From: Patescibacteria group bacterium
GTDB lineage: Bacteria > Patescibacteriota > Microgenomatia > UBA10105 > UBA927
Assembly (NCBI GenBank): GCA_038063875.1
Contig: JBBTUH010000002.1
Coordinates: forward strand, 12,530 to 76,529
DNA length: 64,000 nucleotides
Direction: 5' to 3'
The notes beneath the pieces were generated by a model that was given only the letters and a program-made list of their open reading frames with translations, searched no databases and had not been told where the DNA came from. Numbering within the stretch: the first letter of the stretch is position 1; every line of letters begins with the position of its first letter. Of this stretch, positions 1 through 64,000 are shown one piece after another. The translations under genes were made by a program, and so were the position numbers.

Positions 1-50
1 CGTAACTTTGGATAAATTCCATCCGTGCAGTAAGACGACGTCAACCGTTT

Positions 51-1340
51 TCATATCTTGGCGCGAAATTGTTCTCGCGTCGCACCATGCACAACGTGAG
101 TGTTTTTTTTCACGATATAGGAGGGTTGTTTCCCTACACAAAACGATTGATCTTCTACATCTTTGACAATCGTTATCCCAGCGCCAATGCTTGTGTGTGA
201 CCCAATCTTTAGGCCGGGCATAATACTCACATTCACGCCAATCCGCACATGACTTGCTATCATCGCCCCGCACTTATTCTTTTGTGTTGATCCAATATCT
301 TGTTCATCAAGCCGAAGATTGGCAAGAACAGAACCAGAGCCCATACTTATATCCTTTTCCAACACACTGTCTCCTATGTAATTAGAGTGAAACCAACAAT
401 CATCACCGATATAACTTCTCGTGATATCTGTGTTAAATCCCGTTACACATCGTCGACCTATATGGCTCTCTCGTATAATATTGTTATTTCCTATAATAGA
501 TCCTTCACCGATAAATGCTGGTCCGATAATTTTTGTATTTTCATGAATTGTTACATTGTCTTCTATATACACATTCCCCTCTAGAATCACATTTTTTTTG
601 ATAATCACATTTCTGCCTGTTGTTCGATGAAGCTTAGACAAAAGCATCGCATTGACGTCTAGAACATGCCAAGGATACTTGAGAGTCGTAAATGCTCCCG
701 TATACGGAATCATAGTTACATGATGTGTTTTCATCACACTCGTCAATCCTTTTTCATAGATATCGTCAGACGAACCTTGAATTTCCCTCAGTATGTTTGC
801 AAATATTTGTGCGTCTTTGATGTATTGGCTAGATATATAGACAAACGGACTGGGTTCGTGTCCCTCTCCCGGTTTCTCGATAATTTCCGTCACTCGATCA
901 CCTATACATTCAAGATACCCACCGTGAAAATATTTCTCGGGCTTCCACCCCACTAATACGCCAAACACCGATGGATCGTCTGCTCGCTTTAGAATTTGAT
1001 CATAAAGTATCGGCTCTACCAGATCATCGGCTATCACAATTAAAACTGGATTATCACCAAGCCGATCCGCTACTGTCAAAAAAGCGTCAGCCATACCACG
1101 TGGTTTTTCTTGCACCACTACTTGATATGGTACTGGCAGTGATAACGACTCATATTGTGTTTTGGTTTCTGGCGGCGTCACAATGATGACTGATGAAAAA
1201 TTTCGTTTCGCGGCAATGCTGGCCACATGCCAAATAAGTGGCTTCCCTGCAAATGGAAATAATGGTTTATCTTTGGTAAATGGCCAAAAACGCTTGCCAG
1301 CGCCACCCGCAAGCAATACAAGAATTGGTGATTTTTTCAT
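51..1340 (-). CDS. sugar-1-phosphate nucleotidyltransferase with C-terminal left-handed beta-helix (GlmU-like bifunctional architecture)
   Basis: N-terminal LLAGGAGKRFWP nucleotidyltransferase P-loop-like motif. C-terminal runs of hexapeptide repeats (NVILEGNVYIEDNVTIHENTKIIG...). 4-bp overlap with murA start. Confidence 0.5.
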   Translation of the reverse strand: MKKSPILVLLAGGAGKRFWPFTKDKPLFPFAGKPLIWHVASIAAKRNFSSVIIVTPPETKTQYESLSLPVPYQVVVQEKPRGMADAFLTVADRLGDNPVLIVIADDLVEPILYDQILKRADDPSVFGVLVGWKPEKYFHGGYLECIGDRVTEIIEKPGEGHEPSPFVYISSQYIKDAQIFANILREIQGSSDDIYEKGLTSVMKTHHVTMIPYTGAFTTLKYPWHVLDVNAMLLSKLHRTTGRNVIIKKNVILEGNVYIEDNVTIHENTKIIGPAFIGEGSIIGNNNIIRESHIGRRCVTGFNTDITRSYIGDDCWFHSNYIGDSVLEKDISMGSGSVLANLRLDEQDIGSTQKNKCGAMIASHVRIGVNVSIMPGLKIGSHTSIGAGITIVKDVEDQSFCVGKQPSYIVKKNTHVVHGATREQFRAKI

Positions 1341-2689
1341 TCTTCCTCCTTTACACGAGAAATGCTTGCGCCTAATTTTTGTAATCGTTCTACGATGTGC
1401 TCATACCCACGATCCATCTGTTCGACACCGTGCACATAACTTTTGCCCTTTGCAGTTAAGGCAGCCAAAACAAGTGTTGCACCAGCACGTAAATCATTCA
1501 TCGATAATACTGCATTATGAAGCTCGGTCTTGCCTGTAATGCGTATCGCCTGCTGACTCTCAACTGATTTATCTGCCCAATTGAAATTGTAATACGCTGA
1601 TGGATTTTTGACCTTTGGGGTAAAGTATTCAATTTTCGCTCCCATCTTATGGAGCTCTGAGACATAGCTAAATCGACTCTCAAAAACTGTCTCGTGGATA
1701 GTCGATACGCCCTTTGCTTGTGTCATAAAGACCGCCCATGGTCCTTGCCAATCCGTCATAAATCCTGGATGTGGCATAGTGACAACATCGGTGTTTCCAA
1801 CTGTGCCTGTCGCGAGACTATATCGCGTTTCAGTAGGAGAAATGACACTTGCGAGCCCACCAGCTTTGGTAAAAAATTCTAAAAACGTCGTAAGATGCAA
1901 AAGGTTTGAGTCATGAACAGTAATATTCCCACCTGTAATTGCAGCCGCGATGGCAAACGTCACTTCTTCATTACGATCCGGCATAATCCGATATGTGCAA
2001 CCATGTAAACTGGAAACACCGGTCACAACGATTTGTCGTGGCATCGGTCGTTTGATATTGGCTCCCATCGAAGTCAAAAGACTGATGAGATCGTCTACCT
2101 CTACCTCTTCTGCGGCATTGTCTATAACCGTCTCGCCCTCTGCAAGTACCGCCGCCAAAAGAATGGTTTCTGTGCCGGTATGTGTATTTTTGGGAAATGT
2201 GACATGCGTACCATGAAGCGTATCCGCCTTACCATAAAAATATCCGTCTTGTGAATTGTACGTAATCTGTGCACCCATTGCTCGTAATGCATCGATATGT
2301 CGATCTATTGGTCGTGCACCAATGCGACACCCTCCAGGATTTGGAATCTTTGCATCACCAAACCGAGACAGAAGAGGTCCTAAAAGCATCGCAGATGTTC
2401 GTATGCGTGCACCCAAATCCAGCGGCACCGTCGTACTTGCCACACCTTTATGCGTCAGTGTAACCTCGTGATCAGACCACGTGTGTTGTATCCCCATCTT
2501 TGAGAGAAGCTCTAATAAAAGATGCACATCGTGAATATGTGGCATATTTAAAAGTTTAAGCGGCTCATCCGTAAGAAGGGAAGCAACGAGAGCTTTGACC
2601 GCGACGTTTTTGGCGCCTGCTACCGTCACTTCTCCGATAAGTGGCTTTCCTCCCTCAATAACAAATGTATCCATATTAGAACTCCCCAA
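1337..2689 (-). CDS. murA: UDP-N-acetylglucosamine 1-carboxyvinyltransferase
   Basis: 450 aa. The N-terminal VTVAGAKNVAVKALVASLL segment and overall EPSP-synthase-like length are typical of MurA. Sits next to murB. Confidence 0.9.
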   Translation of the reverse strand: MGSSNMDTFVIEGGKPLIGEVTVAGAKNVAVKALVASLLTDEPLKLLNMPHIHDVHLLLELLSKMGIQHTWSDHEVTLTHKGVASTTVPLDLGARIRTSAMLLGPLLSRFGDAKIPNPGGCRIGARPIDRHIDALRAMGAQITYNSQDGYFYGKADTLHGTHVTFPKNTHTGTETILLAAVLAEGETVIDNAAEEVEVDDLISLLTSMGANIKRPMPRQIVVTGVSSLHGCTYRIMPDRNEEVTFAIAAAITGGNITVHDSNLLHLTTFLEFFTKAGGLASVISPTETRYSLATGTVGNTDVVTMPHPGFMTDWQGPWAVFMTQAKGVSTIHETVFESRFSYVSELHKMGAKIEYFTPKVKNPSAYYNFNWADKSVESQQAIRITGKTELHNAVLSMNDLRAGATLVLAALTAKGKSYVHGVEQMDRGYEHIVERLQKLGASISRVKEEE

Positions 2690-3656
2690 TACGCTCTATC
2701 TCTTCTGTAAGTGTAATCCCAAATTGCTCTTTCACTTTCGCTCTTGCGATCTCAATTAATTCTATCACGTCTTTTGCTGTCGCTTTTCCAGTATTCACGA
2801 TAAAATTGGCATGCTGGGGTGATATCATCGCACCACCCACCACAGTTCCTTTAAGCCCTACATGATCCAAAAGACGCCCCGCTGACATCGTACCATCAGG
2901 AGTAGATGCCAGAATCGCTTCAGATTGCGACAAATTACGAAATGTACATCCTGCGGTGAATACGCCTTGTGGTTGCGTATTTTTCCTATGAGCAATACTT
3001 TCGTTTGCAATAGCCCACAGTCTATCTTTATCGTAAGCCGTCAAAGCAAATACGACAGAAATCACAATATCATCGGTTGTTTGTAAACTACTCGTGTCGT
3101 AGGCGAAATGAAAGTACGACTGTGGGACTATCTTTTCTTCCCCTGTCTTGGTAACAATTCTTGCTTGATACACACAGTCACCGACATAGCCATTCGGATG
3201 CGTCCATTTAGAATTCATATACAAAGCACCCCCGACAGAGCCGGGGAGTCCCAAATGCATGTGAAGACCAGAAAGACCCTCATCTACCGTAAATCGCACC
3301 AGTAAATTTATCGGTACGCCTGACTCTGCTTCTACAAACACAGTCTTTTTTTCGATAGATCCTTGTTTTTGAGATTTGATTCCTTTGATGAGTATTTGTT
3401 TTGTTAAATTTCTTATAACCAGCCCTCGCACTCCTTTATCGCTAATGAGGATATTAGATCCTCCGCCAAGCATAAACACCGGCACAGAAAGTAACCGAGC
3501 GTGACTGACTGCCTGCAGTAATTCATCCGCGGTACGTGCTTCATAATACAAATCTGCAGGTCCACCAATTTTAAAGGTCGTAAGAGGACCTAACGGATGA
3601 TCTTCCTGTATTCTATCTCCTAAGATTTGTTTTAACTTTTGTAGTGATTTTGTCAT
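2676..3656 (-). CDS. murB: UDP-N-acetylenolpyruvoylglucosamine reductase
   Basis: 326 aa. FAD-binding N-terminus (TTFKIGGPADLYYEA...GGGSNILISD), typical MurB length and dcw context. Confidence 0.85.
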   Translation of the reverse strand: MTKSLQKLKQILGDRIQEDHPLGPLTTFKIGGPADLYYEARTADELLQAVSHARLLSVPVFMLGGGSNILISDKGVRGLVIRNLTKQILIKGIKSQKQGSIEKKTVFVEAESGVPINLLVRFTVDEGLSGLHMHLGLPGSVGGALYMNSKWTHPNGYVGDCVYQARIVTKTGEEKIVPQSYFHFAYDTSSLQTTDDIVISVVFALTAYDKDRLWAIANESIAHRKNTQPQGVFTAGCTFRNLSQSEAILASTPDGTMSAGRLLDHVGLKGTVVGGAMISPQHANFIVNTGKATAKDVIELIEIARAKVKEQFGITLTEEIERIGEF

Positions 3657-3689
3657 ATTGAATAGTGCCTGCCTGCCGGCGAGGCAGGG

Positions 3690-5123
3690 TTATTTGTTAT
3701 TGAGATATTCCTTTCCCCATGTATAAATGTCTCCAGCGCCCATAAAAAGAATAACGTCGTTTGTTATTGAGAGTTTAGCAAGCGTTGCAAATACAGCATC
3801 TTTTGTTTTCGCATAGACGACGCTGTTGTGATGCTCTCGTACATGAGAAACCAACGTCTCACCCGTAATATCACGTGTGTCACTTTCTCTGGCTGATGCA
3901 TATATGTCCGTCAGCACTACTACATCCGCAGTATCAAAGCTTTTGGCAAAATCAGACAGAAGTATTTTTGTACGTGAGTACGTATGCGGTTGAAACACTG
4001 CGATAATTCGTTTTCCAGCATACCACTGCCTTGTAGCCTGCAATGTCGCTTGTATTTCTTTCGGATGGTGTGCATAATCATCGACGATGATGGCACCATT
4101 TTTTTCTCCGAGATATTCAAACCTTCTTTTCGTACCCCCAAAGTTTTTCAGTCCCTCTCGTATATGATCTAACGATATCCCTGCTGCCTGAGCCGCGATA
4201 ATCGCTGACGTCGCGTTTGAAATATTGTGTTTACCTGCCACCTTTATCACAAACTCACCCATGGAAACGCCTGCTTTTTCTAGCGTAAAAAATTGTCTCC
4301 CATCACCCTGACTTACATGTGTGATATGCACATCAGCTCTCGGAGAGAATCCATAACTAACCACAAATCTATTCGATAATAAAAAGCTGCTTTCTTCGTC
4401 ATCAATATTGACGACTAAGCATTGTGTATGGAAATCCATCTTGGCTACGAGTTTTTGGAATGCTTGTTTGACTGCCGATAAATCTTTGTATACATCAGGA
4501 TGATCAAAGTCGACATTGGTGACCACTACTATCTCAGGATGCGTCCAAAGAAATCGTGGTGTATCATCATGATGAGGATCGGTGACATATTCGTCCCCTT
4601 CGGCGATAAACCAGTTGCCTTTACCAAAATGTCCTGCGGCTCCCAATCCCGTGATAGCACCACACCCTATGGCATACGACGGCTGGAGCTTGGCTTCTTG
4701 AAAAATACATGCGACCATGGCACTGGTTGTCGTCTTCCCATGACTGCCAGCTACCACAACTTGTCGTTTGCCCTCCATAAACTCACCGAGTGCTTGCCCA
4801 TGTGGTAATGCTGGTATCCCTAGCGAGAGTGCAGCAACTACTTCCACATTGTCCCTTCCCCCATGCGCACCGGTATAAATAACAAGGTCAGGAATATCTT
4901 TTGAAAATCTCTGTGCGTCAAATCCGACAAAGATGGTGACTCCTTTTTCATGAAGTTCTTGATCTGTAGGGAAAATATCTTCTGTATCAGATCCAGTAAC
5001 CTTGACCCCAAGATCAGACAAATACGCAGCAAGCGCTGCCATAGCCACACCTTTCACGCCGACCAAATGAACGTACTTTAAGCGTTTGGGCAAATGATTT
5101 TTCATCCCGATAGTGTTATACAT
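3690..5123 (-). CDS. murC: UDP-N-acetylmuramate--L-alanine ligase
   Basis: Mur ligase motifs GSHGKTTTSAM and DDYAHHP. N-terminal VHLVGVKGVAMAALAAYL Rossmann segment typical of MurC. Confidence 0.9.
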   Translation of the reverse strand: MYNTIGMKNHLPKRLKYVHLVGVKGVAMAALAAYLSDLGVKVTGSDTEDIFPTDQELHEKGVTIFVGFDAQRFSKDIPDLVIYTGAHGGRDNVEVVAALSLGIPALPHGQALGEFMEGKRQVVVAGSHGKTTTSAMVACIFQEAKLQPSYAIGCGAITGLGAAGHFGKGNWFIAEGDEYVTDPHHDDTPRFLWTHPEIVVVTNVDFDHPDVYKDLSAVKQAFQKLVAKMDFHTQCLVVNIDDEESSFLLSNRFVVSYGFSPRADVHITHVSQGDGRQFFTLEKAGVSMGEFVIKVAGKHNISNATSAIIAAQAAGISLDHIREGLKNFGGTKRRFEYLGEKNGAIIVDDYAHHPKEIQATLQATRQWYAGKRIIAVFQPHTYSRTKILLSDFAKSFDTADVVVLTDIYASARESDTRDITGETLVSHVREHHNSVVYAKTKDAVFATLAKLSITNDVILFMGAGDIYTWGKEYLNNK

Positions 5124-5137
5124 ACTGCGTAATTTGA

Positions 5138-5869
5138 TTATAGTAAACGTTGATACCCTATAAACCCAATCATCTCACCAAATGTTTCTTTTGTGTCTTT
5201 TCGATATGAAAAAAATGCAGGATGTAGACTCGCGTTGCACATGTTTGCTGTTTCAATATGAGCTTTTCTGATACCACTCCCAAGAAATTGCTCAACGATA
5301 TTTGCTTCTAAATCAAGAAAAAATTCACCAGCCCTGACAACAAGCCCTTTTGCTGTCGTGCCAAATGCGTCGACAAATAATTGCATACGGTCAGTGTTTA
5401 CGTTGTAACAGCACGCGCCTATCGATGGACCCAGTACAACACGAATATTTTTAGCATTTGCACCCGCCGCAATCATTCTTTCTACTAAATATTTTGGAAT
5501 TTTGGCGACAGTACCTTTCCATCCGCAGTGAGCAACGCCGATAATGCGTTTTTGAGGGTCAACTGCCAGTATGGGCACACAATCGGCAGTTCTTACCGTT
5601 AGAAATATCTGATTTTGATCATCTGCTGTTATCAACCCATCCACACCATCAAACACACGAGTATTCTTTATTTTTGAGGTAATAGTCTCTATGTCACCGC
5701 CATGTATTTGTTGCGCTTGAACAAAAATCGTATCGTTGCCAAGAAACGATGCTACATTTTTTTTATCGCGCATATCGCCATGTTCTCTGGTGGTAAATCC
5801 ATGTTTCAAGCCCTCTATAGAAGAGAGGAGCGTAGATGTATATTCGCCGCGATATGATTTATGAAGCAT
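5138..5869 (-). CDS. pgeF: YfiH/PgeF family peptidoglycan editing factor (purine nucleoside phosphorylase-like, DUF152)
   Basis: 243 aa. HGGDIETI...TADCVPILAVDP...VAHCGWKGT matches the conserved His/Cys/His pattern of the YfiH family. Confidence 0.8.
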   Translation of the reverse strand: MLHKSYRGEYTSTLLSSIEGLKHGFTTREHGDMRDKKNVASFLGNDTIFVQAQQIHGGDIETITSKIKNTRVFDGVDGLITADDQNQIFLTVRTADCVPILAVDPQKRIIGVAHCGWKGTVAKIPKYLVERMIAAGANAKNIRVVLGPSIGACCYNVNTDRMQLFVDAFGTTAKGLVVRAGEFFLDLEANIVEQFLGSGIRKAHIETANMCNASLHPAFFSYRKDTKETFGEMIGFIGYQRLL

Positions 5870-7046
5870 AAAGCTTTAGACCTCTAAGGAGTGATTTCAC
5901 TTCTTTTTGATCACTCCATGGGTATTCAATAGTTCCTCTGCATAAACTTTTTTCGTGACCTTTTCCTGTAATAATCACACTATCTCCTTTTGTCGCTGTT
6001 TTTAATGCGAATTTGATGGCATCTTTTCGATTGGGAAATCGATAGACGGTCTTTCCGTCAGGAATGCCCGCTGCAATCTGATCCATAATCGTTTCTATAT
6101 CCTCTGTCCTGTAATCTTCTTCTGTAATGATACTGATATCAGCGTATGCTGCTGATTGTGCACCCATCATTGGACGTTTCGTGCTATCCCGAAGTCCGGC
6201 ACTGCCAAACACATGAATCACTCGTTTTTTGGTCATTTTGCGCACTGTTTTGAGCGCATTATCCAATGCATTTGGTGTGTGAGCAAAGTCGACAATCACC
6301 CGAAATGGCTTCTTTCCCACGACCTGCATGCGACCTACGACTCCTTGAAATGACGCAAGTGTTCGTTTCCAGACGAATGGTTTCACACCTAAGACTTCTG
6401 CCGTAGCAATTGCGGCGAGTGCATTGTAGCGATTAAATTCTCCCGGAAGCAGTATCTTAAGCGGATGCGTACTTGGATTGACCATACTATCCCTTCGAAT
6501 TCCATACGTCACATATCGTTTATGTTTAATGTATGGCAAGGATGCCGAAAATAAATCCGATTCATCACGATTGACGACTGCGACTCTGGAATGTTTAAAA
6601 AGGGATAACTTCGTAGCCAAATAATTCTCAAATGTGCCGTGCCAATCCAAATGCTCATGGGTCACGTTGGTAATCACGCCAACACTAAATGGGATACCTA
6701 AAACACGTGATTGTCCCAAGGCGTGAGAGGTCACCTCGAGAACTACATGCGTATCACCGTGGTTTAGTGCGTCCCGAAGATATTGTTGCACGGACCATGA
6801 GGTCGGCGTGGTGACATGAAAGCCGGTATCATACGAACGCCCAGCGATGACAGCGTGCACAGAGGTAATCATGGATGTTTTTATTTTTGCACGTTTGAGG
6901 ATTTCGTAGAGTATAGTCGCGGTTGTCGTCTTCCCGTCAGTACCTGTGACTCCAATAACCGTTAATTCTCGTGCGGGAAAGCCAAACCATATATTGGCGG
7001 CTATTGCGATGAAAAAATGGTATACCCTTTTTACGAGTTCTCCCAT
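5859..7046 (-). CDS. murE: Mur ligase, MurE-like (UDP-MurNAc-L-Ala-D-Glu:diamino acid ligase) lacking the usual N-terminal domain
   Basis: GVTGTDGKTTTATILYEIL P-loop and a DFAHTPNAL motif (MurE-type DYAHTPDAL). Only 395 aa versus the usual ~490. Position after ftsI matches murE. Confidence 0.6.
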   Translation of the reverse strand: MGELVKRVYHFFIAIAANIWFGFPARELTVIGVTGTDGKTTTATILYEILKRAKIKTSMITSVHAVIAGRSYDTGFHVTTPTSWSVQQYLRDALNHGDTHVVLEVTSHALGQSRVLGIPFSVGVITNVTHEHLDWHGTFENYLATKLSLFKHSRVAVVNRDESDLFSASLPYIKHKRYVTYGIRRDSMVNPSTHPLKILLPGEFNRYNALAAIATAEVLGVKPFVWKRTLASFQGVVGRMQVVGKKPFRVIVDFAHTPNALDNALKTVRKMTKKRVIHVFGSAGLRDSTKRPMMGAQSAAYADISIITEEDYRTEDIETIMDQIAAGIPDGKTVYRFPNRKDAIKFALKTATKGDSVIITGKGHEKSLCRGTIEYPWSDQKEVKSLLRGLKLYAS

Positions 7047-7091
7047 GCTCGTATTATACCGTTTGAAGCAAAATTTACCAAAATCTCGCCT

Positions 7092-8771
7092 TTATCGAGG
7101 TCCTATGCCGTAGTAGGTAAAAAACTCGCGTGCGATCGTAAAAAAGAGTGGCGCTGCAGTCTCTGATCCCCACTGGGATGATTGCGGCTCGCGAAGGGTG
7201 ACAAGCATGACGAATTTGGGGTCATCAACCGGTGCAAATCCGACAAACGAGGCTATTGTTTTGGTTTCATCATAGTGACCTGCGACGGGAATCTGCGCTG
7301 TGCCAGTTTTACCAGCAATTCTGTACCCTACGGGTTTGGCCCATTTGGCTTCACCCTTATCCACTGCCTCCACCATCATTTCGGCAGTAATTCTTGCAGC
7401 TTCAGGGCTTACAACCTGTCGTACCACCTTAGGCTTGACTGCTATGACTCGACCTGATCCCTCACGTATCTCTTTGACAACATGGGGTTGCATGAGTTTA
7501 CCACCATTTGCCAGAGCCGCGACTGCAGTGACCATTTGAATTGGCGTCACCGCAATCCCTTGACCAAACGATGCCGTGAGCTCATCTACCTCTGCCCATG
7601 CATTATCATCACGAAGCGTTGGCGACGATTCGTCTTCTAAATCTATATTCGTCGGCTTCCCAAAACCAAATCGCTTAATGGCTGATAAAAGTCGGTCATG
7701 ACCTAGTTTTTTGGCGACAAAGACCATGCCAACGTTTGAAGAGTACTCGAGAACCTGTGTCATAGATATAGTACCGTGATATTCGTTGTTCCATGTACGT
7801 ATAAAATACGGTCCACTTTCGACCGGTCCTGACTCATCCATCATAGTTTGGGGTGTAATAAGCTTATCGTGTATCGCCGCGGCCATCACCAGTGACTTAA
7901 ACGTACTCCCTGGTTCATAACTCCCTGCGACCACAGGATTTATATACAATTCTTTAGGAAACGCCGCAAAGTTTGATGGATCGTAGTTAGGGAAGCTTGC
8001 CATAGCCAAAACACCACCTGTTTTGGGATCCAATACGACGACTGACCCTTCTTTCGCACCATATTTCTCCATACCCTCCTTGAGTCTGCGCTCCACGATT
8101 TCTTGTACAGCTTTCTCACTCCATAAGACAAGTGTTCGCCCATTTTCTGGCTCGACTCGTTGTTGCTCTCCTATAAGGATTGGCGCACCCTTGGCATCTT
8201 TTTCTAACCGAAGTTTTCCAGATACTCCTCTTAACTGACGATCATAAAACCCCTCTAATCCAAAATATCCACGATCTGTACCATTAACGTCAGAACCCAC
8301 AAATCCCAACATATGTGCAGCTGTAGAGGCCTCAGGATACATGCGCAGTGGCTCTTTCTCAAACCCGAGAGAGGATACATTCAACTTTTTTAGCGCCTCT
8401 ACCATGTTGCCGTCTGCTCGATGAACAAGTGGCGCCCATACGCTCTTTGGGTCGGACACGCTTTGTAAAACAACGGATTCCTCTTGACCGATAATAGGGG
8501 CAACGAGTTTGGCAAACTCTGTAGGATCGGGAATAACTCTGGGCTCTGCAAAGACAAGGTACGCTGGTTTGTTCACCACGATCTGATTATCTTCACGATC
8601 GACAATCGTGCCGCGAGCTGCAGGGAGGGTAAACTCGATGAAATGTTGTGCTGATGCTTCAGTTTGTAACCTGTCACTTGCTATCACCTGCCAATAAAAT
8701 AATCGCAGAGTAACACCCAAAAATCCGACAAGAATAGCAGAATAAATTATAGAGGGCCGTGAGGTACTCAT
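7092..8771 (-). CDS. ftsI: penicillin-binding protein 2/3 family peptidoglycan D,D-transpeptidase
   Basis: N-terminal TM segment. SxxK (GSTFKSL), SSN (YSSNVG) and KTG (AGKTGTAQ) motifs in the correct order. Position after ftsL. Confidence 0.85.
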   Translation of the reverse strand: MSTSRPSIIYSAILVGFLGVTLRLFYWQVIASDRLQTEASAQHFIEFTLPAARGTIVDREDNQIVVNKPAYLVFAEPRVIPDPTEFAKLVAPIIGQEESVVLQSVSDPKSVWAPLVHRADGNMVEALKKLNVSSLGFEKEPLRMYPEASTAAHMLGFVGSDVNGTDRGYFGLEGFYDRQLRGVSGKLRLEKDAKGAPILIGEQQRVEPENGRTLVLWSEKAVQEIVERRLKEGMEKYGAKEGSVVVLDPKTGGVLAMASFPNYDPSNFAAFPKELYINPVVAGSYEPGSTFKSLVMAAAIHDKLITPQTMMDESGPVESGPYFIRTWNNEYHGTISMTQVLEYSSNVGMVFVAKKLGHDRLLSAIKRFGFGKPTNIDLEDESSPTLRDDNAWAEVDELTASFGQGIAVTPIQMVTAVAALANGGKLMQPHVVKEIREGSGRVIAVKPKVVRQVVSPEAARITAEMMVEAVDKGEAKWAKPVGYRIAGKTGTAQIPVAGHYDETKTIASFVGFAPVDDPKFVMLVTLREPQSSQWGSETAAPLFFTIAREFFTYYGIGPR

Positions 8772-8801
8772 CGAGTATATCGTACCATGTTTATATATCG
8801 A

Positions 8802-9104
8802 TTATGGCAGTGTGACGCCAAGGGCAACTGGAGCCTCAGACGAGAGTGCGACGATTTGATTTTTACGTGGTGGTTTAAATCCGAGCGCTTCTGCTTTGGT
8901 TCGCATGACAAGATATGACGAGGCCGATGCCACTTCTGTCACCAGCATATCGCGCATATCATTTTGGGTAGATAATTCATTGTCTAATTGACCGAGATTT
9001 TTCCCAAGGGTGGCTAGTTCGTTTGAGATCACAATTTGATAGATGACAAGGGTAACCGCAATAATCGGTAATATGATAAAAAAAAGTGATCCAATACGTT
9101 TCAT
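8802..9104 (-). CDS. ftsL: FtsL-like cell division protein (small single-pass coiled-coil membrane protein)
   Basis: 100 aa. N-terminal TM helix followed by a predicted coiled coil. Positioned between rsmH and ftsI, with a 4-bp overlap with rsmH. Confidence 0.5.
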   Translation of the reverse strand: MKRIGSLFFIILPIIAVTLVIYQIVISNELATLGKNLGQLDNELSTQNDMRDMLVTEVASASSYLVMRTKAEALGFKPPRKNQIVALSSEAPVALGVTLP

Positions 9105-9964
9105 ATTTTTTTAGCAATGCGTAGTTTGGCACTTCGTGATCGTTTATTCTCGTATACCTCTTTTTCGCCTGCGACAATTGGGTGCTTGGTAATCACTCTC
9201 CATCCATCTCCCCTCATGTACTGCTTTACTATCCTGTCTTCTAGCGAATGAAAGGTAATAATCGCGAGTATTCCGTCTGGCTTTAGTATGTCTTGAACTT
9301 GTCCTAATGCTGTTTTTAAGCTTCCTAACTCATCGTTTACTGCAATGCGTAATGCTTGAAATACTCGAGATAATATCGGTGTCGCGTGCTCTCTAGAGCC
9401 GGCCATCTTCTCTATTACCTCTGCTATGTCAGTCACCGTTTCGATTTTCTTTATCTGACGGGAGCGACAAAGAGCGCGAGCAATTGGTAAAGCCAACTGT
9501 TCTTCGCTAAATTTTGCAATGCACTCATACAACTGCTCCTCGGTCATACGATTCACCAATTGGGCAGCAGTGTCTCCATCGTCTTTCGACATTCGTAAGT
9601 CGAGTGGAGCATCGGTGAATCGATAACTAAATCCTCGATTAGGTGTATCGAGCTGATGGCTAGATACGCCTAAATCAAACAATATTCCATCAATGTGCAA
9701 AAATTGGTTATCCGCAGCTATTTTTCCGATATCTCTGAAATTTCCCTGTACCAATGTGTAACCTTCATACTCTTGCAGTCTCTGTTTGGCTTCGTCAATC
9801 GCATCTGTATCTGTATCAATACCTAGTACTATGCCTTCACGTTTGAGAATCTCTTCTGTGTGTCCAGCACCCCCCAGTGTCGCATCGATATACTTCTTTC
9901 CCGTTTCTATCTCTAGCGCCTCAATCACTTCTGTCTTTAGTACTGGTGTGTGGTAATCGCTCAT
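9101..9964 (-). CDS. rsmH: 16S rRNA (cytosine1402-N4)-methyltransferase
   Basis: HTPVLKTEVIEAL...IDATLGGAGHTEEIL N-terminus is diagnostic of MraW/RsmH. Downstream of mraZ. Confidence 0.9.
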   Translation of the reverse strand: MSDYHTPVLKTEVIEALEIETGKKYIDATLGGAGHTEEILKREGIVLGIDTDTDAIDEAKQRLQEYEGYTLVQGNFRDIGKIAADNQFLHIDGILFDLGVSSHQLDTPNRGFSYRFTDAPLDLRMSKDDGDTAAQLVNRMTEEQLYECIAKFSEEQLALPIARALCRSRQIKKIETVTDIAEVIEKMAGSREHATPILSRVFQALRIAVNDELGSLKTALGQVQDILKPDGILAIITFHSLEDRIVKQYMRGDGWRVITKHPIVAGEKEVYENKRSRSAKLRIAKKI

Positions 9965-10362
9965 GTTTGGCTTAACCTTTTCTCATACTCAATCCATAAT
10001 TTCGTGTCCCAGATTTCGAAATGATCTCCAGCGCCGACGACCTTTATATCACGAGTTATGGTGGCGTAGCTTTTGAGAGCTTGTGGTAGGACGATACGAC
10101 CTAACTTATCCATCTCTACCTTCTCTGCTCCCGAAAACAAATACCTCCGCACTTCTCGTGCTTTTTGGTCTGTGACAGGTGTTTCAAGGTGCTTTTGTGC
10201 CTCTGTTTCCCAAGCTTTTGTATCAAACCCAAATATACATCCGTCGTACCCTCTGGCTAATACTATTGCCCTCGCCTCGATCTCTTGCCGTATCTTACGT
10301 GGGAGCATTAACCTACTACGCTCATCTAATGCATGATCATATTCCCCTAGGAAAAGTTTCAT
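9961..10362 (-). CDS. mraZ: transcriptional regulator MraZ
   Basis: 133 aa. N-terminal FLGEY..LDERSRLMLP (DxxxR) motif repeated in the second half (GRIVLPQ). First gene of the dcw operon. Confidence 0.85.
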   Translation of the reverse strand: MKLFLGEYDHALDERSRLMLPRKIRQEIEARAIVLARGYDGCIFGFDTKAWETEAQKHLETPVTDQKAREVRRYLFSGAEKVEMDKLGRIVLPQALKSYATITRDIKVVGAGDHFEIWDTKLWIEYEKRLSQT

Positions 10363-10723
10363 GCTTTTAATTTACCATATCTTCCCACTACATACCATCT
10401 TTTCCCATTTTTCACGTTTTGTCAAGCCCTCATTTCACGAAAAGCCCAAGCTACGATTCAGAAACTTGCCGAAGCACAAGAGGAATTAGGGAGTCATGAT
10501 ACCGAAAATGTAGCACGAGTTTACGGTGCACAAGGAGTTATTGGGATCATTACACGTAGTCGAGGTGGAAGAAGGGGTATGGAACAAACTCTGGCACAAA
10601 ATAGGAAGTTATTAGAAACCGAGCCTTACGCAACGATAGTCAAGAAACAACGTGAAGTAATACAATTGAGAAACATGCTTCCTAAAGAGGTCACCCGCGC
10701 CCTCAAGTGGGAGTAGTTTACAA

Positions 10724-10763
10724 AGTAGTCAACTTTGGAGCGATCGCAGAAAAGTTGACTACT
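10724..10763 (+). terminator. perfect 13-bp-stem hairpin (agtagtcaacttt / aaagttgactact, 14-nt loop) followed by ttcctatcc; putative intrinsic terminator or regulatory hairpin
   Basis: Read directly from the sequence. Lies 8 bp after a TAG that closes a 45-codon plus-strand ORF (MEQTLAQNRK...). The loop contains GCGATCGC. Confidence 0.4.
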
Positions 10764-10822
10764 TTCCTATCCACTACCTTGACAGGAGGAGTTGTGAGAG
10801 AGAGAATAAGCATCATTGAATT

Positions 10823-11203
10823 ATGACTGCAGTACCGCCTAGTGTAATCATGCGAGAAAGAATGCTTGAAGCGCGTGAAGCTACATATCCTCAAATGCGC
10901 AAGCATTTAATGGCTATAGCCAAAGCTGAACGGTGTATGCATCGATTTTCGTTTGATGCTGTCGCCGGTATAAAGGAGTTAAGAACAAAAATTGCTTCTT
11001 TGAGGCAATCACTTGAAGATCCGAGCTACCCATACCCTCATGTCGCTGATTTTGAGCTCGAACAAAAAAAACTTAGATTATATGTTGCGCGTCAATATGA
11101 CCCATCAACCGTTATAATAGACAATGCGCTACGTGCCCGCGAACGAGTGGAGCGGAAAATGCCAGAGTCAGCGCGTCGGGCGCTAAACTGGATAAAATCT
11201 TAA
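10823..11203 (+). CDS. hypothetical protein (126 aa, charged, predicted helical, no TM)
   Basis: Longest ORF in the region. On the opposite strand to all neighbours. No recognisable family. Confidence 0.4.
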   Translation: MTAVPPSVIMRERMLEAREATYPQMRKHLMAIAKAERCMHRFSFDAVAGIKELRTKIASLRQSLEDPSYPYPHVADFELEQKKLRLYVARQYDPSTVIIDNALRARERVERKMPESARRALNWIKS

Positions 11204-11207
11204 GCAT

Positions 11208-11543
11208 ATGGCAGCACGAAAACTTCCTGAACAGGTTCTTGTATGGGAAAAACAACTTAATGAAACCGGGTTGGGACACCTTGATGTTCGACGCGCTTTG
11301 CGGCAAGTTTCTGCCACTGAAAAACGTTTAAAGAAATTTTCACCCAATGACGTACAGACCTTCGTTGATTTAACAGCTCAAATGATTCAGTCACGCGGCT
11401 CAGGATTTGAACAGAGAACAAGACGGTTAACGGAAAAGCTGTCACAGAATAAGTATTCATCTATTCGTATGGCTTTTCATGATGTGAATAGAGCTAAGCA
11501 ATCACTTCCGGATCAGGTTCGAACAATCCTCGGATGGGCGTGA
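11208..11543 (+). CDS. hypothetical protein (111 aa, basic, predicted helical)
   Basis: Starts 5 bp after the preceding ORF, suggesting an operon pair. No recognisable family. Confidence 0.4.
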   Translation: MAARKLPEQVLVWEKQLNETGLGHLDVRRALRQVSATEKRLKKFSPNDVQTFVDLTAQMIQSRGSGFEQRTRRLTEKLSQNKYSSIRMAFHDVNRAKQSLPDQVRTILGWA

Positions 11544-11544
11544 C

Positions 11545-12012
11545 TTACTCTAGCTCAAAATCCTTGGAGAACTGGCTCCTTTTGTTGGAGGTATCGGTAA
11601 ATTCGAGTGCTACAGACACTGCAGTCACGCCCGCATCTGGTTTACAGACGTTTCGTGAGCACGTCCCGAGGTAGACTTCGCGTTCAAATTTGTCTTGTCC
11701 AGCAACGTCTACCGGCTTACTACCGGAATTGACACCCTTGATGAGCCCTTGGCTATCATAGGTCAACTCATACCCCACCGTGGCGTATTTAGATGCCAAC
11801 GCACTCACAGAAAGCACGACTGCATTTGCCTTGGATTTACTTTCGGTGACGGTAACGACAAGAGATGCATCCGCCTCTGGAAGCAATTCCTGCACTTCTT
11901 CTACCACTGGCACTGGTTCACTGGATGGTGCTACCATTTTGTACACCACGACACCGGTAATAAGAAGCAGTACTGCAAGACCGATGTACATAAACGTCAT
12001 TTTATTTTTCAT
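11545..12012 (-). CDS. hypothetical membrane-anchored or secreted protein
   Basis: 155 aa. N-terminal signal or TM helix (FMYIGLAVLLLITGVVVY) then a Ser/Thr/Val-rich domain. 4-bp overlap with glyQS. Confidence 0.45.
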   Translation of the reverse strand: MKNKMTFMYIGLAVLLLITGVVVYKMVAPSSEPVPVVEEVQELLPEADASLVVTVTESKSKANAVVLSVSALASKYATVGYELTYDSQGLIKGVNSGSKPVDVAGQDKFEREVYLGTCSRNVCKPDAGVTAVSVALEFTDTSNKRSQFSKDFELE

Positions 12013-13382
12013 AATTTGTTTTGAAAATACGCTGACAGATCACTGACAGCAATTCTTTCCTGCGTCATGGTATCTCTGTCACGCACTGTGACTGTACCAT
12101 CTTCTAGCGTAGCATAATCAATCGTTACACACCACGGCGTCCCCGCCTCATCTTGGGAGAGATAGCGCTTGCCTATATTTCCTCTATCATCCCACGCTAT
12201 GGTAAGCGATGACTTGAGGCTATCAAACACACTTTTAGCCTTCTCAACGAGCTCTGGTTTGTTGGCCACCAATGGAAATACTGCGACTTTATATGGCGCT
12301 AACGCGGGCTTGAGGTGAAGCACGGTACGCTTCTCATTTTTCTCATATGCATCAGAGAGCACCATCAGAAACATACGATTAATTCCTACTGCCGGCTCTA
12401 TCACATGCGGCATTACTTTGGTACCTGTCTTAGGATCTATGTAGGAGAGATCCACACCTGAGTGCTTAGACTGCACCGTAAGGTCGTAGTCCGTACGATA
12501 CGCGACACCCCACAATTCTTTCCATCCAAATGGGTACTGGTACTCGAGATCGTAGGTATCTTTGCTGTAGTGACTGCGTTCTTTGTCTGTATGCTGTCTC
12601 CAACGCAGATTATCGGATTTGACTCCCAAGGCTTTCACCACGAAGTCGTGCATATCCGTCCTCCATGCCTCAAAAAGCGTTTTCCAATCTGAAACATTCG
12701 GATCGAAGAAATATTCTATCTCTCCTTGTTCAAACTCAAGCGTGCGAAACACAAATTGTCCTGTGGTGATTTCATTGCGAAATGATTTTCCAATTTGCCC
12801 TACACCAAATGGCAGTGATACACGAGTGGAATCAAGAATATTTTTAAAATTGGTAAATATCCCTTGAGCGGTCTCTCCGCGCATGTAGAGAAGGGACTTT
12901 TCACCCTCTATCACTCCGAGTTTGGTTTCAAACAACAAATTAAATTTCTTCGGGCTCAAAAGCGGATTCTTGTCAGGACTTAAAATCATATGCTCTCCAA
13001 TAAACGCATCCATATCATCAAGCGTCATATCCTCAACTACCACTTGGACGTCTGTATGATCTTTAAGCCATGCTTCTATAAGATGATCAGCGCGATATCG
13101 CTTTTTGGTAACACTATCCTCGACTAGCGGGTCATTAAATGCTGCGACGTGTCCTGAAGCCACCCACGTTTGAGGATGCAAAAGAATTTGCGTATCCACA
13201 CCCACCATATCCGTGCGATTGTTCACAAACGTCTTCCACCACAGCGATTTGATATTGCGAAGTAATTCGACTCCTAATGGTCCGTAATCATACGAACTCA
13301 TCAGTCCCCCATAGATATCACTCGTGGGATACACAAACCCTCGGCGTTTACACAGACTATTTATTTCATCCAATGTTGGCAT
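12009..13382 (-). CDS. glyQS: glycine--tRNA ligase (dimeric GlyQS type)
   Basis: 457 aa. N-terminal RRGFVYPTSDIYGGLMSSYDYGPLG motif is characteristic of alpha2-type GlyRS. Class II core plus C-terminal anticodon-binding domain. Confidence 0.9.
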   Translation of the reverse strand: MPTLDEINSLCKRRGFVYPTSDIYGGLMSSYDYGPLGVELLRNIKSLWWKTFVNNRTDMVGVDTQILLHPQTWVASGHVAAFNDPLVEDSVTKKRYRADHLIEAWLKDHTDVQVVVEDMTLDDMDAFIGEHMILSPDKNPLLSPKKFNLLFETKLGVIEGEKSLLYMRGETAQGIFTNFKNILDSTRVSLPFGVGQIGKSFRNEITTGQFVFRTLEFEQGEIEYFFDPNVSDWKTLFEAWRTDMHDFVVKALGVKSDNLRWRQHTDKERSHYSKDTYDLEYQYPFGWKELWGVAYRTDYDLTVQSKHSGVDLSYIDPKTGTKVMPHVIEPAVGINRMFLMVLSDAYEKNEKRTVLHLKPALAPYKVAVFPLVANKPELVEKAKSVFDSLKSSLTIAWDDRGNIGKRYLSQDEAGTPWCVTIDYATLEDGTVTVRDRDTMTQERIAVSDLSAYFQNKL

Positions 13383-13394
13383 ATGTATAGTATA

Positions 13395-13964
13395 TCATGC
13401 AGCAAGACGACGGATAAGTTTTGCCGACTTTAATTTGCGTTCTGTAATGTCTTCTATAAATGACTCAAGTTTTTTGCCTTCCAACACCTGTCCCTTTGGC
13501 AAAAATCCTAATGCCCACAGAAGTTGTTGGGCAAATTCTCGACTGATTGTATACAACGAATTGCCAGAGGCTTTCCCTATAGCCTCAAACGCATGCATTA
13601 AAAGCGCATACACGTCCCTATGCTCCTGCTTCTCACCCATCAGGGTATCTATAAGTTCGCAAAGAAGGTACGCGACGCTGACGCGATCTAATTCGTTACG
13701 GATATTTGGATATGACTCTATGGAGAGTGTCTCTGTGATACTATCCATCGTCTTTCCTGTATAAACAAGGCACGTGAGCTTGGTAAACACCTCCAAATGC
13801 GGCGCACGCTTACTGGTAATTCTTCGTATACCCTTGGCCATCAGTCGCATCTTGCCAAACTCTTTGGAGAATACGGTCACGATACGATCTGCCTCTGCGT
13901 AATTTTTACGAGACAGTACGATCGCTTCAATAGAATACAATTTGTGGGAGGAGCGATACATGTT
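13395..13964 (-). CDS. recO: DNA repair protein RecO (short form)
   Basis: LYSIEAIVLSRKNYAEADRIVTVFSKEFGKMRLMAKG OB-fold N-terminus typical of RecO. The ORF track extends it to 14087, but that would overlap the upstream gene by 125 bp. The internal Met (MYRSS) at 13964 abuts the upstream stop. Confidence 0.7.
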   Translation of the reverse strand, partial: NMYRSSHKLYSIEAIVLSRKNYAEADRIVTVFSKEFGKMRLMAKGIRRITSKRAPHLEVFTKLTCLVYTGKTMDSITETLSIESYPNIRNELDRVSVAYLLCELIDTLMGEKQEHRDVYALLMHAFEAIGKASGNSLYTISREFAQQLLWALGFLPKGQVLEGKKLESFIEDITERKLKSAKLIRRLAA

Positions 13965-15939
13965 ACAGAATAATTTCTGTATCAGCATCCAAGATAAATT
14001 TTCGCTTATCTTTGCCGTTTTGCTTGATGAGCCACTCTTGACCATCAGTTCCTGCCTGTTTTTGGATAAGCAGTCTGTACTTGCCATCAGGTGACTTTAC
14101 CGGTGATGTGTATGTGAGCTCTAGACGTGCAGTTCCCATAGGATTGACGATCAAGAATCCCTCAAAGTAGGTCTTTGAAAGATCAGAGAACGTATCCATG
14201 GTACTTGCTTTATTATCTTTCGGCGACTGCACACCTTTACTCTCAATGAGAGTACTTCCAGCTGGTGCGTATATCCGAACCCAATTACGAAGCGGTGCGT
14301 TAAGACAAAGTCCACCACTCTCCAAGCCGCAGTCACTGCCTTGGTATGGATTTTTATAATCGACAGACAATTTGGTAGTCACTGTACTATCAGCATTGAC
14401 CGTAATGTCTTTGGTTATTTTTTCCTTCACAAACATATTTGACTTAGCTCCAGCCATATTACTGTTGTTGACGTGTATATAGTCCCACCCATTTCCCTCT
14501 TGGTACTTGAGGGTGCTTGCGATATTCTCACCTGTCATAATGCGACCCGCCATGTTGAAGCTCTCTGCTGCAAGTTGTGTGGATTCATCATGGAAGTACG
14601 TCAACATATGCTTCTGATTTATTTCTGAGAGTAACATCTGGAAAAGCTTCCCCCAGTACTGTGACGGTGATACACCCAATGCTTTTTGCATCAGAAGCTG
14701 CATGAGAGTACCTATGACATCTTTTCTAGCTGTACGCACGTATCCTACAGGACGCGTAGAATAATCCTCTAACTCGTAGACAGCTCTCGGGCAATCACAG
14801 CGCTTATCGATATCTGCCGAAAATACCCGTCCACCGATAGTCTCAGGACCCAATATCTTTAACGCCTCGACCAACACATGCGTATCAAGTGCGATGATGC
14901 CATCAAATTTTTCTGCTCCTGCCGCTGAGTCGTACATCTTTTCAAATTGCTGCATAGAAATCTTGAAGTCAGGACTCAAATTACTGTCTCGTATATGGAG
15001 CTGATAGACCCCTTTATGAAAGGTGAGAATCTCTCGCGGTGCTTCAAATTTCTTTTTCAGAGCACTGTCGAGAGAATAAATGTCATCGGATAATTCAAGG
15101 ACGATCTTGCCTTTTTCAAATCGAAACTGCGCATACGCAGTGAGAAACCCACCCGTGGATCGTAATTCTTTATCATTCTGAAAAAGGATAAGATACCGCT
15201 TCATCTCTGGTTCACCGAGCATGCTTGGCAAATTCTTAAGAAGCGGCTGCGCGTTGACGAAAAGATTCGCTGCATTATCTATCACTTCCTTACCGGCAAT
15301 GAGCTTTTCTCGAATTACTGTTTTACCAATCTGCTTTGGATACCTATTGGGATCGATTTGATCGATTTCTTTACGCATCAGATCAACGGCTGTCGCCATC
15401 TCATTTATTTTTGGCGTGAGGGCACTCATGGTCTTGACGGCAACCTGTATACGTTGGTCAGCTGATCCTTGTACAAACTTACTGCCACCCGTAAACCCTA
15501 AAAGGTCTGCATTTGGCTCTAATGCCTCTATAGCTCGATCTGCCGCATCAAGCGCTGCAAGTCCCGCGTTGACGGCGTGTAACCCATCATTTATATATGC
15601 GCCTAAGAATGGAATATATGAGAGAGGCTTGACCTTCGCGTATTCTTTCGATAACTCTGTTACTTTTACGCGAGTCTTTGCTAATCCATCTTTCGTGGCA
15701 GCCAAATCCTGATTTTTGAGTGCGTCTGCAGTTTGGCGAGCGATAGGGAGTGCTTCATTAGCTTTTGTGATGACGCCGCGAAGTGGCAACAACATGATGC
15801 CAATGATTGCGATAAAAATAACGATGACTAGAAATGGAATACCTACATACTTCCACTGAAATGTGCGTTTTTTTGCCGCAGGAGGAGGGACTTGATCAGG
15901 GAGGGTGTCTACTGAAATTTTCTTAAGTTCTTCGGACAT
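13963..15939 (-). CDS. DUF4012-like membrane-anchored protein (cell-envelope polysaccharide associated)
   Basis: 658 aa. One N-terminal TM helix and a large extracytoplasmic domain with the ELRSTGGF motif recalled from the DUF4012 family. Sits next to the glycan locus. Confidence 0.45.
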   Translation of the reverse strand: MSEELKKISVDTLPDQVPPPAAKKRTFQWKYVGIPFLVIVIFIAIIGIMLLPLRGVITKANEALPIARQTADALKNQDLAATKDGLAKTRVKVTELSKEYAKVKPLSYIPFLGAYINDGLHAVNAGLAALDAADRAIEALEPNADLLGFTGGSKFVQGSADQRIQVAVKTMSALTPKINEMATAVDLMRKEIDQIDPNRYPKQIGKTVIREKLIAGKEVIDNAANLFVNAQPLLKNLPSMLGEPEMKRYLILFQNDKELRSTGGFLTAYAQFRFEKGKIVLELSDDIYSLDSALKKKFEAPREILTFHKGVYQLHIRDSNLSPDFKISMQQFEKMYDSAAGAEKFDGIIALDTHVLVEALKILGPETIGGRVFSADIDKRCDCPRAVYELEDYSTRPVGYVRTARKDVIGTLMQLLMQKALGVSPSQYWGKLFQMLLSEINQKHMLTYFHDESTQLAAESFNMAGRIMTGENIASTLKYQEGNGWDYIHVNNSNMAGAKSNMFVKEKITKDITVNADSTVTTKLSVDYKNPYQGSDCGLESGGLCLNAPLRNWVRIYAPAGSTLIESKGVQSPKDNKASTMDTFSDLSKTYFEGFLIVNPMGTARLELTYTSPVKSPDGKYRLLIQKQAGTDGQEWLIKQNGKDKRKFILDADTEIIL

Positions 15940-15985
15940 ACAATCTATTGTTTCGGAAATTGGGTATGTTTGTCAATACAAACCA

Positions 15986-16624
15986 TTACACTGCCCCCTT
16001 GCCGTAGATCATCGCCCACGGGCTTTTCAGTATTATGATGATATCAAGAAGCAGAGACCCTCGCTGTACATAATCAGCATCAAGCTTGATGCGTTTGTCA
16101 AAGTTTACCTCACTTCGTCCTGACACCTGCCAGTATCCAGTGATCCCAGGGCGCGCTGAAAGCACTACTTTTACCAACTCTCTGGTGTGTGGATACTTTC
16201 TTTGCTGCTCTATAAGCTCGTCAGGATAATAGGGTCTGGGGCCTACTAAACTCATATCACCTTTAAGGACATTTAAGAATTGTGGAATCTCATCGAGTGA
16301 ATGTTTGCGGATAAATTTGCCAACAGTGGTCACCCGAGGATCCTCAAGCAATTTGTAACTGTTTCGCTTGTACTCTTGATACAGCGCCTTTAGTGTCGGA
16401 TCTGTACGTAACTTCTCATGCGCATTGACGATCATTGATCGAAATTTTAGAAGTTTAAACGGTCTCCCATCTTTGCCGACGCGCTCAGGCGTGTCAGCAA
16501 ATATAGGTCCCGGTGAATCAAGTGTGATGGCAATTGCCACGAGAATACTTATAGGCAAGAAAAAAACAAAAAGGATCACACTGCCAACCAAATCTATACA
16601 CCGCTTAAAAATGGAATACCACAT
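15986..16624 (-). CDS. undecaprenyl-phosphate sugar phosphotransferase (small bacterial sugar transferase family, PglC/WbaP C-terminal type); initiating phosphoglycosyl transferase
   Basis: 212 aa. N-terminal re-entrant helix. KLLKFRSM and [21 protein letters not shown] motifs are diagnostic of PF02397. Confidence 0.85.
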
Positions 16625-16630
16625 AAAGTT

Positions 16631-17713
16631 TTAGGTGAGGTGATCGTTGTCAGTCCCCTGCATAGACTCTACAAGTTTTTTGACTTTCGGTACTGATGTT
16701 TTTTTACAGATCAACAAAACGTCTTTGGTGTTGACAACCATTATGCCATCCAGATCAATGGTCGCTACAAGCTGATCGGTATAATTGTACACTAATGAAT
16801 CCTGAACATCTGTAAGCATAACATTGCCTTGCGTCACATTCTTATCATCACTGGTTTCCAACGACTCCTTGAGCGCTTCCCACGCACCGATATCACTCCA
16901 CTCTATGTTTTCCGTAACGACCAGTGAATCTTTTACGTTCATTTTCTCCAAAATTGCATTATCAAAACTTATTTTCTCTAGCGTCGGGTATACGTGGCTT
17001 AATACCGTTTCAAACTCTTTTGTCCCATACGTATTGGCGATTTTCTGTATGCCAGAAGCCAAATTTGGTGCAAACTTTTGATATTGTTTCCACAAAAATG
17101 CTGGCGTGGTCACGAAGTACCCCAAATTCCATGCATGATGCCCGCTGACAAAATATTTTTGTGCGGTCTCTACATCTGGTCGATATTGATAATCTTCAAG
17201 TGAATGAAACGATACGCCATTATGCTCTTCTATTTTCTTGCCATACGATATCCAACCCAAATTTTCGCTAGCAAATCTAGGCTTTTGTGATACAAACACT
17301 ATTTTTTGCGGATCTTTGGATATAACCTCTCCTGCCGTGATAAGAAGTTTACGAAACAATTCTTCCTTTTTGACCAAATGATCGCTCCAGAGAATCACCA
17401 TGGGCTCCAGAGGGCTTTCTTTCAAAAGAATTGCAGACATCAGCCCTACTGCTGGCCCCACATCCCTCACTTGCGGCTCTCCAATCACGTGGGTAGAGGC
17501 TACATGGGGAAGTTGTTTTTTCACAAGCTCTACATACTGCTTTCCCGTCGATATGTACACATCACTCCATAAAAAATCAGGTTGCAGCCGTGACGCAGCA
17601 AGCTGCAACGTAGATTGATCTCCAACTATTTTTTCAAATTGCTTGGGAGATTTCTTCCGTGATAATGGCCATAACCTCGTGCCCACGCCGCCCGCAAATA
17701 TTATCGCTTTCAT
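16631..17713 (-). CDS. manC: mannose-1-phosphate guanylyltransferase (no C-terminal cupin)
   Basis: GGVGTRLWPLSRKKSPKQF canonical ManC/GMP N-terminus. 360 aa. Confidence 0.8.
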   Translation of the reverse strand: MKAIIFAGGVGTRLWPLSRKKSPKQFEKIVGDQSTLQLAASRLQPDFLWSDVYISTGKQYVELVKKQLPHVASTHVIGEPQVRDVGPAVGLMSAILLKESPLEPMVILWSDHLVKKEELFRKLLITAGEVISKDPQKIVFVSQKPRFASENLGWISYGKKIEEHNGVSFHSLEDYQYRPDVETAQKYFVSGHHAWNLGYFVTTPAFLWKQYQKFAPNLASGIQKIANTYGTKEFETVLSHVYPTLEKISFDNAILEKMNVKDSLVVTENIEWSDIGAWEALKESLETSDDKNVTQGNVMLTDVQDSLVYNYTDQLVATIDLDGIMVVNTKDVLLICKKTSVPKVKKLVESMQGTDNDHLT

Positions 17714-17721
17714 AAAAATTC

Positions 17722-18801
17722 CTACCTTTCAGAAACTATACGCATCAGAGTATCGCTCATTTTTTGCTTAAAGTGCTCTTTTGAAAATTGTGCTGCCTGA
17801 TTTTTACAATCTATGGATAGGATACGTGCCATATCAAATTTTTTGATAGCCTGCTTTATAGATTCCACAGACTGCTCCTCAAATAGTATACCAGTCTTTA
17901 GGTCTATAACACTTTCTGACACGCCACTATGTTTATACGCGATAACTGCTTTCCCTCGCGCTTGTGCTTCTACTGCTGCTATACCAAAGTCTTCGTCAGC
18001 CGCATACAGAAACGCACGACAGTTGTCATAATACGAAACCAACTCTTTCTCTGTCAAATGATGTGTCACAAACGTTATGGTATTTCCTGCTATTTTTTGT
18101 AACATAGGCAACTCTCTCCCGCTCCCAACGACCACCAAGGGGACCTGTAACTGATTACACGCGCGGATAAGTAAATCAACGCGTTTATACGAAACAAGGC
18201 GCGAAACTGTCAAAAAATAATCACCAGAAACAAATTGCTTGGCAGGACTAATTTCTACTGGCGGATAGATTACAGCCATAGTTTTTCTATGATAATATTT
18301 TTCAATTCTCGCTTTCACGCGATTTGAGATTGCAATATATGCATCCGGCCTATGTGAGGCTATCAAATCCCAATGTTTTAAAATAGGTGCCCATTTTTTC
18401 AAAAAAAATCCTAATACGGGCATTCGTACATACTGCTCATACCCACTCCATAAATATCTCGTTGGGGTAAGACAATAACATATATGATATGTCTGCGGTT
18501 TCGTAATAATATTCTTAGCTTCCGCAGACGTTACAGAAATCACAAGATCGAACTGATCAAAAGTAAATTGCTCAAAGGCAAACGGTGTCAACATTGGTAA
18601 CACTTCATGAAATGAAGAGGCAAATGGAAGGTTGTTTAAAAACGAGGGTCGCACGCTAAATACCTCAGCCCATCCTGCTTTTTTAGCATTGTATACGGCA
18701 GTATAGAGAGGCGCATCCGGATACAGCTCATGAAGCGCCATAAGCACCCGTTCAGCTCCACCATACTTATTTACCCGATCATATACGAGTGCAACTCTCA
18801 T
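17722..18801 (-). CDS. glycosyltransferase family 4 (GT-B, retaining)
   Basis: 359 aa. C-terminal GT1 domain with an E..G...E-type motif (AVEAQARGKAVIA). Confidence 0.75.
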   Translation of the reverse strand: MRVALVYDRVNKYGGAERVLMALHELYPDAPLYTAVYNAKKAGWAEVFSVRPSFLNNLPFASSFHEVLPMLTPFAFEQFTFDQFDLVISVTSAEAKNIITKPQTYHICYCLTPTRYLWSGYEQYVRMPVLGFFLKKWAPILKHWDLIASHRPDAYIAISNRVKARIEKYYHRKTMAVIYPPVEISPAKQFVSGDYFLTVSRLVSYKRVDLLIRACNQLQVPLVVVGSGRELPMLQKIAGNTITFVTHHLTEKELVSYYDNCRAFLYAADEDFGIAAVEAQARGKAVIAYKHSGVSESVIDLKTGILFEEQSVESIKQAIKKFDMARILSIDCKNQAAQFSKEHFKQKMSDTLMRIVSER

Positions 18802-19861
18802 AAAGCTTTAACGTTTTCTTTGCCATATCATGCCAATCATATTTTTTCAAAAATGATGTCATCTTTTGAGGTGAAATTTGATGATCGCTTTTTTTCCACG
18901 CAAAAAGAAGAGTGGCAAGATGCTTACTGTCGCTTGATGGAAAATACGTAACCATATCCTGAAGTATTTCTTTATGCACAGGAATATTTGACGCGATAAC
19001 GGGACACCCGAAAGAAAGTGCTTCAAGGGGCGGCAGCCCGAAACCCTCCATCAGGGAAGGAAACAAAAGTGCCTGCGCGTATGTATACAAACAGACAAGC
19101 GTCGCATCATCCGCTGCTCCAAAGAAAACTACTCGTGACGACAATCCTCGCGTGATAATCTGTGCGTGCAAACGTTTGTAAAAAAAATCTTCCTTCCCGA
19201 CAAATACTATTTTCGCTTTTGATTTGAAATGAGAAAGAGCGTCAATAACGACAGCAAGATTTTTGTGAGGGTACGCATTTCCTACGTACAAAAAATACGG
19301 AAAAGAAAACAGTGGGCCTGTTTTTTTATTTTCTAAATTCACCCCTTCATATGTCACGGTTATTTTGTCGCCTGCAATTCCATAGTGTTCTTGAATTTCA
19401 TTCTTGGTGGCGTTTGATGGAACGATGATATGTCGTACTTTCTTAATACCTATGGATACAATTACACCATATAAAAATCTTTTCACCTTGTACATCAACC
19501 ATGGACCTGTAGAAGCTTTTCCGGTATCAAAGTGTTTTATTGTGAGATCATGAATCGTCACAATCATCGCTCCGTTATAAAAAATTGGTATATTAAAGTA
19601 TGGAATATGTACAACATCCAAACGCTCTATAGCAAACAAAAACGGCATCACACACTGCTCGAAAACAGTGTGCCATCGGACATTAGCGCGCACCTTTTTC
19701 CATCGAGCGTTGGGAACAATAAAATTGTTAAATCCTGTCCGATATAAAAAAACAACGTATTCATTCTGGTCATCAAGTACTATGAGTTGCCGTATAAGAT
19801 TACGGATATACCGTCCGACACCAGTCTCATCTATAAGGCGCGCGTCTATGCCTATTTTCAT
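18779..19861 (-). CDS. glycosyltransferase family 4
   Basis: 360 aa. GT4 C-terminal domain (MEGFGLPPLEALSFGCPVIASN). Confidence 0.75.
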   Translation of the reverse strand: MKIGIDARLIDETGVGRYIRNLIRQLIVLDDQNEYVVFLYRTGFNNFIVPNARWKKVRANVRWHTVFEQCVMPFLFAIERLDVVHIPYFNIPIFYNGAMIVTIHDLTIKHFDTGKASTGPWLMYKVKRFLYGVIVSIGIKKVRHIIVPSNATKNEIQEHYGIAGDKITVTYEGVNLENKKTGPLFSFPYFLYVGNAYPHKNLAVVIDALSHFKSKAKIVFVGKEDFFYKRLHAQIITRGLSSRVVFFGAADDATLVCLYTYAQALLFPSLMEGFGLPPLEALSFGCPVIASNIPVHKEILQDMVTYFPSSDSKHLATLLFAWKKSDHQISPQKMTSFLKKYDWHDMAKKTLKLYESCTRI

Positions 19862-20781
19862 ATCCCGATTCTCTCCAATAAAAATATACGAATAGTATAA
19901 AAATCATCTACCATCATCGTAATCCACCACGGATATATTTTTTTATAGTGCTTTTTGTAAAACAACCAGTTATATCTATGAAAATATACTTCTGTAACGT
20001 TTCGCCTTTTTTTGAGAATGTTGTCTCTTCCACTTTGCTTCTTGCGATGCAGTATCGACGTTTGCGGATTAAACATGATCTTCCAATCAGCTTTTTTTAT
20101 CCGATAACACCAATCAATGTCCTCACCATACATAAAATAATCCTCATCCAGAAGTCCTACGTGTTCTATAACCTCACGCCTCACCATAAAAAACGCACCG
20201 ACGATACAATCTACCTCGTGAATAGTTTCTAAACCTTTATATCCTTGGTGATATTGTCCAAATATTGTTGACGTAGGGAACAATTTTTCAAGCTTCAACA
20301 AATACGTCAAGGATGCCCATGGTGTCGGAAATCCTCTATGACACGAAGGATCCAAGTCCCCTGATGGTAATAACACCTTGCACGTTGAGACGCCCACATC
20401 ATGATGCGCATCCATATATGAGATCATGGAAAAAAATGTCGTCTCACGCACTTCTGTATCTGAATTTAATAGTAAAATATATCTGCCTTTGGATTTTTTG
20501 ATCCCTGAGTTATTCCCTGCTGCAAAACCTATATTTTTTCCATTTTGTATACGTATAACTTCGGGGAATTCTTTCGAGACCATCTCAAGACTTCCGTCAT
20601 CTGATGCGTTATCACATACGATGACTTCCATTGTGTAATCTCCAAGCAACGAAGCAAAGACTGTAGATAAACACGCACGCAACAGCTCCTTTGTGTTATA
20701 CGAAAGTATGATGACAGAAAGATCGACCTTATCGTTTTTTTTCATGTGTAGTACGCCAAACTGTATCAAGCGTTTTTGCAA
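19858..20781 (-). CDS. glycosyltransferase family 2
   Basis: LSVIILSYNTKELL...VIVCDNASDDGS and downstream DxD-type motifs. The true start is possibly the internal Met at 20745. Confidence 0.8.
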   Translation of the reverse strand: MQKRLIQFGVLHMKKNDKVDLSVIILSYNTKELLRACLSTVFASLLGDYTMEVIVCDNASDDGSLEMVSKEFPEVIRIQNGKNIGFAAGNNSGIKKSKGRYILLLNSDTEVRETTFFSMISYMDAHHDVGVSTCKVLLPSGDLDPSCHRGFPTPWASLTYLLKLEKLFPTSTIFGQYHQGYKGLETIHEVDCIVGAFFMVRREVIEHVGLLDEDYFMYGEDIDWCYRIKKADWKIMFNPQTSILHRKKQSGRDNILKKRRNVTEVYFHRYNWLFYKKHYKKIYPWWITMMVDDFYTIRIFLLERIGI

Positions 20782-21913
20782 TGCTATCCCAATTATATTC
20801 TCTCTCTACCAGCGTTCGAGCTGCTTTTACTACTTTTTCTCTATGGGAGTGATCACTGACCAATCGCGCCAGTTTATCGACAAACTCATGTGGCGTATTG
20901 GCAATCAAAACGTGTTTTTCATCTTCACAATCAATACCTTCTACACCCGCACGCGTAGAAACGACAGGTACACCGCTTGCCATCGCCTCGAGCACTTTAA
21001 ACTTTGTGCCGCCAGCGATGGTCATGGGAGCTAATAAGGCAAACGCAGCATTATACTCATCACGGATATCAGAAACATCAGTTTTACCTATAATTCTACC
21101 GGTTAATGCAGCCAATACATTTTCAGGCATATTTCTCCCAACGATTGTCAATGTGCTCTTTGGAAAACTCTCTGCAATCCTCGGCCAAATATCTGATAAC
21201 AAACGCTCTACAGCCTCTATGTTTGGTAACCAACGAAAATTACCAACAAAGAGAAAATTTTGGAGTATCTCTTTTTTGTGTTTGGGAAACGTAAACGATT
21301 CTGTATCTACACCGTTTGACACGACAGATACAGGAAAACTTAAATATGATTCCATAACACGTTGATCTTTTTGGGACACCGCCGTCACCATGTCAGCCTT
21401 TCGCCATACATAGTGCTCCCAGCGTTTAAGCCGCGAAACATCAATCATAAGAAGAAATCGCAACGGCAAAAAAGAACGTTTTCGCACATACTCTTCATAC
21501 ACCTGATACTCAATATTATGTTCAGAAACCACAATAGGAACGCGTGTATTTGGTATCGATGGCCACACATAAAACGGTTCAAGGTGAATAAGATCAAATG
21601 CTTTCGTAGCGAGTACCTTCGTAAGAAGCCTATACATCTTGGCATTGGCATAGGTCGAAAGCAAAAACGGCATCCGTGTAAACAAAGCTCTGGCTATATA
21701 CGGCACCTGCCATGCGCGACCACGATTGACCATATAAACCTGCTCACAAAATGAAAGGTCATTTTTATAGGATCGCTCTTTCTCATCCCTAATAAATGAG
21801 ACGAGTGTGATTGTATGTTTTGAAGAAAGACGCTTGAGAAGATTATACATCCGTATTTGTCCCCCCGAATGCAGAGGATACGGTAACACTGCTGAAACGA
21901 CGAGGATATTCAT
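20729..21913 (-). CDS. glycosyltransferase family 4
   Basis: 394 aa. N-terminal ILVVSAVLPYPLHSGGQIRMYNL (GT4 N-domain) and C-terminal EAMASGVPVVST. Confidence 0.8.
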   Translation of the reverse strand: MNILVVSAVLPYPLHSGGQIRMYNLLKRLSSKHTITLVSFIRDEKERSYKNDLSFCEQVYMVNRGRAWQVPYIARALFTRMPFLLSTYANAKMYRLLTKVLATKAFDLIHLEPFYVWPSIPNTRVPIVVSEHNIEYQVYEEYVRKRSFLPLRFLLMIDVSRLKRWEHYVWRKADMVTAVSQKDQRVMESYLSFPVSVVSNGVDTESFTFPKHKKEILQNFLFVGNFRWLPNIEAVERLLSDIWPRIAESFPKSTLTIVGRNMPENVLAALTGRIIGKTDVSDIRDEYNAAFALLAPMTIAGGTKFKVLEAMASGVPVVSTRAGVEGIDCEDEKHVLIANTPHEFVDKLARLVSDHSHREKVVKAARTLVEREYNWDSIAKTLDTVWRTTHEKKR

Positions 21914-23331
21914 TTAGGTTTTGTAAGATCGATAATAGCAAACGTATCATTTCGCACGAGCACTGTATAGGTCTCTGCCAGTGTTTTTGTCTCCCAGTCG
22001 GCATCTGTTGGGGACACAGTTACGTAGTGTGTCGCACCTTGTGCTAATTTTTTGTCTATATCAAATCCCAAAGGCCATCCTGTACGCTTGGTCTGATATA
22101 GAAACGTCGTATCACCGTTATATGGTGCTATGACCTTGGCATCTTTGGGCAATATCCTATCAGCTTCTATCCCTGCCATGATAATTTCTGGCCTGTTTAT
22201 CCAGTAATATGTACGCATATGAAACCACGAAAACGCAGTCGTAAATCCTATACCAACAACTAAAAATGTAATAGATGCGACACGAGAGAAATTTGTGTTC
22301 GTTAACAGATATGCAATTCCCTTACCTGCATATAAACATATGACGGGAAGAAGGAGTATCTGATAATAATCATGACGCACGTTGCCAGCGGCAAAAATAA
22401 CAAGATATGCAATGCTTCCAAGCAACAAAAGAGGTGGGACCCATTTTTCTTTTTTATCAAGCTTTAACGTAATGCCAAGTCCTACAAAAACTACTCCCCA
22501 ATATCCTAAGATAAGTTTCGATACGCGTTCAGCAAACAACCAATGAAACCATGCGCCTTTAAATCTGATATTGCCATCATTTAATAGCCATAAAAACACA
22601 GGGATGCCTTCTTTGTACTGCAAGATCCATTGCCTCCACCAAAGAAATGGGACAATAGTGATCAACGCGGCAATAGCCGCACGCGCAAATAATTGTAAAG
22701 AAAATTTATACTGTAAAATCATTAAACCTCCCAATGGCAACAACAAAAAGCCTGCTGTCGGTTTGATAAGAATAGATAGGGATGCACAAATTACGGATAA
22801 GAAAAAAGAAGTCTTCATCATTAAAAAAATACTACTTATCGCAAAAAACACCGCTAATGGCTCGGCTAACACTACCCTCCCATAAAAAACACTATACGGC
22901 AGTATCGCATACAAAAACCCAGCTGAAATTCCAGCAAGCGGTGTGATAAGCACAGAGGCTATAACCGCAAGAAGTACCGCTGTCAAGGCTGATGCAATGA
23001 TAGTGATTATACGAAGCGCTATATCGACTGATAAAAACGGCATCATACGCACAAGCATCGTAGCTGCCGCCTGATACAGTGGGACTTCCACCATCCTATA
23101 CCCATGTGGATTATCTTTGCCTGACTGGATGTTTGAAAGATCATGGTAACGGGGATGCAATACATCTATACCATCTGTCACAAAAATTCGAGCGACAGAT
23201 GCGGTATCTACTTGACGAAAACTATGCCAGTCAGAAACAGGCGCTGTTACTTTGTACAATCGAAGCCCTACAGCCACGACAAATATCCCCACAAGAGCAA
23301 TCGTAAACCAATATTTTTTCAAATCTTTCAT
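21910..23331 (-). CDS. polytopic GT-C fold membrane glycosyltransferase (ArnT/PMT-like, GT39/83-like)
   Basis: 473 aa. At least 10 predicted TM helices. A first periplasmic loop with a D-x-x-x-x-x-R motif after TM1 (QVDTASVAR). 4-bp overlaps with both neighbours. Confidence 0.6.
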   Translation of the reverse strand: MKDLKKYWFTIALVGIFVVAVGLRLYKVTAPVSDWHSFRQVDTASVARIFVTDGIDVLHPRYHDLSNIQSGKDNPHGYRMVEVPLYQAAATMLVRMMPFLSVDIALRIITIIASALTAVLLAVIASVLITPLAGISAGFLYAILPYSVFYGRVVLAEPLAVFFAISSIFLMMKTSFFLSVICASLSILIKPTAGFLLLPLGGLMILQYKFSLQLFARAAIAALITIVPFLWWRQWILQYKEGIPVFLWLLNDGNIRFKGAWFHWLFAERVSKLILGYWGVVFVGLGITLKLDKKEKWVPPLLLLGSIAYLVIFAAGNVRHDYYQILLLPVICLYAGKGIAYLLTNTNFSRVASITFLVVGIGFTTAFSWFHMRTYYWINRPEIIMAGIEADRILPKDAKVIAPYNGDTTFLYQTKRTGWPLGFDIDKKLAQGATHYVTVSPTDADWETKTLAETYTVLVRNDTFAIIDLTKPK

Positions 23332-26309
23332 TCTACTTCTATAACCTTTGTTTCTTGTCGCGCTTTGTTTAGGACAAACTGTTCGTCAAAAAGAAGTACA
23401 TCAGGAGCACCAATCGGACTCTTTATGGCAAATCCATCCTTAACCGTGGGTGCTGTATATACTAGATACGCATACGGATTGAATTTAAACATGTGCCACA
23501 ATGCATCCTCAAGACCCGTTGGGAATATCCATGCTCTCCCGAATCGTATCGGCATATTTACAAAGACAAAGGTATGAGAATTTTGTAATGGAAAATAATT
23601 TGCTTTCAGCGTCAAGATAGTACGCTCGGAAATGTTGGAGGCAGTGTGCCAATCACCGATAACGCGCCGGAGCTCTGTATAATTGAAACCAAACGCCAGC
23701 AAAAGAAGCGTTATTGCAACAAAGATACCACGTCCTTTAAACATTCGTTTCTCTATAAAAACTCCGACTGCAATCGACAAAAACACGGTCGCACTTAACG
23801 CATAACGCTCTGCCATACCACCTAATCCGATAAAGGGAAGCATCGACACACACGCCATCAAAATCCACAACGAAACCTCTCTGTTTGATGACACCATCCT
23901 CCCCAAGCGCTTGAAAAAATACACCAACACTATCGTGAATATCCCGAGTACACCCAACACAATCACAGGCATACCTTTTACGACTTCTCGAAAGGCTGTC
24001 ATCCACTCAACGACCCGCGGTCCTCCATATGTTGCCAATATATAGCCGATGCCATTGGCGGGAATATTAAACGGTAATCTCAAGAAATTGACACTGTAAT
24101 CCCCTGACTGGAGTAGTGAGTGCGCACTCGATCGCATAACCCAATATATGGGAATAACCCCGAGTATCAGCGCATAGTGCGTACGTTTAAATAGTATGAG
24201 AATAGCAACGAGTGCAACAATCAATGGACTTACGATGCCACCCTCATAGGAGAGTGCGGATACCAACGCAAATACTAAAACAGCGCCCGCATAAATTATC
24301 TTTACAAATCTACGCGTTGTGCTCTTTGTACTGATAAGAATAGAAAGTACAAGAAACAGAGTAGACAAGAGGCTAGAAAGACCTGACGTCCAAACGACAT
24401 TCTCATGATGGATAGCCAAGACGATAAACACCGCAGTCGTCAAAAACGCGACACTTGTACGGACAAATCGTGCGCGCAAAATCGCATATACAATAGCCGC
24501 AATGGCTGCAAATAATCCAATAAGCACCATGTGATACCCCCAAGGCTTGAGCCAAAACAAACTATACAAGACAAAGTACATAATTTTTGCAATTGGTCTG
24601 TAAAAAAATCCGCTTGCATCAACAAAAAACTTTGGGAGATCGGAAATAGTCGTTGAGGCAGCCCACCTGAGCCATGTGAAGTCATCTCCGACAAAATAAA
24701 ACGAAATACTATCCTTGAATATCAAAAACGTCAGCATAACGATATACACATACATTGAGAATTGACTCGTACATACTCGCAGCAAAAGCTTCGGGTATGA
24801 TTCTCTCCACGCCCTCACAGAGAGTACCGCCACCATTGCACCGATAAGCGGCCACAACGTAAACGCTACTTTCGACGCCTCAAACACATCAATAAGCGTC
24901 GCATTTAAAAATAACCCGACGATACCAGCGGATAACCCTGTCACAAAGGCCTCTTCGTATGGCGAGAGTAACGGCTTTGCCTTACCATAGAGCGCAAATA
25001 ACGTGATAAAAATTCCAACAAACGCAATCGTTCCAAGGATTCCCGTTTCCCCAAGCATCCGCATATAATCGCTATCACTTGCCACAGACAGACTTGAGTA
25101 TCCGCTCCCTGTTATGATATTTCGTTTAAATGCCGCTATCGCTTTGGGCCATTGGCCTTGTGATCGTGTGGTAAAAGAAATGTCATACACAAATGCTTTT
25201 TGTATAAGAAAATTTCCCGACACTGTAGCGATCTCACCAGAGCCTGTGGAGAGAGGAGTGCTGACAAACATCTCTATAGTTTTAAATGTCTTTGTGGGCT
25301 TTGTAGCTACCTGCGGAGCACTTATAAATCCGCTGCCCGTCGGAAGTGTTTCTACATCCGGCTTTTCTTGTGTACTGACCACCGCATTAGAGCCATTAAT
25401 ACTCTCGAGCGTTCCTATGGGTTGACCCGTTGAGAGGTCAATAATGACATCAGAGAACCGAAGTGTTTTATAAAACCGCTCAGACGCTGTAGAGATGGAA
25501 TTTAAAAGAAGCATACTCACTACCACGACAGGAATAATCCATATTTTCTTATTTTTCCACCACAACATCATCACAATCGATACAAGATACACACCAAACG
25601 ATACACGCGATGCGGTAAAAAGTAAGAGAACCAACGATCCTATGGCAACACTGAGCATACAAAGCTTCTGCCACAATTTTTTCATCCCAAACACAAAGCT
25701 CCCAAACAGCGGGATCAAAAGCACCAAATACGCAGCTAAATCATAATGACCACCAAAGGTAGATGCGATGCGCGCGGTGGGAGGTAAGCGCAGTGGAATG
25801 CCCTTGGAAAATTCTTCATTCATAGTAAGGAATGCTGGCCACCCTACAAACTTTTGCCCGATGCCGTAGATAATCACAACAAGTGTCGCGACCGTAAGAG
25901 TCCAAAGCAACACAGGTAATGCTTTTGGATTTTTGTACACCGCATAAAATCCCACAAAAAACATTCCCATATATTCAATTCTTCGGAATAGATGCAAAAA
26001 TGCTATATGGGCAATAAAGTCAGGATTTTTGACGACAACCATGCCCACTACGACAGAGATGAGACCAACTACCCAATACACAATAATCGGTACAGTGAGA
26101 GGTGTTTTTAGATCAATTTTTCGCTTGACTACCAATATCCCTACTGCAAACAAAACTATAGCTACCAAAAAATCCTCAAGTCGTATATACACCCATGTCT
26201 GCACTACATCCAAAAGCGGCAATTTAGGATACAACGGGATAAACGCCAAAAGAAAGGCGGCTCCCAACAAGAGCCACTCTTTTTTACACCAGTGTATAAG
26301 CTTCTGCAT
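23328..26309 (-). CDS. 993-aa fusion membrane protein: N-terminal O-antigen ligase/polymerase-like (Wzy_C) domain plus a C-terminal GT-C-like polytopic domain
   Basis: GSGYSSLSVASDSDYMRMLGETGILGTIAFVGIF resembles the conserved Wzy_C/PglL segment (G.G......AHNsYL..LaE.GiiG). The C-terminal half is another ~12 TM helices with a GDDFTWLRW loop motif. Confidence 0.55.
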   Translation of the reverse strand: MQKLIHWCKKEWLLLGAAFLLAFIPLYPKLPLLDVVQTWVYIRLEDFLVAIVLFAVGILVVKRKIDLKTPLTVPIIVYWVVGLISVVVGMVVVKNPDFIAHIAFLHLFRRIEYMGMFFVGFYAVYKNPKALPVLLWTLTVATLVVIIYGIGQKFVGWPAFLTMNEEFSKGIPLRLPPTARIASTFGGHYDLAAYLVLLIPLFGSFVFGMKKLWQKLCMLSVAIGSLVLLLFTASRVSFGVYLVSIVMMLWWKNKKIWIIPVVVVSMLLLNSISTASERFYKTLRFSDVIIDLSTGQPIGTLESINGSNAVVSTQEKPDVETLPTGSGFISAPQVATKPTKTFKTIEMFVSTPLSTGSGEIATVSGNFLIQKAFVYDISFTTRSQGQWPKAIAAFKRNIITGSGYSSLSVASDSDYMRMLGETGILGTIAFVGIFITLFALYGKAKPLLSPYEEAFVTGLSAGIVGLFLNATLIDVFEASKVAFTLWPLIGAMVAVLSVRAWRESYPKLLLRVCTSQFSMYVYIVMLTFLIFKDSISFYFVGDDFTWLRWAASTTISDLPKFFVDASGFFYRPIAKIMYFVLYSLFWLKPWGYHMVLIGLFAAIAAIVYAILRARFVRTSVAFLTTAVFIVLAIHHENVVWTSGLSSLLSTLFLVLSILISTKSTTRRFVKIIYAGAVLVFALVSALSYEGGIVSPLIVALVAILILFKRTHYALILGVIPIYWVMRSSAHSLLQSGDYSVNFLRLPFNIPANGIGYILATYGGPRVVEWMTAFREVVKGMPVIVLGVLGIFTIVLVYFFKRLGRMVSSNREVSLWILMACVSMLPFIGLGGMAERYALSATVFLSIAVGVFIEKRMFKGRGIFVAITLLLLAFGFNYTELRRVIGDWHTASNISERTILTLKANYFPLQNSHTFVFVNMPIRFGRAWIFPTGLEDALWHMFKFNPYAYLVYTAPTVKDGFAIKSPIGAPDVLLFDEQFVLNKARQETKVIEVE

Positions 26310-27150
26310 AAGTATCCTTTAGCTGTGCTCTCCCCATCATAACACCGATCATCCATCCAATAAGCGCCTTTGTTTTTAGCAAAAATTTCAAAATAGAAAG
26401 CTGCCATGCAGGCATATACTTCCCATAAAAATGGAGAAGCCCACGATAAATATTTAAGACTGGCCCTTTCCTCTTGTTTTGTGAGCTACCCCCTCCAAGA
26501 TGCACAACAAGCGCGCGATGGTAAAAATATGTAGGATACCCTTTAAGCTTTGCTCGATACAAAAGATCAATCTCTTCCATATACATAAAAATATCTTCAT
26601 CAAATAATAAATCGTTCATGAAAAGCTTTTTGGCAGCGATGATACAGGCTCCTGACACCCAATCTACCTTTCTCGTGCGATCGGGAGACCAACGAGTAAG
26701 CCCCAACACATCACCCTTTAAAAATAACGCGGCAAAGGTAACGGGCAACGTGAAAAATGGCCCACACGACGTCTGTGGGCTTCTATCGGCATTTAAAAGT
26801 TTGCCGCCGACAAACGCGTTGGGATGCTGTTTTACAAAGGCATGCAGCTTGAGAATAGATGAATTCAATGCTACGGTGTCAGAATTTAAAAGCAATATAT
26901 ATTCTCCTTTTGCGACCTTTATCGCTTGGTTATTTGCTTTTCCAAACCCTGCGTTTATTCGATTGAGTATGAGTCGTACTTTCGGAAACTTTTTTTTGAT
27001 TATATCTCTTGTGCCATCGGTGGATATATTATCGACGACGATAACCTCAAATGAAATTTTGGTGTGATCAAGTGATCGAAAAATAGACGCAATGCAATCA
27101 TGTGTTAATTTTTGCGTATTAAAGCTAACGATAATAATAGATAGATCCAT
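26284..27150 (-). CDS. glycosyltransferase family 2
   Basis: LSIIIVSFNTQKL...VIVVDNISTDGT, then DxD and NADRSPQ-like motifs. Confidence 0.8.
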   Translation of the reverse strand: MDLSIIIVSFNTQKLTHDCIASIFRSLDHTKISFEVIVVDNISTDGTRDIIKKKFPKVRLILNRINAGFGKANNQAIKVAKGEYILLLNSDTVALNSSILKLHAFVKQHPNAFVGGKLLNADRSPQTSCGPFFTLPVTFAALFLKGDVLGLTRWSPDRTRKVDWVSGACIIAAKKLFMNDLLFDEDIFMYMEEIDLLYRAKLKGYPTYFYHRALVVHLGGGSSQNKRKGPVLNIYRGLLHFYGKYMPAWQLSILKFLLKTKALIGWMIGVMMGRAQLKDTYAEAYTLV

Positions 27151-27162
27151 AAAAAATTGGGG

Positions 27163-27726
27163 TTATTGAAATAGTCGTGCAAATTTTAATGTATAGTGCA
27201 AGTCTTTAGTTCTATCCTTGATAAATTTAGCGGGAACTCCTCCAACGACAGTGTATGCAGGTACATCCTTTGTGACGACCGCGCCACTTGCGATCACTGC
27301 TCCTTTTCCTATACGTACGTTGGGAAGTATAGTCACTCGTGTGCCTATGACTACGTAGTCTTCAATCACGACCGGTCCACCTATTTCACTAAAATCAGTA
27401 CTCTCGATATCATGCTCCATCGTGTAAATGCGAACTTCCCCAGCAATAGACACATTATCACCTATGATAAGCGGCGATCGATGCGTTTTAAGATAAGAAA
27501 TGAAATGTTTCATTCGCCCATCCAAAAATGCATCATTTCCAATGATTGTGTTATTCCCGATACTGACCCCTGCTGGTTGATTAAATTCAGCTCGCCAGTG
27601 AATTGAAGAATTCTTTCCAATTTTTACTCTAAATAACGTACGGTAAAGAAAAAGCCGGATCGTATGGCTAGGAATGTATCCTGTGAGGGTTGCCAAATAT
27701 ACCCAAAAATCGATAAGCATTCTCAT
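27163..27726 (-). CDS. hexapeptide-repeat (left-handed beta-helix) sugar O-acetyltransferase
   Basis: 187 aa. Tandem [LIV]G..xx repeats ([15 protein letters not shown]...[11 protein letters not shown]...[25 protein letters not shown]). Confidence 0.75.
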
Positions 27727-27732
27727 ATAGTT

Positions 27733-28866
27733 TTATTTTACCTGACTGACAACCTCTTCCAAAACAGAAAGCACTTGTTTGGCGGCAGTATCCCAAGAAA
27801 AAAGCGAAACTCGTTCTTTGCCTACCTGAATACGTGCTTTTTGCTCTGCTGATCCATGCTCACTGAGTGATTTGGTCAGTCCGTCTGTAATACTTGTGAC
27901 ACGTAGCGGATCAACATATATGGCAGCGTCACCTGCTATTTCAGGGATGCTTGATACGTTACTCACCACTATGGGGCATTCATACGCCATCGCCTCAAGG
28001 ACTGGTAATCCAAAGCCCTCATACAGACTTGGGCATACGAAACACTGCGCATGCGTGTAAAGTGTCGCGAGGTCATCATCATGCACAAAATCAAGAATTT
28101 TTACACGATCTTTCACCCCATACACACTAGGAGCTGCGAGTATTTCTTCATACATCCAGCCCTTTTTACCGACAATAACAAGTGTTAACGAAGTGTCTTC
28201 AAGCTTTGAAAAAGCCTCAATAAGGCGCACAAAGTTTTTCCGCGGTTGCAGCGTGCCGACTGAGAGTATATACGGCGTACGTATGCCGTATCGGGTAAGA
28301 GGGGCCTGACGATTATCGATCTTTTTTTTCTTCACGCTCATACTCATCCCTGGATACACGACAACGACGCGATCCGAGGCTAGGTTATAGGCTTCCATTA
28401 TAGCATGTTTGGAGTACTCACTAATCGTTATTACCTTTGCACAGTGCTGCACTGAATATGCTGTCCACGTTGTAAGCTGATAGAGATCCTTTTTGGTAAA
28501 TAACTCAGGATAATGAAGATATGACACGTCCATAATAGAGCAAACGCGGGGAATACCTATAAAACGAGGCACGTAATGTGTCGGAGAAAATACGACATCC
28601 GCGCGTGGTTTATCTTTATAGAGACGCCATGGGAGACCTATAAAAGTCCAAAGTTTTTTCGGTCGTCTCACAACGTAGCGCCATACAGCAGTCTCGATGG
28701 GAAGATCATCAACCGGTGCATCAGGCATGTATACCCTCACAGTACTGAATCGACTTTTTCCTAGCTCTACCGCTGTCTTTATCCCAGTCAGCATCTCGTA
28801 GGCAAATCGACCAATGCCTACACGATTTCCACTATTTGCCTCATACCCGTCAATGGAAAGTATCAT
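27733..28866 (-). CDS. glycosyltransferase family 4
   Basis: 377 aa. C-terminal YEGFGLPVLEAMAYECPIVVSN. Confidence 0.8.
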   Translation of the reverse strand: MILSIDGYEANSGNRVGIGRFAYEMLTGIKTAVELGKSRFSTVRVYMPDAPVDDLPIETAVWRYVVRRPKKLWTFIGLPWRLYKDKPRADVVFSPTHYVPRFIGIPRVCSIMDVSYLHYPELFTKKDLYQLTTWTAYSVQHCAKVITISEYSKHAIMEAYNLASDRVVVVYPGMSMSVKKKKIDNRQAPLTRYGIRTPYILSVGTLQPRKNFVRLIEAFSKLEDTSLTLVIVGKKGWMYEEILAAPSVYGVKDRVKILDFVHDDDLATLYTHAQCFVCPSLYEGFGLPVLEAMAYECPIVVSNVSSIPEIAGDAAIYVDPLRVTSITDGLTKSLSEHGSAEQKARIQVGKERVSLFSWDTAAKQVLSVLEEVVSQVK

Positions 28867-28871
28867 ATGTA

Positions 28872-29456
28872 TTATGGATATCCTGGATACACGACTGTGA
28901 GCTTATCCTCTGAGATCGAAAGAAATTTCATGACATCATTCTTTGTGGCAATACTGTCACAAAAAATCCGATCACATTCTTTCTTTACCCAATGCAAACG
29001 TCTTTTATGCACACCGACGATGTTTGCCCGAAACTGTCCTTGTTTGATATCTATATGTGGCTCTGGATGAGCGTCATTTGGATACGTAAAAACGACTAAA
29101 TCATGCACCGTTGTCACACCTTTTGCCAAGATAAGTGGTGGCTGTGTCCAGTCACTGCTCCAAAACACATCAACATTACCGATAATCCACTCAATTGGTA
29201 CGATATGAAGCCTGTTCCATACAATATCCAAAAGAATTGGCGGGACAGGAATAATGACCGATGAAACATTGGCGTATTTTTTTTCAAGCGAAGCGGCAAA
29301 AGCTTTTAACATATGACGTCTGCGAAGTGATGCGCCAAAAAGAATATAGTGGTGGCCGGCACCTTTGGTAAGTATGGAAGTTACTAACCGCTGTACATAC
29401 CGTGATACTCCTGTGTGTTCAAAGGCTACTTGGCTTATATCAATTCCTATTTTCAT
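28872..29456 (-). CDS. glycosyltransferase family 4 N-terminal domain only (truncated or stand-alone GT4 half)
   Basis: 194 aa. GT4 N-domain features, and it ends in ...LTVVYPGYP, exactly where the C-terminal GT1 domain would begin. The next ORF is an independent full-length GT4. Confidence 0.5.
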   Translation of the reverse strand: MKIGIDISQVAFEHTGVSRYVQRLVTSILTKGAGHHYILFGASLRRRHMLKAFAASLEKKYANVSSVIIPVPPILLDIVWNRLHIVPIEWIIGNVDVFWSSDWTQPPLILAKGVTTVHDLVVFTYPNDAHPEPHIDIKQGQFRANIVGVHKRRLHWVKKECDRIFCDSIATKNDVMKFLSISEDKLTVVYPGYP

Positions 29457-30445
29457 ATTGCGATATATCCCGTAGGATGATTCTCATGCCAATGCCATGC
29501 GGAGGCAATAATGTCTGAGAGTTTTGAATGTTTTGGTACCCACCCGAACTCCTTTTTAAGCTTAGAGGGATCAGCCACAAGCTCTGGCGAATCACCCACT
29601 CGCCTTTCTGATGTGACGACCGTAAACTCACGCCCTGATATTTCCTTCACCAACGCTAAAACCTCAGAAACGGTCGCACCGACCCCTGTGCCTACGTTGT
29701 ACACATCACTTTTATGACCGTTTATCAGTGCATCCATAACCAGCAAATGCGCTTCACATAGGTCATCGATATGAATATAGTCACGAACTGCAGTGCCATC
29801 CTTGGTCTTATAATCCGTGCCGAAGATGTGAAACTGATCCCGAAGACCTAATGCTGTTTGACACGCAAGCGGGATAAGATGTGTTTCTGGCTCATGTGCC
29901 TCGCCGTTTAATCCATCAGAAGCTGCTCCACATGCATTAAAATAACGAAGACTCACTGATCGTATGCCAGAAGACCGATCATAGACATCAAGAAGTTGCT
30001 CAAAATTCCATTTCGACAATCCGTATGTGGATAATGGATTTATAGGATGGGTCTCAGGAATTGGTACTGTTTGCGGCATGCCATAGACAGCTGCTGTCGA
30101 AGAAAAAATAATCGGCATGGATCCTGCGTCCCGCATGCATTCTAATAGTACAGTCGGCGCGATGAGATTATTGCGCATATATCGAATGGGATTTTGGATT
30201 GACTCCTCGACAGATATATACCCCGCAAAATGTAAGACTCCGTCTATGTGATGATTGGTAAAGAGAGAAGAAACAGCATCTTTATCACCGACATTCCCCT
30301 CTACCAACGCCACGCCCTTTGCCATTGCGCGTGCATGACCATATTCGAGGGTATCCAAGACTATAGCTTCATGACCGTGCAACTGAAGCATTCGACACAT
30401 GTTACTTCCGATATACCCAGCACCTCCAGTGACTAAGAACTTCAT
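29453..30445 (-). CDS. galE: UDP-glucose 4-epimerase
   Basis: MKFLVTGGAGYIGSN, a YGLSKWNFE-type YxxxK motif and 330 aa match GalE. Confidence 0.8.
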   Translation of the reverse strand: MKFLVTGGAGYIGSNMCRMLQLHGHEAIVLDTLEYGHARAMAKGVALVEGNVGDKDAVSSLFTNHHIDGVLHFAGYISVEESIQNPIRYMRNNLIAPTVLLECMRDAGSMPIIFSSTAAVYGMPQTVPIPETHPINPLSTYGLSKWNFEQLLDVYDRSSGIRSVSLRYFNACGAASDGLNGEAHEPETHLIPLACQTALGLRDQFHIFGTDYKTKDGTAVRDYIHIDDLCEAHLLVMDALINGHKSDVYNVGTGVGATVSEVLALVKEISGREFTVVTSERRVGDSPELVADPSKLKKEFGWVPKHSKLSDIIASAWHWHENHPTGYIAI

Positions 30446-30449
30446 ACTG

Positions 30450-30671
30450 TTATTTTACCTTATGAGAGGGTGTAAAGGAAAATAGAATGAAGAAAAGAAA
30501 GAATGCTGCCGCATACCACGTAAGCCGTTCTGCGGTAAAAAATATATGCAGTGCAAACAGTGGTAAAGATATACTAAGCATGAGAAGACCAGTCCACGCA
30601 AATAGCAGTGGATTTTTCAACGCTAAAAACGTACCGAGTATGATACCAAACACAATGTCTTGTGGCTTCAT
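30450..30671 (-). CDS. small hydrophobic membrane protein (2-3 TM), unknown function
   Basis: 73 aa, almost entirely hydrophobic. Packed between galE and UXS with 4-bp spacing. Confidence 0.3.
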   Translation of the reverse strand: MKPQDIVFGIILGTFLALKNPLLFAWTGLLMLSISLPLFALHIFFTAERLTWYAAAFFLFFILFSFTPSHKVK

Positions 30672-31615
30672 TGTAAATTTTTGTAATACGAAACAGTTTT
30701 TTTCAATCCTTCATCGACCGATACCACTGGTTGCCAACCCAAAAGCTCTTTGGCCTTTGTGATATCTGGTCGCCTCTTTACCGGATCATCTGATGGCAAA
30801 GGTGCATACATAATCTCTGATGTACTCTGGGTAAGTACTATAATCTTTTTTGCCAAATCTACCATCGTATACTCTTCAGGATTACCAATATTTATGACTT
30901 CACCGTTGGCATCTTCTTTTTCCATCAAAGAAATAAGGCCCTCCACTTGATCTGACACGAAGCAAAGTGATCTAGTCTGTAAACCATCTCCATACACGGT
31001 CAATGGTATATTTGCGAGTGCTTGATTGATAAAATTAGACACCACACGACCATCATCCTTTTTCATATTCGGGCCGTAAGTATTAAAGATTCGTGCAATT
31101 CTTGTGTCCACGCCATATTTTGTGTGATAAAGCATAGTCATCATTTCGCCGAAACGTTTGCTTTCGTCATAACAACTTCTGACACCATTCGGATTTACAT
31201 TTCCCCAATAGTCCTCTTTTTGTGGATGCTCTTTCGGATCCCCGTATACCTCGCTTGTAGAAGTATAGAGAAAACGAGCCCCATGCTCTTTGGCAAATAG
31301 AAGCGCATTTCTCGTTCCCACAGAATTAACGAGCGCTGTTACTTCTGGATTATTCTGGTAATCGATCACTGATGCAGGAGATGCCAAATGCCATACATGT
31401 GTGACATCATCAATCACTGGTAATCCCCCTATAACATCTGCCTGAATAAAGGAAAATTGATGATTATTTTTGGCTTCTCTAAGATTTTCCATCTTACCGG
31501 TAATCAAATTATCAATCGCAACTACCATATGCCCCAGATCAAGAAGTTTGTTTACTAAATTACTCCCTATAAATCCTGCACCACCAGTAACAAGACTAAC
31601 CGCGTTTTTACCCAT
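30668..31615 (-). CDS. uxs: UDP-glucuronate decarboxylase (UDP-xylose synthase)
   Basis: LVTGGAGFIGSNL, YDESKRFGEMM and RIFNTYGPNM...DGRVVSNFINQAL match the UXS-specific signature (RIFNT[FY]GP.M...DGRVVSNF). Confidence 0.8.
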   Translation of the reverse strand: MGKNAVSLVTGGAGFIGSNLVNKLLDLGHMVVAIDNLITGKMENLREAKNNHQFSFIQADVIGGLPVIDDVTHVWHLASPASVIDYQNNPEVTALVNSVGTRNALLFAKEHGARFLYTSTSEVYGDPKEHPQKEDYWGNVNPNGVRSCYDESKRFGEMMTMLYHTKYGVDTRIARIFNTYGPNMKKDDGRVVSNFINQALANIPLTVYGDGLQTRSLCFVSDQVEGLISLMEKEDANGEVINIGNPEEYTMVDLAKKIIVLTQSTSEIMYAPLPSDDPVKRRPDITKAKELLGWQPVVSVDEGLKKTVSYYKNLQ

Positions 31616-31785
31616 GATTGCATTGTATCACAAGGTTTTTGACCATATTTATTCACATACGTAACAATAATCTTTTCCAAGAGCTCACTTTGCGTAATAC
31701 TTAAAATAAGTTTGTTTCATGTAGAGATAGTATCCCTCTTAGGGGTACTATCTAACATCAATCTAAACTAATTAACTGCAGATTA

Positions 31786-32721
31786 TCAAGTATCACAAGC
31801 AGACGTTTTAGTACATTTTTCCCCGTTTTCTTTCTTTATTGGTTGAGGGGATTCATATAAGGCTGTAAGGAACCGCTGAACTTGGAGATATGCCTGTGTT
31901 TTAACTTGTTCACGTAATTCTCCGACAGCTTCTTGAAAATCAGCGACCCAATTTGGCCCTTCTGCTTCTCTCGAGCGAAACTTGTCATGAATAGATTCGA
32001 TGGCTTCTTTAACCAACCCATGCGTGATAAACGGCTGAATTTCTTCCGCCACGGCAAAGGGACCGGATTTATAGTACAAGATCAAACTATGAATATCGTA
32101 GGCATCTTTTTGCTTATACCGAGAACCCACTACAATCCCTTTCATGGTCATGATGCCCACAATATCCGCCATCTTGACGGTAGTTCTACCCTCGGCTCCG
32201 TCGGGCAACTTGCCTTCCAGTATAATATCGATGGCATGATCAAACATTACATCAGCACCCCTAGCTTTTCTGACAAGAAAATCATCTTGAATTCGCTGGT
32301 GACGCTTGTTTTGCTCTGTTCCGCCATATTCAGGTCCTAAAAAATCAATCTGAACTTGTTCTTCCCCTTTGCTGGTTATCACATTTTTTACAAATGAATG
32401 CTGAATTGATTTCCCTTGTGAATCTAGTTTTGGCTCATACCCTCGTTGTTTGAGGATTGTGAGAATTGAATCGTATCCCGCTTCATTTATAAGTTGTGGA
32501 TTGACGGCGATATCAATATCCTTAGAACCAATATGTTTAAAATCCACACCAGATGGTTGGTACGCTTTCAATAGAAGATACGGAACCCAGCCTCCTACTA
32601 ACACCAAGCCATCACGATATGCACGGAGGGAAATCATGAGCTCAAGAAGGTATGACAACGAAACATCAGCAATGTTTGATGTAAATGTAATTTTTGTTCG
32701 ATCTCCTTGTTTTTGTGCCAT
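31786..32721 (-). CDS. putative nucleotidyltransferase (AbiEii/DUF1814-like fold)
   Basis: 311 aa. N-terminal VLVGGWVPYLLL...HIGSKDIDIAV resembles the hG[GS]...[DE]h[DE]h minimal NTase signature. A partner gene lies 9 bp upstream. Confidence 0.4.
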   Translation of the reverse strand: MAQKQGDRTKITFTSNIADVSLSYLLELMISLRAYRDGLVLVGGWVPYLLLKAYQPSGVDFKHIGSKDIDIAVNPQLINEAGYDSILTILKQRGYEPKLDSQGKSIQHSFVKNVITSKGEEQVQIDFLGPEYGGTEQNKRHQRIQDDFLVRKARGADVMFDHAIDIILEGKLPDGAEGRTTVKMADIVGIMTMKGIVVGSRYKQKDAYDIHSLILYYKSGPFAVAEEIQPFITHGLVKEAIESIHDKFRSREAEGPNWVADFQEAVGELREQVKTQAYLQVQRFLTALYESPQPIKKENGEKCTKTSACDT

Positions 32722-32729
32722 GGTTGTTG

Positions 32730-33830
32730 TTAAAAGCCCATCTTTTGCTCTCGCAAATGTTGGGCCTGTTCTGCTCCACGTGCCGGATTATTAAATAAGT
32801 CCATATATAGTTGAATATTTGATACCACAGGAGCCTTTTTCCCAGAAGGAGTAGATATCTGTTGTGTCTGATAAAAAACTCCTTCGTCGTAGGGAATATA
32901 TAGCTCAACATTAGCGCCATTTTCAACTTGTTGAAGACCGAGAAGTTTTTCCCAGTTTTCTAAATCACCAGATTGCTTAATATAAAACTGTAACTTTGTA
33001 ATTCCACGAATAAAGGGGGCAATCAGATCTGCGCCGCTAAAATACGATAAAGCAAATGGCAAGTTTTCAGCTTTCTCTAAAACAGAGGTAAGAAGTTCTG
33101 TAGGATTTTGCACGAAACTAAAAAAGGTAAACTTCTTTATTTTATAGGAGGGATATACTTTTTCCCACGCTTTTAGTAAAAAAACAGGATCCCTCAAAGA
33201 GAGCCTATCTTCTTGATTCCACTCGATTAATTCTTCTTCAATCATTCGATCCAATGTTTTGTGCGTTTGCCCTAGGCTAACGTTGGATTCTTCTGCTAAT
33301 TCACCTAACAGCCAAGTTTTTATCGGTTGAGTAAGTAATACACGAGTAATTCTGCTTGAAACTGGAGCAAAAAGATTTTTTAGCGGCACTTTTTGAACAA
33401 AAGGGTTTTTTTCAACAATTTTTTCGATATACAAAGAACCTTTTTTGAGATAGAAATTGCCAGCTAAATCCATAATTCCCACACCTTCTTCCTTAGCGAC
33501 TTGGCGAGCTTTTTCACCTATAAACTGTCCGGCAACAAAGGGTATGCTCCCAGCTTGAATTGCGTATGCTTTAACGTGACGGGCAACTTCTCTAAAACTA
33601 GCTGTTCCGCCTGTATATTTAACCTCAATAGCGACTTGATAATCCCTGCCTTCAACAGTGAGAATTCCTTGTGAATCAGGACTATTTGTGCCCATTGCTG
33701 GCACGACAAGACCCTCAAAAGCTAAACCCTGAGGAATACTGGCTGATAGTTGATTTATTATTGTCTTTTCGTTCATATAAGACTTTTCATTAAACAGTGA
33801 AAGTATATCAAATAGTGAAAATGATTGCAA
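32730..33830 (-). CDS. hypothetical protein with central winged-helix-like segment; putative partner/antitoxin of the downstream NTase (TTG start)
   Basis: 366 aa. The TTG start was confirmed by reading the codons. The central SSRITRVLLTQPIKTWLLGELAEESNVSLGQTHKTLDRMIEEELI looks like a wHTH. Confidence 0.35.
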   Translation of the reverse strand: MQSFSLFDILSLFNEKSYMNEKTIINQLSASIPQGLAFEGLVVPAMGTNSPDSQGILTVEGRDYQVAIEVKYTGGTASFREVARHVKAYAIQAGSIPFVAGQFIGEKARQVAKEEGVGIMDLAGNFYLKKGSLYIEKIVEKNPFVQKVPLKNLFAPVSSRITRVLLTQPIKTWLLGELAEESNVSLGQTHKTLDRMIEEELIEWNQEDRLSLRDPVFLLKAWEKVYPSYKIKKFTFFSFVQNPTELLTSVLEKAENLPFALSYFSGADLIAPFIRGITKLQFYIKQSGDLENWEKLLGLQQVENGANVELYIPYDEGVFYQTQQISTPSGKKAPVVSNIQLYMDLFNNPARGAEQAQHLREQKMGF

Positions 33831-33870
33831 GGGCAGACTGTGTCACCCCGATTGCTATCCTCGCAAAGCA

Positions 33871-34769
33871 TTAAGCAAAAATTGAAACTGGCAATCCTGC
33901 ACTTGAAGCATATGCATGTTTCATTTTTTCTTCCCATTTATACGGCTTTAATTCCATCATTTCATGGATAATTGATTCTCCAAATACATGCTGTAAATCC
34001 GATTCAAAAGTTTGCCCTAGATACTCTAACCTATCAAGCGTTGCCGTGTCAGCACGATTTCGTGATCGCAAACCTACAAACCGATCATGGAGGCTCACGG
34101 ATTTTTGATCAAATGTCCAGTCACCGTAGGTGAGTACTGCAAATTGTATATCTTTCAATCGACCGCTTTTCCCTCGAGAGAAAAGATACGCATGATCCTC
34201 TTCCTTCATATGATGAAGAAAATATGGATCAGCCCCATTTTGCTCTAATAACGCCAGCGTATTTTTTTTCAGAATATGTTGATGGATGGACGTCATCTGA
34301 CACGTTGTGCCACCCTAATTCATCCATTTGCCTTCGTCCCGCATGATCGATAAGCTTATGATCACGAAGCAAATCAGGATCAAGAGATGCGAGGGATGCT
34401 GGCGTATATCCTAATGCAAGTAATTTTTGTTTCTGCATGGGTGTCGCATGTGCAATTTTATCTGCCAAAAAATGTACATGCCGTGCGGATCCCACTATAT
34501 AATTAAATATTCCTTTCCAACGCACTGCATCCTCAGGAATTTGACAGCCCAAACATCCCCGACCCTTCTGTGACAGTTCTATTATTTTCAAATGTCTTTT
34601 CTGATACTGAACCCAATAAGTAACTTAGTACGGGAAATTCTTTAAGCGTTTCAATCACGAATGGATTGTCCACGCGATATTTCTCTATAAATTTGTCCAC
34701 CGGAATTTTTTGCATCATCAATTCTCTTTTTGACTTCTGCATTATTCCCTCTCGTAGTTCTTGTGACAT
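33871..34769 (-). pseudogene. probable frameshifted gene (three consecutive overlapping ORFs in three frames), unknown function
   Basis: ORFs 34533-34769, 34229-34591 and 33871-34296 overlap by 59 and 68 bp in different frames. A T8 homopolymer sits inside the second overlap. Confidence 0.3.
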
Positions 34770-34801
34770 GGCTTGATTATATCAAATAATATGATACAGT
34801 T

Positions 34802-35767
34802 ATGATCATGAAAATAGCATTGGTAACCGGTGGCGCTGGATTTATCGGTTCTCACCTTGTAGGCAAATTGTCAAAAACCTACAACGTCCATGTAATAGAC
34901 AATCTAGCCACAGGAGATAAAACGTTTCTTCACAAGGACATCCCACTCCATATCGATGACATACGAAATAAAGAAAAAGTATTTTTATTAGTTAAAAAAA
35001 TAAAACCGGACGTTGTTTTTCATATCGCAGGACAAGCTTCCAATATCAATTCTTTTTCCGATCCGCATTTTGACATCGACGTCAATTTTAAAGGGACGGT
35101 CAATATGGTGCTCGCAGCCCTTGCCGCAAAAACACCACGTTTTCTCTATGCATCATCCATGACAGTCTATGGCCATCCTGATACGCTCCCAGTATCGGAA
35201 TCAATGCTTTGCAGGCCGGTTTCATATTACGGTATATCCAAATATGCTGCCGAACGCTTCGTCCACGCGACAGCTGCGCGCACCGATCTCTCACACGCTT
35301 TCAACGTAACCTCTTTTCGCATGTTTAATGTCTATGGCCCAAGGCAGAGCCTGACTAATTCCTATCAAGGAGCTCTCGCCATATTTATCGGCAACGTGTT
35401 GCGAAATGAACCGATTACTATATATGGCGACGGCGTACAGACACGAGATTTTATTTTTGTTGAAGACGTTGTCGACGCGTGGATTCGCGCTGTAGACGAG
35501 CCACACGCATTTCAACAGATATACAACCTAGGAAACGGTAAACAAATAAGTGTCAACGATATGGTGAAAGCGGTGATACTGGCAGCCGGCAAAAATCCCG
35601 ATACGTACCCAATCATCTTTAAAGATCAACGCCCAGGAGAACAACGTTTTATGGAGGCTGATATGAAAAAAGCCTTAAAGGATTTTGCTTTCAAGCCAAA
35701 AACGACATTTCAAAAAGGATTATCAAAAACTCTTGCATGGGCTTATGACAAAGCTTTACTACGATAA
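34802..35767 (+). CDS. NAD-dependent nucleoside-diphosphate-sugar epimerase/dehydratase (extended SDR)
   Basis: KIALVTGGAGFIGSHL and a YGISKYAAE YxxxK motif. 321 aa. Confidence 0.75.
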   Translation: MIMKIALVTGGAGFIGSHLVGKLSKTYNVHVIDNLATGDKTFLHKDIPLHIDDIRNKEKVFLLVKKIKPDVVFHIAGQASNINSFSDPHFDIDVNFKGTVNMVLAALAAKTPRFLYASSMTVYGHPDTLPVSESMLCRPVSYYGISKYAAERFVHATAARTDLSHAFNVTSFRMFNVYGPRQSLTNSYQGALAIFIGNVLRNEPITIYGDGVQTRDFIFVEDVVDAWIRAVDEPHAFQQIYNLGNGKQISVNDMVKAVILAAGKNPDTYPIIFKDQRPGEQRFMEADMKKALKDFAFKPKTTFQKGLSKTLAWAYDKALLR

Positions 35768-36353
35768 ATACTGGAAAGATCAAGAAGAATTAAGTGATCT
35801 TCCTTATAAATGGCCTATACTTAAAGAACTGCTCCCTGACGCAGCACTTGACTTTCTTGACTTTGGCTGTGGCAAAGGAGTTATTACCAAAAAAGTACAC
35901 GAGCTTCGACCAGCGTACAGCATCAGCGGTGTAGACATTTCTCAAAAAGCACTAATGGTTGCCCAAAAAAAAGTTCCCTCGGGCACATTTAACGTAATCA
36001 CAGAAACTCAAAAAATACCATTTCCCACCAATACATTTGATTTCATCCTAGCATCTGATGTGCTCGAACATATCTATGATACAAAAACTGCATTTCAAGA
36101 ACTTTCCAGAGTATTAAAACCAAACGGATCACTGCTTATTAGTTGCCCATATAACGGAAAGCTAAAATTAATACTCGCTATTCTTTTTGGATTTGAATTC
36201 TACTTTGATCCCAATTCTCCACACATTCGACACTTTTCACCAAAGACACTATCAACATGTGTAAAAAATGTGGGGTTAACGGTACAAAAAATAGGCTATT
36301 ATGGACGTTTTTATCCTCTCTCAAAAGGCATGTATCTTCTTGCATACAAATAA
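35745..36353 (+). CDS. class I SAM-dependent methyltransferase
   Basis: LDFGCGKGVIT motif I and ASDVLEHI post-motif II. The ORF track start at 35685 overlaps the previous gene by 83 bp; the internal Met (MTKLYYDKYW) at 35745 is preferred. Confidence 0.7.
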   Translation: MTKLYYDKYWKDQEELSDLPYKWPILKELLPDAALDFLDFGCGKGVITKKVHELRPAYSISGVDISQKALMVAQKKVPSGTFNVITETQKIPFPTNTFDFILASDVLEHIYDTKTAFQELSRVLKPNGSLLISCPYNGKLKLILAILFGFEFYFDPNSPHIRHFSPKTLSTCVKNVGLTVQKIGYYGRFYPLSKGMYLLAYK

Positions 36354-36908
36354 CAACGATCGTCCAGTTGGTAAAAATTTAGGCAAAAGTTCTACATCTA
36401 TTTGATCTGTACACAAAAATCTTGCTTTTTTTATTTCATTCATCCAATCACTTTTTGAAGCGAATGCATAAGGCATAGATATGGCATGGTCTTTCCAAGC
36501 ATTAAAAAACCAATCCATAATTCTCATCCCAGGGATATCCCAAAGCCCGCGATATACAGGCTCAACGAATAACACCTGTTTCTTTGCGACTCGCATACAC
36601 TCAAAAAGAAGTGCAAAAGGCGTAGGCGTATGATGAAACACATGATAGGAAATCACAATATCAAATGATGCCTTCTTAAAAGGCAATGATTTTCCATCAT
36701 ATTTTTTAAAACGAATTCCTTTTGGACGACTGCCAAAATCAACAACATCAACTCCTGTTATATGAAGAGACGGCATCGCTTTAAAAAGTTCTTGCGCAAA
36801 TACGAGATCTCCACATCCAAAATCAAGCACGCTCATCCCCTCATGTAAATACTTTTTCAGTATTTGTACTTTTCTCTGAGCATTAATCAGTTTCATATCC
36901 ATGAACAA
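36321..36908 (-). CDS. class I SAM-dependent methyltransferase (Methyltransf_11-like)
   Basis: VLDFGCGDLVFAQEL motif I and ISYHVFHHTP. Confidence 0.7.
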   Translation of the reverse strand: MFMDMKLINAQRKVQILKKYLHEGMSVLDFGCGDLVFAQELFKAMPSLHITGVDVVDFGSRPKGIRFKKYDGKSLPFKKASFDIVISYHVFHHTPTPFALLFECMRVAKKQVLFVEPVYRGLWDIPGMRIMDWFFNAWKDHAISMPYAFASKSDWMNEIKKARFLCTDQIDVELLPKFLPTGRSLLFVCKKIHAF

Positions 36909-36925
36909 TATAATACAATGCCCTG

Positions 36926-38080
36926 ATGCAAAAGACTATGACAAACAACGCCGTTATTTATGTCAATTTTTCACAATATGATAATACAGGAAGAATACTT
37001 GATTATCTCACAGAGCGCTTTACCTATGTCCTTCACTTTTCCTTCGACCACTTGAGACTAAAAAACGGAAGAAAAACAAATCTTATTACCTTGTATCAAA
37101 AAGGCCACAAACCCAAACAAAACACGCTTTATTCTTTAAGAACTCCTCCATACCTACTCTTTTTATCACTTCCACTCGTCGGGATTCTTATGATATTTCA
37201 AACAATCAAACACTCAGTTCTTTTCAAAAAAACAATTGGACCTTCAGTATTTTTTACCGTAAACGCATTTCCAGCTATGATAGGAATCATACTTCGCACG
37301 ATGCACATCGTGACACACGTGCATTACTGGGTGTGGGATTATTTTCCTGTCAAAGGTCCCGACTGGACTCTTCAAATTATCCGATATACCTACCTCATCT
37401 TTGACATGATCGCGCTTCGATTATCCGATAAACTCATTTTTCCAAATCTTCGACAGTTGCGACTCAGAAAATCTCTACACGGTATCAAAGGCGATCATGC
37501 AATCATCCCATTAGGTTGCTCCAAACCAATTTTGTATTCATCGAAGCAAAAAAACGTTATAGGTTTTTTGGGCATGCTCAAATCGAGTCAAGGATTAGAT
37601 CTTATTTTGAGCTGCTTTGATCAAGTTCTTAAACACAATCCAAATATTCGATTAGAAATCATTGGGTCAGGACCTGAGGAAGAATACTTTCGCATGAAAG
37701 CTAAAAAATATGGTAATAAAATAAATTTTTATGGCTTCATCGAAAATCAAAACATGATCAATAGGATTGTACATCGATGGTTTGCAGGACTTGCGCCGTA
37801 TAAACCTATCATGGGAAATGAATCATATTTTGGAGATCCATCAAAAATTAAAGTATACCTAAGCCAAGGAGTGCCAATTATTACAACCAACGTCACAGAA
37901 TATGGGGCGCTCGCAAAAAAAAACAAATTTGGTATTACTATCGTGTATACAAATAAAGAATTACTTAAGGCGATTCAAACATTATACAAACAGCAGCGAA
38001 CATACCAGAAAAACGCATTACGCTTCGCATCATCGTTATATTATAAAAACCTCTATAAAACTCTCTTCAGATTCCCCTAA
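36926..38080 (+). CDS. glycosyltransferase (GT4-like C-terminal GT-B domain)
   Basis: The C-terminal half (IGFLGML...LEIIGSGPEEEY...YLSQGVPIITTNV) is GT1-domain-like. The N-terminal half has two hydrophobic segments. Confidence 0.65.
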   Translation: MQKTMTNNAVIYVNFSQYDNTGRILDYLTERFTYVLHFSFDHLRLKNGRKTNLITLYQKGHKPKQNTLYSLRTPPYLLFLSLPLVGILMIFQTIKHSVLFKKTIGPSVFFTVNAFPAMIGIILRTMHIVTHVHYWVWDYFPVKGPDWTLQIIRYTYLIFDMIALRLSDKLIFPNLRQLRLRKSLHGIKGDHAIIPLGCSKPILYSSKQKNVIGFLGMLKSSQGLDLILSCFDQVLKHNPNIRLEIIGSGPEEEYFRMKAKKYGNKINFYGFIENQNMINRIVHRWFAGLAPYKPIMGNESYFGDPSKIKVYLSQGVPIITTNVTEYGALAKKNKFGITIVYTNKELLKAIQTLYKQQRTYQKNALRFASSLYYKNLYKTLFRFP

Positions 38081-38656
38081 TTATACCCCAATAACCTCTC
38101 GCAATAAGTTTCCTACCGCACTGCCAAAAAGAGGTAAATATTTTTTTATTTTGTTTTTATCAAGTTCTTCCGTGTGCCACCCATGATAACTTTTTGTTTT
38201 TTTACCTCTCGATATTAAATACAACATATCCAAAACAGCTTTTTCCGGCTCGGCAATATATGTCCCTCCTACCAAGTTAAATCCAAAAAACAGTTCCGAT
38301 TTTATTTTTGAATACTCGCACACAACATTCTTCAAAATTATCCGCTTGGAATGTCTGGAAGTGGCAAGCGTCAGATTATACAGTCCCTGATCTATAATTC
38401 CATACTTTGATAATGCGCTTTCAAAGCTTATATAGCTTGGATAATACAGTTGCGTGGCAAGTTTTTCTACTTCAAACGCATGACCTCGCAGCATATACAC
38501 GCCCCTAGCTATTTGGATTAGGACGGTGGCGTCTTTTAACCTCTTGATAGCCGTATGGATATGCGTCTCATCGGGAAACAGTTTTTTTATATCAGAAATG
38601 TCAAAAACATCCTTCCCCAGCTGTTCTATTTTTTCGACAAGCTCATCTTTTCTCAT
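38081..38656 (-). CDS. AbiEi-like antitoxin/transcriptional regulator (type IV TA, AbiEi_4 N-terminal domain)
   Basis: GVYMLRGH...YPSYISFESALSKYGIID matches the AbiEi N-domain consensus (RGVY...P.aYISleSAL..hGl). 4-bp overlap with the upstream NTase. Confidence 0.55.
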   Translation of the reverse strand: MRKDELVEKIEQLGKDVFDISDIKKLFPDETHIHTAIKRLKDATVLIQIARGVYMLRGHAFEVEKLATQLYYPSYISFESALSKYGIIDQGLYNLTLATSRHSKRIILKNVVCEYSKIKSELFFGFNLVGGTYIAEPEKAVLDMLYLISRGKKTKSYHGWHTEELDKNKIKKYLPLFGSAVGNLLREVIGV

Positions 38657-39336
38657 AAAGCAAACTCCTCCAACACCTTACGATGATTTATTGGGATGAA
38701 TGGATTTAACCGATCCATCAGTTGTTTTTGGGTATACTTAAATTCTTGTTTTATCGCAAATGCCGTATGTAACTTTTGGTGTATGTACCATGCATCAAAT
38801 AAATCCCTAGGCTCTCTTCTTTCCTTCGTTTCCAAAATCTTTACTTTATCCTTTAAAATGGCTTCAATAGTATACACGTTACCAGAAACTTCAATATTAT
38901 TAAAAGGACTTCGCAGAAGACCTACAGTAGAAGCAAAATCTCCCACATTTTTATTAATTTCTACTTTTATGCCGATAGGTATGGGTTTAAATCCCACATC
39001 AAACACTATCTTGGCAAAAAATGTGTTGCGTTTATCATATATATCTTTTACTTTTACTTCAGGCATAATGCTTGATAATTTCTCTATAGTACTTTTAAAA
39101 GAAGCGTACGGAATGCTTTTGAGTAAAGAAAAATCTAAATCCTCGGAAAATCGAAACGAACCATATGCAAGACGCAAAGCCGTCCCTCCTTTAAAAACCA
39201 ACTCCCTCTCAAATGAAGATGTGAAAAGCGTATCCAAAATATACATCTGGTAGTGCTCTTTAAGAATATTGTCAGTAACCGTACGATATTCAACCGCAAG
39301 TTTTTCCGCCTGATCTTGTGTTAACATACTATACAT
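38653..39336 (-). CDS. nucleotidyltransferase AbiEii/DUF1814 toxin family
   Basis: ELVFKGGTALRLAYGSFRFSEDLDFSL is the diagnostic DUF1814 signature (kGGTAL...R.SEDlDf). Confidence 0.8.
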   Translation of the reverse strand: MYSMLTQDQAEKLAVEYRTVTDNILKEHYQMYILDTLFTSSFERELVFKGGTALRLAYGSFRFSEDLDFSLLKSIPYASFKSTIEKLSSIMPEVKVKDIYDKRNTFFAKIVFDVGFKPIPIGIKVEINKNVGDFASTVGLLRSPFNNIEVSGNVYTIEAILKDKVKILETKERREPRDLFDAWYIHQKLHTAFAIKQEFKYTQKQLMDRLNPFIPINHRKVLEEFAL

Positions 39337-39347
39337 AAATGTATAGT
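39328..39347. promoter_or_regulatory. 9-bp inverted repeat actatacat-aa-atgtatagt overlapping the AbiEii start codon; candidate autoregulatory operator
   Basis: Perfect palindrome read directly from the sequence. AbiE-type systems are negatively autoregulated at inverted repeats. Confidence 0.3.
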
Positions 39348-39375
39348 ACCCCTACATTGATTACAAGAAGCACTT

Positions 39376-40596
39376 TCAAAAATCAGCGAAGCGCGCAAGC
39401 GCTTTATCAAATTCATTTTCCCACGTATTTTCTTTTGCGAAATGAATGGAAGCCTCACGCATAGATTGATAAAGTTTCGGGGTAGTTAATATCTTTTGTA
39501 TCGCTTGTGCAAACGCTTCTTTCGTATCATCCACAAGAAGTCCTGCGCCTACCGCATGTATATCCTGCCCAAGCGGCGGCACATCCGTCGTAATCACCGG
39601 CAATCCCGCTGCTACATACGCTCGTATTTTTGTCGCATCACCATATTTTCGTGCGGATCCCTCTACGTTTTTATATGGCGCAAGAGCTACCTGAAACGTA
39701 CGAGCAAGGCTAGAAATTTTTTCTCTGTCTGCGATAAACCCATGAAATATGACGTTCTTACTAATTCCCAATGCTTTTGCTAATTCTTTTAATCTCTCTT
39801 CATTCGGCTCACTCCCACCAATAATATGCAAGATAACATTCGGTATTGTTTTAGCTACGATCGCTGTCGCTTGTACTGCGATATCCGGTCCATTTTCAAA
39901 TCCTAAGGTGCCCAAAAATACAAGAGTATTTTTTTTAATCTTCGTTATTGGCAATGCGTGTATTTGCTTAGGATACAACGCATTTGGCACATGAAGTACA
40001 GGCGCTGCTTTCAACGGATCTAAACCCGCTTTGATACGTGCGGGCATCATGGCTTTTGACACATCCCAAATGACATCAGCATGCATACAGGCCTGCCTAT
40101 CTAGCCAAAGATAAAGAGCATTAAACCAGTGAGAAACATATCGTCGTGGCGAATAATCCGACACATAATACACCACAGTTTTTACCCTTCCCAAACGACG
40201 AAGAAATACTCCCGCGAGCGCATTAATAGCTTCAAATCCGATAAAAAGATCAAACGGCTTCCTTGTTCTCAAACCTTCAACAATAACGGAAAGATAGTCT
40301 CTGATCTTAAACACTATTTGAGTCCCAGACGTATTTGAAAGCCACAATAAAGGAGAAAGAATTGTTAGGACAAATGCCGGCTCTTGAAATGAAACAAATT
40401 TTCCATCCTCATATACTTCTACGCGCGGATTTACAAAATCACTCCCCGGATATACCTGATCTATAAGTACCACTCGCTCAACTCTGGGTACGAAATAATC
40501 ACGCATCGGCTCCAAATTTCCATTGATAGGAAGCCTCACTCCATCTTTCCATGGTGAAAACGTAGCGATAAGGACATGAAAAGATTTATCTATCAT
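39376..40596 (-). CDS. glycosyltransferase family 4
   Basis: 406 aa. C-terminal VFLGTLGFENGPD...HIIGGSEPNEE...YVAAGLPVITTDV. Confidence 0.75.
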   Translation of the reverse strand: MIDKSFHVLIATFSPWKDGVRLPINGNLEPMRDYFVPRVERVVLIDQVYPGSDFVNPRVEVYEDGKFVSFQEPAFVLTILSPLLWLSNTSGTQIVFKIRDYLSVIVEGLRTRKPFDLFIGFEAINALAGVFLRRLGRVKTVVYYVSDYSPRRYVSHWFNALYLWLDRQACMHADVIWDVSKAMMPARIKAGLDPLKAAPVLHVPNALYPKQIHALPITKIKKNTLVFLGTLGFENGPDIAVQATAIVAKTIPNVILHIIGGSEPNEERLKELAKALGISKNVIFHGFIADREKISSLARTFQVALAPYKNVEGSARKYGDATKIRAYVAAGLPVITTDVPPLGQDIHAVGAGLLVDDTKEAFAQAIQKILTTPKLYQSMREASIHFAKENTWENEFDKALARFADF

Positions 40597-42595
40597 GCGC
40601 GCGAGATGTAAATAGGAATAGAAGTACTACGAATAATGTACTAATGGAAATCCACCTCCCCCATAGGTAATATCGACGTGGGGTAAATTCTATAATTACT
40701 TTGCCGTCCGCCATTTCTTGCAGCGCAAACGACATGATTCCAAAATTTTCTTTTTCCGGTGCTATTTTCTTTCCGTTTACAATCGCCTGCCACCCGTGAT
40801 GAAACGACTCCGACATCACAAGTTTTGTGGGTTGCTCTGTAATAACCTCTACCTCGTAATAATCATCAGTTATATTACGCCAGTTTAAAACTGTTCCATT
40901 TTCTATCCAAAAATAATCTTTTGATGGTGGTATTTCATACACTGCGACATCACCCGATTGAATTTTCGTAAGCCATGACACAGTATCAAGAACTTTCTCT
41001 ACATCATCTCTTTTTGTTTGACTATATTTTCTGTCATCGGTAAATATTTCTCCATACGGATCAAAGGGAACGATGATATACCGAATGCTCAAAGCATCCA
41101 ATTGATCTCTAACGGTCGCAATTTGCATCGCGCGTTCTAAAGAAGCGGCGTCAGTGGCGCCCAAAAGTGGTCCTGCTTCTATGGATAACTGATTTTGGGA
41201 AGTGAAGGTAAATCTGCTTTGTCGAGGAACCCACAATGTACGAAAAAATCCTTGTTCTTGAGACAACAATTGTTTTAATGCAATATACTGCTTGGGAACT
41301 TCTCGATAGGTAAATGTACCACCCAAGGCACCTACCATAGAAGGACGAATTAAAATCATCCAATACAATAAAAATACGACCGGAATAAGCCACACTAATG
41401 TAGCATAATATTTTTTTGTGACTTGAGTAATAAAATAAAGAGTAAACGGAATAAGCACGGCATACGAGGTCATAATCAGCACATAAAATTTCGTGGGGTC
41501 GCGAAACATCACAAAAAACGGGATATGCTCAAACAGCCACACGTACACCAAACCAAATGGCTCATTGGCACCTTTGGACAAAAATGCCCCGACTAAACCA
41601 AGTGTCGCAAATCCAAAAACAAATGCATTTTCTTTAATTTTTTTTGTAAAAAGTAAACTAGAAAACGCAAGGATCGGAAGAACGAGAAATTCAGGCTGCA
41701 AAAAATACGTTTTTCCAAACAAATTCTCTGGCCAATTAGGATGGAGAAGCGAAAGTGCGTGAGAAAAATCAGCAAAACTAAAAAATCGGAGTGCGGAAAT
41801 CGTCGTGTACGCACTTCCTAGTGTATCAAGAGTATTCTCTTTAAGAATCAACAGTGGCAACACCCAATAAAGATTTAAAAATATGCTTACTGCACCCGCC
41901 ACAATGCCAAATCGCAACCGTTTCCAAAATAATACAAGTCCATGCTCCTCAAAGAGACAAAGTATCCCCATGCTGATAGCTGAAAGGTATGCAATCCGAG
42001 GATCGAGAGAAATTTGCATTCCAAATACTGCCCCTAATATAAGAGTTGTTGTCCACGGATCTTTTGTACCACGAATAAATCGAAAAAATGCAATAAGCAC
42101 CCATGGAAATATCGACGCAGCATAAAACACCCCCATTTGCCCGCCACCTGTTACCATAAGCACGTAGGTATTCGTCGTCAAAATAAGTGATGCTATTGCA
42201 CGCATCCAGAGGTATGATCTTGGCACTATTGTCGCCATAAGCTGCCAGCCGCCGGTCGCTATAAAAATGAGGGGACACAAAAACCAAAATAGTTTATACA
42301 CGATTACCCATGGCAATCCACTTGCTACAGAAAGCCATGAAGAAATAAAATTATAGGTACTCAAAAAATACGACGGTGACAATCCCCCTAAACCTCCACC
42401 ATACCCACCTTGCCATGCACTAGACAACTGCGCCATCTCGTTTACCATTTCAGGAAATCGATACGACCAATCACCTCCAATAATTTCACCACCTGTAAAC
42501 CACGGTCTATATATAAAAATAAGAAATAACAAAACTAAAAATCCAACAAACACAGCTTTTCTATTCATACGACCCCATTTTTTATATATCTCCAC
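40586..42595 (-). CDS. polytopic membrane protein, GT-C-like (distant paralog of the two downstream giants; AftD/DUF3367- or YfhO-like architecture)
   Basis: 669 aa. About 12 N-terminal TM helices, an extracytoplasmic domain and a final C-terminal TM anchor. The N-terminal WFTGGEIIGGDWSYRFPE parallels the WLK.G.MDLGGDS.RLYFYDP motif of the paralogs. Confidence 0.5.
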   Translation of the reverse strand: MEIYKKWGRMNRKAVFVGFLVLLFLIFIYRPWFTGGEIIGGDWSYRFPEMVNEMAQLSSAWQGGYGGGLGGLSPSYFLSTYNFISSWLSVASGLPWVIVYKLFWFLCPLIFIATGGWQLMATIVPRSYLWMRAIASLILTTNTYVLMVTGGGQMGVFYAASIFPWVLIAFFRFIRGTKDPWTTTLILGAVFGMQISLDPRIAYLSAISMGILCLFEEHGLVLFWKRLRFGIVAGAVSIFLNLYWVLPLLILKENTLDTLGSAYTTISALRFFSFADFSHALSLLHPNWPENLFGKTYFLQPEFLVLPILAFSSLLFTKKIKENAFVFGFATLGLVGAFLSKGANEPFGLVYVWLFEHIPFFVMFRDPTKFYVLIMTSYAVLIPFTLYFITQVTKKYYATLVWLIPVVFLLYWMILIRPSMVGALGGTFTYREVPKQYIALKQLLSQEQGFFRTLWVPRQSRFTFTSQNQLSIEAGPLLGATDAASLERAMQIATVRDQLDALSIRYIIVPFDPYGEIFTDDRKYSQTKRDDVEKVLDTVSWLTKIQSGDVAVYEIPPSKDYFWIENGTVLNWRNITDDYYEVEVITEQPTKLVMSESFHHGWQAIVNGKKIAPEKENFGIMSFALQEMADGKVIIEFTPRRYYLWGRWISISTLFVVLLFLFTSRAHDR

Positions 42596-45500
42596 ATTCC
42601 ATACGATAGTAAACCGATTAATGCCATGGCACTTATGCTTGCACCAATATAAAAATATGATTGCATACTCATATACACTTCCAAATCATATTCACTCTGG
42701 CCATCGGCATCTTCAGGCTTTATATACCACGCGTTGGCATATCCATTCGCTTGAAAGTGACGCGTGTTCGCGATACCTTTACCAGAAGCGGCAAGAGAGA
42801 CGCGCCACCTGCGATTGTACGCTTCGCTTAAGCTTAATACGTATGGCCCATGCGCTCCAGTAACATGAACTTTATACATCGTCGGATTGACTTGAACAAA
42901 CGATATGGTAGGTGGCAAACCATCCTGATTCTGAATCTTCTTTGTAACCATCATGAGAGGATGCGGTACATGAACAAGCGATACGTTTTTAAGCTCAATT
43001 CGTGAAAGTGATAATTGATCAGTGGACGGAGATATCTGTACAAACCCAGTATTGACGTGCGTATTGGTCCGGACCACAGCTTGATACTGTTGCCATGTAG
43101 GGGATTTGAGCATATCTTCAACGATCGTACTTGTTCCGTCAGCCTTTTCAGGCTTTATCTGACTTTCTAGCATCCGGACGACAAACGGTTCCCCACTTGT
43201 CTTATAAGAAAATGTCAAAAGATAATAGCTTTGCGGCTGCCAATCATCAATTTTCCACACCAATCCTTTTGCACCCTTAATATACCGTGCGTCTATCGCA
43301 AAACTTGCTGAATCTGTAGCGGAAAGTTCTGATTCTAGCATCATTCTCGAATTATTCGTTAGCATATTTTGTTGTTCCATCAAAGAAAGACTCCCTTGAT
43401 CCAAGGGATTACTTTCTCCATGACTTACTGTTCCCAATTTTACCCATCGCTCTTTCAAATTCACAGGAACTTGGAAACGTGCATCGTTGATAGTCACAGA
43501 AAGTCGATCATGTACGTTATATGTACTCGTATCCACATACAGGTCGTATGGTCCCGCGTCTTTTTTGGGTAAAGACGCGCTATACGGCACTGTCAAATCG
43601 GAAAGATCCGCACGCGTCCTCTCGAGAAGATTTCCAAACATCATATCTGTTATTCCCTCAAGATAATCTCGATGTGAAACTATTGGGTCTCTATTTTTAA
43701 TCAACAGTGTTACACGCCGATAGTGCTGACGCAAGTATTCAGTCAAAAGAAATCTTTGCTCCGTCTTCCATAATAGCGACTGATCTGTGGTATCAATCAT
43801 TTTGATACTATCATCAAAATATCTATAGTAGCGTGCAAGCGTCGCCTCCCAACTGTTCATAGACATTCTCGATTCTTTATAGACAGTGTTAAAATCCTCA
43901 AGAGTGCGTAGCGTTCCCAATACCGGCATACTCTCACCAAAGCGTTCCAACTCAAGAATTCGCTTGGCAGATAAAAATGATTGTTGATCGATACGCGAAA
44001 AATAATTGGCTCTACCAAACTTCCATAATTTTACTTTTTCCTTCACCACTACCAACGGATATAAAAATGACGATGGCGACTGAGTCACAAACGCATGATG
44101 CATGATTCTCGGCGGATACGGATTTTTTACCATGGCAAGAAGATGGCTTTGCGATTCTGCAGGATAAAAACGAGCGTCAGCAAGCTCGACATCCTCCTCC
44201 TCAAAAAATACAGACGTATCAATAGTATTTGGCAAAACAGTCAATGGCACAGATGCATCGTTTAGTACGCGTGATAGAGAAAGTACATTGCTGGGAACAT
44301 ATACCCGAGGCACAACATCTTTATCATCAAGCGCATACACAAAAAATCGATTATCAAACGACTCTAAGAGTCGCAACGAAAGCGAATCGACAAACTGCTT
44401 ATATTCCTTCTGACGCTTGGGTAAATATTTTCTCACGTCATCGTAGGGAAACGCAGGAAAGGCATCGTACACCTGTGGATCGCTATTATAAAATATATAC
44501 TTGATATTTAAGATGCCCAGTATGCGCTTTACCATTGTAGTATCGTTATTGGCAGTTGCATCCAATAGAATTTCTCGATATCTTCCAAACTCCGCAGTAC
44601 CCGCAAAATCCTGCTTTCCCGCCAAATATGAAATCATCGATGGTCCTTGGTATGCCCCCTCACTTTTTCCAGCCACAATCTGATACCCTGGGTCCGTCAA
44701 CGGGAGCGTTACAAACTTTCCATCATTGGGCAATTGCCTGATGTATTCAAGTGCTTTTACAAATACTGGATCCATGTTCATCGCTATGCGACTATTAGTG
44801 GATTGCCATAAAATCGGGTTTGTTAAGGATCCATTGATAAACGGCCACGCATTGACAAAGAGTAAGAAAATAAATACTCCTAACCAAATCTTCACCTTTG
44901 GATACGCATTTATAATGACAAAAAGTGTCATACCAAAGACAAGAGCGTAATAAAACAAATACGCAGAAGCCCACTGCCCATAAAAATTTCTAAATATTGA
45001 AAATCCGGGAAGTATAAAAAGTTTTTTATACAGCGACAATCCCGCCTCACCTATATTTGCCGTAGCAAAAAAAAATATAGTCAAAAATCCTACACAAAAT
45101 ATTAGAAGCGTTTTTCTATATTTTTGTGGCTCTCCTGCTCCTCGTAACAAGCCAACTATCAGCGTAAACGGCACAAAAATCATAAAGAATAAAAATGTGG
45201 AAAGTTCTCTTGTCTGTGGTAGCATCAACACATTAATTGACGCCTTTATACTTGGTGCTATGGCCGAAAAGTACCCAAGTCCCCGATCATACTTCCCAGC
45301 GGCAGAAAACACAGACGTATACAAAACGCTCCCAGGAGTCACCATACTCGCAATTTGTGGCACTATATGAAATGCCTGAAGAAGTATAAATATAATACAT
45401 GCTACGCCAATCTGTTTCCAACGGATATTCTGACCCAATACCCATTGTTTATACATCAAAAGCAAGACAAGAGTTATCGGATAAAATGCAAAAAAAACCG

Positions 45501-46080
45501 GAGCCGCCGCAAAACTAAAATTGGCAGAAAATACAAAAGTCAGCAAGAGCGCACAGAAAAGATAATACAGTCGATCAGATACCATAAATCGCAATAACAA
45601 ATAAAACATAATAGGGTTAAGGAACACATGATTGTGCGTCATCAGCACCTTGTCCCAACCAAAAATAGAAACAGGGGAGAAAACATACAATAACCCTCCT
45701 GCCACCGCAGCAAACTCTTTTAATCTTTCACCTTTTGTAGCAGTATAGAGAAGTTGTACGATCGATAAATACACAAACAAAAAACTCATAGACACACTCA
45801 AACCATGAAATGCGCTTATTAATACCGTCGATGACACAAATATTCGCTTTGCTACCGCCAAAAAAGCCACAAATGGTATGGTCATAAAACCGATATTCTC
45901 CGAGCCTACACCAGAGGGAGAGACGGCAAATAAAGAATAATTGAGAAGATACCGAAGAGGATCATAAAAGTACAATCGGCTGGAATCACCCCCCAGATCC
46001 ATAAATCCAGGTTTGAGCCAAAAAAAAGGAAAGATAAAGAGAATAAGCGTAATTACAAAAGGAAGAAGCTTACTCCTCAT
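42565..46080 (-). CDS. giant GT-C-like membrane glycosyltransferase (AftD/DUF3367-like) with ~650-aa extracytoplasmic domain and C-terminal TM anchor
   Basis: About 1171 aa from the internal Met (MRSKLLPF) that aligns with the paralog start. The ORF track gives 46137. PGFMDLGGDSSRLYFYDPLRYL resembles the AftD N-terminal signature (PG....DTKLDL..NPLRFL). Confidence 0.5.
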   Translation of the reverse strand: MRSKLLPFVITLILFIFPFFWLKPGFMDLGGDSSRLYFYDPLRYLLNYSLFAVSPSGVGSENIGFMTIPFVAFLAVAKRIFVSSTVLISAFHGLSVSMSFLFVYLSIVQLLYTATKGERLKEFAAVAGGLLYVFSPVSIFGWDKVLMTHNHVFLNPIMFYLLLRFMVSDRLYYLFCALLLTFVFSANFSFAAAPVFFAFYPITLVLLLMYKQWVLGQNIRWKQIGVACIIFILLQAFHIVPQIASMVTPGSVLYTSVFSAAGKYDRGLGYFSAIAPSIKASINVLMLPQTRELSTFLFFMIFVPFTLIVGLLRGAGEPQKYRKTLLIFCVGFLTIFFFATANIGEAGLSLYKKLFILPGFSIFRNFYGQWASAYLFYYALVFGMTLFVIINAYPKVKIWLGVFIFLLFVNAWPFINGSLTNPILWQSTNSRIAMNMDPVFVKALEYIRQLPNDGKFVTLPLTDPGYQIVAGKSEGAYQGPSMISYLAGKQDFAGTAEFGRYREILLDATANNDTTMVKRILGILNIKYIFYNSDPQVYDAFPAFPYDDVRKYLPKRQKEYKQFVDSLSLRLLESFDNRFFVYALDDKDVVPRVYVPSNVLSLSRVLNDASVPLTVLPNTIDTSVFFEEEDVELADARFYPAESQSHLLAMVKNPYPPRIMHHAFVTQSPSSFLYPLVVVKEKVKLWKFGRANYFSRIDQQSFLSAKRILELERFGESMPVLGTLRTLEDFNTVYKESRMSMNSWEATLARYYRYFDDSIKMIDTTDQSLLWKTEQRFLLTEYLRQHYRRVTLLIKNRDPIVSHRDYLEGITDMMFGNLLERTRADLSDLTVPYSASLPKKDAGPYDLYVDTSTYNVHDRLSVTINDARFQVPVNLKERWVKLGTVSHGESNPLDQGSLSLMEQQNMLTNNSRMMLESELSATDSASFAIDARYIKGAKGLVWKIDDWQPQSYYLLTFSYKTSGEPFVVRMLESQIKPEKADGTSTIVEDMLKSPTWQQYQAVVRTNTHVNTGFVQISPSTDQLSLSRIELKNVSLVHVPHPLMMVTKKIQNQDGLPPTISFVQVNPTMYKVHVTGAHGPYVLSLSEAYNRRWRVSLAASGKGIANTRHFQANGYANAWYIKPEDADGQSEYDLEVYMSMQSYFYIGASISAMALIGLLSYGMWRYIKNGVV

Positions 46081-46424
46081 GCGGTTATCTCCCGCCACTG
46101 CGCAATAAGCCCAAGAGCCATAAACAATACTAGCCACACAGCAAATCGCTCAGTAGATATTGAGGCACTGCTTACAAGATACGATATCGCCATGACGACC
46201 AACAAAACAAAACATACTTGAAACACTCGTACACTCGTAAGCTTTCCTGTACGCGCAAAGAACCAATAAAGAAAAAGCCCGCCAAACAATCGCACATCTT
46301 TTGAAATTGGAAACACGAAGACTTCCGCTACAATAAGTATGGAGACGAATGCTAAAAACGTCAGTTGATTTTCATGAATCCATTCGCCAAACACCACAAG
46401 CATGTTTTGTGTTTTCTTAAACAT
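46077..46424 (-). CDS. small 3-4 TM membrane protein, unknown function
   Basis: 115 aa, hydrophobic. Wedged between two giant paralogs and abutting the corrected start of the downstream gene. Confidence 0.35.
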   Translation of the reverse strand: MFKKTQNMLVVFGEWIHENQLTFLAFVSILIVAEVFVFPISKDVRLFGGLFLYWFFARTGKLTSVRVFQVCFVLLVVMAISYLVSSASISTERFAVWLVLFMALGLIAQWREITA

Positions 46425-48558
46425 ATGTTTTTTGACGAATTGACATTAAAGCTAATACGATCAAAGATATCAAGGTAACACCCCACCCAATCCAAATATA
46501 TTTTTGGCTCTTGAGCCTTAAGGTCATAGTATAACTCTTTTTTCCTTCAAGATCATCTGTGGTGAATCGCCACGCATTCGCATAGCCATTTAGTTTGACA
46601 TGCCGATCCTCCGGCACGAGCGTGTTATCAACAAACAATTGCCAATTACGATTGTATGTATTATTCCACACTACTATATTTGGATGCGTATCCTTGGTCG
46701 TAAGCGACATATGATAGAAAACGGGACTTATCCGTGTCGCCATAAATTGCGCTTGACTATCTGGTGCACCCTCAAGCACATCGGTCACATACAATTCTGA
46801 TCTCCATACCGATCTGTCCAATTCATATATTACATACGAACCGTTTGTATAAATGCGTTTCGTCGGAAGCTTGTCTACAAACTCTTCATACCCCTTCTGC
46901 GTTTGTGGAAAAGATGTTTTCATGTATGTATATGGCGACTGTGGGAAACCTGCCTCATAAATAGCAGGATCACTGTTGTGGAAAATATATCGTATAGATA
47001 ATCGAGACAGCAAGCTTGTAATCGCCTCGTAATCTTTTTCCCGTGCATATTTCATCATATCCTCCGGAAATGGACCAAAAATCTGGTAGCCATTAAAATC
47101 TTTTTTACCGGTAAGCTGCGAAATCGTAGAAGTGCCTACATACGCACCGCCATTTTTACCGGCCAATACTTGACTATACGCATCCGTCAAGGGCAGCGTC
47201 AAAATTTTGCCATCATCCGGAAGCGATCGGATAAACGCTAATGTTTCTTCATATTTAGGATCCATGGCAAACGTCATACGTACATTATCTGACTGCGTAT
47301 GAATTTTATTCACCGTCTCCCCCTTTAGAAAAGGCAACGCACTGACTACCCAAAGCACTATGATTACTCCACCCAAATACGACATCCACCTGCGATATGA
47401 CAAATGCTTAATAATTACGTGTATCGCTAACCCTAAAAGTAGGGCATAAAAGAACGCATACACAGACGGCCACTGACCGATAAAATTACGAAACATCGAA
47501 AAACCAGGAATGTAATACAAATTTTTATAAAATTCTACGCCGACGTTGGTAATCTTGGCCGCGTAAAGATACAGAGTAACTAAATAAAATCCAGCAGTAA
47601 GAATCAAAACCTTACTTTTTGTATTCAAAACAAATCCTATCATGATAATGGTCGGCGCTATAAAACTCACCCAAGTAAGCTGTGTGACCATAGGTGTCAT
47701 AAAAATATCTTTTACGACACTTGCAAGCGGTAAAATGGCAGTAAAATACCGCACACCTTCATGCATAATACTTGTGCGATCAAACACTCGAGTATTGGTA
47801 AAGCTTCCGGGTTCAAAAAGATTAATAACCTGCGGCAGGAGATGAAATGCTTGAATACCCAAAAACAACAATCCTCCATAGAACATCCATCTCCATGGAA
47901 TTACTTTCCGGACGACAAACTTGGTGTAGAGCAGTAGAAACACTATTGACAAAGGATAAAACGCAAAAAACGGCGGAGCACTCGTAAGGGCGAAATTAGG
48001 CGCGAAGACAAAGCTAATCCATAGTGCGGCCCAAAGATATTTGACGTTGGTGTCTGTAAAAAACTTGAGGATCAAATAAAACATCAGAGGATTTAAAAAT
48101 ACTTGATTATGAGAGGTGAGCGCCTTGTCATAATTACCAAGCATAATCGGAGCTAAGATATAAAACATACCCGCCATAAGCGGGGCAAGTATACTTTTTT
48201 TTCTGATGACTTCCCTTACTATCCCATACATCGCCAAGAATCCAACGCTCAACTTAAGACCCGAAATAATATTGATTACAATCGTCGGAGACTGGAAAAC
48301 AAACCTCAGCACGGCAATCAGAGCTACATAGGGAAGATAGTACGTATTAGGCTCTGCAAGCCCAAGTCCTTCCGGCACAAAATGATAGAGGCTCACATTT
48401 TTGATAAAGGATATGGGGTCATAAAAATATAATCTCCCGCTATCACCTCCTAAGTCCATCTCGCCAGATTTCAACCAAAAAAATGGTATGGAAAATAAAC
48501 AGGCTGCAAATATCCAGTGAATATTTCGACCTATCCATTTGTATATGATCGTATTCAT
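46417..48558 (-). CDS. GT-C-like membrane glycosyltransferase (AftD/DUF3367-like), paralog of 42565-46080
   Basis: 713 aa. The N-terminal FWLKSGEMDLGGDSGRLYFYDPISFI is nearly identical to the paralog motif. Same TM-domain/extracytoplasmic-domain/C-terminal-TM architecture. Confidence 0.5.
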   Translation of the reverse strand: MNTIIYKWIGRNIHWIFAACLFSIPFFWLKSGEMDLGGDSGRLYFYDPISFIKNVSLYHFVPEGLGLAEPNTYYLPYVALIAVLRFVFQSPTIVINIISGLKLSVGFLAMYGIVREVIRKKSILAPLMAGMFYILAPIMLGNYDKALTSHNQVFLNPLMFYLILKFFTDTNVKYLWAALWISFVFAPNFALTSAPPFFAFYPLSIVFLLLYTKFVVRKVIPWRWMFYGGLLFLGIQAFHLLPQVINLFEPGSFTNTRVFDRTSIMHEGVRYFTAILPLASVVKDIFMTPMVTQLTWVSFIAPTIIMIGFVLNTKSKVLILTAGFYLVTLYLYAAKITNVGVEFYKNLYYIPGFSMFRNFIGQWPSVYAFFYALLLGLAIHVIIKHLSYRRWMSYLGGVIIVLWVVSALPFLKGETVNKIHTQSDNVRMTFAMDPKYEETLAFIRSLPDDGKILTLPLTDAYSQVLAGKNGGAYVGTSTISQLTGKKDFNGYQIFGPFPEDMMKYAREKDYEAITSLLSRLSIRYIFHNSDPAIYEAGFPQSPYTYMKTSFPQTQKGYEEFVDKLPTKRIYTNGSYVIYELDRSVWRSELYVTDVLEGAPDSQAQFMATRISPVFYHMSLTTKDTHPNIVVWNNTYNRNWQLFVDNTLVPEDRHVKLNGYANAWRFTTDDLEGKKSYTMTLRLKSQKYIWIGWGVTLISLIVLALMSIRQKTYV

Positions 48559-49862
48559 GAGATTTTATATTTGGCAAGAAATACATCAAAAACAGAGAGT
48601 ACATACTGTATCATTTCATTCGTAATACCGGGATACACGCCAATCCAAAATCCATCATTCATAATTTTATCAGAATTGGATAGCGTACCTACGACTCGCA
48701 TATCTTTTCTCCCTCGGTATGCCGGATGTTTTAATAAATTTCCAGCAAAAAGATTTCTCGTCCCTATCTTATGATCCTCGAGCCACTCTACAAGCTCCAA
48801 TCTGGTAAATGGTGCACCATCAGCAATGACTATAGGAAACCCAAACCAACAAGGATCAGCTCCGTTTTCTACATCCATAAACAAGAAATATTTTTCGTAT
48901 TTGGATAATCCTTCTAGCAAAGCTTGATAATTAGCCTTTCTTGCTTTAATAAACTTCGGTAATTTATCTAACTGAGCTAGTCCTATAGCCGCCTGCATAT
49001 CAGTAAGCTTCACATTATATCCAATTTGCGAATAAATATATTTATGATCATAGCCATAGGGCAAGTCGCCGAGCTGCCAACGAAAACGTTTGCCGCAGGT
49101 ATTATCTTTTCCCGTATCACACCAACAGTCCCTTCCCCAATCTCGAAACTGTCGGATCGCTTTATGAATAAACGGATTACTTGTCACTACTGCCCCACCT
49201 TCACCCATGGTAATCTGGTGAGCAGGATAAAATGAAAAGGTTGCAACATGACCGAAAGTAGAAACTAATTTGCCATTGTATGTAGAGCCTAATGCGTCAC
49301 AACAATCCTCTATAAACCAAAGCTTGTGTTTGGTTACCAGCTTCATAATCCCGTCAAGTGGCATGGGATTGCCTAGGGTATGAGCCATCATGATGGCTTT
49401 TGTTTTAGGAGTTATCGCTTTTTGTATCGCCTGCACCGTCGCATTCTTTGTCCCCAAATCATTATCGATAAATACAGGGATGAATCCATTTTGAATAATA
49501 GGATTTACTGTAGTAGGAAACCCTGTGGCGACAGTAATGACCTCGTCACCTGCCTTCAGCGCACGCTCGCCAAAAACACTACTGGTAAGCGCCGAAAGTG
49601 CGATAAGATTGGCAGACGATCCAGAATTGACTAAGCTTACATATTTCACACCCAAATAATCACGAAATCGTCTTTCAAATTCTTCACTAAATCGTCCCTC
49701 CGTCCACCAGCCATCAAGCACTGCTTCGACCCCCTTATACATTTCCTCCGCATCAAAAACCTTGCCAGACACAGGCACAGGTGTTACGTTTGGAATAAAT
49801 TTCGATTTGTTATATTTAGCCTTATAATGTGCGCGAATGTGTGAAGCTAGTGCGTTTTTCAT
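48555..49862 (-). CDS. rfbH: CDP-6-deoxy-D-xylo-4-hexulose 3-dehydrase (E1; PMP- and [2Fe-2S]-dependent; RfbH/DdhC)
   Basis: Near-collinear match to remembered RfbH: GERALKAGDEVITVATGFPTTVNP, DCCDALG, FSFYPAHQITMGEGG (His in place of the aminotransferase Lys) and WGRDCWCDTGKDNTCGKRF (Fe-S Cys ligands). Confidence 0.9.
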   Translation of the reverse strand: MKNALASHIRAHYKAKYNKSKFIPNVTPVPVSGKVFDAEEMYKGVEAVLDGWWTEGRFSEEFERRFRDYLGVKYVSLVNSGSSANLIALSALTSSVFGERALKAGDEVITVATGFPTTVNPIIQNGFIPVFIDNDLGTKNATVQAIQKAITPKTKAIMMAHTLGNPMPLDGIMKLVTKHKLWFIEDCCDALGSTYNGKLVSTFGHVATFSFYPAHQITMGEGGAVVTSNPFIHKAIRQFRDWGRDCWCDTGKDNTCGKRFRWQLGDLPYGYDHKYIYSQIGYNVKLTDMQAAIGLAQLDKLPKFIKARKANYQALLEGLSKYEKYFLFMDVENGADPCWFGFPIVIADGAPFTRLELVEWLEDHKIGTRNLFAGNLLKHPAYRGRKDMRVVGTLSNSDKIMNDGFWIGVYPGITNEMIQYVLSVFDVFLAKYKIS

Positions 49863-49891
49863 ATACGGATCCTATTGTATCGAGGTATAGC

Positions 49892-50923
49892 TCAAATCAC
49901 AAACAGACGTTTAAACAATTTTTTCCCGTGAAACTCTATCTCTGAATACCCATACGCAATAACCATCAAAAAACACATAATCGGATGAAGAAACCATGCC
50001 ACATCCCGACGCTTTACATATCCTCGAATACTAAAGATAATCGGCTCAACAAACGTCAAAGAATAAATGACATATTTGAATAAATTCCATCGATCACGCG
50101 AAGACGTCCAATCCATGACATGATACGTCCGCTCTGCTGATTTTTCATCAGTAAAAAGCTGCTTTATGGCCACACGTCTTTTAATATGTAACAAAATATT
50201 GTTGCCCATCACATGAATGATGCTATTGTGTATCACTGCGACTGTATTATGACCACGCTGAACTATATCTTGAAATGCATCAACGTGAATATATGATCTC
50301 TGTTTTTTTATGGCTTCATTAAGAATGGAACGGTTAATAAGAAATCCGTTATCTCCCAACGTAGGCGTATTGTCTGAATTGAAACGAACAACTGAGTATC
50401 GTGCAGATTTACGTATTACGTATCCTTTCGTATACAAATCATTGACGATTGGTTCCTTATCAGATTTTTGTAGATAATACAACGTAGGATCTGGTGATCC
50501 TATCAGAGCAGTATATTTTGTTAAAAATGACATGTCGTCACGATAATCATTATGCATCGGGTAACTGCAAAAGATATCCTCCTTTATCATGGGTTCTACC
50601 AAACACGCCAACCAATTCTCACCGACGGGTATATTGTCAGATTCTAAAATAAGCACCAAATCACCTTTAGCTTTTTTCAATCCCAAAGAAAATCTGTACT
50701 GCTCCTTATCTCTTAAATCAGGACGAACTATCACTGTACACCCATATTTCCTTGCAAGGCTAGCGATTGCATTTGTCGAGCCCCCATCCATAATGATATG
50801 TTCGATGATATATTTTGAATATGTTTGAGATTTAAGTGAATCTAATACATTGCTGAATATTGCCAAATCACTATTATATGTGCCTGTCACAATGGACACA
50901 GTCGGATTAACAATCATATTCAC
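49892..50923 (-). CDS. glycosyltransferase family 2 with C-terminal membrane anchor
   Basis: VSIVTGTYNSDL...IIMDGGSTN and a hydrophobic C-terminus. Confidence 0.75.
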   Translation of the reverse strand: MNMIVNPTVSIVTGTYNSDLAIFSNVLDSLKSQTYSKYIIEHIIMDGGSTNAIASLARKYGCTVIVRPDLRDKEQYRFSLGLKKAKGDLVLILESDNIPVGENWLACLVEPMIKEDIFCSYPMHNDYRDDMSFLTKYTALIGSPDPTLYYLQKSDKEPIVNDLYTKGYVIRKSARYSVVRFNSDNTPTLGDNGFLINRSILNEAIKKQRSYIHVDAFQDIVQRGHNTVAVIHNSIIHVMGNNILLHIKRRVAIKQLFTDEKSAERTYHVMDWTSSRDRWNLFKYVIYSLTFVEPIIFSIRGYVKRRDVAWFLHPIMCFLMVIAYGYSEIEFHGKKLFKRLFVI

Positions 50924-50937
50924 AAAAAATGAAGAAA

Positions 50938-51837
50938 CTATTTTATACGCGCTGCGTGTATCATTTTCAACGAATTTTCATTCTTTATAATAGATTTTGT
51001 ATTATTAACGTTCACGATAAAATTATTTAATTCCAATAGCGTAAGGATTCTCTTCAACGAATTCTTTTTCTTATTCATTCCTGGATGATATTCTATGACA
51101 AACTCTCCAACACGATCTAAATAGTTCCTTGATTCCGCTAGAACCTCCCCTTCCATTCCTTCAACATCTAGCTTCACCACATCCGTCATTTTTCCGCGAA
51201 GAAGCCGAGACAAACGGACCGACTCGACCTGCAAAATGGACATATCCTGCCGGCCCTGAACGAAATCGGAAGCTCCCGTATCCGAAACAGACCATCCGTC
51301 ATTGGATTGAAATGTATAGAACGGATGGCGTTTCTCCAATGAATCGGTAACAAACGCCACTCTGATTTCAATATCACGGAGACCATTTTGCTTGATATTC
51401 CGCTTCAATAATTTTACCGTATGGCTATTTGCTTCAATCGCAACGATCAATGCATCCGGACACACATGCTTAAAATACAGTACGGACATACCCCAACTGC
51501 TGCCACAATCAATAATTGTCATGCGGTTTTTCTTTTTATTCAATTTATACTCCTGAATGCCGAATATTTCGATAAAAAGGAGCGTAAATTCTAGATAATT
51601 AGGAAATTCCATTGTATAGCCAAAAAATGATTCACGCGTTACATGTATCCAGAATAATTTTATATATACTGCTTTCAAAAAAAATTTAGTCTCCAACGCG
51701 AGGATGTGTAACCGTCGAAACAGGCCTAATTCTGTATTAAGAAGTATTGGCAACACACTTTTCAGTAGTGCTTGAAACGTAAAATAATAGAAATACAATC
51801 TAATAAAATATTGAGAATCTGTAATTTTTTTCATCAT
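50938..51837 (-). CDS. FkbM-family methyltransferase (Methyltransf_21) with N-terminal hydrophobic segment
   Basis: IIDCGSSWGMSVLYF...AIEAN...VKLDVEGMEGEVL matches the FkbM domain. The internal Met at 51837 removes a 77-bp overlap with the upstream gene. Confidence 0.7.
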   Translation of the reverse strand: MMKKITDSQYFIRLYFYYFTFQALLKSVLPILLNTELGLFRRLHILALETKFFLKAVYIKLFWIHVTRESFFGYTMEFPNYLEFTLLFIEIFGIQEYKLNKKKNRMTIIDCGSSWGMSVLYFKHVCPDALIVAIEANSHTVKLLKRNIKQNGLRDIEIRVAFVTDSLEKRHPFYTFQSNDGWSVSDTGASDFVQGRQDMSILQVESVRLSRLLRGKMTDVVKLDVEGMEGEVLAESRNYLDRVGEFVIEYHPGMNKKKNSLKRILTLLELNNFIVNVNNTKSIIKNENSLKMIHAARIK

Positions 51838-51841
51838 AGTA

Positions 51842-52723
51842 TTAAATGAATAATTCCCTCTGCAATAACGTTTTTTTATTCTTATACCAATCGTAGAGCC
51901 GAGACAGTGCTGTGTCAAAATCTGTATATTGAACGCTAGACAATTCTTTGCGTAGCCTGTCTGTGGCGCATGTATACTCTAAATTCAGCCCCTTCTTTTC
52001 AAGGAGTATAGGTATATTCTTTTTTGTAATTATAACAATACGCTGGGCTATTGTAACCAGATCAATCGGTATGCCGGTCCCGATGTTATATGTTCGATAT
52101 TGTTGATCATGTTCTACAAAATACTGAAGGATACGAATAAAATCATCAACATAAATATAATCAAATTTAACATTTTGTTTTATTACAATTGGTAAATCAA
52201 ACAACACGCGACAAAGGCTCTGGGAAATAAATCGAAACGCATATTCTTCATGTTTTCCATATATACCAAAAATACTAAGATTAAGCATGTTTAGCGGTGT
52301 CTCTTCTATAAATTTTGCACACACATACTTATACAATCCGAATTCATCAGTTGGTATACGCGTATCCAATGCTTCTTCACGCACACGTATAAGTGACGAC
52401 TGCTTTCCATATTGTGCACCTGAACCTAAGTAAATAAATTTTTTGAAATATCTATGATTATGTACAAGATTAAAAAAAATACGAAGATTATACGACATGA
52501 CATTAGAAACATTCTTTTCAGCTCTATTTCCACCGACATTTGCCGTGTGCACAACGACATCCACTGGATTCTGCTTTAAAAAAGCTTCCACACTGTCAAC
52601 GTTTCCAAGATCTAACTGTTTATGCGTGGGTGCTATAATGGCGTACTTTTCACCGAGCTGTTCTAGAATATTTCTTCCAATAAAGCCGCTGCCCCCCGTG
52701 AGAAAAATAGTATGTTTCCTCAT
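51842..52723 (-). CDS. NAD(P)-dependent epimerase/dehydratase-fold reductase (candidate CDP-4-keto-3,6-dideoxyhexose reductase, RfbJ/RfbS-like)
   Basis: IFLTGGSGFIGRNI Rossmann motif and a YKYVCAKFIEE YxxxK motif. 293 aa, which is the size of abequose/paratose synthases. Context beside rfbH. Confidence 0.55.
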   Translation of the reverse strand: MRKHTIFLTGGSGFIGRNILEQLGEKYAIIAPTHKQLDLGNVDSVEAFLKQNPVDVVVHTANVGGNRAEKNVSNVMSYNLRIFFNLVHNHRYFKKFIYLGSGAQYGKQSSLIRVREEALDTRIPTDEFGLYKYVCAKFIEETPLNMLNLSIFGIYGKHEEYAFRFISQSLCRVLFDLPIVIKQNVKFDYIYVDDFIRILQYFVEHDQQYRTYNIGTGIPIDLVTIAQRIVIITKKNIPILLEKKGLNLEYTCATDRLRKELSSVQYTDFDTALSRLYDWYKNKKTLLQRELFI

Positions 52724-52726
52724 ATG

Positions 52727-53725
52727 TCAAATCACTCTATTAATTGGATTTCCTTCTAAAAAGGCCATAATATTCTCACAAGAAATTCGCAGAATAGTAT
52801 CCAATGCCTCTTTAGTATGATAGGCATTATGTGGTGTTATCATCACTCGTTTATCTACCATAAATTTATAATTAAGAGAGGTTATATCCAATGGGCCGCG
52901 CTTAGAACCACTATTATATTCCTTTAAACCTTGTTCATTTTCCAAAACATCGAGTCCAGCACCATAAAGAATTTCATGTTGCAAAGCCCAATGAATAGCT
53001 TGTGTCTCTATGATCTCACCGCGTGATGTATTAAGCAAAATACTTCCCTTCTTAAGGAAAGAAATATTGCCCATGTTTAACATATGGTGTGTTTCATCAG
53101 TAAGAGGTACATGAATCGTCACAATGTCGCTCTCTTTAAGCAATGTAGACAGATTAATAAATTTAACACCATGCATTTTTGCGCGTTTAGAACTCGGATG
53201 TTTGCTATTTACCAAGACACGCATACCAAAGCCTTTTGCAATCTCTGCTACCCGAACCCCAATATTTCCAAGGCCCACTATCCCGATCGTCTTGCCAAAA
53301 ATGTCAAATCCCTGTGGGCCAACAAGATACTGTCCTGTACGTGATACCTGAACACATGAGGCAATGTTGTGGGTGAGCGATAAAAGTAAACCAAACGTAT
53401 GCTCTGCTACCGCATTGGTAGCATATGAGGGAACGTTCGAGACAACAATTCCTCTCTGCTTACAGTAATCTATGTCAATATTATCAAAACCCGTTGATCG
53501 GGTCGCTATATACTTCAATTTTGGAAGACAGCTTAAAATATCTGCTGTGACCTGAGAAAAACTTCGTATATAGAGAATGTCTGTTTCTTTGATTGTTGCC
53601 GCGTTCTGTATCGTCAATGACTGCCTGTGAAATACAAACGTGTGTTCTGCTGGTAATGATGCAAATTTGATCCGTTCGTCTTCTGTAATATCAAAGAAAG
53701 AAATAATCATAAAACTCCAAAACAA
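52727..53725 (-). CDS. D-isomer-specific 2-hydroxyacid dehydrogenase (NAD-binding)
   Basis: GKTIGIVGLGNIGVRVAEIAKGFGMRVL Rossmann motif, and a catalytic-domain pattern with conserved R and H (SRGEII...MITPHNAY). Confidence 0.8.
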   Translation of the reverse strand: MFWSFMIISFFDITEDERIKFASLPAEHTFVFHRQSLTIQNAATIKETDILYIRSFSQVTADILSCLPKLKYIATRSTGFDNIDIDYCKQRGIVVSNVPSYATNAVAEHTFGLLLSLTHNIASCVQVSRTGQYLVGPQGFDIFGKTIGIVGLGNIGVRVAEIAKGFGMRVLVNSKHPSSKRAKMHGVKFINLSTLLKESDIVTIHVPLTDETHHMLNMGNISFLKKGSILLNTSRGEIIETQAIHWALQHEILYGAGLDVLENEQGLKEYNSGSKRGPLDITSLNYKFMVDKRVMITPHNAYHTKEALDTILRISCENIMAFLEGNPINRVI

Positions 53726-53726
53726 A

Positions 53727-55541
53727 TTAGGGCTCTTTTATTGGATCAATTATCATATTTTTATTAAACTCTTTTCGGGATAAAAATGGCCACATATCTT
53801 CCATGGGCTTAGAGATGAGCTTACCATCTGCACGCACATATGAAGAAACTTTAGGAAGAAGCTGTTGCATCGGATCCATCATGATCTCAAGAAGATATGG
53901 ACCCGTTGTTTCAAGAGCACGTTGAATTGCTTTCTTTAACCCATTATGCCCATGTATTCTACTCGACTGAATGCCGTATGCTTTTGCTATTTTTTGCATG
54001 TTAGGAAAACTAATGCCACTTTTAGGACCTTCTCCTACAAGATGATTAAAAAAGTTAATTTGCGTATTACGAATGGCAACATACCCATCGTTATTGATAA
54101 GAAAAATCTTTATTGGCAATTTATGATAAACAATCGTCTGCAATTCTTGAATATTTAATTGAATACTCCCGTCTCCAGCAATACAAACAACTCTCTTTTT
54201 TCCGTTTGCAATAGATGCGCCAATTGCAGCTGATATGTCATAACCCATAGGTGCAGAACCAATGTTGCCGATGAGGCGTTGACTCTTTTTTAATCGAATA
54301 CTCTGATACGTACAAGTAAATGCTGTACCATCCGCAACTACGATTACCTCATCCTCCTTCATACAGTCGGAAAGTACATCTATAAAGTGATAGGAATTAA
54401 TGTATTTCTTCTGATCTCGCATTTCTGGGAGTACTGGAAGATATGTGTTCCTGATTCTTTTACAATATGCAAACCATTCTGGCCAATCGGAAAATACAAC
54501 TTTTTTTGTTTGCCGATCCATTTCTTCTATAAACACTTTAGCGTCGCAACAGATGGGAACATCTGGATGTACTGTTTTCTTTTTAAGTTCTTCTTTATCA
54601 ATATCCACCATGACATGTGTGGCACCACGAGCAAATGTGTCATAAGCATATGATATGGTCCACGTCGAAAGCCGTGTGCCAATGCTAATAAGGAGATCAC
54701 AATTTTGGACAATAAAATTTCCAACCCGCTCACCAAATAATGCAGGTCGACCAAAGAAAAGCGGATGATCTGATGAAATAATATCATGAGCAGTTACCGC
54801 GGTAAGTATTGGTACATTAAGCCGATCAGCAAGATGTAAGAATTCCTGTACTGCACCTGCCAGTCGGATGCCGTTACCTGCAAGAATCACTGGTCTTTTC
54901 GCGCGTTTAAGCAAAGCCACAGTTTTTGCTATATCTTTTTTCACCTTGTCGTTACTGTCTACATTAAGCTCAATTTCATTTGGATGAAACGCAGGAAGGG
55001 TATCTACATCAATCTGTGCTGCCTGAATATCCAATGGAACATCGATCCAACATGGTCCAGGTCTTCCATGCGTTGCTAAATATAATGCTTTCTCGAGATG
55101 ATACCGTATCTGCCTTGGATCAGTAATCATAACAGCATATTTAGTAATATTTTTCACCACATCTACTATAGGAAGTTCCTGAAGTCCGATTTGCCGCACT
55201 TTGGTATTACCTATCGTCATCTCCAATTTTGACTGACCGGAAATATACAATCCTGGAATAGAATCTAACCACATACCAATAAGACCCGTAATTGCATTGG
55301 TGCCGCCTGGACCAGTCGTCACCTGAACCGGAGCAATCTTTCCTGTAAGTCGTGTATACCCCTCTGCCGCAAACGCACAAGCCTGTTCATGATGACAACA
55401 CCAATAACGTAGACGCGAATTACTACCAAATGATTCATTAAGATGCATCGCCCCTCCACCAGTAACCATAAACGCGTCACGAATGCCGTTATTTACAAGA
55501 AATGAGACGATATAATCTGAAAGTTTAACGATTTTTGTCAT
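53727..55541 (-). CDS. thiamine-pyrophosphate-dependent enzyme, acetolactate synthase large-subunit-like (candidate YerE-type NDP-sugar C-branching enzyme)
   Basis: N-terminal TPP_enzyme_N (TGPGGTNAITGL), a central domain and a C-terminal GDGS...NNDGY TPP-binding motif. 604 aa. Confidence 0.75.
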   Translation of the reverse strand: MTKIVKLSDYIVSFLVNNGIRDAFMVTGGGAMHLNESFGSNSRLRYWCCHHEQACAFAAEGYTRLTGKIAPVQVTTGPGGTNAITGLIGMWLDSIPGLYISGQSKLEMTIGNTKVRQIGLQELPIVDVVKNITKYAVMITDPRQIRYHLEKALYLATHGRPGPCWIDVPLDIQAAQIDVDTLPAFHPNEIELNVDSNDKVKKDIAKTVALLKRAKRPVILAGNGIRLAGAVQEFLHLADRLNVPILTAVTAHDIISSDHPLFFGRPALFGERVGNFIVQNCDLLISIGTRLSTWTISYAYDTFARGATHVMVDIDKEELKKKTVHPDVPICCDAKVFIEEMDRQTKKVVFSDWPEWFAYCKRIRNTYLPVLPEMRDQKKYINSYHFIDVLSDCMKEDEVIVVADGTAFTCTYQSIRLKKSQRLIGNIGSAPMGYDISAAIGASIANGKKRVVCIAGDGSIQLNIQELQTIVYHKLPIKIFLINNDGYVAIRNTQINFFNHLVGEGPKSGISFPNMQKIAKAYGIQSSRIHGHNGLKKAIQRALETTGPYLLEIMMDPMQQLLPKVSSYVRADGKLISKPMEDMWPFLSRKEFNKNMIIDPIKEP

Positions 55542-56295
55542 AAGATAAGGTGAGATAGAGTATATCAGAGAAGCTTTCTAGACGCTGCATGCTACGCAAA
55601 GAAGAAACTGAGACCACTTCACCAGCAGATAGAATCAACCTGCCATCACCATCATGCAACTTTCCTTTGAGTAAACAGAGAAGCTCTCCTCGCGCTTTAT
55701 TAATACAATCACCAACATCTTTCGTATATGAATGGCTTGCGATAGTAAGTAGTGTATGATCAAGTAATTTTTCCATTTTTTTACCATTGGAATATGTATG
55801 AAAATCTACATAGGTATATGCGTCGAGATTCTTTGACATTTGAGAGACTCCCTCATATCCTTGATCTTCTCTACCATATGCATCTTTTAGCCGTACAAGA
55901 TCTTTTTTATTCGGTGGACTTTCCACTTCTATAACGAGCGCCCCGCCTTTGGAAACTGCACGCGTAGTATGAAATACTCCCTCATCGAAGATTATTCCAT
56001 CTCCCTGCTTTCTGGTTAGCCAGCCCTCAAGGGTACTACACACAACTTCACCTGAAACAACTATTAAGGATGTTTTTTTATTGGGATGACAATGCATCGA
56101 CGTTTTATGATTATTATTTAAATTCAACACCCACGCTGCTACGAAAGGATTTTCATACAATAGATATTCATATCCCCATGGTTTATTAACCACAATACCC
56201 CGATAGTTAAAGTTATCGACATCTGTGGGAATTGAAGTACGAAGTTTGGACAAATTTTCAATATCAAACTTTGACCTATAAAATCGATTGATCAT
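55525..56295 (-). CDS. cupin-fold protein with mannose-6-phosphate-isomerase type II-like domain
   Basis: KPWGYEY...HCHPNKKTSLIVVSGEV...VIEVESPPNKKDLVRLKDAYGRE parallels the PMI-type cupin (RPWG.Y...H.HR.EHW.Vv.G...lIEVQ.G....DIVRfeD.YgR). A second, degenerate cupin-like half follows. Confidence 0.6.
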   Translation of the reverse strand: MINRFYRSKFDIENLSKLRTSIPTDVDNFNYRGIVVNKPWGYEYLLYENPFVAAWVLNLNNNHKTSMHCHPNKKTSLIVVSGEVVCSTLEGWLTRKQGDGIIFDEGVFHTTRAVSKGGALVIEVESPPNKKDLVRLKDAYGREDQGYEGVSQMSKNLDAYTYVDFHTYSNGKKMEKLLDHTLLTIASHSYTKDVGDCINKARGELLCLLKGKLHDGDGRLILSAGEVVSVSSLRSMQRLESFSDILYLTLSYDKNR

Positions 56296-56345
56296 AAAAA
56301 TGGAAAATCATGAATAATAAAACGCTCAACTAGAATGTTACGTCC

Positions 56346-56891
56346 TCATTCTTGTTTCTTACGTAAAGCTTCTACGATTTTATCACACCACGCCTCACTC
56401 GTTTCTGGTCTATCCGCTGTAATAAGATTTCCATCTACCACAACATTTTCAGAAACATATGTAGCTCCTGCATGAACAAGATCGGCTTTCATAGCAGGGT
56501 AACATGTCGCTTTTTTTCCATGAAGAATTTCGGCAGTACAAAGCACCCACGGACCATGACAAATTGCTGCAACTATTTTACCCTGCGCATTCATGTCTTG
56601 AATAAATTGTATAACCTTCTCATTTGAACGCACACGATCTGGACCCTCATATCCTCCTGGAAACAGTACTGCAACATAATCATCTGTCTTTAAGAGCGCG
56701 ATATGCACAGTCGGCTCTAGCTTATAACCTTTTTTTCCTTCAATTGTGACATCTGGTATTCTATAAAGTGTCGCAATATCAGTAGTAATTCCATGCTTTG
56801 GTAAATATTCTAAAGGAACTTTTACTTCCATTTCATCGAATCCATTACCGACAATCATAATGGCTTTCTGTTCTTTACTCATAGGGCACAT
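56346..56891 (-). CDS. DJ-1/PfpI family protein (class I glutamine amidotransferase-like fold)
   Basis: GKIVAAICHGPWVL nucleophile-elbow motif. 181 aa. Confidence 0.8.
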   Translation of the reverse strand: MCPMSKEQKAIMIVGNGFDEMEVKVPLEYLPKHGITTDIATLYRIPDVTIEGKKGYKLEPTVHIALLKTDDYVAVLFPGGYEGPDRVRSNEKVIQFIQDMNAQGKIVAAICHGPWVLCTAEILHGKKATCYPAMKADLVHAGATYVSENVVVDGNLITADRPETSEAWCDKIVEALRKKQE

Positions 56892-56894
56892 CCT

Positions 56895-57680
56895 TTATTC
56901 TTGTAACCAATACATTTGATTTTTATCGACCAAATTTTGTAAATAAAGATAATCTCTATCCGTATCCAGCCATTTCCAAAACCCGCGATGCGGAAACACA
57001 GCAAGTTGTTTTTCATTTATAAGCTTTAAGAAAATTTCGGACTCCAATCGACACTCATTAAATGAAGTAAGATACGAAATAAGCTTGCTGCTTGCCACCA
57101 TATAGCCACCATTTACATAGCGTTGTTGTTTTATATTTGCTTCTTTTTTTGCATCATATGGTGCACGTATAATATTTTTTTCGACACTATATTCTCCATC
57201 ACGGTATGGTGGAATAACACCGGTAAGTGTTAATATTTTATTTGACATCTTATGAGAACGAAGTAACATATTTATATCAATATCTGCAATAGTATCAGAG
57301 TATGTAATAAAAAAATCTTCATCCTGAATATATTCTTTACATCTATGGATACGCGCACCGGAATTAGAATTTTCGCCGGTATCTACAAATGTAATGCGCC
57401 ATTTTTCCTCCTGATGTTTACTCAACAGATCAATTTTTGAAGATCCGAGTGACAATTGCATATCCGTCACATATTGATCATAGTGAAGAAAATAGTCTCG
57501 TATAAGCTCTCCCTTTGCTCCTAATGCAAGAATAAAATCATTGTGTCCTGCGAGAGCAAAACGCTTCATTATGTGCCAAAGCACAGGTCGATGCCCAAGC
57601 CGTACCATACCTTTCGGAATATAGGTTGACTCATCATAAAGTCGTATACCCCTCCCGCCGCATAAAATAATTACTTTCAT
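56895..57680 (-). CDS. glucose-1-phosphate cytidylyltransferase paralog (DdhA/RfbF-like)
   Basis: MKVIILCGGRGIRL...PKGMVRLGHRPVLWHIMK...TYSDTIADID...FWKWLDT is collinear with RfbF and with the neighbouring ddhA. Confidence 0.7.
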   Translation of the reverse strand: MKVIILCGGRGIRLYDESTYIPKGMVRLGHRPVLWHIMKRFALAGHNDFILALGAKGELIRDYFLHYDQYVTDMQLSLGSSKIDLLSKHQEEKWRITFVDTGENSNSGARIHRCKEYIQDEDFFITYSDTIADIDINMLLRSHKMSNKILTLTGVIPPYRDGEYSVEKNIIRAPYDAKKEANIKQQRYVNGGYMVASSKLISYLTSFNECRLESEIFLKLINEKQLAVFPHRGFWKWLDTDRDYLYLQNLVDKNQMYWLQE

Positions 57681-58654
57681 GTGTTATTTAAATACCACAA
57701 ATACACTTTTGCTAGGACTTTTTTCAACGTATACGATGGAGCGTATCCTAATCCTTTCACCTTGTCAAAATTTAATGATTGGTAAGGTATTTCATTTTGC
57801 TGTGTATTAAGAATCGAGTATTGTACTTTTTTCTTCAACATTGTTTCAATCGTATTGATAACTTCAAGAACTGTTAAAGATTCGCCTGATGAAAGATTGT
57901 ATGCTTCTCCTTTAGACTTATCAATACAATCAAGAAGAACTCGATATCCGACTACTACATCCTTTACATATACGTAATCACGAACAAACATACCATCACT
58001 TCTTATATCTAATCTAGTATGAGTAATAATTGCATTAAGTACGCTCGGAATAATCCTATTAAAGTTTAAATCCCCTTCTCCGTATATATTGCCAAATCGA
58101 GTTACTACAATGGGCATATTATAAGTCTTAGCGTACGCAAGAGAAATTAAATCTGCAGAAGATTTTGAAACCTCATATGGATGATCGCCACGAAGGGGAT
58201 CAGACTCAACATACTTTTTTGTTGACTTGCCATACGCTTTGTCAGACGAAGCGACTATTATACCCTTAACGCTTCCATAGAGTCGCGCCGCTTCAAGTAT
58301 ATTCGTGGTGCCCAAAACGTTTGTAGTGATGGTTTCCCTAGGATTATTATACGCCGTAGTGACAATCGCCTGTGCCCCTAAATGAAAAATATAATCTATT
58401 TCATATTTGGTTACGATGTCAAACATTCGAGAAAAGTCTTTGAGATCACCTGAAACAAGAGTTACTTTCTTTGCAAGTTTTTGTGTGGCAAAATATGAAC
58501 CTGGATCAAGACTTCGAAAAGGCACGATTACACGAGATCCTTCAGAGATAAGGGATTCTACTAAATGGCTTCCAACAAATCCTGTGCCACCTGTAACCAA
58601 AATTTTTTTGCCTTTTAATTTTCCCATAGCTTCCATGGTTGGGTATCTTGCCAA
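57677..58654 (-). CDS. NDP-sugar 4,6-dehydratase (extended SDR; CDP-glucose 4,6-dehydratase by context)
   Basis: ILVTGGTGFVGSHL, YEVSKSSADL YxxxK and ASSDKAYG motifs. Flanked by two G1P cytidylyltransferases. Confidence 0.6.
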   Translation of the reverse strand: MARYPTMEAMGKLKGKKILVTGGTGFVGSHLVESLISEGSRVIVPFRSLDPGSYFATQKLAKKVTLVSGDLKDFSRMFDIVTKYEIDYIFHLGAQAIVTTAYNNPRETITTNVLGTTNILEAARLYGSVKGIIVASSDKAYGKSTKKYVESDPLRGDHPYEVSKSSADLISLAYAKTYNMPIVVTRFGNIYGEGDLNFNRIIPSVLNAIITHTRLDIRSDGMFVRDYVYVKDVVVGYRVLLDCIDKSKGEAYNLSSGESLTVLEVINTIETMLKKKVQYSILNTQQNEIPYQSLNFDKVKGLGYAPSYTLKKVLAKVYLWYLNNT

Positions 58655-59397
58655 TATGCATTCAAATGCTCTACATCAGCATATGTGTCCATGCAGTGCC
58701 AAAATCCTTCATGTTGATACATCGATAGCTGTTGTTGTTTTGCTAAGCGTTGAAGCGCTGGGTGCTCAGTTTCACCTTCCCGCAAATTATCAAAAAACTT
58801 TCTGTTAAAAATCATAAAGCCACCGTTAATCCAGTCCTTGAGTACCGGCTTTTCCTTAAACTGAAATACCGCCCGTTTAGCTCCAAGCTGTATGAGTCCA
58901 TATTTACTTCTTGGATGAACACCACTAATCGTACCAATTGTCTTCATTTTTTTGTGAAATGCGATTAGTTTAGAGATATTTATATCTCCCACGCCATCAC
59001 CATATGTAACCATAAAATCTTCATCAGCAGGAATGTAATCCTTACATCGCAGAATTCTCTCTCCGGGTAATGTTTCCTGACCAGTATCAACGAAGGTAAT
59101 TTTAAAATCATCAATTAACTTTCCGTCCGTCTTATCCCTATGAATCTTCGTTGCTCCAGTTTTTGTGTGAAGTGTAAAGTCATGCAAAAAATATTTTTGA
59201 TTTAAGAAATAATCTTTTATATAATCGCCCTTATAACCTAATGCAATAATAAATTCGTTAAATCCATAGTGGGCATAAATTTTCATGATATGCCACAAAA
59301 TAGGCTTTCCACCGATAAGCACCATTGGCTTTGGTTTAAACTCCGTTTCTTCCTTTAATCTGTATCCTAATCCACCAGATAAAATAATAGTCTTCAT
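58615..59397 (-). CDS. rfbF: glucose-1-phosphate cytidylyltransferase
   Basis: MKTIILSGGLGYRL...KPKPMVLIGGKPILWHIMKIY...VTYGDGVGDINI...INGGFMIFN...EGFWHCMDT matches Salmonella RfbF/DdhA almost residue-for-residue. Confidence 0.85.
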   Translation of the reverse strand: MKTIILSGGLGYRLKEETEFKPKPMVLIGGKPILWHIMKIYAHYGFNEFIIALGYKGDYIKDYFLNQKYFLHDFTLHTKTGATKIHRDKTDGKLIDDFKITFVDTGQETLPGERILRCKDYIPADEDFMVTYGDGVGDINISKLIAFHKKMKTIGTISGVHPRSKYGLIQLGAKRAVFQFKEKPVLKDWINGGFMIFNRKFFDNLREGETEHPALQRLAKQQQLSMYQHEGFWHCMDTYADVEHLNAYWQDTQPWKLWEN

Positions 59398-59407
59398 AAT
59401 ACAGTCA

Positions 59408-60385
59408 TTATAACGTATATCTCTTTACAAACAAACCTTTCGTCATCCAGAATGTTTCAAGAAACACCAAGCAAATCACAACAATCGGTAACAGCAGTAT
59501 ATTTCTATCTCTTCGCGATACCGAATCTGTAAACATGGTCCACATATACCAGAAAGGAAAAATAATTAATGGCAGCACAAATAACGGATATACAAATGAT
59601 AAAATTGTCAAAACGACTAACATAGGCTTCACGAGAAAAGGAATAAAACCAACTCCCATTTCCCTCCAATGAAGTCGTATCTGCAAAGCGTACGATATTG
59701 CTAAAAATTTTCTACGCTTCACCCAATCTTGCATGCTGTAATTTATGTCTCTTCCATGAAGATGAACCACACGAGCGTTTGTAACCGCTATCTTACCCAA
59801 GGAAGCTAATCGAAAATTCATATCTGCATCTTCAGATCCAATGTAATGATCAAAGTTTTTTGTATCATATCCACCCACACTCAAAAATATATCTCTATCA
59901 TAAGCGTCAAACTTACCATTCAAGCTATGACGCTTAGTTTCGACAACTGAAGCAAATAGGCATTTTTGCCAAAAATTATATTTATCCCATTCTATCTTGC
60001 GATGAACCACGTTAGGCATAGCAGCAATAAAGTTTTTTTTATAAACAAATGGACTCATCAATCGAGCCAACTCAAATTTCGTCGGCAACGTACTATCTGA
60101 ATGAAGTGTCACTATGTATTTACTTCGAGCAAGCGCCGCCCCTAAATTATAACTATGCGAAAGTCCGTATGTTTTCTTTCGTTGAATAATCTTGATAGGA
60201 ATTCTATGATGCATCTTTATAAATGCTTGTGCAACAGCGACGGACCGATCAGGTGAATGGTTATCTATAAGAAGCATTTTCTGTATCGGATAGGTTTGAC
60301 CGTAAATGCTTTTTAAAACATCAGCTAACACACGCTCCACTTTGTAGACAGGAATAATAATCGTCACCGTAGGTAGTTGTTGCAT
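59408..60385 (-). CDS. glycosyltransferase family 2 with C-terminal TM helices
   Basis: VTIIIPVYKVERVL...LLIDNHSPDRS, plus three C-terminal hydrophobic helices. Confidence 0.75.
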   Translation of the reverse strand: MQQLPTVTIIIPVYKVERVLADVLKSIYGQTYPIQKMLLIDNHSPDRSVAVAQAFIKMHHRIPIKIIQRKKTYGLSHSYNLGAALARSKYIVTLHSDSTLPTKFELARLMSPFVYKKNFIAAMPNVVHRKIEWDKYNFWQKCLFASVVETKRHSLNGKFDAYDRDIFLSVGGYDTKNFDHYIGSEDADMNFRLASLGKIAVTNARVVHLHGRDINYSMQDWVKRRKFLAISYALQIRLHWREMGVGFIPFLVKPMLVVLTILSFVYPLFVLPLIIFPFWYMWTMFTDSVSRRDRNILLLPIVVICLVFLETFWMTKGLFVKRYTL

Positions 60386-60391
60386 AATTGT

Positions 60392-60592
60392 CTACTCAGT
60401 ACATGTATGTACAGTTCCTTCTGGGACATGTTGGTTACATTTTGGACAATGCTCACACTTAACAAACGCATGCCCCTTCATCGTGCATCCCTGCGGCGCT
60501 TTGCATTCTTTTAATCCTTGGTCATACTGCTGCTTCATAATAATTGCTATGCATGTTCCGGTACAAATATAGTGTTTTTCCATGTTGCTCAC
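60392..60592 (-). CDS. small Cys/His-rich protein (66 aa, 8 Cys), putative metal-binding or redox protein
   Basis: CTGTC...C...C...C.HCPKC...C spacing. Sits tightly between two GT genes (4-bp overlap upstream, 6-bp gap downstream). Confidence 0.35.
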   Translation of the reverse strand: MSNMEKHYICTGTCIAIIMKQQYDQGLKECKAPQGCTMKGHAFVKCEHCPKCNQHVPEGTVHTCTE

Positions 60593-61701
60593 CCCGCTTT
60601 CTCAAGCACTGCTAATGCTTGGCTATAATATTTTTCATATTCAAAACACTGTGCAAATGCATGTACACCTTTTTGGTATGCGCCACATCGTCTTTTAATG
60701 CGTTTTAACGCGACAGCAAACTCTGCTACTTCATCTATGAGTTCACCAGCCATATAGTGCTTTATATATGGCGCTATGGCAGACGTGTTTGTCATAATGA
60801 CTGGTAGTCCCATTTCTATATATGTTTTTACCTTCCCCGGATCCGTATAGTGTGTAGCCGTATACTCTCCCTTTTCATATAACGCAATGCCAACATGATG
60901 AACTTTTGCTATTTTTTTCAATTCATCGTCATCCACGAATCTGTTGGGAAACCATACGCGATCAGAAATCTTATATTTTATTAATAGAGAATTATATTTC
61001 TCAAAAAGATTTTTTTCACACACACCAATAATTGATAATTCTACCTTTGGAGTATTTTTTATAAAAAGTAACAAATCTTCTATGCCCTGTGAAGGTCGTA
61101 TAGCACCCACAAACAACAATTTAAATGATGAAGTAATTTGCTTTTTTGATCCCGTATATGGTTTTACTCCCCACATAACTGTTTTTTTATTCGCAAGTCT
61201 AACGACCTTGCCATTAAAAATTTTATTAATTCTGTCACTTAAATAGTATGTATACGAAACTCGGTCATGATAATATTTTTTTAGTTTTTCAAAAAGAATG
61301 AGCGACCAATGCACTGGAGGAAAATAGTCTCCTATCCAATATGCATACTCCACACTTCGCAATAATTTCATCACACTCATACCGATAAATGCTACAGGAT
61401 GTCCGCCAAATACCAACACATGCTCTAAGCGTGAAAAATACTGCAGCAGAAAAAGATTATGGTGATACCACCATAAGAAATAATAGAAAAATATATTTGT
61501 TGACGAACCAACGCTATGCTCGTGCGTTAATATTCCTCGATCATACACACGTAGGGCATTGGTACCACCATTCACTCTCGGCATGATTATATATACAACA
61601 AGCTTTTTTGTGTGACGAGCAAAATATTCCATTGTATGCCCGACGCTTTGCAAGCTTGCGTAAAGAAATATAGTGTCATAGTAAAATACGGATTTTTTCA
61701 T
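60589..61701 (-). CDS. glycosyltransferase (GT4-like GT-B)
   Basis: The C-terminal FKLLFVGAIRPSQG...HHVGIALYEKGEYTATHYTDPGKVKTYIEMGLPVIMTN resembles the GT1 domain. Confidence 0.6.
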   Translation of the reverse strand: MKKSVFYYDTIFLYASLQSVGHTMEYFARHTKKLVVYIIMPRVNGGTNALRVYDRGILTHEHSVGSSTNIFFYYFLWWYHHNLFLLQYFSRLEHVLVFGGHPVAFIGMSVMKLLRSVEYAYWIGDYFPPVHWSLILFEKLKKYYHDRVSYTYYLSDRINKIFNGKVVRLANKKTVMWGVKPYTGSKKQITSSFKLLFVGAIRPSQGIEDLLLFIKNTPKVELSIIGVCEKNLFEKYNSLLIKYKISDRVWFPNRFVDDDELKKIAKVHHVGIALYEKGEYTATHYTDPGKVKTYIEMGLPVIMTNTSAIAPYIKHYMAGELIDEVAEFAVALKRIKRRCGAYQKGVHAFAQCFEYEKYYSQALAVLEKAG

Positions 61702-62570
61702 TTTTTTTGTAGGATACTTACCACATTACTTGCTCCATATGGGATATGTGAAAAATACGCATCAATTTTTTCTCCCCACGCATCCCATCGCGAGTTTTTT
61801 GTGAGTATGCGAAAAAATAAACAAGCAACTTTTCCGAGACTTCCTGTATAGTACGTATGCAATTCCGTAAATTTTGCAAATCTTTTTACGATTATTTCTC
61901 TGGTATACCTTCGTAGATGACCAATCCGTCTATCATGAAGCATATTTACCGGCCAAAGAAACGGCCAAACATAGTGTAATTGGATTGGCATAGCCATCAT
62001 AAGTACGGCGTTTTTTTTGAGCACTCGGCCAATCTCTTTAATTGCTTTTTTTTCACGCGGGAGATGTTCAAGTATAGCGTTTGCCACCATCCCATCGGCG
62101 ACACCAATCTTTATTGGTAGATCCTCTGAACTAGCACACACAAGTAATATTTTCTTTTGTAATTTTAGTTTTTCAACTGTCTGTCTTAGCTTCATAAGTT
62201 CTACAAACGTCAAATCCATTGCAATTATACTAAACCCACGTTTCGCAAGCTCTATCGCCATATATCCACTGCCTGTCGCATTATCTATGATAAGCCCCTT
62301 CGTGCGAGGTGAAGAAGAAATAAAGTTGTCTATATATCTTTTTTGCCATGGCTCTAACACGTAGGAAATTCTCGCCTGATCTTCTTTTTCAAAATACTGC
62401 ACTTGCTGTTGTAAATGTGAAGGCAACGAAGTTAAATCAATAAGAATTGGTATTCCGTTTGAGATGGCATAGTCTTTCTTACATTTCCTGCAAAAAAGGC
62501 TTTTTACCTTAGAGACGAGTGATTTTTTACAATGAGGGCAACAAAGATAATGTAGAAGTGGATGATTCAT
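61698..62570 (-). CDS. class I SAM-dependent methyltransferase with N-terminal Trm112-like Cys4 zinc ribbon
   Basis: LCCPHCKKSL...CRKCKKDYAISNGIPIL (Trm112/DUF343-like), then a Methyltransf_11 core (IDNATGSGYMAIELAK...AILEHL). Confidence 0.65.
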   Translation of the reverse strand: MNHPLLHYLCCPHCKKSLVSKVKSLFCRKCKKDYAISNGIPILIDLTSLPSHLQQQVQYFEKEDQARISYVLEPWQKRYIDNFISSSPRTKGLIIDNATGSGYMAIELAKRGFSIIAMDLTFVELMKLRQTVEKLKLQKKILLVCASSEDLPIKIGVADGMVANAILEHLPREKKAIKEIGRVLKKNAVLMMAMPIQLHYVWPFLWPVNMLHDRRIGHLRRYTREIIVKRFAKFTELHTYYTGSLGKVACLFFRILTKNSRWDAWGEKIDAYFSHIPYGASNVVSILQKK

Positions 62571-63727
62571 ACAGATTGAAACGCTTTCTCAAATATCATA
62601 TCCCAACGAAATTTATGTGCTTCTTTTATTGTTTTCTGCTTCATCTCATTTAATACATTCGCGTGGGTAAATAAACGAATAATTGCAGAGGAAATAGCAT
62701 GTGCTTCATATGGTATCACAACTGCCACTCCAGACCGCATAAGCTCTAGTGCGTTGTATGAAACATCGGTCATAAGAAGCGGCACACCGCATGATAGATA
62801 CGTCTTTATTTTCGTAGGATCGGCGTAGTAGCTAAAATTCGTTGTGTCCTTTCCACTTGGTTCATACGTAGCAAGGGCTAAATCAGACTTCATAATATGC
62901 TTCTGTATTACTTTTTGATTAGACTCCCAACCTAAAAATGCTACGTGTTTTGTAAGCGATAAATCATGGACAAGAGTTCGAAGCGTTTGTTCGTACTCCC
63001 CGCCACCAACAATAGCCAATGAAATGCGCGGCAGCTTTTTAATTACCTTGGGCAACGCGCGAATAATCTCTTGCACGCCTTGTTTTTGCAGTAAATGTCC
63101 TACGAAAATAAGTCTGTACTCATTTTTGGCTTTTATTTTTTTTATAATATCCTTTTCCCAAACTCCTATTGGTACGACTATTTGTTTGCCCTTCGTAGTC
63201 TTGAGTCCTAAAAACTTCTTTCGACCATCTTCTATACGTGGTGAGACATTCCAACATATATCAGAGAATCTCACTGCGAAACGCTCCATACCATGGTAGA
63301 TAAAATTGACCAACGAATTCTTGCTTCGTTTCGGAATAAAATCGATTGCATAAAATACAACGCGCTCAACAATTCCCATAGCTCTAAGAATTATACCCAC
63401 ACACGTGTTTAAGGGATTAACGCCTATATAAAGGTATGACCCTCTTGGTAATTTCATACACACAATAACTGTCGCAAGTGCGTCTCGAAAAAATGCCAGT
63501 ATTGTTCCAGCAAATTTTCTTTGCGCCGTGTATTCAACCGATTGTTTTCCTCCATTAAAACGTTTGATAGCATACGAAGAATTTTCAGAAAGCAACGGAT
63601 GGCCTATATAGACAAGCGTCTGTATTTTTTGTGATATAAGATAATCACGAAGCGCTTCTGAAGCACCGTAAAAAAAGGTATGTGTGACGATGATGATCCT
63701 CTGAGGAATATTCAAGCGACTTTGCAT
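62567..63727 (-). CDS. glycosyltransferase family 4
   Basis: 386 aa. C-terminal RLIFVGHLLQKQG...LAIVGGGEYEQ...YLSCGVPLLMTDV. Confidence 0.7.
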   Translation of the reverse strand: MQSRLNIPQRIIIVTHTFFYGASEALRDYLISQKIQTLVYIGHPLLSENSSYAIKRFNGGKQSVEYTAQRKFAGTILAFFRDALATVIVCMKLPRGSYLYIGVNPLNTCVGIILRAMGIVERVVFYAIDFIPKRSKNSLVNFIYHGMERFAVRFSDICWNVSPRIEDGRKKFLGLKTTKGKQIVVPIGVWEKDIIKKIKAKNEYRLIFVGHLLQKQGVQEIIRALPKVIKKLPRISLAIVGGGEYEQTLRTLVHDLSLTKHVAFLGWESNQKVIQKHIMKSDLALATYEPSGKDTTNFSYYADPTKIKTYLSCGVPLLMTDVSYNALELMRSGVAVVIPYEAHAISSAIIRLFTHANVLNEMKQKTIKEAHKFRWDMIFEKAFQSV

Positions 63728-63990
63728 ATATCTTCTAAAATACGGTCGCCGTCATAGGTATACTGCCAATTCGGATAGTGTGATTGAAACTTGGATACAT
63801 CAGAAATATACCAAATATGGTCGCCAATTCGTGGAGCATCCACATGCGTAATTTTTGCCTTTTTGCCTACAATTGCCTCTATCTTAGCCACTGCCTCTAG
63901 AATAGAAATGTTGGAATGCCGTGATCCGCCAATATTATATACTTCTCCTACACGTGGCTTTTTATACACCTCATAAAATGCTGAAATCAA
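63712..63990 (-). CDS. C-terminal fragment of an NAD-dependent epimerase/dehydratase (gene continues beyond the window end)
   Basis: 92 aa. ...VYNIGGSRHSNISILEAV... is typical of the C-terminal substrate domain of extended SDRs. The ORF is open at the window edge. Confidence 0.5.
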   Translation of the reverse strand: MISAFYEVYKKPRVGEVYNIGGSRHSNISILEAVAKIEAIVGKKAKITHVDAPRIGDHIWYISDVSKFQSHYPNWQYTYDGDRILEDICKVA

Positions 63991-64000
63991 ATCATGTGAG

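Follow-up and report, generated by a model that had tools for sequence, protein, structure and literature searches.

PaaX of E. coli is a GntR-type winged-helix regulator with a Cas2-like middle domain and operators at Pa, Pz and Px. Its operator consists of two inverted half-sites set far apart, TGATTC(N27)GAATCA, and by hindering RNA polymerase at Px the protein represses its own gene (PMC9493321). The locus described here resembles this system: its candidate palindrome is also a widely spaced inverted repeat, which in relatives overlaps the predicted promoter of the regulator itself, and those relatives encode a PaaX_M protein next to the operon. The half-sites are different, however, as they read TAGTCAA and TTGACTA, lie 20-22 bp apart and enclose a conserved CGRTCG centre. 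There are no phenylacetate catabolic genes, and the regulator gene is absent from the locus in the window (the whole 64-kb stretch of DNA that was analysed). Furthermore, the PaaX-like protein of the relatives, whose binding to the palindrome is putative, carries a hydrophobic N-terminal extension.

Repeated extragenic palindromes of the REP/BIME type and paired uptake-sequence terminators are a second point of comparison. As in those systems, the palindrome is a conserved intergenic element (~45 nt) that often directly follows a stop codon and has GTAG...CTAC within it; in some cases its copies enclose a single gene, and deletions could plausibly arise from it. Unlike REP/BIME elements, it is present in low copy number (one in 64 kb), with an AT-rich stem, a conserved loop sequence and a fixed spacing to promoters, and no RAYT-like transposase was seen with it. 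The hifA/hifB promoters of Haemophilus influenzae, which have a (TA)n spacer, are a contingency locus based on simple sequence repeats. Here too the predicted −35 and −10 hexamers are separated by a dinucleotide repeat that differs in length among related loci, with resulting spacers of 15-23 nt, but the tract in the window is short, no length variation was seen within a population, the phylum is another one, and the gene products look like cytoplasmic orphans rather than surface structures. Finally, the WXG100 proteins EsxA and EsxB are, like the products of ORF2 and ORF3, helical tandem paralogs of ~100 aa encoded by co-transcribed genes, and a heterodimer is plausible for our pair as well. 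In contrast to EsxA and EsxB, the ORF2 and ORF3 products have no WXG100 Pfam match, the conserved Trp of their family is at the extreme C-terminus instead of in a central WXG turn, the models show six short helices rather than a two-helix hairpin, and no type VII secretion genes are found nearby.

Patescibacteria (CPR) genomes are small, mostly from uncultured organisms and rich in orphan genes, and to our knowledge almost nothing is known about the regulation of transcription in this group. We searched the literature for reports of such a palindrome in Patescibacteria or of PaaX in CPR bacteria and found nothing relevant. We read the island, which comes from the genome of an uncultured groundwater member of the group, as a lineage-restricted accessory locus, likeliest a small-protein operon under PaaX-like control that is now in a decayed state; we put the probability of this reading at roughly 0.5.

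ORF2 and ORF3 form an operon of paralogous orphan genes

The island consists of three successive plus-strand frames bounded by mraZ and by the gene for a 155-aa protein together with class II GlyRS (Table 1). The original prediction had located such an island between the dcw operon and glyQS, with reading frames of 45 codons, 126 aa and 111 aa, and all three were found where it had placed them. Its description of the window as otherwise almost wholly minus-strand overlooks another plus-strand gene group at about 34.8-38.1 kb, and the gap between ORF2 and ORF3, given as 5 bp, measures 4 nt.

Table 1. Positions of the island's features and its neighbours in the window
Feature	Position	Strand	Description
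mraZ	9961-10362	minus	Pfam MraZ, 7.9e-30
Conserved non-coding region upstream of mraZ	10396-10439	minus	not counted as ORF1; the open ORF1 frame nonetheless runs through it
ORF1	10434-10716	plus	5'-truncated third paralog without promoter; family profile match
Perfect palindrome AAAGTAGTCAACTTT-N14-AAAGTTGACTACTTT, centre GCGATCGC	10722-10765		candidate operator or hairpin
Sigma-70-like promoter TTGACA-17-GAGAAT of ORF2-ORF3	10779-10807	plus	best promoter-like site in the region, 10/12 matches
ORF2	10823-11203	plus	126 aa, basic, six-helix, first gene of operon; MEK7577066.1, locus tag AAB492_00425, annotated hypothetical
ORF3	11208-11543	plus	111 aa, basic, six-helix, second gene of operon; locus tag AAB492_00430, annotated hypothetical
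155-aa gene and class II GlyRS	right of island	minus	

ORF2 and ORF3 are real, co-oriented paralogous genes that make up a bicistronic operon behind one sigma-70-like promoter, which is conserved in the related loci L001 and L010. The ATG of ORF2 lies 16 nt 3' of the −10 box, without a Shine-Dalgarno sequence. The two products are paralogous over their full length (hhalign 87.7%, E 3.4e-6), and alignment, hhalign and profile matches to all three frames place ORF1 with them in one basic, all-helical family. The paralogy of the three ORFs had been missed by the original prediction. Its view of the products as charged, helical and basic agrees with our results, in which helices are predicted throughout and the pI ranges from 9.7 to 10.7 across ORF1-ORF3 (9.9 for ORF2, 10.7 for ORF3). 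It was also correct that no family could be recognised: the three peptides have no Pfam, NCBIfam or PADLOC match at E values up to 1, sub-threshold noise aside, and nothing significant among the PHROGs. With the neighbouring 155-aa protein included, these four libraries yielded noise below threshold only (LETM2_N, 0.045; Phage_portal_2, 0.0056), which falls far short of the cut-offs.

Conservation in relatives, a check named with the original prediction, is borne out by L001, where the ortholog of ORF2 is P0004 (65% identity) and that of ORF3 is P0002 (56%), with the same right-hand neighbours as in the window; these neighbours, a membrane-anchored protein of 148-155 aa and GlyRS, recur in all three lineages. 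At the nucleotide level, identity to L001 is 74% for ORF2, 66% for ORF3 and 79% for the stretch from the hairpin to the ATG, a sign of constraint on this non-coding DNA. Of the synonymous sites, 48-62% differ from L001, which is close to saturation, and dN/dS is 0.30 for ORF2 and 0.27 for ORF3, indicating purifying selection on both. AlphaFold, with only six sequences as input, modelled six helices for each product, with a pLDDT of 90.1 and a pTM of 0.75 for ORF2 and a pLDDT of 83.9 for ORF3. Because of these dN/dS and pLDDT values, the notion that the frames are antisense noise in the dcw 5' region is refuted for ORF2 and ORF3.

The products of ORF2 and ORF3 are small, basic, all-helical and apparently cytoplasmic members of an orphan family. 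No specific structural or sequence relative of their models was found, and a BFVD fold search returned E values of at least 0.6. Exhaustive HMMER searching of 1.84 billion cluster representatives recovered the window copies, P0002, P0004, P0005 and one spurious TPR protein only; a profile word search added nothing to these matches, and scanning GTDB species representatives with the ORF2 alignment turned up no relatives. The family was seen in three Patescibacteria lineages only, out of some 15 billion proteins. Several candidate members were discarded: the match to P0007 (1268 aa, E 4e-5), an NB-ARC/TPR repeat protein, is spurious, and the first ORF of L001 (67-92 aa), tested as a diverged copy, is unrelated, as are the small-ORF pair of L024/L028 and the 117-aa ORF of L023, which are associated with the palindrome described below.

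ORF1 is a truncated third copy

ORF1 is a third copy of the family, now without a promoter and lacking roughly the initial 21 positions; it is probably a pseudogene. Its only canonical start yields the 45-codon ORF at 10579-10716, with no in-frame ATG, GTG or TTG 5' of 10579. The frame stays open for 76 codons 5' of the ATG and 121 codons in total, fewer than the ~125 upstream codons originally counted. Over the whole truncated copy, ORF1 matches positions 22-113 of the family profile (E 7e-33), and its C-terminal third is 45% identical to P0005. There is no plus-strand promoter-like site 5' of ORF1, and the sole nearby plus-strand match, at 10637, is internal.

The first ~84 nt of the ORF1 “open frame” are the conserved mraZ upstream region. 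Its stretch at 10396-10439 is 84% identical (37/44) to positions 1-44 of L001 and contains two CCCATTT(TT)CACG direct repeats as well as a TTGACA on the minus strand (10425-10420). Homology to L001 in this region stops exactly at CATTTCACG; at 10439, L001 runs into a promoter and the window into the body of ORF1. Because homology ends at that position, the loss must have included the promoter and ~21 N-terminal positions. The earlier idea of an inactivated gene behind the open upstream frame thus holds up in the main, supported by the family match, but the damage goes beyond the missing start codon to which it had been attributed. Separately, we note a strain-level recombination breakpoint at the edge of the island.

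The palindrome family and the PaaX-like regulator

The perfect hairpin reported after ORF1 was confirmed. It begins 5 nt after the ORF1 stop, has 15-nt arms (10722-10736 and 10751-10765) and a 14-nt spacer, and is the only such inverted repeat in the 64-kb window, where zero are expected by chance. It belongs to a palindrome family of conserved sequence, TAGTCAA-N20-22-TTGACTA around a CGRTCG centre, and we located members of this family at about 14 other distinct loci on contigs from Patescibacteria and from groundwater. Five copies are spread across three related loci; the window has one, L001, L010 and L026 have two per locus, and one Saccharibacteria contig also carries two. In an alignment of sixteen distinct copies the TAGTCAA/TTGACTA arms and the CGRTCG centre are invariant, and the outer stems of the Saccharibacteria copies differ (CGACC/GGTCG). 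With the same palindrome at many other loci, often beside promoters, a reading of it as a private terminator of ORF1 is not supported.

Two other candidates were put aside. Three pattern matches in Chamaesiphon, which seem to represent a single orthologous locus of cyanobacteria whose centre is HIP1-like, are probably unrelated. One copy of the palindrome adjoins dinB, but its identification as a LexA box was dropped, since PMC7739468, citing Sanchez-Osuna 2017, gives a direct repeat as the LexA motif of Patescibacteria.

In both L001 and L010, two copies of the palindrome flank a PaaX-like regulator gene adjacent to the operon. The encoded protein has a central Cas2-like PaaX_M domain (PF20803; E 5.9e-17 and 1.6e-15) and a weak PaaX_C match, and its winged helix-turn-helix is presumed from the family rather than detected. 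One arm of the palindrome coincides with the −35 box (TTGACT) of the predicted PaaX-like gene promoter in both loci, with a 17-nt spacer. The Saccharibacteria MAG locus L012 (PaaX_M, E 4.8e-23) is an independent case in which an arm forms the −35 box of a PaaX-like gene, followed by an 18-nt spacer and TATAAT (11/12 matches). The centre of the palindrome and the −35 box downstream of it are 35.5 nt apart in the window and L001, as they are at L023, an unrelated locus, and 13 nt separate the end of the window copy from the −35 box of ORF2. In layout, the window equals L001 minus the PaaX-like gene and one palindrome; no PaaX-like gene is present in these 64 kb of a roughly 1-Mb genome, and the cognate regulator may be absent. 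With a conserved palindrome, a promoter and a PaaX-like regulator in relatives, the earlier label of “regulatory cassette” was loosely right.

We therefore favour, with the probability given above, the following sequence of events, each step of which is conditional. The palindrome would be the operator of the PaaX-like regulator, which when bound would block its own promoter and, centred about 71 nt upstream of the transcription start of ORF2-ORF3, would control the operon. The regulator gene may have been deleted from the window lineage when its two flanking palindromes recombined, leaving the ORF1 stop, a single palindrome, the promoter and ORF2-ORF3. The operon would since have escaped control, or would answer to a regulator acting in trans from another part of the genome. 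The paired products of ORF2 and ORF3 most likely work together as a putative hetero-oligomer that could bind nucleic acid or another polyanion.

A possible, though somewhat unlikely, alternative is that the palindrome is a structural hairpin, either a bidirectional terminator/insulator or a REP/MITE-like element spreading or recombining in compact Patescibacteria genomes, which merely ends transcription from the ORF1 side, and that ORF2/ORF3 are a constitutive orphan operon with no dedicated regulator. Position suits a terminator or REP-like element better than an operator at many sites: about half lie 0-22 nt past a stop codon (among them the copies of the window, L018, L020 and L026, and HP1 and HP2 of L010), and three or four are flanked by the ends of genes that converge on them (L001 HP1, L010 HP1 and L029). 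However, the copies between divergent gene starts (L001 HP2 and L023) have nothing to terminate, and the palindrome of L012 follows 15 nt behind the end of a canonical clpB terminator and is therefore dispensable for termination there. The RNA fold is stable (z = −2.9; centroid −23 kcal/mol), the outer stems vary as noted for Saccharibacteria, and compensatory changes occur at two stem positions (CG in 8 sequences vs UA in 4, and CG in 6 vs GC in 4), a covariation that fits base pairing as much as a symmetric protein site. Against a terminator, the stem is AT-rich, with 5 of 15 pairs G-C, the tail TTTCCTATCC offers only three U residues, and a terminator scan made no call. Compared with Rfam at E values of up to 10, the stretch 10300-11700 yielded just two sRNA matches, both below threshold and located on the hairpin. 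Single genes are bracketed as they would be by repeated elements (the PaaX-like gene in L001/L010, a His_Phos gene in L026), but a single copy in the 64-kb window is low for a REP family, and the spacing to promoters is fixed. Most of the ~14 other sites have no adjacent PaaX-like gene, their neighbours being PAP2, His_Phos, DeoR and LuxR HTH proteins and orphans. The retention of a perfect palindrome in the window despite the missing PaaX-like gene also favours a structural role, whereas an invariant core where synonymous sites are near saturation is something a plain terminator does not need.

The GA tract, suggested acquisition and a possible wider regulon

Also to be considered is a contingency (phase-variable) locus, in which (GA)n slippage would shift the promoter spacer by 2 bp per change and so switch the operon on and off; we regard this as quite unlikely. 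The (GA)5 at 10796-10805, within the spacer and the −10 box, is the longest dinucleotide run in the window, although five repeats are short for efficient slippage. Tract length varies among relatives, with 5 and 7 repeats in L001, 8 and 7 in L023/L028 and 3 in L024, while the L010 tract, which is cut by a contig break, has at least 14; the corresponding spacers are 15, 17, 19 and 23 nt. Differences between species are not phase variation, however, and while a repeat within the −35/−10 spacer is present, as in phase-variable promoters, length polymorphism within a population is absent in nine contigs of one population from different Hainich samples. Among the fetched loci, GA runs of at least five are confined to this promoter context, but the −35 and −10 boxes that define it are predicted only.

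A horizontally acquired toxin-antitoxin pair, defence module or prophage remnant is highly improbable: the genes are small, adjacent, opposite in strand to their neighbours, of no known family and variable in layout among relatives, but the intact products are paralogs alike in size and charge with no match to a toxin-antitoxin, defence, Pfam, NCBIfam, PADLOC or PHROG model, neither the family nor the palindrome occurs on any viral contig, the site beside the 155-aa gene and GlyRS is unchanged in three lineages, and the supposedly higher local GC, a sign of recent acquisition, was not found (0.435-0.446 in the island vs 0.43-0.48 in flanking genes, with GC3 also flank-like).

Returning to the reading of an operon under PaaX-like control, it could be extended, albeit as an unlikely generalization, to a Patescibacteria-wide regulatory cassette of palindrome and GA-tract promoter. 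PaaX-like regulators, presumed to combine a winged helix with a Cas2-like domain, would bind TAGTCAA-N20-22-TTGACTA and govern a regulon in which small, rapidly evolving orphan proteins are abundant, with GA slippage adding phase variation. Such a regulon may include the ORF2/ORF3 family as well as the tandem genes that precede fusA in L024/L028.

In conclusion, ORF2 and ORF3 provide a clean case of a real orphan small-protein family, under selection, with a confident fold and present in three lineages. For general biology the finding is a modest one. Turnover of the locus is recorded in a truncated gene, in a regulator gene probably lost from between two palindromes and in a strain-level breakpoint of recombination. 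Should the operator reading fail, the palindrome would still be an undescribed repeated element of Patescibacteria genomes. As it is linked to promoters and lies three times at the −35 box of a PaaX-like regulator's own gene, it offers a directly testable regulator-operator pair for the phylum. If the cassette reading is true, it would represent the first defined transcription-factor regulon and the first contingency mechanism for these episymbiotic bacteria with reduced genomes.

A two-gene operon between mraZ and the GlyRS gene

The three plus-strand frames predicted between mraZ and the class II GlyRS gene (ORF1 with 45 codons from its ATG, ORF2 with 126 aa and ORF3 with 111 aa) are all present, as is the perfect hairpin behind ORF1. 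The original prediction was right that the frame upstream of the ORF1 ATG is open, though for 76 codons (121 in all) and not about 125, and that ORF2 and ORF3 are nearly adjacent, the gap being 4 nt and not 5. Its impression of raised GC was not borne out (0.435–0.446 in the island versus 0.43–0.48 in flanking genes). NCBI lists ORF2 and ORF3 under a 'Patescibacteria group bacterium' MAG, and many Hainich groundwater contigs carry the same DNA. One of these, L004 (996 kb), differs from the short-read contigs by single-base indels, for example in a run of A within ORF2 (corresponding to window 11064). P0003, the 97-aa sequence that represents ORF2 in the database, is thus a frameshift artefact, as are several nearby gene calls on L004.

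Features of the island and of related loci (window positions unless a locus is named)
Feature	Position	Strand	Remarks
mraZ	9961-10362	minus	Pfam MraZ 7.9e-30; first gene of rsmH-ftsL-ftsI cluster
Conserved mraZ upstream region	10396-10439		84% identical to first 44 nt of L001
CCCATTT(TT)CACG direct repeats	10401-10439; L001 8-44	minus-strand sense	two, 23 nt apart, around TTGACA
ORF1 frame matching family profile	10434-10716	plus
ORF1, 45-codon ATG ORF	10579-10716	plus
Perfect inverted repeat	10722-10736 and 10751-10765		15-nt arms
Palindrome to -35 box	10766-10778		TCCTATCCACTAC, conserved in L001, with DnaA-box-like TATCCAC
GA tracts	10796-10805; L001 69-78 and 1222-1235; L010 1-28; L028 2097-2112 and 3377-3390
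ORF2, 126 aa	10823-11203	plus	NCBI AAB492_00425, hypothetical protein
ORF3, 111 aa	11208-11543	plus	NCBI AAB492_00430, hypothetical protein
Direct repeat in ORF3	11222-11238 and 11504-11520		17 nt, in-frame, 88% identical
Convergent stop codons, ORF3/155-aa gene	11541-11547; L001 1980-1986
155-aa membrane-anchored protein gene	11545-12012	minus
Class II GlyRS	12009-13382	minus	next after 155-aa gene
Bracketing palindrome copies	L001 ~300-347 and 1149-1193; L010 365-411 and 1222-1260; L026 1065-1102 and 1732-1765
Orphan family upstream of fusA	L024 1619-2246; L028 3377-3657

ORF2 and ORF3 align over their full length (hhalign probability 87.7%, E 3.4e-6), with a common N-terminal (L/V)PxxV...RE motif and a common C-terminal (L/M)PxxxRxxLxW end; by sequence, ORF1, ORF2 and ORF3 are one family. 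Orthologs of ORF2 (P0004, 65% identity) and ORF3 (P0002, 56%) occur in the same order in L001, a 2.6-kb Logan contig from a related lineage, whose right-hand neighbours match those of the window. The dN/dS values are 0.30 for ORF2, 0.27 for ORF3 and 0.10 for the neighbouring 155-aa gene, and AlphaFold2 models built from six sequences only are confident and six-helical (pLDDT 90.1 and pTM 0.75 for ORF2, pLDDT 83.9 for ORF3). ORF2 and ORF3 are real genes. All family members are basic (pI 9.7–10.7) and hydrophilic; from just paralogy, co-transcription and charge, our best guess is that the two products would associate as a nucleic acid-binding hetero-oligomer.

An exhaustive HMMER profile search of 1.84 billion cluster representatives returned the window copies, the two L001 proteins, P0005 (107 aa, from L010, the locus of a second related lineage) and a TPR protein that was a spurious match; the rest was noise, and a word-indexed profile search gave no additional members. 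The family is extremely narrow and without known relative. The two units of the direct repeat in ORF3 are translated as KLPEQV, close to the N-terminus, and SLPDQV, close to the C-terminus, such that each family member has the same LPxxV helix-start motif at both ends, hinting at the origin of the tandem copies. ORF3 and the convergent 155-aa gene have stop codons 1 nt apart, leaving no terminator space, a tail-to-tail arrangement kept in L001.

In the ORF1 frame, the match to the family profile starts only at profile position 22 (E 7e-33), and the C-terminal third of ORF1 is nearest to P0005 (45% over 33 aa). Homology between the window and L001 ends at CATTTCACG, beyond which L001 continues into a TTGACA...GAGAGAGAAT promoter whereas the window enters the ORF1 body directly; ORF1 therefore has no promoter and is short of about 21 family positions at the N-terminus, and no plus-strand promoter-like site was found upstream of it. 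On these alignments, ORF1 is a decayed, beheaded third copy. Its frame has stayed open over 92 family codons, so that either the truncation happened recently or the 45-aa remnant has kept a use. The direct repeats upstream of mraZ, conserved in L001, may serve the dcw promoter as MraZ boxes.

A conserved palindrome and a PaaX-like regulator

Between the hairpin and the ORF2 ATG, the window and L001 share 79% identity, more than in the coding DNA (74% and 66%). The palindrome occurs once in the 64-kb window and twice each in L001 and L010. The pattern TAGTCAAYTT-N2-9-CGRTCG-N2-9-ANTTGACTA, expected by chance ~0.5 times in a 596-Gb genome collection (hand estimate), was found at 9 loci of GTDB species genomes and on 12 metagenome contigs. 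With duplicates removed, ~14 further distinct loci were obtained, including a Saccharibacteria MAG (L012) and contigs with proteins assigned by NCBI to Patescibacteria. Across 16 aligned distinct copies, the TAGTCAA/TTGACTA arms and CGRTCG centre are invariant, with compensatory changes at two stem positions. Three Chamaesiphon matches (L011, L017, L019) were set aside, as they have a GTCGATCGCG (HIP1-like) centre and different flanks, and probably represent one orthologous locus unrelated to the Patescibacteria element.

A PaaX-like regulator, which this genome would have lost from the locus, probably uses the palindrome as its operator; a search of the whole 64-kb window found no PaaX-like gene. 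In L001 and in L010, the two palindrome copies enclose a 276-aa gene whose product matches the central Cas2-like domain of PaaX (PF20803, 5.9e-17 and 1.6e-15), the PaaX_C match being weak. In both loci the arm proximal to the gene start supplies the -35 hexamer, TTGACT, of a promoter-like site; the spacer of this site is 17 nt long, and its -10 box (TATGTT in L001, TAAAGT in L010) ends 6 nt before the ATG. Independently, a palindrome arm in L012 forms the -35 of a near-consensus promoter (TTGACT-18-TATAAT, 11/12) preceding a 179-aa PaaX_M protein (4.8e-23); this palindrome is not the terminator, since clpB has a canonical terminator of its own, which ends 15 nt upstream. E. coli PaaX binds TGATTC(N27)GAATCA and is an autorepressor that hinders RNA polymerase at its promoter (PMC9493321); the Patescibacteria palindrome is likewise an inverted repeat, of similar width. 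At the ORF2 promoter, 35.5 nt separate the palindrome centre from where the -35 hexamer begins, a distance also found in L001 and the unrelated locus L023. Single genes bracketed by palindrome copies include, besides the PaaX-like gene, a histidine phosphatase gene in L026. One copy in L001 and L010 overlaps the last PaaX-like codons, and thus encodes the C-terminal ...KVVNLLSTGVKLTT before the stop.

A terminator/insulator or REP-like element is a serious alternative, because about half of the palindrome sites lie 0–22 nt downstream of a stop codon, convergent genes flank several of them, and most are away from any PaaX-like gene. Against this reading stand the invariance of the sequence across diverged lineages, the AT-rich stem without a U run, the position of some copies (L001 HP2, L023) between divergent gene starts, and the separate terminator in L012.

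The ORF2 promoter carries a (GA)n tract, the longest dinucleotide repeat of the window, within its -35/-10 spacer. In related or analogous promoters the tracts have lengths of 5, 7, at least 14, 8 and 7 with spacers of 15 to 23 nt, and GA runs of at least 5 in the fetched loci are confined to this context. These differences between lineages suggest phase variation, but the tract does not vary among nine population contigs. Another small orphan protein family, just upstream of fusA, is likewise preceded by a palindrome and/or a GA-tract promoter (TTGCAA...TATTAT or TACTAT); in L024 it has two paralogous members in tandem, of 76 and 73 aa, and hhalign found no relation between this L024/L028 family and that of ORF2/ORF3.

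Inferred history of the locus

L001 reads mraZ upstream region, promoter, an unrelated 67-aa ORF, palindrome, PaaX-like gene (minus), palindrome, promoter, the orthologs of ORF2 and ORF3, 155-aa gene, GlyRS. L010 reads GA-tract promoter, one family member, palindrome, PaaX-like gene (minus), palindrome, 148-aa gene, GlyRS. The window reads mraZ, the truncated ORF1, a single palindrome, promoter, ORF2, ORF3, 155-aa gene, GlyRS. Taking the PaaX-like gene and one palindrome out of L001 gives this layout, the product that would be expected of recombination between the two palindrome copies.

Sister-strain contigs from the same groundwater (L002, L003, L004, L006; compared over window 7200-10391) are 2–10% diverged left of 10340; the dcw genes carry ~190 SNPs and mraZ by itself 36, most of them in third positions of codons. 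From 10340 rightwards to at least ~15540 these contigs are identical to the window. The recombination breakpoint placed in this way coincides exactly with the start of mraZ, on the left border of the island.

The suggestion that the island is a toxin-antitoxin module is not supported, nor is a phage remnant, as neither the ORF family nor the palindrome pattern had a match in viral contigs. The locus holds an orphan operon, restricted to few lineages, for two small, basic and helical proteins that are paralogs; a third copy has decayed, and a conserved palindrome is associated with the promoter. We consider it a genuine discovery of ordinary size.

Follow-up and report, generated by a model that had tools for sequence, protein, structure and literature searches.

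What a surface-glycan gene cluster makes, and whether it acts as a single pathway, are the questions raised by a 64,000-nucleotide stretch of DNA (the window) from a Microgenomates (Patescibacteria/CPR) genome, that of an uncultured candidate-phyla-radiation bacterium. All homologues of its 713-, 993- and 669-aa proteins come from Patescibacteria MAGs, the named hosts being Gottesman-, Levy-, Woese-, Shapiro- and Amesbacteria. The original prediction described positions 15986 to the window end as one contiguous super-locus of about 48 kb for a complex, heavily decorated heteropolysaccharide, assembled for the most part outside the membrane. That the locus serves a surface glycan and encodes numerous GT2/GT4 enzymes, five transferases of GT-C type and nucleotide-sugar pathways was upheld. 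The near-continuous minus-strand coding was also real: accepted ORFs cover 98.2% of 15986-63727, and exact 4-bp ATGA overlaps occur at 10 same-strand junctions, plus two further ones (42565 and 46077) once GTG-start ORFs are trimmed to an in-frame ATG backed by NCBI or by sequence context, an operon-like packing. We found no sign of misassembly: over 13327-27520 and 40508-44132 the window is 99.95-100% identical to four independent public assemblies, and NCBI locus tags place the genes for the 993-aa and 669-aa proteins 20 genes apart, the same as in the window. The C-terminus of an SDR protein at the edge indicates that the locus extends beyond the window end, a point absent from the original prediction.

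Rather than a single uniform super-locus, the stretch proved to be composite, made of a 13-gene core, semi-conserved genes, a toxin-antitoxin island and accessory blocks (Table 1). The core (13963-29456) is a deeply conserved Microgenomates block, its gene order shared by 49 or more related species. The gene for the 993-aa fusion protein was found in at least 581 species representatives; conservation was scored in the 80 best-scoring loci, a set skewed towards closer relatives, of which 49 have at least 9.5 kb downstream. All 49 of these adequately flanked loci are collinear, with a fusion identity of 34-56%, and downstream of the fusion gene they read PMT2-like, GT4, GT2, GT4, GT4, ManC, phosphoglycosyl transferase and DUF4012, the order of the four cytoplasmic glycosyltransferases being constant. 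Upstream, the four core genes keep their exact order in 53 of 61 loci. The half-size GT4 among these four is not a pseudogene, since relatives also carry it as a separate ORF of 178-194 aa. The DUF4012 gene, overlooked by the original prediction, is the last gene of the core and makes the cluster begin one gene earlier than 15986.

Table 1. Features of the glycan locus, with the evidence for each and its occurrence in related loci (TM, transmembrane; L008, a close relative's locus).
Positions	Strand	Feature	Basis	Occurrence or identity
13963-15939	-	DUF4012 protein, 658 aa, one N-terminal TM helix, large extracytoplasmic domain	Pfam PF13196, E 3.7e-21; single-TM prediction	44/49 loci with enough downstream flank
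15986-16624	-	Small phosphoglycosyl transferase, lipid-carrier initiating, 212 aa, one TM helix	Pfam Bac_transf, E 1.4e-59	47/49, mean identity 68%
16631-17713	-	Mannose-1-phosphate guanylyltransferase, ManC-type without PMI domain	NTP_transferase + ManC_GMP_beta-helix	48/49
17722-18801	-	GT4, core	Pfam	48/49
18779-19861	-	GT4, core	Pfam	43/49
19858-20781	-	GT2, core	Pfam	46/49
20729-21913	-	GT4, core	Pfam	49/49
21910-23331	-	PMT_2-like GT-C, 473 aa, polytopic, C-terminal soluble domain	Homologue profiles	49/49
23328-26309	-	993-aa fusion, WaaL/Wzy-like (Wzy_C) + GT-C(A)		
26284-27150	-	GT2, upstream core	Pfam	59/61
27163-27726	-	Hexapeptide acetyltransferase, upstream core	Pfam	60/61
27733-28866	-	GT4, upstream core	Pfam	59/61
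28872-29456	-	Stand-alone GT4 N-terminal half, upstream core	Pfam	55/61
29453-30445	-	GalE	TIGR01179	22/47 within 10 kb upstream of fusion gene
30450-30671	-	73-aa membrane protein		25/47 within 10 kb upstream of fusion gene
30668-31615	-	UXS-like SDR		18/47 within 10 kb upstream of fusion gene
31786-32721	-	Nucleotidyltransferase-like, partner in putative toxin-antitoxin pair	NTP_transf_8, weak, E 0.011	
32730-33830	-	AbiEi_2-domain protein, putative toxin-antitoxin pair	PF09952, E 3.3e-6	
33871-34591	-	Two overlapping ORFs, 120 and 141 aa, without assigned function		71% and 93% to adjacent L008 stretches
34802-35767	+	SDR epimerase, inverted module	Pfam	79% to equally inverted L008 gene
35685-36353	+	Methyltransferase, inverted module	Pfam	
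36321-36908	-	Methyltransferase, inverted module	Pfam	
36926-38080	+	GT4, inverted module	Pfam	
38081-38656	-	AbiEi, after AbiEii in complete AbiE pair	PADLOC, E 9.7e-31	
38653-39336	-	AbiEii	PADLOC, E 3.9e-24; Pfam AbiEii, E 3.7e-21	
39376-40596	-	GT4 adjoining GT-C block	Pfam	81% to L008
40586-42595	-	YfhO-like GT-C, 669 aa (660 aa from NCBI start)	hhalign; homologue Pfam	32/47 within 10 kb of core
42565-46137	-	AftD-like GT-C, 1190 aa	Paralogy to 713-aa protein	71% to L008
46077-46424	-	115-aa protein, three predicted TM helices, between two AftD-like genes	TM prediction	65% to L008, where two copies exist
46417-48558	-	AftD-like GT-C, 713 aa		
48555-49862	-	RfbH 3-dehydrase	Pfam, NCBIfam	6/47 within 10 kb of core
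49892-50923	-	GT2	Pfam	
50938-51918	-	FkbM methyltransferase	Pfam	
51842-52723	-	SDR	Pfam	
52727-53725	-	D-2-hydroxyacid dehydrogenase	Pfam	
53727-55541	-	ThDP enzyme	Pfam, NCBIfam	
55525-56295	-	Cupin	Pfam	
56346-56891	-	DJ-1/PfpI	Pfam	
56895-57680	-	Cytidylyltransferase-like	Pfam, NCBIfam	
57677-58654	-	4,6-dehydratase	Pfam, NCBIfam	
58615-59397	-	Cytidylyltransferase-like	Pfam, NCBIfam	
59408-60385	-	GT2, two C-terminal TM helices, distal	Pfam, TM prediction	
60589-61701	-	GT4, distal	Pfam	
61698-62570	-	Methyltransferase, distal	Pfam	
62567-63727	-	GT4, distal	Pfam	
63715-63999	-	SDR epimerase/dehydratase C-terminus	Translation	

The core includes a two-in-one membrane enzyme without earlier description, the 993-aa protein, which combines a WaaL/Wzy-like N-terminal half with a C-terminal GT-C(A) module; its structure model has low confidence in the long outer loop of the N-terminal half. 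The Wzy_C/WaaL-like module had been overlooked in the original prediction. Wzy_C-family enzymes comprise ligases, polymerases and protein O-oligosaccharyltransferases, three activities that are indistinguishable by sequence. With such a module present, fused to a GT-C, a lipid-PP-linked oligosaccharide is likely to be polymerised or transferred en bloc, and bimodular O-antigen ligases such as WadA offer a precedent for the arrangement (PMC10920833).

None of the five polytopic proteins has a Pfam match above threshold; all are GT-C-type by structure or profile comparison, as predicted. The catalytic acids of GT-C enzymes sit shortly after the first TM helix, and conserved aspartates occupy this place in the GT-C modules (D38, D41, D34 and, in the fusion, D541/D542). 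D34 of the 473-aa protein, in the loop after its first TM helix, is kept by 90% or more of the sequences; 35 of 38 homologues match PMT_2 (best E 4.5e-19) and 19 match PMT. The 669-aa family, in which G39, G40 and D41 are invariant, aligns with the AftD-like family over 597 columns (hhalign probability 99.4%, E 4.7e-22), and some of its members carry YfhO (PF09586). The 1190-aa protein is 38% identical to its 713-aa paralogue over 594 aa plus the C-terminus and has about 470 more extracytoplasmic residues. The 115-aa protein encoded between these paralogues has no Pfam match, GtrA included.

Beyond the core lies a semi-conserved set, namely the genes for GalE, the 73-aa membrane protein, the UXS-like enzyme and the YfhO-like protein. 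The island at 31.7-39.3 kb holds two AbiE toxin-antitoxin pairs, one confirmed and the other putative; both had escaped the original prediction. The putative pair has no homologue in the relatives' loci L004-L006 or L008, and the 120-aa and 141-aa ORFs have no Pfam match. The three plus-strand genes reported earlier are real, and a minus-strand methyltransferase gene sits among them. Accessory blocks, composed of the AftD-like pair and the CDP-3,6-dideoxy/branched-sugar block with RfbH and the ThDP enzyme, differ even from those of L008, which keeps the overall order and has a different toxin-antitoxin family: the AbiE pair is absent there, with a HEPN/MNT pair in the same interval, and the two methyltransferases and the GT4 of the inverted module have no close homologue. 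An L008 AftD-like gene is only 38% identical, though its neighbours are 65-91% identical.

Pfam assigned 13 GT2/GT4 genes where about 14 had been proposed, nine of them GT4-type (one an N-terminal half only) and four GT2; the single acetyltransferase and the four methyltransferases were all recovered. The proposed nucleotide-sugar pathways fared unevenly against NCBIfam cutoffs. GalE (396 bits, TIGR01179 cutoff 262) and RfbH (665 bits, cutoff 423, an equivalog-level match) scored above them. The remaining genes have the expected best family at sub-cutoff scores: ManC (TIGR01479, 225 bits, cutoff 373), the two glucose-1-phosphate cytidylyltransferase-like genes (TIGR02623, 282 and 228 bits, cutoff 300) and the CDP-glucose 4,6-dehydratase-like gene (TIGR02622, 184 bits, cutoff 278). 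UDP-xylose is assigned from an SDR motif that we take to be of the UXS type, and the window has no UDP-glucose dehydrogenase to feed this enzyme. The CDP-3,6-dideoxy branched-sugar reading of 48555-59397 is reasonable because RfbH matches at equivalog level and the ThDP enzyme, which falls below every acetolactate-synthase cutoff in NCBIfam, lies within the CDP-sugar block; for what YerE-type enzymes do, we follow PMC9306805. No E3 reductase partner of RfbH is encoded in the window. As originally noted, Wzx (Polysacc_synt), ABC and Wzz domains are absent from all window ORFs of at least 100 aa, and no flippase (Wzx, ABC, GtrA) is recognisable in the window or, in four relatives, in the 10 kb on each side. 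LCP-type ligases and other attachment enzymes are likewise absent. The distal GT2 with TM helices best matches the membrane GT2 6yv7 in the PDB and weakly the DPMS 5mlz, and no gene clearly codes for a polyprenyl-phosphate-sugar synthase.

On balance, we consider it fairly probable that the locus encodes a lipid-carrier pathway for a conserved Microgenomates cell-envelope glycopolymer, to which decoration genes that vary between lineages have been added. Because the order of the core genes is the same in at least 49 related species, the product is probably a basic envelope polymer of the group and not a strain-specific coat. [quoted passage not shown] Chain extension would then fall to the core GT4/GT2 enzymes together with the split GT4 and the acetyltransferase, drawing on GDP-mannose (ManC), UDP-galactose (GalE) and probably UDP-xylose. 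A postulated flippase would carry the lipid-PP-oligosaccharide across, and the fusion, through its WaaL/Wzy-like half, would polymerise it or transfer it en bloc to an acceptor, for which we favour a wall-linked polymer or a lipoglycan. Outside the membrane, the fused GT-C half and the PMT_2-like, YfhO-like and two AftD-like GT-Cs would add sugars from polyprenyl-phosphate-sugars. The distal block would supply a probably C-branched and methylated CDP-3,6-dideoxy sugar, with extra distal glycosyltransferase and methyltransferase activities for variable decoration. The core and the accessory blocks may share one target molecule. Gene content, folds, conservation and gene order are the observed basis of this scheme; all its substrates, the sequence of steps and the acceptor are inferred. 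With 13 cytoplasmic glycosyltransferases and the phosphoglycosyl transferase, assembly mostly outside the membrane is an overstatement, and elaboration or decoration of the glycan is the likelier task of the GT-C enzymes.

The same genes could instead form two or more independent neighbouring systems, the core making one polymer and the GT-C, CDP-sugar and GT/MT blocks after the island a separate glycan, either capsule-like or lipid-linked, that varies between strains. The island, with its toxin-antitoxin modules and inverted genes, breaks co-transcription, so linkage of core and accessory genes may not mean a single product; elsewhere AftD-like genes lie within 10 kb of the core in 1 of 47 loci and RfbH in the 6 listed in Table 1, GC is lower in the island and distal block (0.36-0.40 vs 0.41-0.44 in the core), and a 203-bp gap separates the genes at 60386-60588. 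The distal blocks, however, lack a polymerase, an exporter and a second initiating phosphoglycosyl transferase of their own. In 32 of 47 species the core adjoins the YfhO-like gene with which the distal GT-C block begins, and bipartite conserved/variable loci are well known from lactococci and streptococci (PMC10821137, PMC9746298). We regard separate systems as possible yet doubtful.

Unlikely, in our estimate, is general protein O-glycosylation, with the WaaL-like half acting as a PglL/WsaB-type O-oligosaccharyltransferase that transfers the glycan to S-layer, pilin or other surface proteins, and with the PMT-like GT-Cs adding O-mannose-type modifications. The Wzy_C family does include such transferases (PMC3643930), a true WaaL would find no lipid A-core acceptor in CPR bacteria, PMT/PMT_2 matches characterise the 473-aa family, and a Wzz-type chain-length regulator is absent from the window. 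Yet neither the cluster nor its surroundings, in the window and four relatives, hold a candidate glycoprotein substrate gene, Gram-positive PMT_2-type GT-Cs mostly act on wall polymers and not on proteins (PMC8035078), five GT-Cs and 13 cytoplasmic glycosyltransferases far exceed the needs of known O-glycosylation loci, and sequence does not separate the three Wzy_C activities. Very improbable is the picture first drawn, an ordinary hypervariable O-antigen/capsule-type locus. The dense GT/MT/acetyltransferase content and the rare-sugar pathway would suit it, and contigs of two further assemblies of this organism stop 167 nt upstream of the fusion gene, within the upstream core GT2 gene, hinting at strain heterogeneity; but collinearity of 13 genes in every adequately flanked locus, between orthologues merely 34-56% identical, is the opposite of O-antigen-type variation and disfavours a hypervariable heteropolysaccharide as the core's main product, and the window lacks Wzx, Wzz and ABC genes.

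The reading that we favour, a conserved envelope glycopolymer with variable decoration, has parallels in known systems. In its conserved core and variable decoration genes, the locus resembles the bipartite wall-polysaccharide loci of Gram-positive bacteria, where, in the lactococcal and streptococcal cases just cited, the variable part decorates the product of the conserved part. Extracellular glycosylation of wall polymers by a GT-A, a flippase and a GT-C has precedent (PMC8035078), and the GT-Cs of the window resemble the GT-C chemistry of mycobacteria.

The 993-aa membrane protein encoded at 23328-26309 on the minus strand (hereafter the fusion) lies within a block of genes that is widely conserved. 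By scanning one genome per GTDB species, we recovered the fusion from at least 581 species, and we compared the window proteins by tblastn with the best 80 of these loci (fusion identity 34-56%); since these are the best-scoring matches, the conservation figures apply to the closer members of the group. Downstream of the fusion gene, the genes coding for a PMT_2-like protein, GT4, GT2, GT4, GT4, ManC, a phosphoglycosyl transferase and a DUF4012 protein are collinear in 49 of the 49 loci with at least 9.5 kb, and the downstream core genes taken singly occur in 43-49 of these 49. Upstream of it, the four genes for a GT4 half, a GT4, an acetyltransferase and a GT2 are found in exactly this order in 53 of 61 loci. 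Together, the downstream and upstream counts delimit a 13-gene core at 13963-29456. Within 10 kb farther upstream (n = 47 loci), the genes found were YfhO-like (32 loci), the 73-aa gene (25), galE (22), UXS-like (18), rfbH (6) and AftD-like (1). Three distant genomes have the same neighbours in the same order around the fusion orthologue, and recO adjoins the core in the relatives examined. Homologues of three large membrane proteins all come from Patescibacteria MAGs, those named being Gottesman-, Levy-, Woese-, Shapiro- and Amesbacteria, and a 100%-identical protein is on deposit under 'Patescibacteria group bacterium AAB492_00490'; the window thus stems from a CPR bacterium of the Microgenomates type. 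Many MAG records with a Patescibacteria-type cluster are titled 'uncultured Gammaproteobacteria bacterium' (L011-L013, L015-L017 and others), titles that are probably placeholders or wrong labels.

The original prediction placed the start of the locus at 15986, one gene too late, as the core begins at 13963. Its description of dense coding with many 4-bp overlaps was borne out: accepted ORFs cover 98.2% of 15986-63727, and ATGA start/stop overlaps occur at 10 junctions, with two more at ATG starts backed by an NCBI call or by context. The single acetyltransferase (of the hexapeptide type) and the four methyltransferases that it listed were recovered, and its three plus-strand genes within 34802-38080 are real, with a minus-strand methyltransferase sitting among them; the GT2 and GT4 transferases, estimated at about 14, number 13 (9 GT4-type and 4 GT2). 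GC content lies at 36-47% in the window and is lower in the island and in the distal block (the CDP-sugar genes and beyond), and the window contains no tRNA or Rfam RNA.

Principal features of the window
Feature	Coordinates	Strand	Remarks
Division/cell-wall cluster: GlmU-like, MurA, MurB, Mur ligases, Cu-oxidase_4 protein, class B PBP, FtsL-like, MraW, MraZ	51-10362	-	
Two small ORFs, then class II aminoacyl-tRNA synthetase and RecO	between 10362 and 13963	small ORFs +	
Near-continuous glycan genes	13963 to window end		
Island	31.7-39.3 kb		between UXS-like gene and GT-C block
AbiEi_2 protein and nucleotidyltransferase-like protein	31786-33830		
Inverted epimerase/methyltransferase/methyltransferase/GT4 group	within island		
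AbiE pair	38081-39336		PADLOC AbiEi E 9.7e-31, AbiEii E 3.9e-24; genes overlap by 4 bp

The division/cell-wall cluster, whose FtsL-like member is a small transmembrane (TM) protein, and the glycan core lie about 3.6 kb apart on the same strand. Between them, two adjacent plus-strand ORFs of 126 and 111 aa (10823-11543) resemble each other by eye, and beyond this pair lies a 155-aa protein with one TM helix (11545-12012, minus strand); all three are without Pfam match.

Misassembly of the locus is unlikely and could be set aside, since independent assemblies agree with the window to 99.95-100% across 13327-27520 and 40508-44132, and the NCBI locus tags place as many genes between those for the 993-aa and 669-aa proteins as the window does. 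A further two assemblies of this organism (L001 and L003) end at window position 26476, 167 nt upstream of the fusion gene and inside the GT2 gene at 26284-27150, and a third (L002) reads through this position; strain heterogeneity may cause the breaks. One ENA contig of 996 kb carries proteins with 100% identity to the products of the 713-aa and 993-aa genes but annotates them at only 417 aa and 875 aa (P0010 and P0122); other start sites may have been chosen there, or the sequence of that assembly may differ.

The stand-alone 194-aa N-terminal half of a GT4 (28872-29456) is not a pseudogene fragment, as 55 of 61 loci have it as a separate ORF of about this length. Split GT4s recur at this locus: here the half is kept beside a full GT4, and the counterpart of the GT4 at 18779-19861 is divided into an N half and a C half in the relatives L005 (16923-17922) and L006 (16273-17266), and the near-identical assembly L001 (6616-7697) appears to have ORFs of 243 and 90 aa in its place. 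No PDB relative of the DUF4012 protein was found by sequence, and the family is noted in passing by Méheust et al. 2019 (PMC6744442).

All window ORFs of at least 100 aa were scanned against Pfam, and the five polytopic GT-C-type proteins (473, 993, 669, 1190 and 713 aa) scored below its thresholds. PDB sequence and profile searches with the membrane proteins and their family alignments (A1-A5) returned nothing useful, and fold comparison alone worked. The N-terminal half of the fusion has a WaaL-type fold and reaches 22.0 bits against Wzy_C (PF04932; E 1.5e-4), below the 31.7 cutoff, and some orthologues carry a precomputed PF04932 match. Its invariant Arg and His residues are H187, R234, R277, R381 and R416; the O-antigen ligase/Wzy_C group is marked by an outer loop with a catalytic histidine and two arginines that bind Und-PP (PMC10920833). 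WaaL/Wzy-like enzymes use lipid-PP-oligosaccharides as donors, and GT-C(A) enzymes use lipid-P-monosaccharides (PMC10920833). The fusion thus combines two modules of different donor class, a WaaL/Wzy-like one of the lipid-PP-oligosaccharide type and a GT-C(A) one of the lipid-P-monosaccharide type, these donors being predicted from family class.

The 713-aa protein (46417-48558) has a polytopic GT-C fold. In its family (30 sequences, 40-78% identity), G36, G37 and D38 never vary, and D34 and D46 hardly do; these residues come just after helix 12-26, which gives the protein the conserved acidic residue in the first extracytoplasmic loop that characterizes GT-C enzymes. By fold it belongs to the GT-C superfamily, and it is predicted to use a polyprenyl-phosphate-sugar donor. 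The DUF3367/AftD Pfam model matched neither this protein nor the 1190-aa protein (42565) even at E up to 5, and a profile of alignment A1 found no sequence in the PDB; the 713-aa protein is AftD-like by fold and lies outside the AftD sequence family. The 1190-aa protein is its paralogue, with 38% identity over 594 residues and in addition a C-terminal anchor, and carries about 470 extra extracytoplasmic residues. The 669-aa protein (40586) aligns with the AftD-like family over 597 columns (hhalign 99.4%, E 4.7e-22), including the GGD motif; it has no match to YfhO (PF09586), which is present in three listed homologues of 46-48% identity. Nearly all listed members of the AftD-like and YfhO-like families lack a Pfam match, and none has an informative name where the sources gave one. 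With this locus, AftD-type GT-C enzymes reach well beyond Actinobacteria. In the close relative L008, the positional counterpart of the 713-aa gene (811 aa, L008 3275-5710) is 38% identical at a site where the flanking genes are 65-91% identical, which points to allele replacement here.

No match to PMT_2 or PMT was obtained for the 473-aa protein (21910), and its homologues match PMT_2 in 35 and PMT in 19 of 38 cases, two of four syntenic orthologues matching both. As these homologues are PMT_2/PMT GT-C enzymes, the 473-aa protein was rejected as a missing Wzx flippase. An additional polytopic protein of 519-520 aa without Pfam match is present in L005 (5389-6948) and L006 (5358-6920) and absent from the window; it sits in the core between galE and the GT4 half, and its topology resembles that of the 473-aa protein.

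A search for export functions confirmed that Wzx, ABC and Wzz components are missing from the window. Wzx (Polysacc_synt, MOP) and Wzz/PCP domains were absent from the window ORFs and from the gene tables of the relatives L004-L006 and L008, and the window contains no ABC domains, whether of ABC-2 permease or ATPase. On these markers, the locus fits neither a Wzx/Wzy-dependent nor an ABC-dependent pathway, and no GtrA-family flippase of a three-component (GT-A/GtrA flippase/GT-C) system was recognised. The small membrane proteins of 115 aa (46077) and 73 aa (30450) have 2-4 predicted TM helices; the 115-aa protein, the one of the two that was scanned, gave no Pfam match, GtrA included. Assignment of the GT2 at 59408 as a GtrB/DPMS-type polyprenyl-phosphate-sugar synthase is unsupported, its best PDB match being the membrane GT2 6yv7, with DPMS at E 7.7e-4.

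GalE and RfbH score above their NCBIfam equivalog cutoffs, RfbH/DdhC (the E1 3-dehydrase) reaching 665.5 bits against NF011936 (cutoff 423). The ManC-like gene has its own family as best NCBIfam match with a score below the cutoff, as do two glucose-1-P cytidylyltransferase-like genes (281.8 and 227.9 bits; equivalog cutoff 300.25) and a CDP-glucose 4,6-dehydratase-like gene (184.4 bits; equivalog cutoff 278.45). The CDP-3,6-dideoxy branched sugar anticipated in the original prediction is plausible, since ThDP enzymes of the kind encoded here put acyl branches on CDP-4-keto-3,6-dideoxyglucose in yersiniose-type pathways (PMC9306805). RfbH speaks for it, as does the three-domain ThDP enzyme, which falls under all acetolactate-synthase cutoffs (351 vs 538); against it, no window ORF has the domains of an E3 (RfbI/DdhD) iron-sulfur flavoprotein reductase, which could be encoded elsewhere or be substituted by a general reductase. 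An SDR gene (51842) lies two genes downstream of the ThDP enzyme, with a 2-hydroxyacid dehydrogenase in between, and the distal block also codes for a cupin, a DJ-1/PfpI protein, an FkbM methyltransferase and the CDP-glucose entry enzymes. The DJ-1/PfpI protein (56346-56891) and the 256-aa cupin (55525-56295) lie inside the CDP-sugar block and have no obvious role in deoxy-sugar synthesis.

The AbiE pair of the island is complete, with a neighbouring AbiEi antitoxin and AbiEii nucleotidyltransferase toxin, the composition of AbiE type IV systems. The toxin gene is upstream of the antitoxin gene, probably the opposite of the usual order. Two overlapping ORFs at 33871-34591 (120 and 141 aa) without family match are 71% and 93% identical to adjacent stretches of L008, where they are split too; either a frameshift or a conserved arrangement of two ORFs may explain this. 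L008 retains the overall order from rfbH to the core, and also the inverted epimerase. In L008, the interval holds a HEPN/MNT pair (L008 16291-16916) in place of AbiE and lacks the extra GT4 and the methyltransferases. Toxin-antitoxin genes thus have a hot spot between the UXS-like gene and the GT-C block, which together with the variable distal blocks suggests where the surface comes under pressure from hosts or phages.

Taken together, the region probably encodes a pathway that builds a conserved envelope glycopolymer on a lipid carrier and decorates it variably. From the gene content, folds and synteny observed, we infer its substrates and order of steps as follows. The small phosphoglycosyl transferase would initiate synthesis, and the core GT4 and GT2 enzymes would extend the chain in the cytoplasm with mannose, galactose and perhaps xylose, with O-acetylation. 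The product would then be flipped across the membrane, a step for which no flippase was recognised in the window, and the WaaL/Wzy-like module would polymerise it or transfer it en bloc to a putative acceptor. Lastly, the GT-C modules would add sugars extracytoplasmically from polyprenyl-phosphate sugars. Such additions have a precedent in mycobacterial arabinan synthesis. They are also known from multi-component systems of Gram-positives (PMC8035078).

Other readings deserve consideration. An ordinary hypervariable capsule or O-antigen locus is the least likely of these and very improbable, given the synteny data. Two independent glycan systems that happen to be neighbours are conceivable, though we would not expect them. 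It is unlikely that the product is attached to protein by an O-glycosylation system. For the conserved glycopolymer that we favour, a more far-reaching and doubtful extension would make the core a Microgenomates-wide machine for an essential envelope polymer. Members of this strictly conserved core are the WaaL-GT-C fusion, the PMT_2-like GT-C, DUF4012, the split GT4 and the small phosphoglycosyl transferase; on this view, the fusion alone would couple en-bloc lipid-PP-oligosaccharide transfer or polymerisation with lipid-P-sugar glycosylation, and translocation would be of a non-Wzx/ABC/GtrA type. If so, the core polymer would play the part of an arabinogalactan or teichoic acid in a lineage without cultured members.

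CPR bacteria, Microgenomates included, are tiny, have not been cultured and probably live as episymbionts, and to our knowledge next to nothing is known of the chemistry of their envelopes. A 13-gene order kept among species whose orthologues are identical at about a third to a half of their positions speaks for a basic envelope component rather than an optional coat. Every part falls into a known enzyme superfamily, and the pathway follows a logic already familiar from lipid-linked glycans. The WaaL-GT-C membrane fusion, the class-wide collinear core and the large AftD-like and YfhO-like protein families of CPR bacteria appear undescribed in the literature searched, in which we found no described Microgenomates or CPR glycan cluster, an absence that is no proof as coverage was incomplete. 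The WaaL-GT-C fusion, DUF4012, AftD-like, YfhO-like and PMT_2-like families offer concrete targets.

Compared with Wzx/Wzy pathways ending in WaaL or a PglL-type O-oligosaccharyltransferase, the locus lacks Wzx and Wzz, the Wzy_C score of 22 bits falls short of the 31.7-bit threshold, and the organism has no lipid A-core. With the fusion, the known ligase fusions gain a bimodular transferase made of two membrane modules: in the bimodular ligase WadA (GT121+GT25; PMC10920833) the fused partner is a soluble GT25, and here it is a membrane GT-C(A). The CDP-3,6-dideoxyhexose/yersiniose A pathway of Yersinia pseudotuberculosis (DdhA-D, YerE, YerF) is matched by the cytidylyltransferase-like and 4,6-dehydratase-like genes, the equivalog-level RfbH/DdhC and, inside the block, an SDR reductase and a ThDP carboligase-family enzyme, compared with YerE by family; unlike that pathway, the window lacks a DdhD/E3 reductase and has two cytidylyltransferase paralogues as well as an extra cupin, DJ-1/PfpI protein, D-2-hydroxyacid dehydrogenase and FkbM methyltransferase.

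The bipartite rhamnose-rich cwps/rgp loci of lactococci and streptococci likewise consist of a conserved backbone part followed by a variable decoration part, and their product is a wall polymer of basic importance (PMC10821137, PMC9746298). The window differs in having no dTDP-rhamnose genes, no ABC exporter and other transferase families, and its conservation extends over a class-level group rather than a genus. Gram-positive multi-component systems (CsbB/GtcA/YfhO, GtlA/GtlB, Csd, Gac; PMC8035078) resemble it in that YfhO-like and PMT_2-like GT-Cs adjoin a GT2 (GT-A) with small 3-TM proteins nearby, and by analogy decoration of an envelope polymer outside the membrane would be expected. Here, however, the proteins do not reach the YfhO and PMT_2 thresholds, no GtrA match was obtained for the 115-aa protein, and the five GT-Cs stand together with the backbone pathway rather than in scattered pairs. 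With mycobacterial arabinogalactan/lipoarabinomannan synthesis (AftA-D, Emb; decaprenyl-phosphate sugars), sequence identity is 13% only, with no DUF3367/AftD Pfam match; arabinose and galactofuranose precursor genes are missing here, the proteins have 669-1190 aa compared to about 1400 aa for AftD, and a WaaL-like module is present. Nevertheless, both systems encode several large GT-Cs with extracytoplasmic domains together with a lipid-carrier-primed, cytoplasmically started polymer, and in both the pathway is conserved throughout the lineage.

Follow-up and report, generated by a model that had tools for sequence, protein, structure and literature searches.

Wzy-type polymerases (clan GT-C1, families GT125-GT129) belong to class B of the GT-C glycosyltransferases, a fold class that they share with the ligase WaaL (GT121; PDB 7TPG/7TPJ) and the SEDS proteins FtsW and RodA (GT119). 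These polymerases are defined by a class B GT-C fold in which the outer face carries conserved residues and a long loop lies towards the C-terminus (PMC10920833). The ligases have two arginines that bind undecaprenyl diphosphate (Und-PP) plus a histidine, and in clan GT-C1 an Asp or Glu is aligned to this ligase His in the SEDS proteins and in all polymerase families except GT127 (PMC10920833). WaaL, PglL and TfpM all depend on this His (PMC3643930; PMC9829042).

PMT_2/PMT/ArnT-type enzymes (GT39, GT83) have an acidic motif after TM1 and belong, with GT53, GT57, GT66 and relatives, to another branch of the GT-C fold, class A. In class A, the catalytic Asp sits at the JM1 tip (PMC12041525). Enzymes of the PMT_2 type decorate wall polymers extracellularly, including in the proposed Wzx/Wzy pathway of B. 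anthracis (PMC8035078). The Gram-positive extracellular glycosylation systems (GtlB, GttB, CsdD/F, GtsC, GacL, YkcB) are multi-component, and the locus described here is likened to them.

The window, the whole 64-kb stretch of DNA that was analysed, includes a gene for a 993-aa protein (23328..26309, minus strand; ORF and translation) in which the two fold classes are joined. Residues 1-500 (24810..26309, minus) form a 12-TM domain of the WaaL/Wzy fold (GT-C class B), read here as a Wzy-type polymerase, and residues 501-993 (23331..24809, minus) form a class A GT-C glycosyltransferase domain. The initial annotation had described the gene as coupled by 4 bp to a 473-aa ORF; both ORFs were found, with an ATGA overlap (junction sequence GAATGAAAG). 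At its other end, the fusion gene overlaps by 26 bp with an upstream GT2 gene (26284..27150). An identical protein is publicly recorded as a hypothetical protein of Patescibacteria, and the fusion has 1,831 homologs, of which those listed are ~1,000 aa long. Both halves lie in one uninterrupted ORF in 79 of the 80 related loci examined. The fusion is thus genuine, as had been proposed, and a missed stop as its origin is excluded by the identical public protein together with the single-ORF loci.

Relatives of the fusion are encoded in at least 577 GTDB species genomes; the fusion is natural and is conserved across hundreds of species of the Microgenomates (Patescibacteria). On two other metagenomic contigs, the halves are adjacent separate genes in an unchanged operon position, in the order GT2, N module, C module, PMT. 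The profile matches of these split orthologs are strong for both the N-module genes (E 3e-134 and 2e-128) and the C-module genes (E 4e-78 and 1.5e-70), and all key residues are retained, including the DD of the C module. At the loci L085/L086, a C module takes up this operon position and the 9.6-kb contig has no N module, which counts against the coupling of two steps preferred below. Across a 78-member alignment, in which overall identities reach down to about 34%, the candidate catalytic residues are invariant: R180, R235, R278, R382, D412, R417, D542, D543, R571, E636, R726 and R774. Fusion, split orthologs and synteny are directly established. No paper on this fusion or family was found in the literature; both folds are already known, and the fusion and its family appear to be undescribed.

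Hydropathy gives ~18 TM segments for the whole fusion. In the AlphaFold model, the N half has 12 TM helices; the C half has another TM bundle and, after it, a small soluble domain. The short loops obey the positive-inside rule (K+R 15/49 residues inside vs 6/64 outside), and the predicted topology places all conserved loops on one side, the outer. In the model, the N module has a WaaL-type fold with a long extracytoplasmic loop ahead of the last three TM helices, and this loop and the outer-face conserved residues are features by which the GT-C1 polymerases are defined. The full-length model has a pTM of 0.78, a hint that the two TM bundles may pack in a defined way.

The initial annotation had compared the N-terminal region with the Wzy_C block of ligases. 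By profile, the match to Pfam Wzy_C (PF04932) is borderline: the full protein scores 22 bits and the N half by itself 23.7 bits (E 1.5e-4 to 4.7e-5), short of the 31.7 bits set as gathering score. Four homologs score 24-28 bits and E. coli WaaL scores 50, and some family members carry a precomputed PF04932 match. The single NCBIfam match is weak (IctB family, 24.6 bits vs a cut-off of 366), and there is no polymerase match in the Pfam or NCBIfam libraries. A PDB sequence search found nothing, and hhalign gives the N module only ~10% probability against a WaaL profile; this weak likeness in sequence to characterised enzymes counts against the preferred reading. The Wzy_C question is settled by the fold matches: the nearest solved structure is a ligase (WaaL, PDB 7TPG/7TPJ), and FtsW and RodA also match. 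The comparison thus holds at the level of fold, and the HMM score stays below threshold. Since no Wzy-type polymerase is among the PDB fold matches, ligase and polymerase are inseparable by fold comparison, and the closeness to WaaL may reflect merely which structures are solved.

The TM5-TM6 extracytoplasmic loop and the start of TM6 (residues 156-190; 25740..25844, minus) read PAFLTMNEEFxKGxPLRLPPTARIxSTFGGHYD, highly conserved, with N164, E165, K169, R180 and D190 invariant in 78/78 members and H188 present in 75/78. In a weak hhalign alignment, R180 falls opposite WaaL R161, which is invariant in an enterobacterial WaaL alignment. R235, in a T-A-S-R motif (codon 25605..25607, minus), is invariant in all 78 and is the counterpart of E. 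coli WaaL R215, with which it is paired by hhalign and by Pfam coordinates, both at profile position 16. The large TM9-TM10 extracytoplasmic loop (residues 272-414; 25068..25496, minus) has a ~90-residue insert relative to E. coli WaaL and contains R278 and R382, both invariant; its sequence is highly conserved, despite a pLDDT below 50 for residues 273-377. After removal of residues 285-365, R382 pairs with WaaL R288 in hhalign. R235 and R382 would thus correspond to the Und-PP-binding pair R215/R288 (R191/R265 in 7TPG), as aligned with low probability.

The active-site motif lies at residues 401-426 (25032..25109, minus) and has the form GSG...A-x-D412-[NGS]-x9-G423-x2-G426, with Asp where ligases carry His. 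The initial annotation had quoted the surrounding sequence, which is located at residues 401-434 (GSGYSSLSVASDSDYMRMLGETGILGTIAFVGIF), and had noted Asp in the place of the usually conserved His. This is borne out: D412 and R417 are invariant in 78/78 members and E421, G423 and G426 are present in 77/78, and the residue at 413 is N in 45 members, G in 26 and S in 7. The canonical His is absent; residues 396-431 have no conserved His, and a His occurs at the non-conserved position 416 in 10/78 members. The essential ligase His (E. coli H338, PglL H349, TfpM H286, 7TPG H313) is thus replaced by D412 throughout the alignment. The register D-[NGS]-x9-G-x2-G matches H-[NSQ]-x9-G-x2-[GTY] of WaaL. 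In Pfam Wzy_C coordinates, E. coli WaaL 205-354 covers profile positions 6-146 and fusion residues 222-431 cover 3-149, so that, if indels are taken to be absent, H338 and D412 fall together near position 130. However, the gapped hhalign alignment near H338 departs from the motif register, which counts against reading the module as a polymerase.

The Asp had been taken as an anomaly, a view that does not survive comparison with clan GT-C1, where SEDS proteins and every Wzy-type polymerase family bar one carry Asp/Glu at this position (PMC10920833). Given that distribution, D412 suggests a polymerase-type module. Polymerases are recognised by one or two Arg plus Asp/Glu at the ligase His position (PMC10920833), and R235, R382 and D412 are found here. 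The N half looks like a polymerase and does not pass as a ligase or oligosaccharyltransferase, the label first given to it; from the sequence, we infer polymerase rather than ligase activity.

A role for the N module as a WaaL/PglL-type ligase or O-oligosaccharyltransferase is unlikely. In that role, with Asp substituting for His, it would move a finished glycan as one block off Und-PP, and the acceptor would be a lipid, the wall or a protein (an S-layer protein or a pilin, for example). WaaL is the nearest fold, but this may mirror which structures are solved, with no Wzy-type polymerase among the PDB matches. The His needed in WaaL, PglL and TfpM is absent (PMC3643930; PMC9829042) and the Asp is invariant; His at this position goes with ligases and Asp/Glu with SEDS and polymerase families (PMC10920833). 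The fusion differs in the same way from the wider PglL/TfpO/TfpM group, with its invariant Asp and a Wzy_C score below the gathering threshold. A lipid A-core acceptor is unlikely because Patescibacteria are judged to be without a Gram-negative envelope (PMC6744442). It is extremely improbable that the N module is a divergent peptidoglycan polymerase of the SEDS type with lipid II as its substrate, even with FtsW and RodA among the fold matches, the essential SEDS Asp aligned to the ligase His (PMC10920833) and peptidoglycan synthesis genes in the same window. A PBP is encoded at 7092..8771.

The second motif quoted in the initial annotation, GDDFTWLRW, is located at residues 541-549 (24663..24689, minus), and its likeness to GT-C acidic motifs is upheld. 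In the C module, the first of the juxtamembrane helices that follow TM1 begins with this acidic pair, and D542, D543, W546 and W549 are invariant in 78/78 members. The models place helices at 541-552 and 572-585 after this TM1, and the C module has the conserved seven-TM core of class A, its first outer loop carrying two juxtamembrane helices. By sequence and model, D542/D543 would supply the catalytic Asp of class A at the first juxtamembrane helix. The two folds of the fusion and their conserved residues are directly established.

Residues 501-993 have no Pfam match, PMT_2 (PF13231) included, and at profile level the C module is not similar to the neighbouring PMT-like family (hhalign probability 1.4%). 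A standalone relative, P0485, is found by the C-module profile (E 1e-29) and itself matches PF13231 with 34.1 bits (gathering score 26.1). Such standalone relatives match PMT_2, and through them a transitive sequence relationship links the C module to this family. At its end (residues ~906-993; 23331..23594, minus), both models have strands and helices of a small alpha/beta domain, probably extracytoplasmic from the predicted topology. It is unmatched in the split orthologs, where the profile match stops at position 440/497.

The neighbouring genes form a conserved glycan operon (13963..31615, minus; Pfam and NCBIfam). From 31615 to the fusion it encodes two epimerase/dehydratases, a GT4 N-terminal half, a GT4, a hexapeptide acetyltransferase and the GT2. 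From the fusion to 13963, it encodes the PMT-like GT-C, a GT4, a GT2, two GT4s, a ManC-like nucleotidyltransferase, a Bac_transf phosphoglycosyltransferase and a DUF4012 protein. The order AcT-GT2-fusion-PMT-GT4 is kept in about 80 loci, and that of the whole operon at three loci on ~1 Mb contigs (L001-L003; homologs of 46-56% identity). The 473-aa protein (21910..23331, minus; class A) has no Pfam match in the window copy at E up to 0.1. Its homologs (54-81% identity) match PF13231 in 35/40 cases and PF02366 in 26/40, in line with its earlier description as a PMT-type GT-C, and its family lies directly downstream of the fusion in related loci.

Like Wzy-type polymerases, the N module has a long extracytoplasmic loop near its C-terminus and conserved Arg residues with an Asp at the ligase His position, and its operon includes an initiating phosphoglycosyltransferase and cytoplasmic glycosyltransferases. 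Unlike them, the N module has the loop insert and is covalently joined to a second glycosyltransferase. The Bac_transf gene and several GT4/GT2 genes of the 64-kb window are syntenic, but the window yielded no Wzx/MOP flippase, ABC transporter, chain-length regulator or LCP ligase, a point against the preferred reading. The 288-aa GT2 (26284..27150, minus; Pfam Glycos_transf_2, E 2e-24), kept directly upstream in fused and split loci, recalls the GT-A/GT-C gene pairs (PMC8035078). It has no predicted TM segment, unlike GtrB/CsbB-type synthases, and neither GT2 enzyme of the operon has the C-terminal TM helices that GtrB/ArnC-type polyprenyl-phosphate-sugar synthases typically possess, which also speaks against the preferred mechanism. 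In further contrast to the Gram-positive systems, no GtrA-type flippase was recognised at the locus, and in contrast to PMT_2/ArnT-type enzymes, the C module is fused to a polymerase-like module.

The reading that we moderately favour is that the fusion combines two extracytoplasmic-acting, lipid-linked-sugar glycosyltransferase modules and couples polymerisation to outer-face glycosylation of a surface glycan. Judged by the gene set, Bac_transf and the GT4/GT2 enzymes would assemble an Und-PP-linked oligosaccharide on the cytoplasmic side, and a flippase encoded outside this window would flip the repeat unit. The 12-TM module would then act as a Wzy-type polymerase, with R235 and R382 (perhaps also R180 and R278) gripping the diphosphate and D412 in the acceptor-activating role of the ligase His and of the SEDS/Wzy-type polymerase Asp/Glu. 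The C module, via D542/D543, and the PMT_2-type GT-C of the next gene would transfer lipid-linked donor sugars to the same glycan on the outer face, as in the Gram-positive multi-component systems, and the fusion would keep polymerisation and decoration together in one polypeptide. In this scheme, the substrates and the precise part played by the C module are inferred. The polymer-glycosylating machine of the initial annotation is still reasonable, less its ligase label and the anomalous Asp.

It is doubtful that the C module is instead an oligosaccharyltransferase-like class A enzyme (GT66-like, with a lipid-PP-oligosaccharide donor) that moves the finished polymer made by the N module from Und-PP to its final acceptor, be it protein, peptidoglycan or lipid, with decoration left to the PMT_2 neighbour. 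That the fusion or split pair is a self-contained polymerase-transferase machine, its product handed directly to the C module and attached oligosaccharyltransferase-like to a surface acceptor in place of WaaL/LCP-type ligases, is quite unlikely. PIGU and GAB1 are non-transferase proteins with a GT-C-like fold, and one module could likewise be catalytically inactive, a scaffold, carrier-lipid binding partner or regulator of the other. This is very unlikely, however, given the invariant charged residues at canonical active-site positions in both modules, in the 78 members and in the split orthologs.

The coupling of polymerisation to outer-face glycosylation bears on the coordination of polymerisation with extracellular decoration or attachment, a question raised for B. 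anthracis (PMC8035078). Polymerase families have been studied with AlphaFold models (PMC10920833), and the fusion may serve as a stable single-chain target for structural and biochemical work. The rule at one motif position, His for ligase and Asp/Glu for polymerase, could sort Wzy_C-like proteins. Microgenomates have reduced genomes and are uncultivated, and their interactions with other cells are believed to run through the cell surface (PMC6744442); a large family of their "hypothetical proteins" now has a predicted function. The presence of the fusion in hundreds of species, together with its split orthologs, argues for a physical coupling of two glycan steps.

The fusion gene (window 23328..26309, minus strand) is a single open reading frame whose translation is a membrane protein of 993 residues, with an N module at residues 1–500 and a C module at residues 501–993. 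It overlaps by 26 bp with a GT2 gene upstream (26284..27150, minus strand) and is followed by the open reading frame for the 473-residue PMT-like neighbour (21910..23331, minus strand). The 4-bp overlap reported for these last two genes is present as the sequence ATGA, and the two motifs quoted by the initial annotation, the ligase-type block and the GDDFTWLRW loop, are found at residues 401–434 and 541–549. An identical 993-residue protein is present in public records as a hypothetical protein from a Patescibacteria MAG. There are 1,831 homologs, and the listed ones are about 1,000 residues long.

When each GTDB species was scanned through a single genome, at least 577 of these genomes proved to encode relatives of the fusion; the named ones are Gottesman-, Woese-, Levy- and Shapirobacteria and the “Microgenomates group”. 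Many species-representative MAGs with the operon (L004, L007–L011 and many others) have the TPA record title “uncultured Gammaproteobacteria bacterium”, which looks like a mislabelled submission batch. From these genomes, 80 loci were retained, nearly all of which match the fusion near full length at 34–74% identity. A single unbroken reading frame covers both halves in 79 of the 80, so the two-domain fusion is real and not the artefact of a missed stop. The sole locus with a stop codon within the frame (L036, 326–3415) may reflect a sequencing error or a pseudogene.

Pfam matches Wzy_C at residues 222–431 of the fusion with 22 bits (23.7 bits for the N half alone), below the gathering score of 31.7 bits, and gives no match for the C half. 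Three profiles, built on the full family, on the C half and on the PMT-like family, were searched against PDB sequences, and no real relative came up. The only matches paired GRAWIFPTGLxDALWHMF with a blade repeat of the Photorhabdus PLL/PHL lectins at E 0.6–5. The segment concerned, GRAWIFPTGLEDALWHMF (residues 923–940 in the C-terminal soluble domain; window 23490–23543, minus strand), resembles one blade of these propeller lectins; as it occurs in a single copy and with such E-values, the likeness is not significant and was taken as chance.

The AlphaFold model, made from 58 family members (pLDDT 77, pTM 0.78), has an N-terminal bundle of 12 TM helices, in which a large loop joins TM9 to TM10, followed by a second TM bundle and a small C-terminal α/β domain. 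Against a background of at most 8.3, the fold-match figures of the WaaL/SEDS type were 22.7 for WaaL (332 of 403 residues aligned), 13.3 for FtsW and 11.7 for RodA, and those of the PMT/ArnT type were 23.4 for Pmt4, 18.1 for ArnT and 17.5 for Pmt1/2, with further matches to ALG12, AglB, ALG3, AftA, ALG9 and STT3B. By these figures, the modelled N half is a WaaL/SEDS fold (GT-C class B) and the modelled C half a class A fold, in the usage of PMC10920833 and PMC12041525. The short loops obey the positive-inside rule, which places all conserved loops of both modules outside the cell. By hhalign, the two halves are not related to each other, nor is the C half a duplicate of the PMT-like neighbour (probability 1.4%).

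The key residues of the ligases and O-oligosaccharyltransferases are R215, R288 and H338 in E. coli WaaL, corresponding to R224, R298 and H349 in PglL (PMC3643930), and TfpM requires the equivalent His (PMC9829042). The E. coli waaL sequence confirmed the three residues and a local motif H-N-x9-G-x2-G. In the fusion family, this motif becomes D412-[N45/G26/S7]-x9-G423-x2-G426, with D412 invariant in 78 of 78 members, so that an Asp does stand where the conserved His is usual, as had been proposed. Three lines of evidence place D412 opposite H338: the motif itself; the Pfam coordinates, with both residues at about profile position 130 and R235 and R215 both at position 16; and the topology, with D412 located where the big loop ends, immediately before TM10 in the AlphaFold model. 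The choice of register rests on the spacing within the motif, on the Pfam coordinates and on the preference for N, G or S at position 413. With hhalign, the N half matches E. coli WaaL, as a single sequence or as a 31-sequence profile, at only 0.3–10% probability, too weak to serve as sole support. The weak alignment to the family profile (about 10%) pairs R235 with R215 and R180 with R161, and R382 with R288 once the loop insert is removed; its gapped register at H338 is ambiguous and differs from that of the motif. Regardless of register, no conserved His is found in residues 396–431 of the family.

What does this Asp mean? The ligases of clan GT-C1 have two Arg and a His, the latter proposed to activate the acceptor, whereas an Asp or Glu aligns with the ligase His in SEDS proteins and in all polymerase families of the clan but GT127 (PMC10920833). 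By this finding, the Asp of the fusion is not an anomaly but the signature of polymerase-type members. For the rival reading of the N module as a ligase or oligosaccharyltransferase, the residue that defines a ligase is missing, and the earlier ligase/oligosaccharyltransferase-like label is not supported. A SEDS-like enzyme, an unlikely rival, would also carry an acidic residue at this position; its fold figures, those of FtsW and RodA, are above background and below that of WaaL. A polymerase rather than a ligase is thus the somewhat favoured reading of the N module, although it hinges on a single published finding (PMC10920833).

In the C module, D542 and D543 of the GDDFTWLRW loop are invariant in the family. 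In the models, they stand where the first helix following TM1 begins, which is the position given for the catalytic Asp in class A enzymes (PMC12041525). Together with the class A fold, this fits the earlier comparison of the loop to a GT-C acidic motif. When 1.84 billion representative proteins were searched with the C-module profile, there were 122 clusters at an E cut-off of 1e-30, 10,503 at 1e-10 and 49,531 at 1e-3. The matches include standalone proteins of 450–650 residues, some of which match Pfam PMT_2 (e.g., P0485, with 34.1 bits, above the gathering score), providing a transitive sequence link from the C module to PMT_2/ArnT-type families. The PMT-like neighbour itself has no Pfam match. 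Among its homologs, 35 of 40 match PMT_2 and 26 of 40 match PMT, and its description as ArnT/PMT-like stands through them.

Two metagenomic contigs of 34–38% GC (L087 and L089) carry the same operon segment with the N and C modules as separate genes: a GT2 of 316–318 residues (Pfam Glycos_transf_2), an N-module protein of 530–535 residues matching the whole N profile (E 3e-134 and 2e-128), a stop codon and a gap of 4–12 nt, a C-module protein of 467–471 residues (E 4e-78 and 1.5e-70) and a PMT-like protein of 506–556 residues (E 2e-114 and 2e-101). The N-module proteins retain all key residues, D412 included; the C-module proteins retain the DD motif and leave the last ~55 profile positions unmatched. 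Two JGI contigs, compared by gene sizes and order alone, have the same arrangement. That the two modules occur both fused and split is classical evidence of their acting together. In a further variant (L085, 1–795 and 1633–3078; L086), a C-module homolog of 481 residues stands alone after the GT2 in the same operon position, with no N module within the 9.6-kb contig and a second, partial C-module-like gene upstream of the GT2.

The operon comprises, in order, two epimerase/dehydratases, GT4 pieces, an acetyltransferase, a GT2, the fusion, the PMT-like protein, a GT4, a GT2, two GT4s, a ManC-like nucleotidyltransferase, a Bac_transf phosphoglycosyltransferase and a DUF4012 protein. CPR and Gram-positive bacteria are enriched in DUF4012 proteins, one of which lies within a Bifidobacterium capsule/EPS cluster (PMC6744442). 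The entire operon is syntenic around homologs of 46–56% identity, and in related loci that have sufficient flanking sequence, the run from acetyltransferase through GT2, fusion and PMT-like GT-C to GT4 recurs in essentially every case. Across these loci, the N half (39–85% identity) is more conserved than the C half (26–63%). The assignment of folds, fusion and linkage can be held with high confidence.

No Wzx-type flippase, ABC transporter, chain-length regulator or LCP ligase/protein was found in the 64-kb window. A 73-residue ORF between the two epimerase/dehydratase genes (30450–30671, minus strand) has two to three hydrophobic segments, no family match and a counterpart of 65–73 residues in the same place in related loci L001–L003; it may be a small flippase subunit. 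The 194-residue product of the gene at 28872–29456 (minus strand) corresponds to the N-terminal half of a GT4 (Glyco_transf_4) and no more; the retention of this separate short gene in L001–L003 suggests that the GT4 is split and speaks against a pseudogene. In 7 of the 80 loci, an additional gene, absent from the window, lies between the epimerase and GT4 genes (e.g., L002, 5389–6948; L003, 5297–6907). Its product of 519–536 residues has about eight TM segments, a “CFDDCF” (DD) loop after TM1 and no Pfam match; it was rejected as a flippase and is probably another GT-C-like enzyme. The GT2 enzymes of the operon, considered as polyprenyl-phosphate-sugar synthase candidates, have no predicted TM helices. 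Two C-terminal TM segments on a GT2 are the architecture associated with GtrB/ArnC-type synthases of this kind, and within the window a single candidate has it, a 325-residue protein 33 kb from the fusion gene (59408–60385, minus strand), with no specific NCBIfam identification.

Elsewhere in the window are two paralogous membrane proteins of 1,190 and 713 residues (42565–46137 and 46417–48558, both minus strand), 38% identical over ~590 residues (E 1e-134), with about 10 TM segments each and no match in Pfam or NCBIfam. Both start with TM1 followed by FWLKxGxMDLGGDSxRLYFYDP, which by its sequence resembles the acidic motif in the first loop of GT-C enzymes. L001–L003 also have large unassigned proteins upstream of the operon. 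NCBIfam weakly relates a 669-residue protein (40586–42595, minus strand), with about eight TM segments and no Pfam match, to the MmpA family (trehalose lipid delivery); the score is 42 bits, where the cut-off is 210. Genes resembling the AbiEi_2 antitoxin (32730–33830, minus strand) and AbiEii toxin (38653–39336, minus strand) of type IV toxin–antitoxin systems sit within the long glycan-biosynthesis island.

Both folds of the fusion are already known. Family members are named “hypothetical protein” or, once, “O-Antigen ligase” in public records; no Pfam or NCBIfam model covers them, and sequence searches detect no relative with a solved structure. Literature searches on O-antigen ligases of the candidate phyla radiation/Patescibacteria, and on Wzy_C with PMT_2, turned up no account of the fusion protein, and the words “fused”, “fusion” and “modular” are absent from PMC10920833. 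Together, these suggest that the family is undescribed.

In the best-supported reading, the operon would make an Und-PP-linked oligosaccharide that, once flipped, would be polymerised by the N module, with the Arg residues holding the diphosphate and D412 activating the acceptor. Alternatively, the C module could be oligosaccharyltransferase-like and attach the polymer; or, less probably, one module could be inactive, to be set against the invariant D412 and DD motif and their retention in the split proteins. Under the best-supported reading, the C module would act with its PMT_2 neighbour to add sugars from lipid-linked donors onto the same glycan outside the cell, a decoration role that is proposed tentatively for the C module. 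Such sugar addition would be like that of Gram-positive multi-component extracellular glycosylation systems, which use PMT_2-type GT-C enzymes and include the proposed B. anthracis Wzx/Wzy pathway (PMC8035078; PMC11127046). The fusion would hold these steps together.
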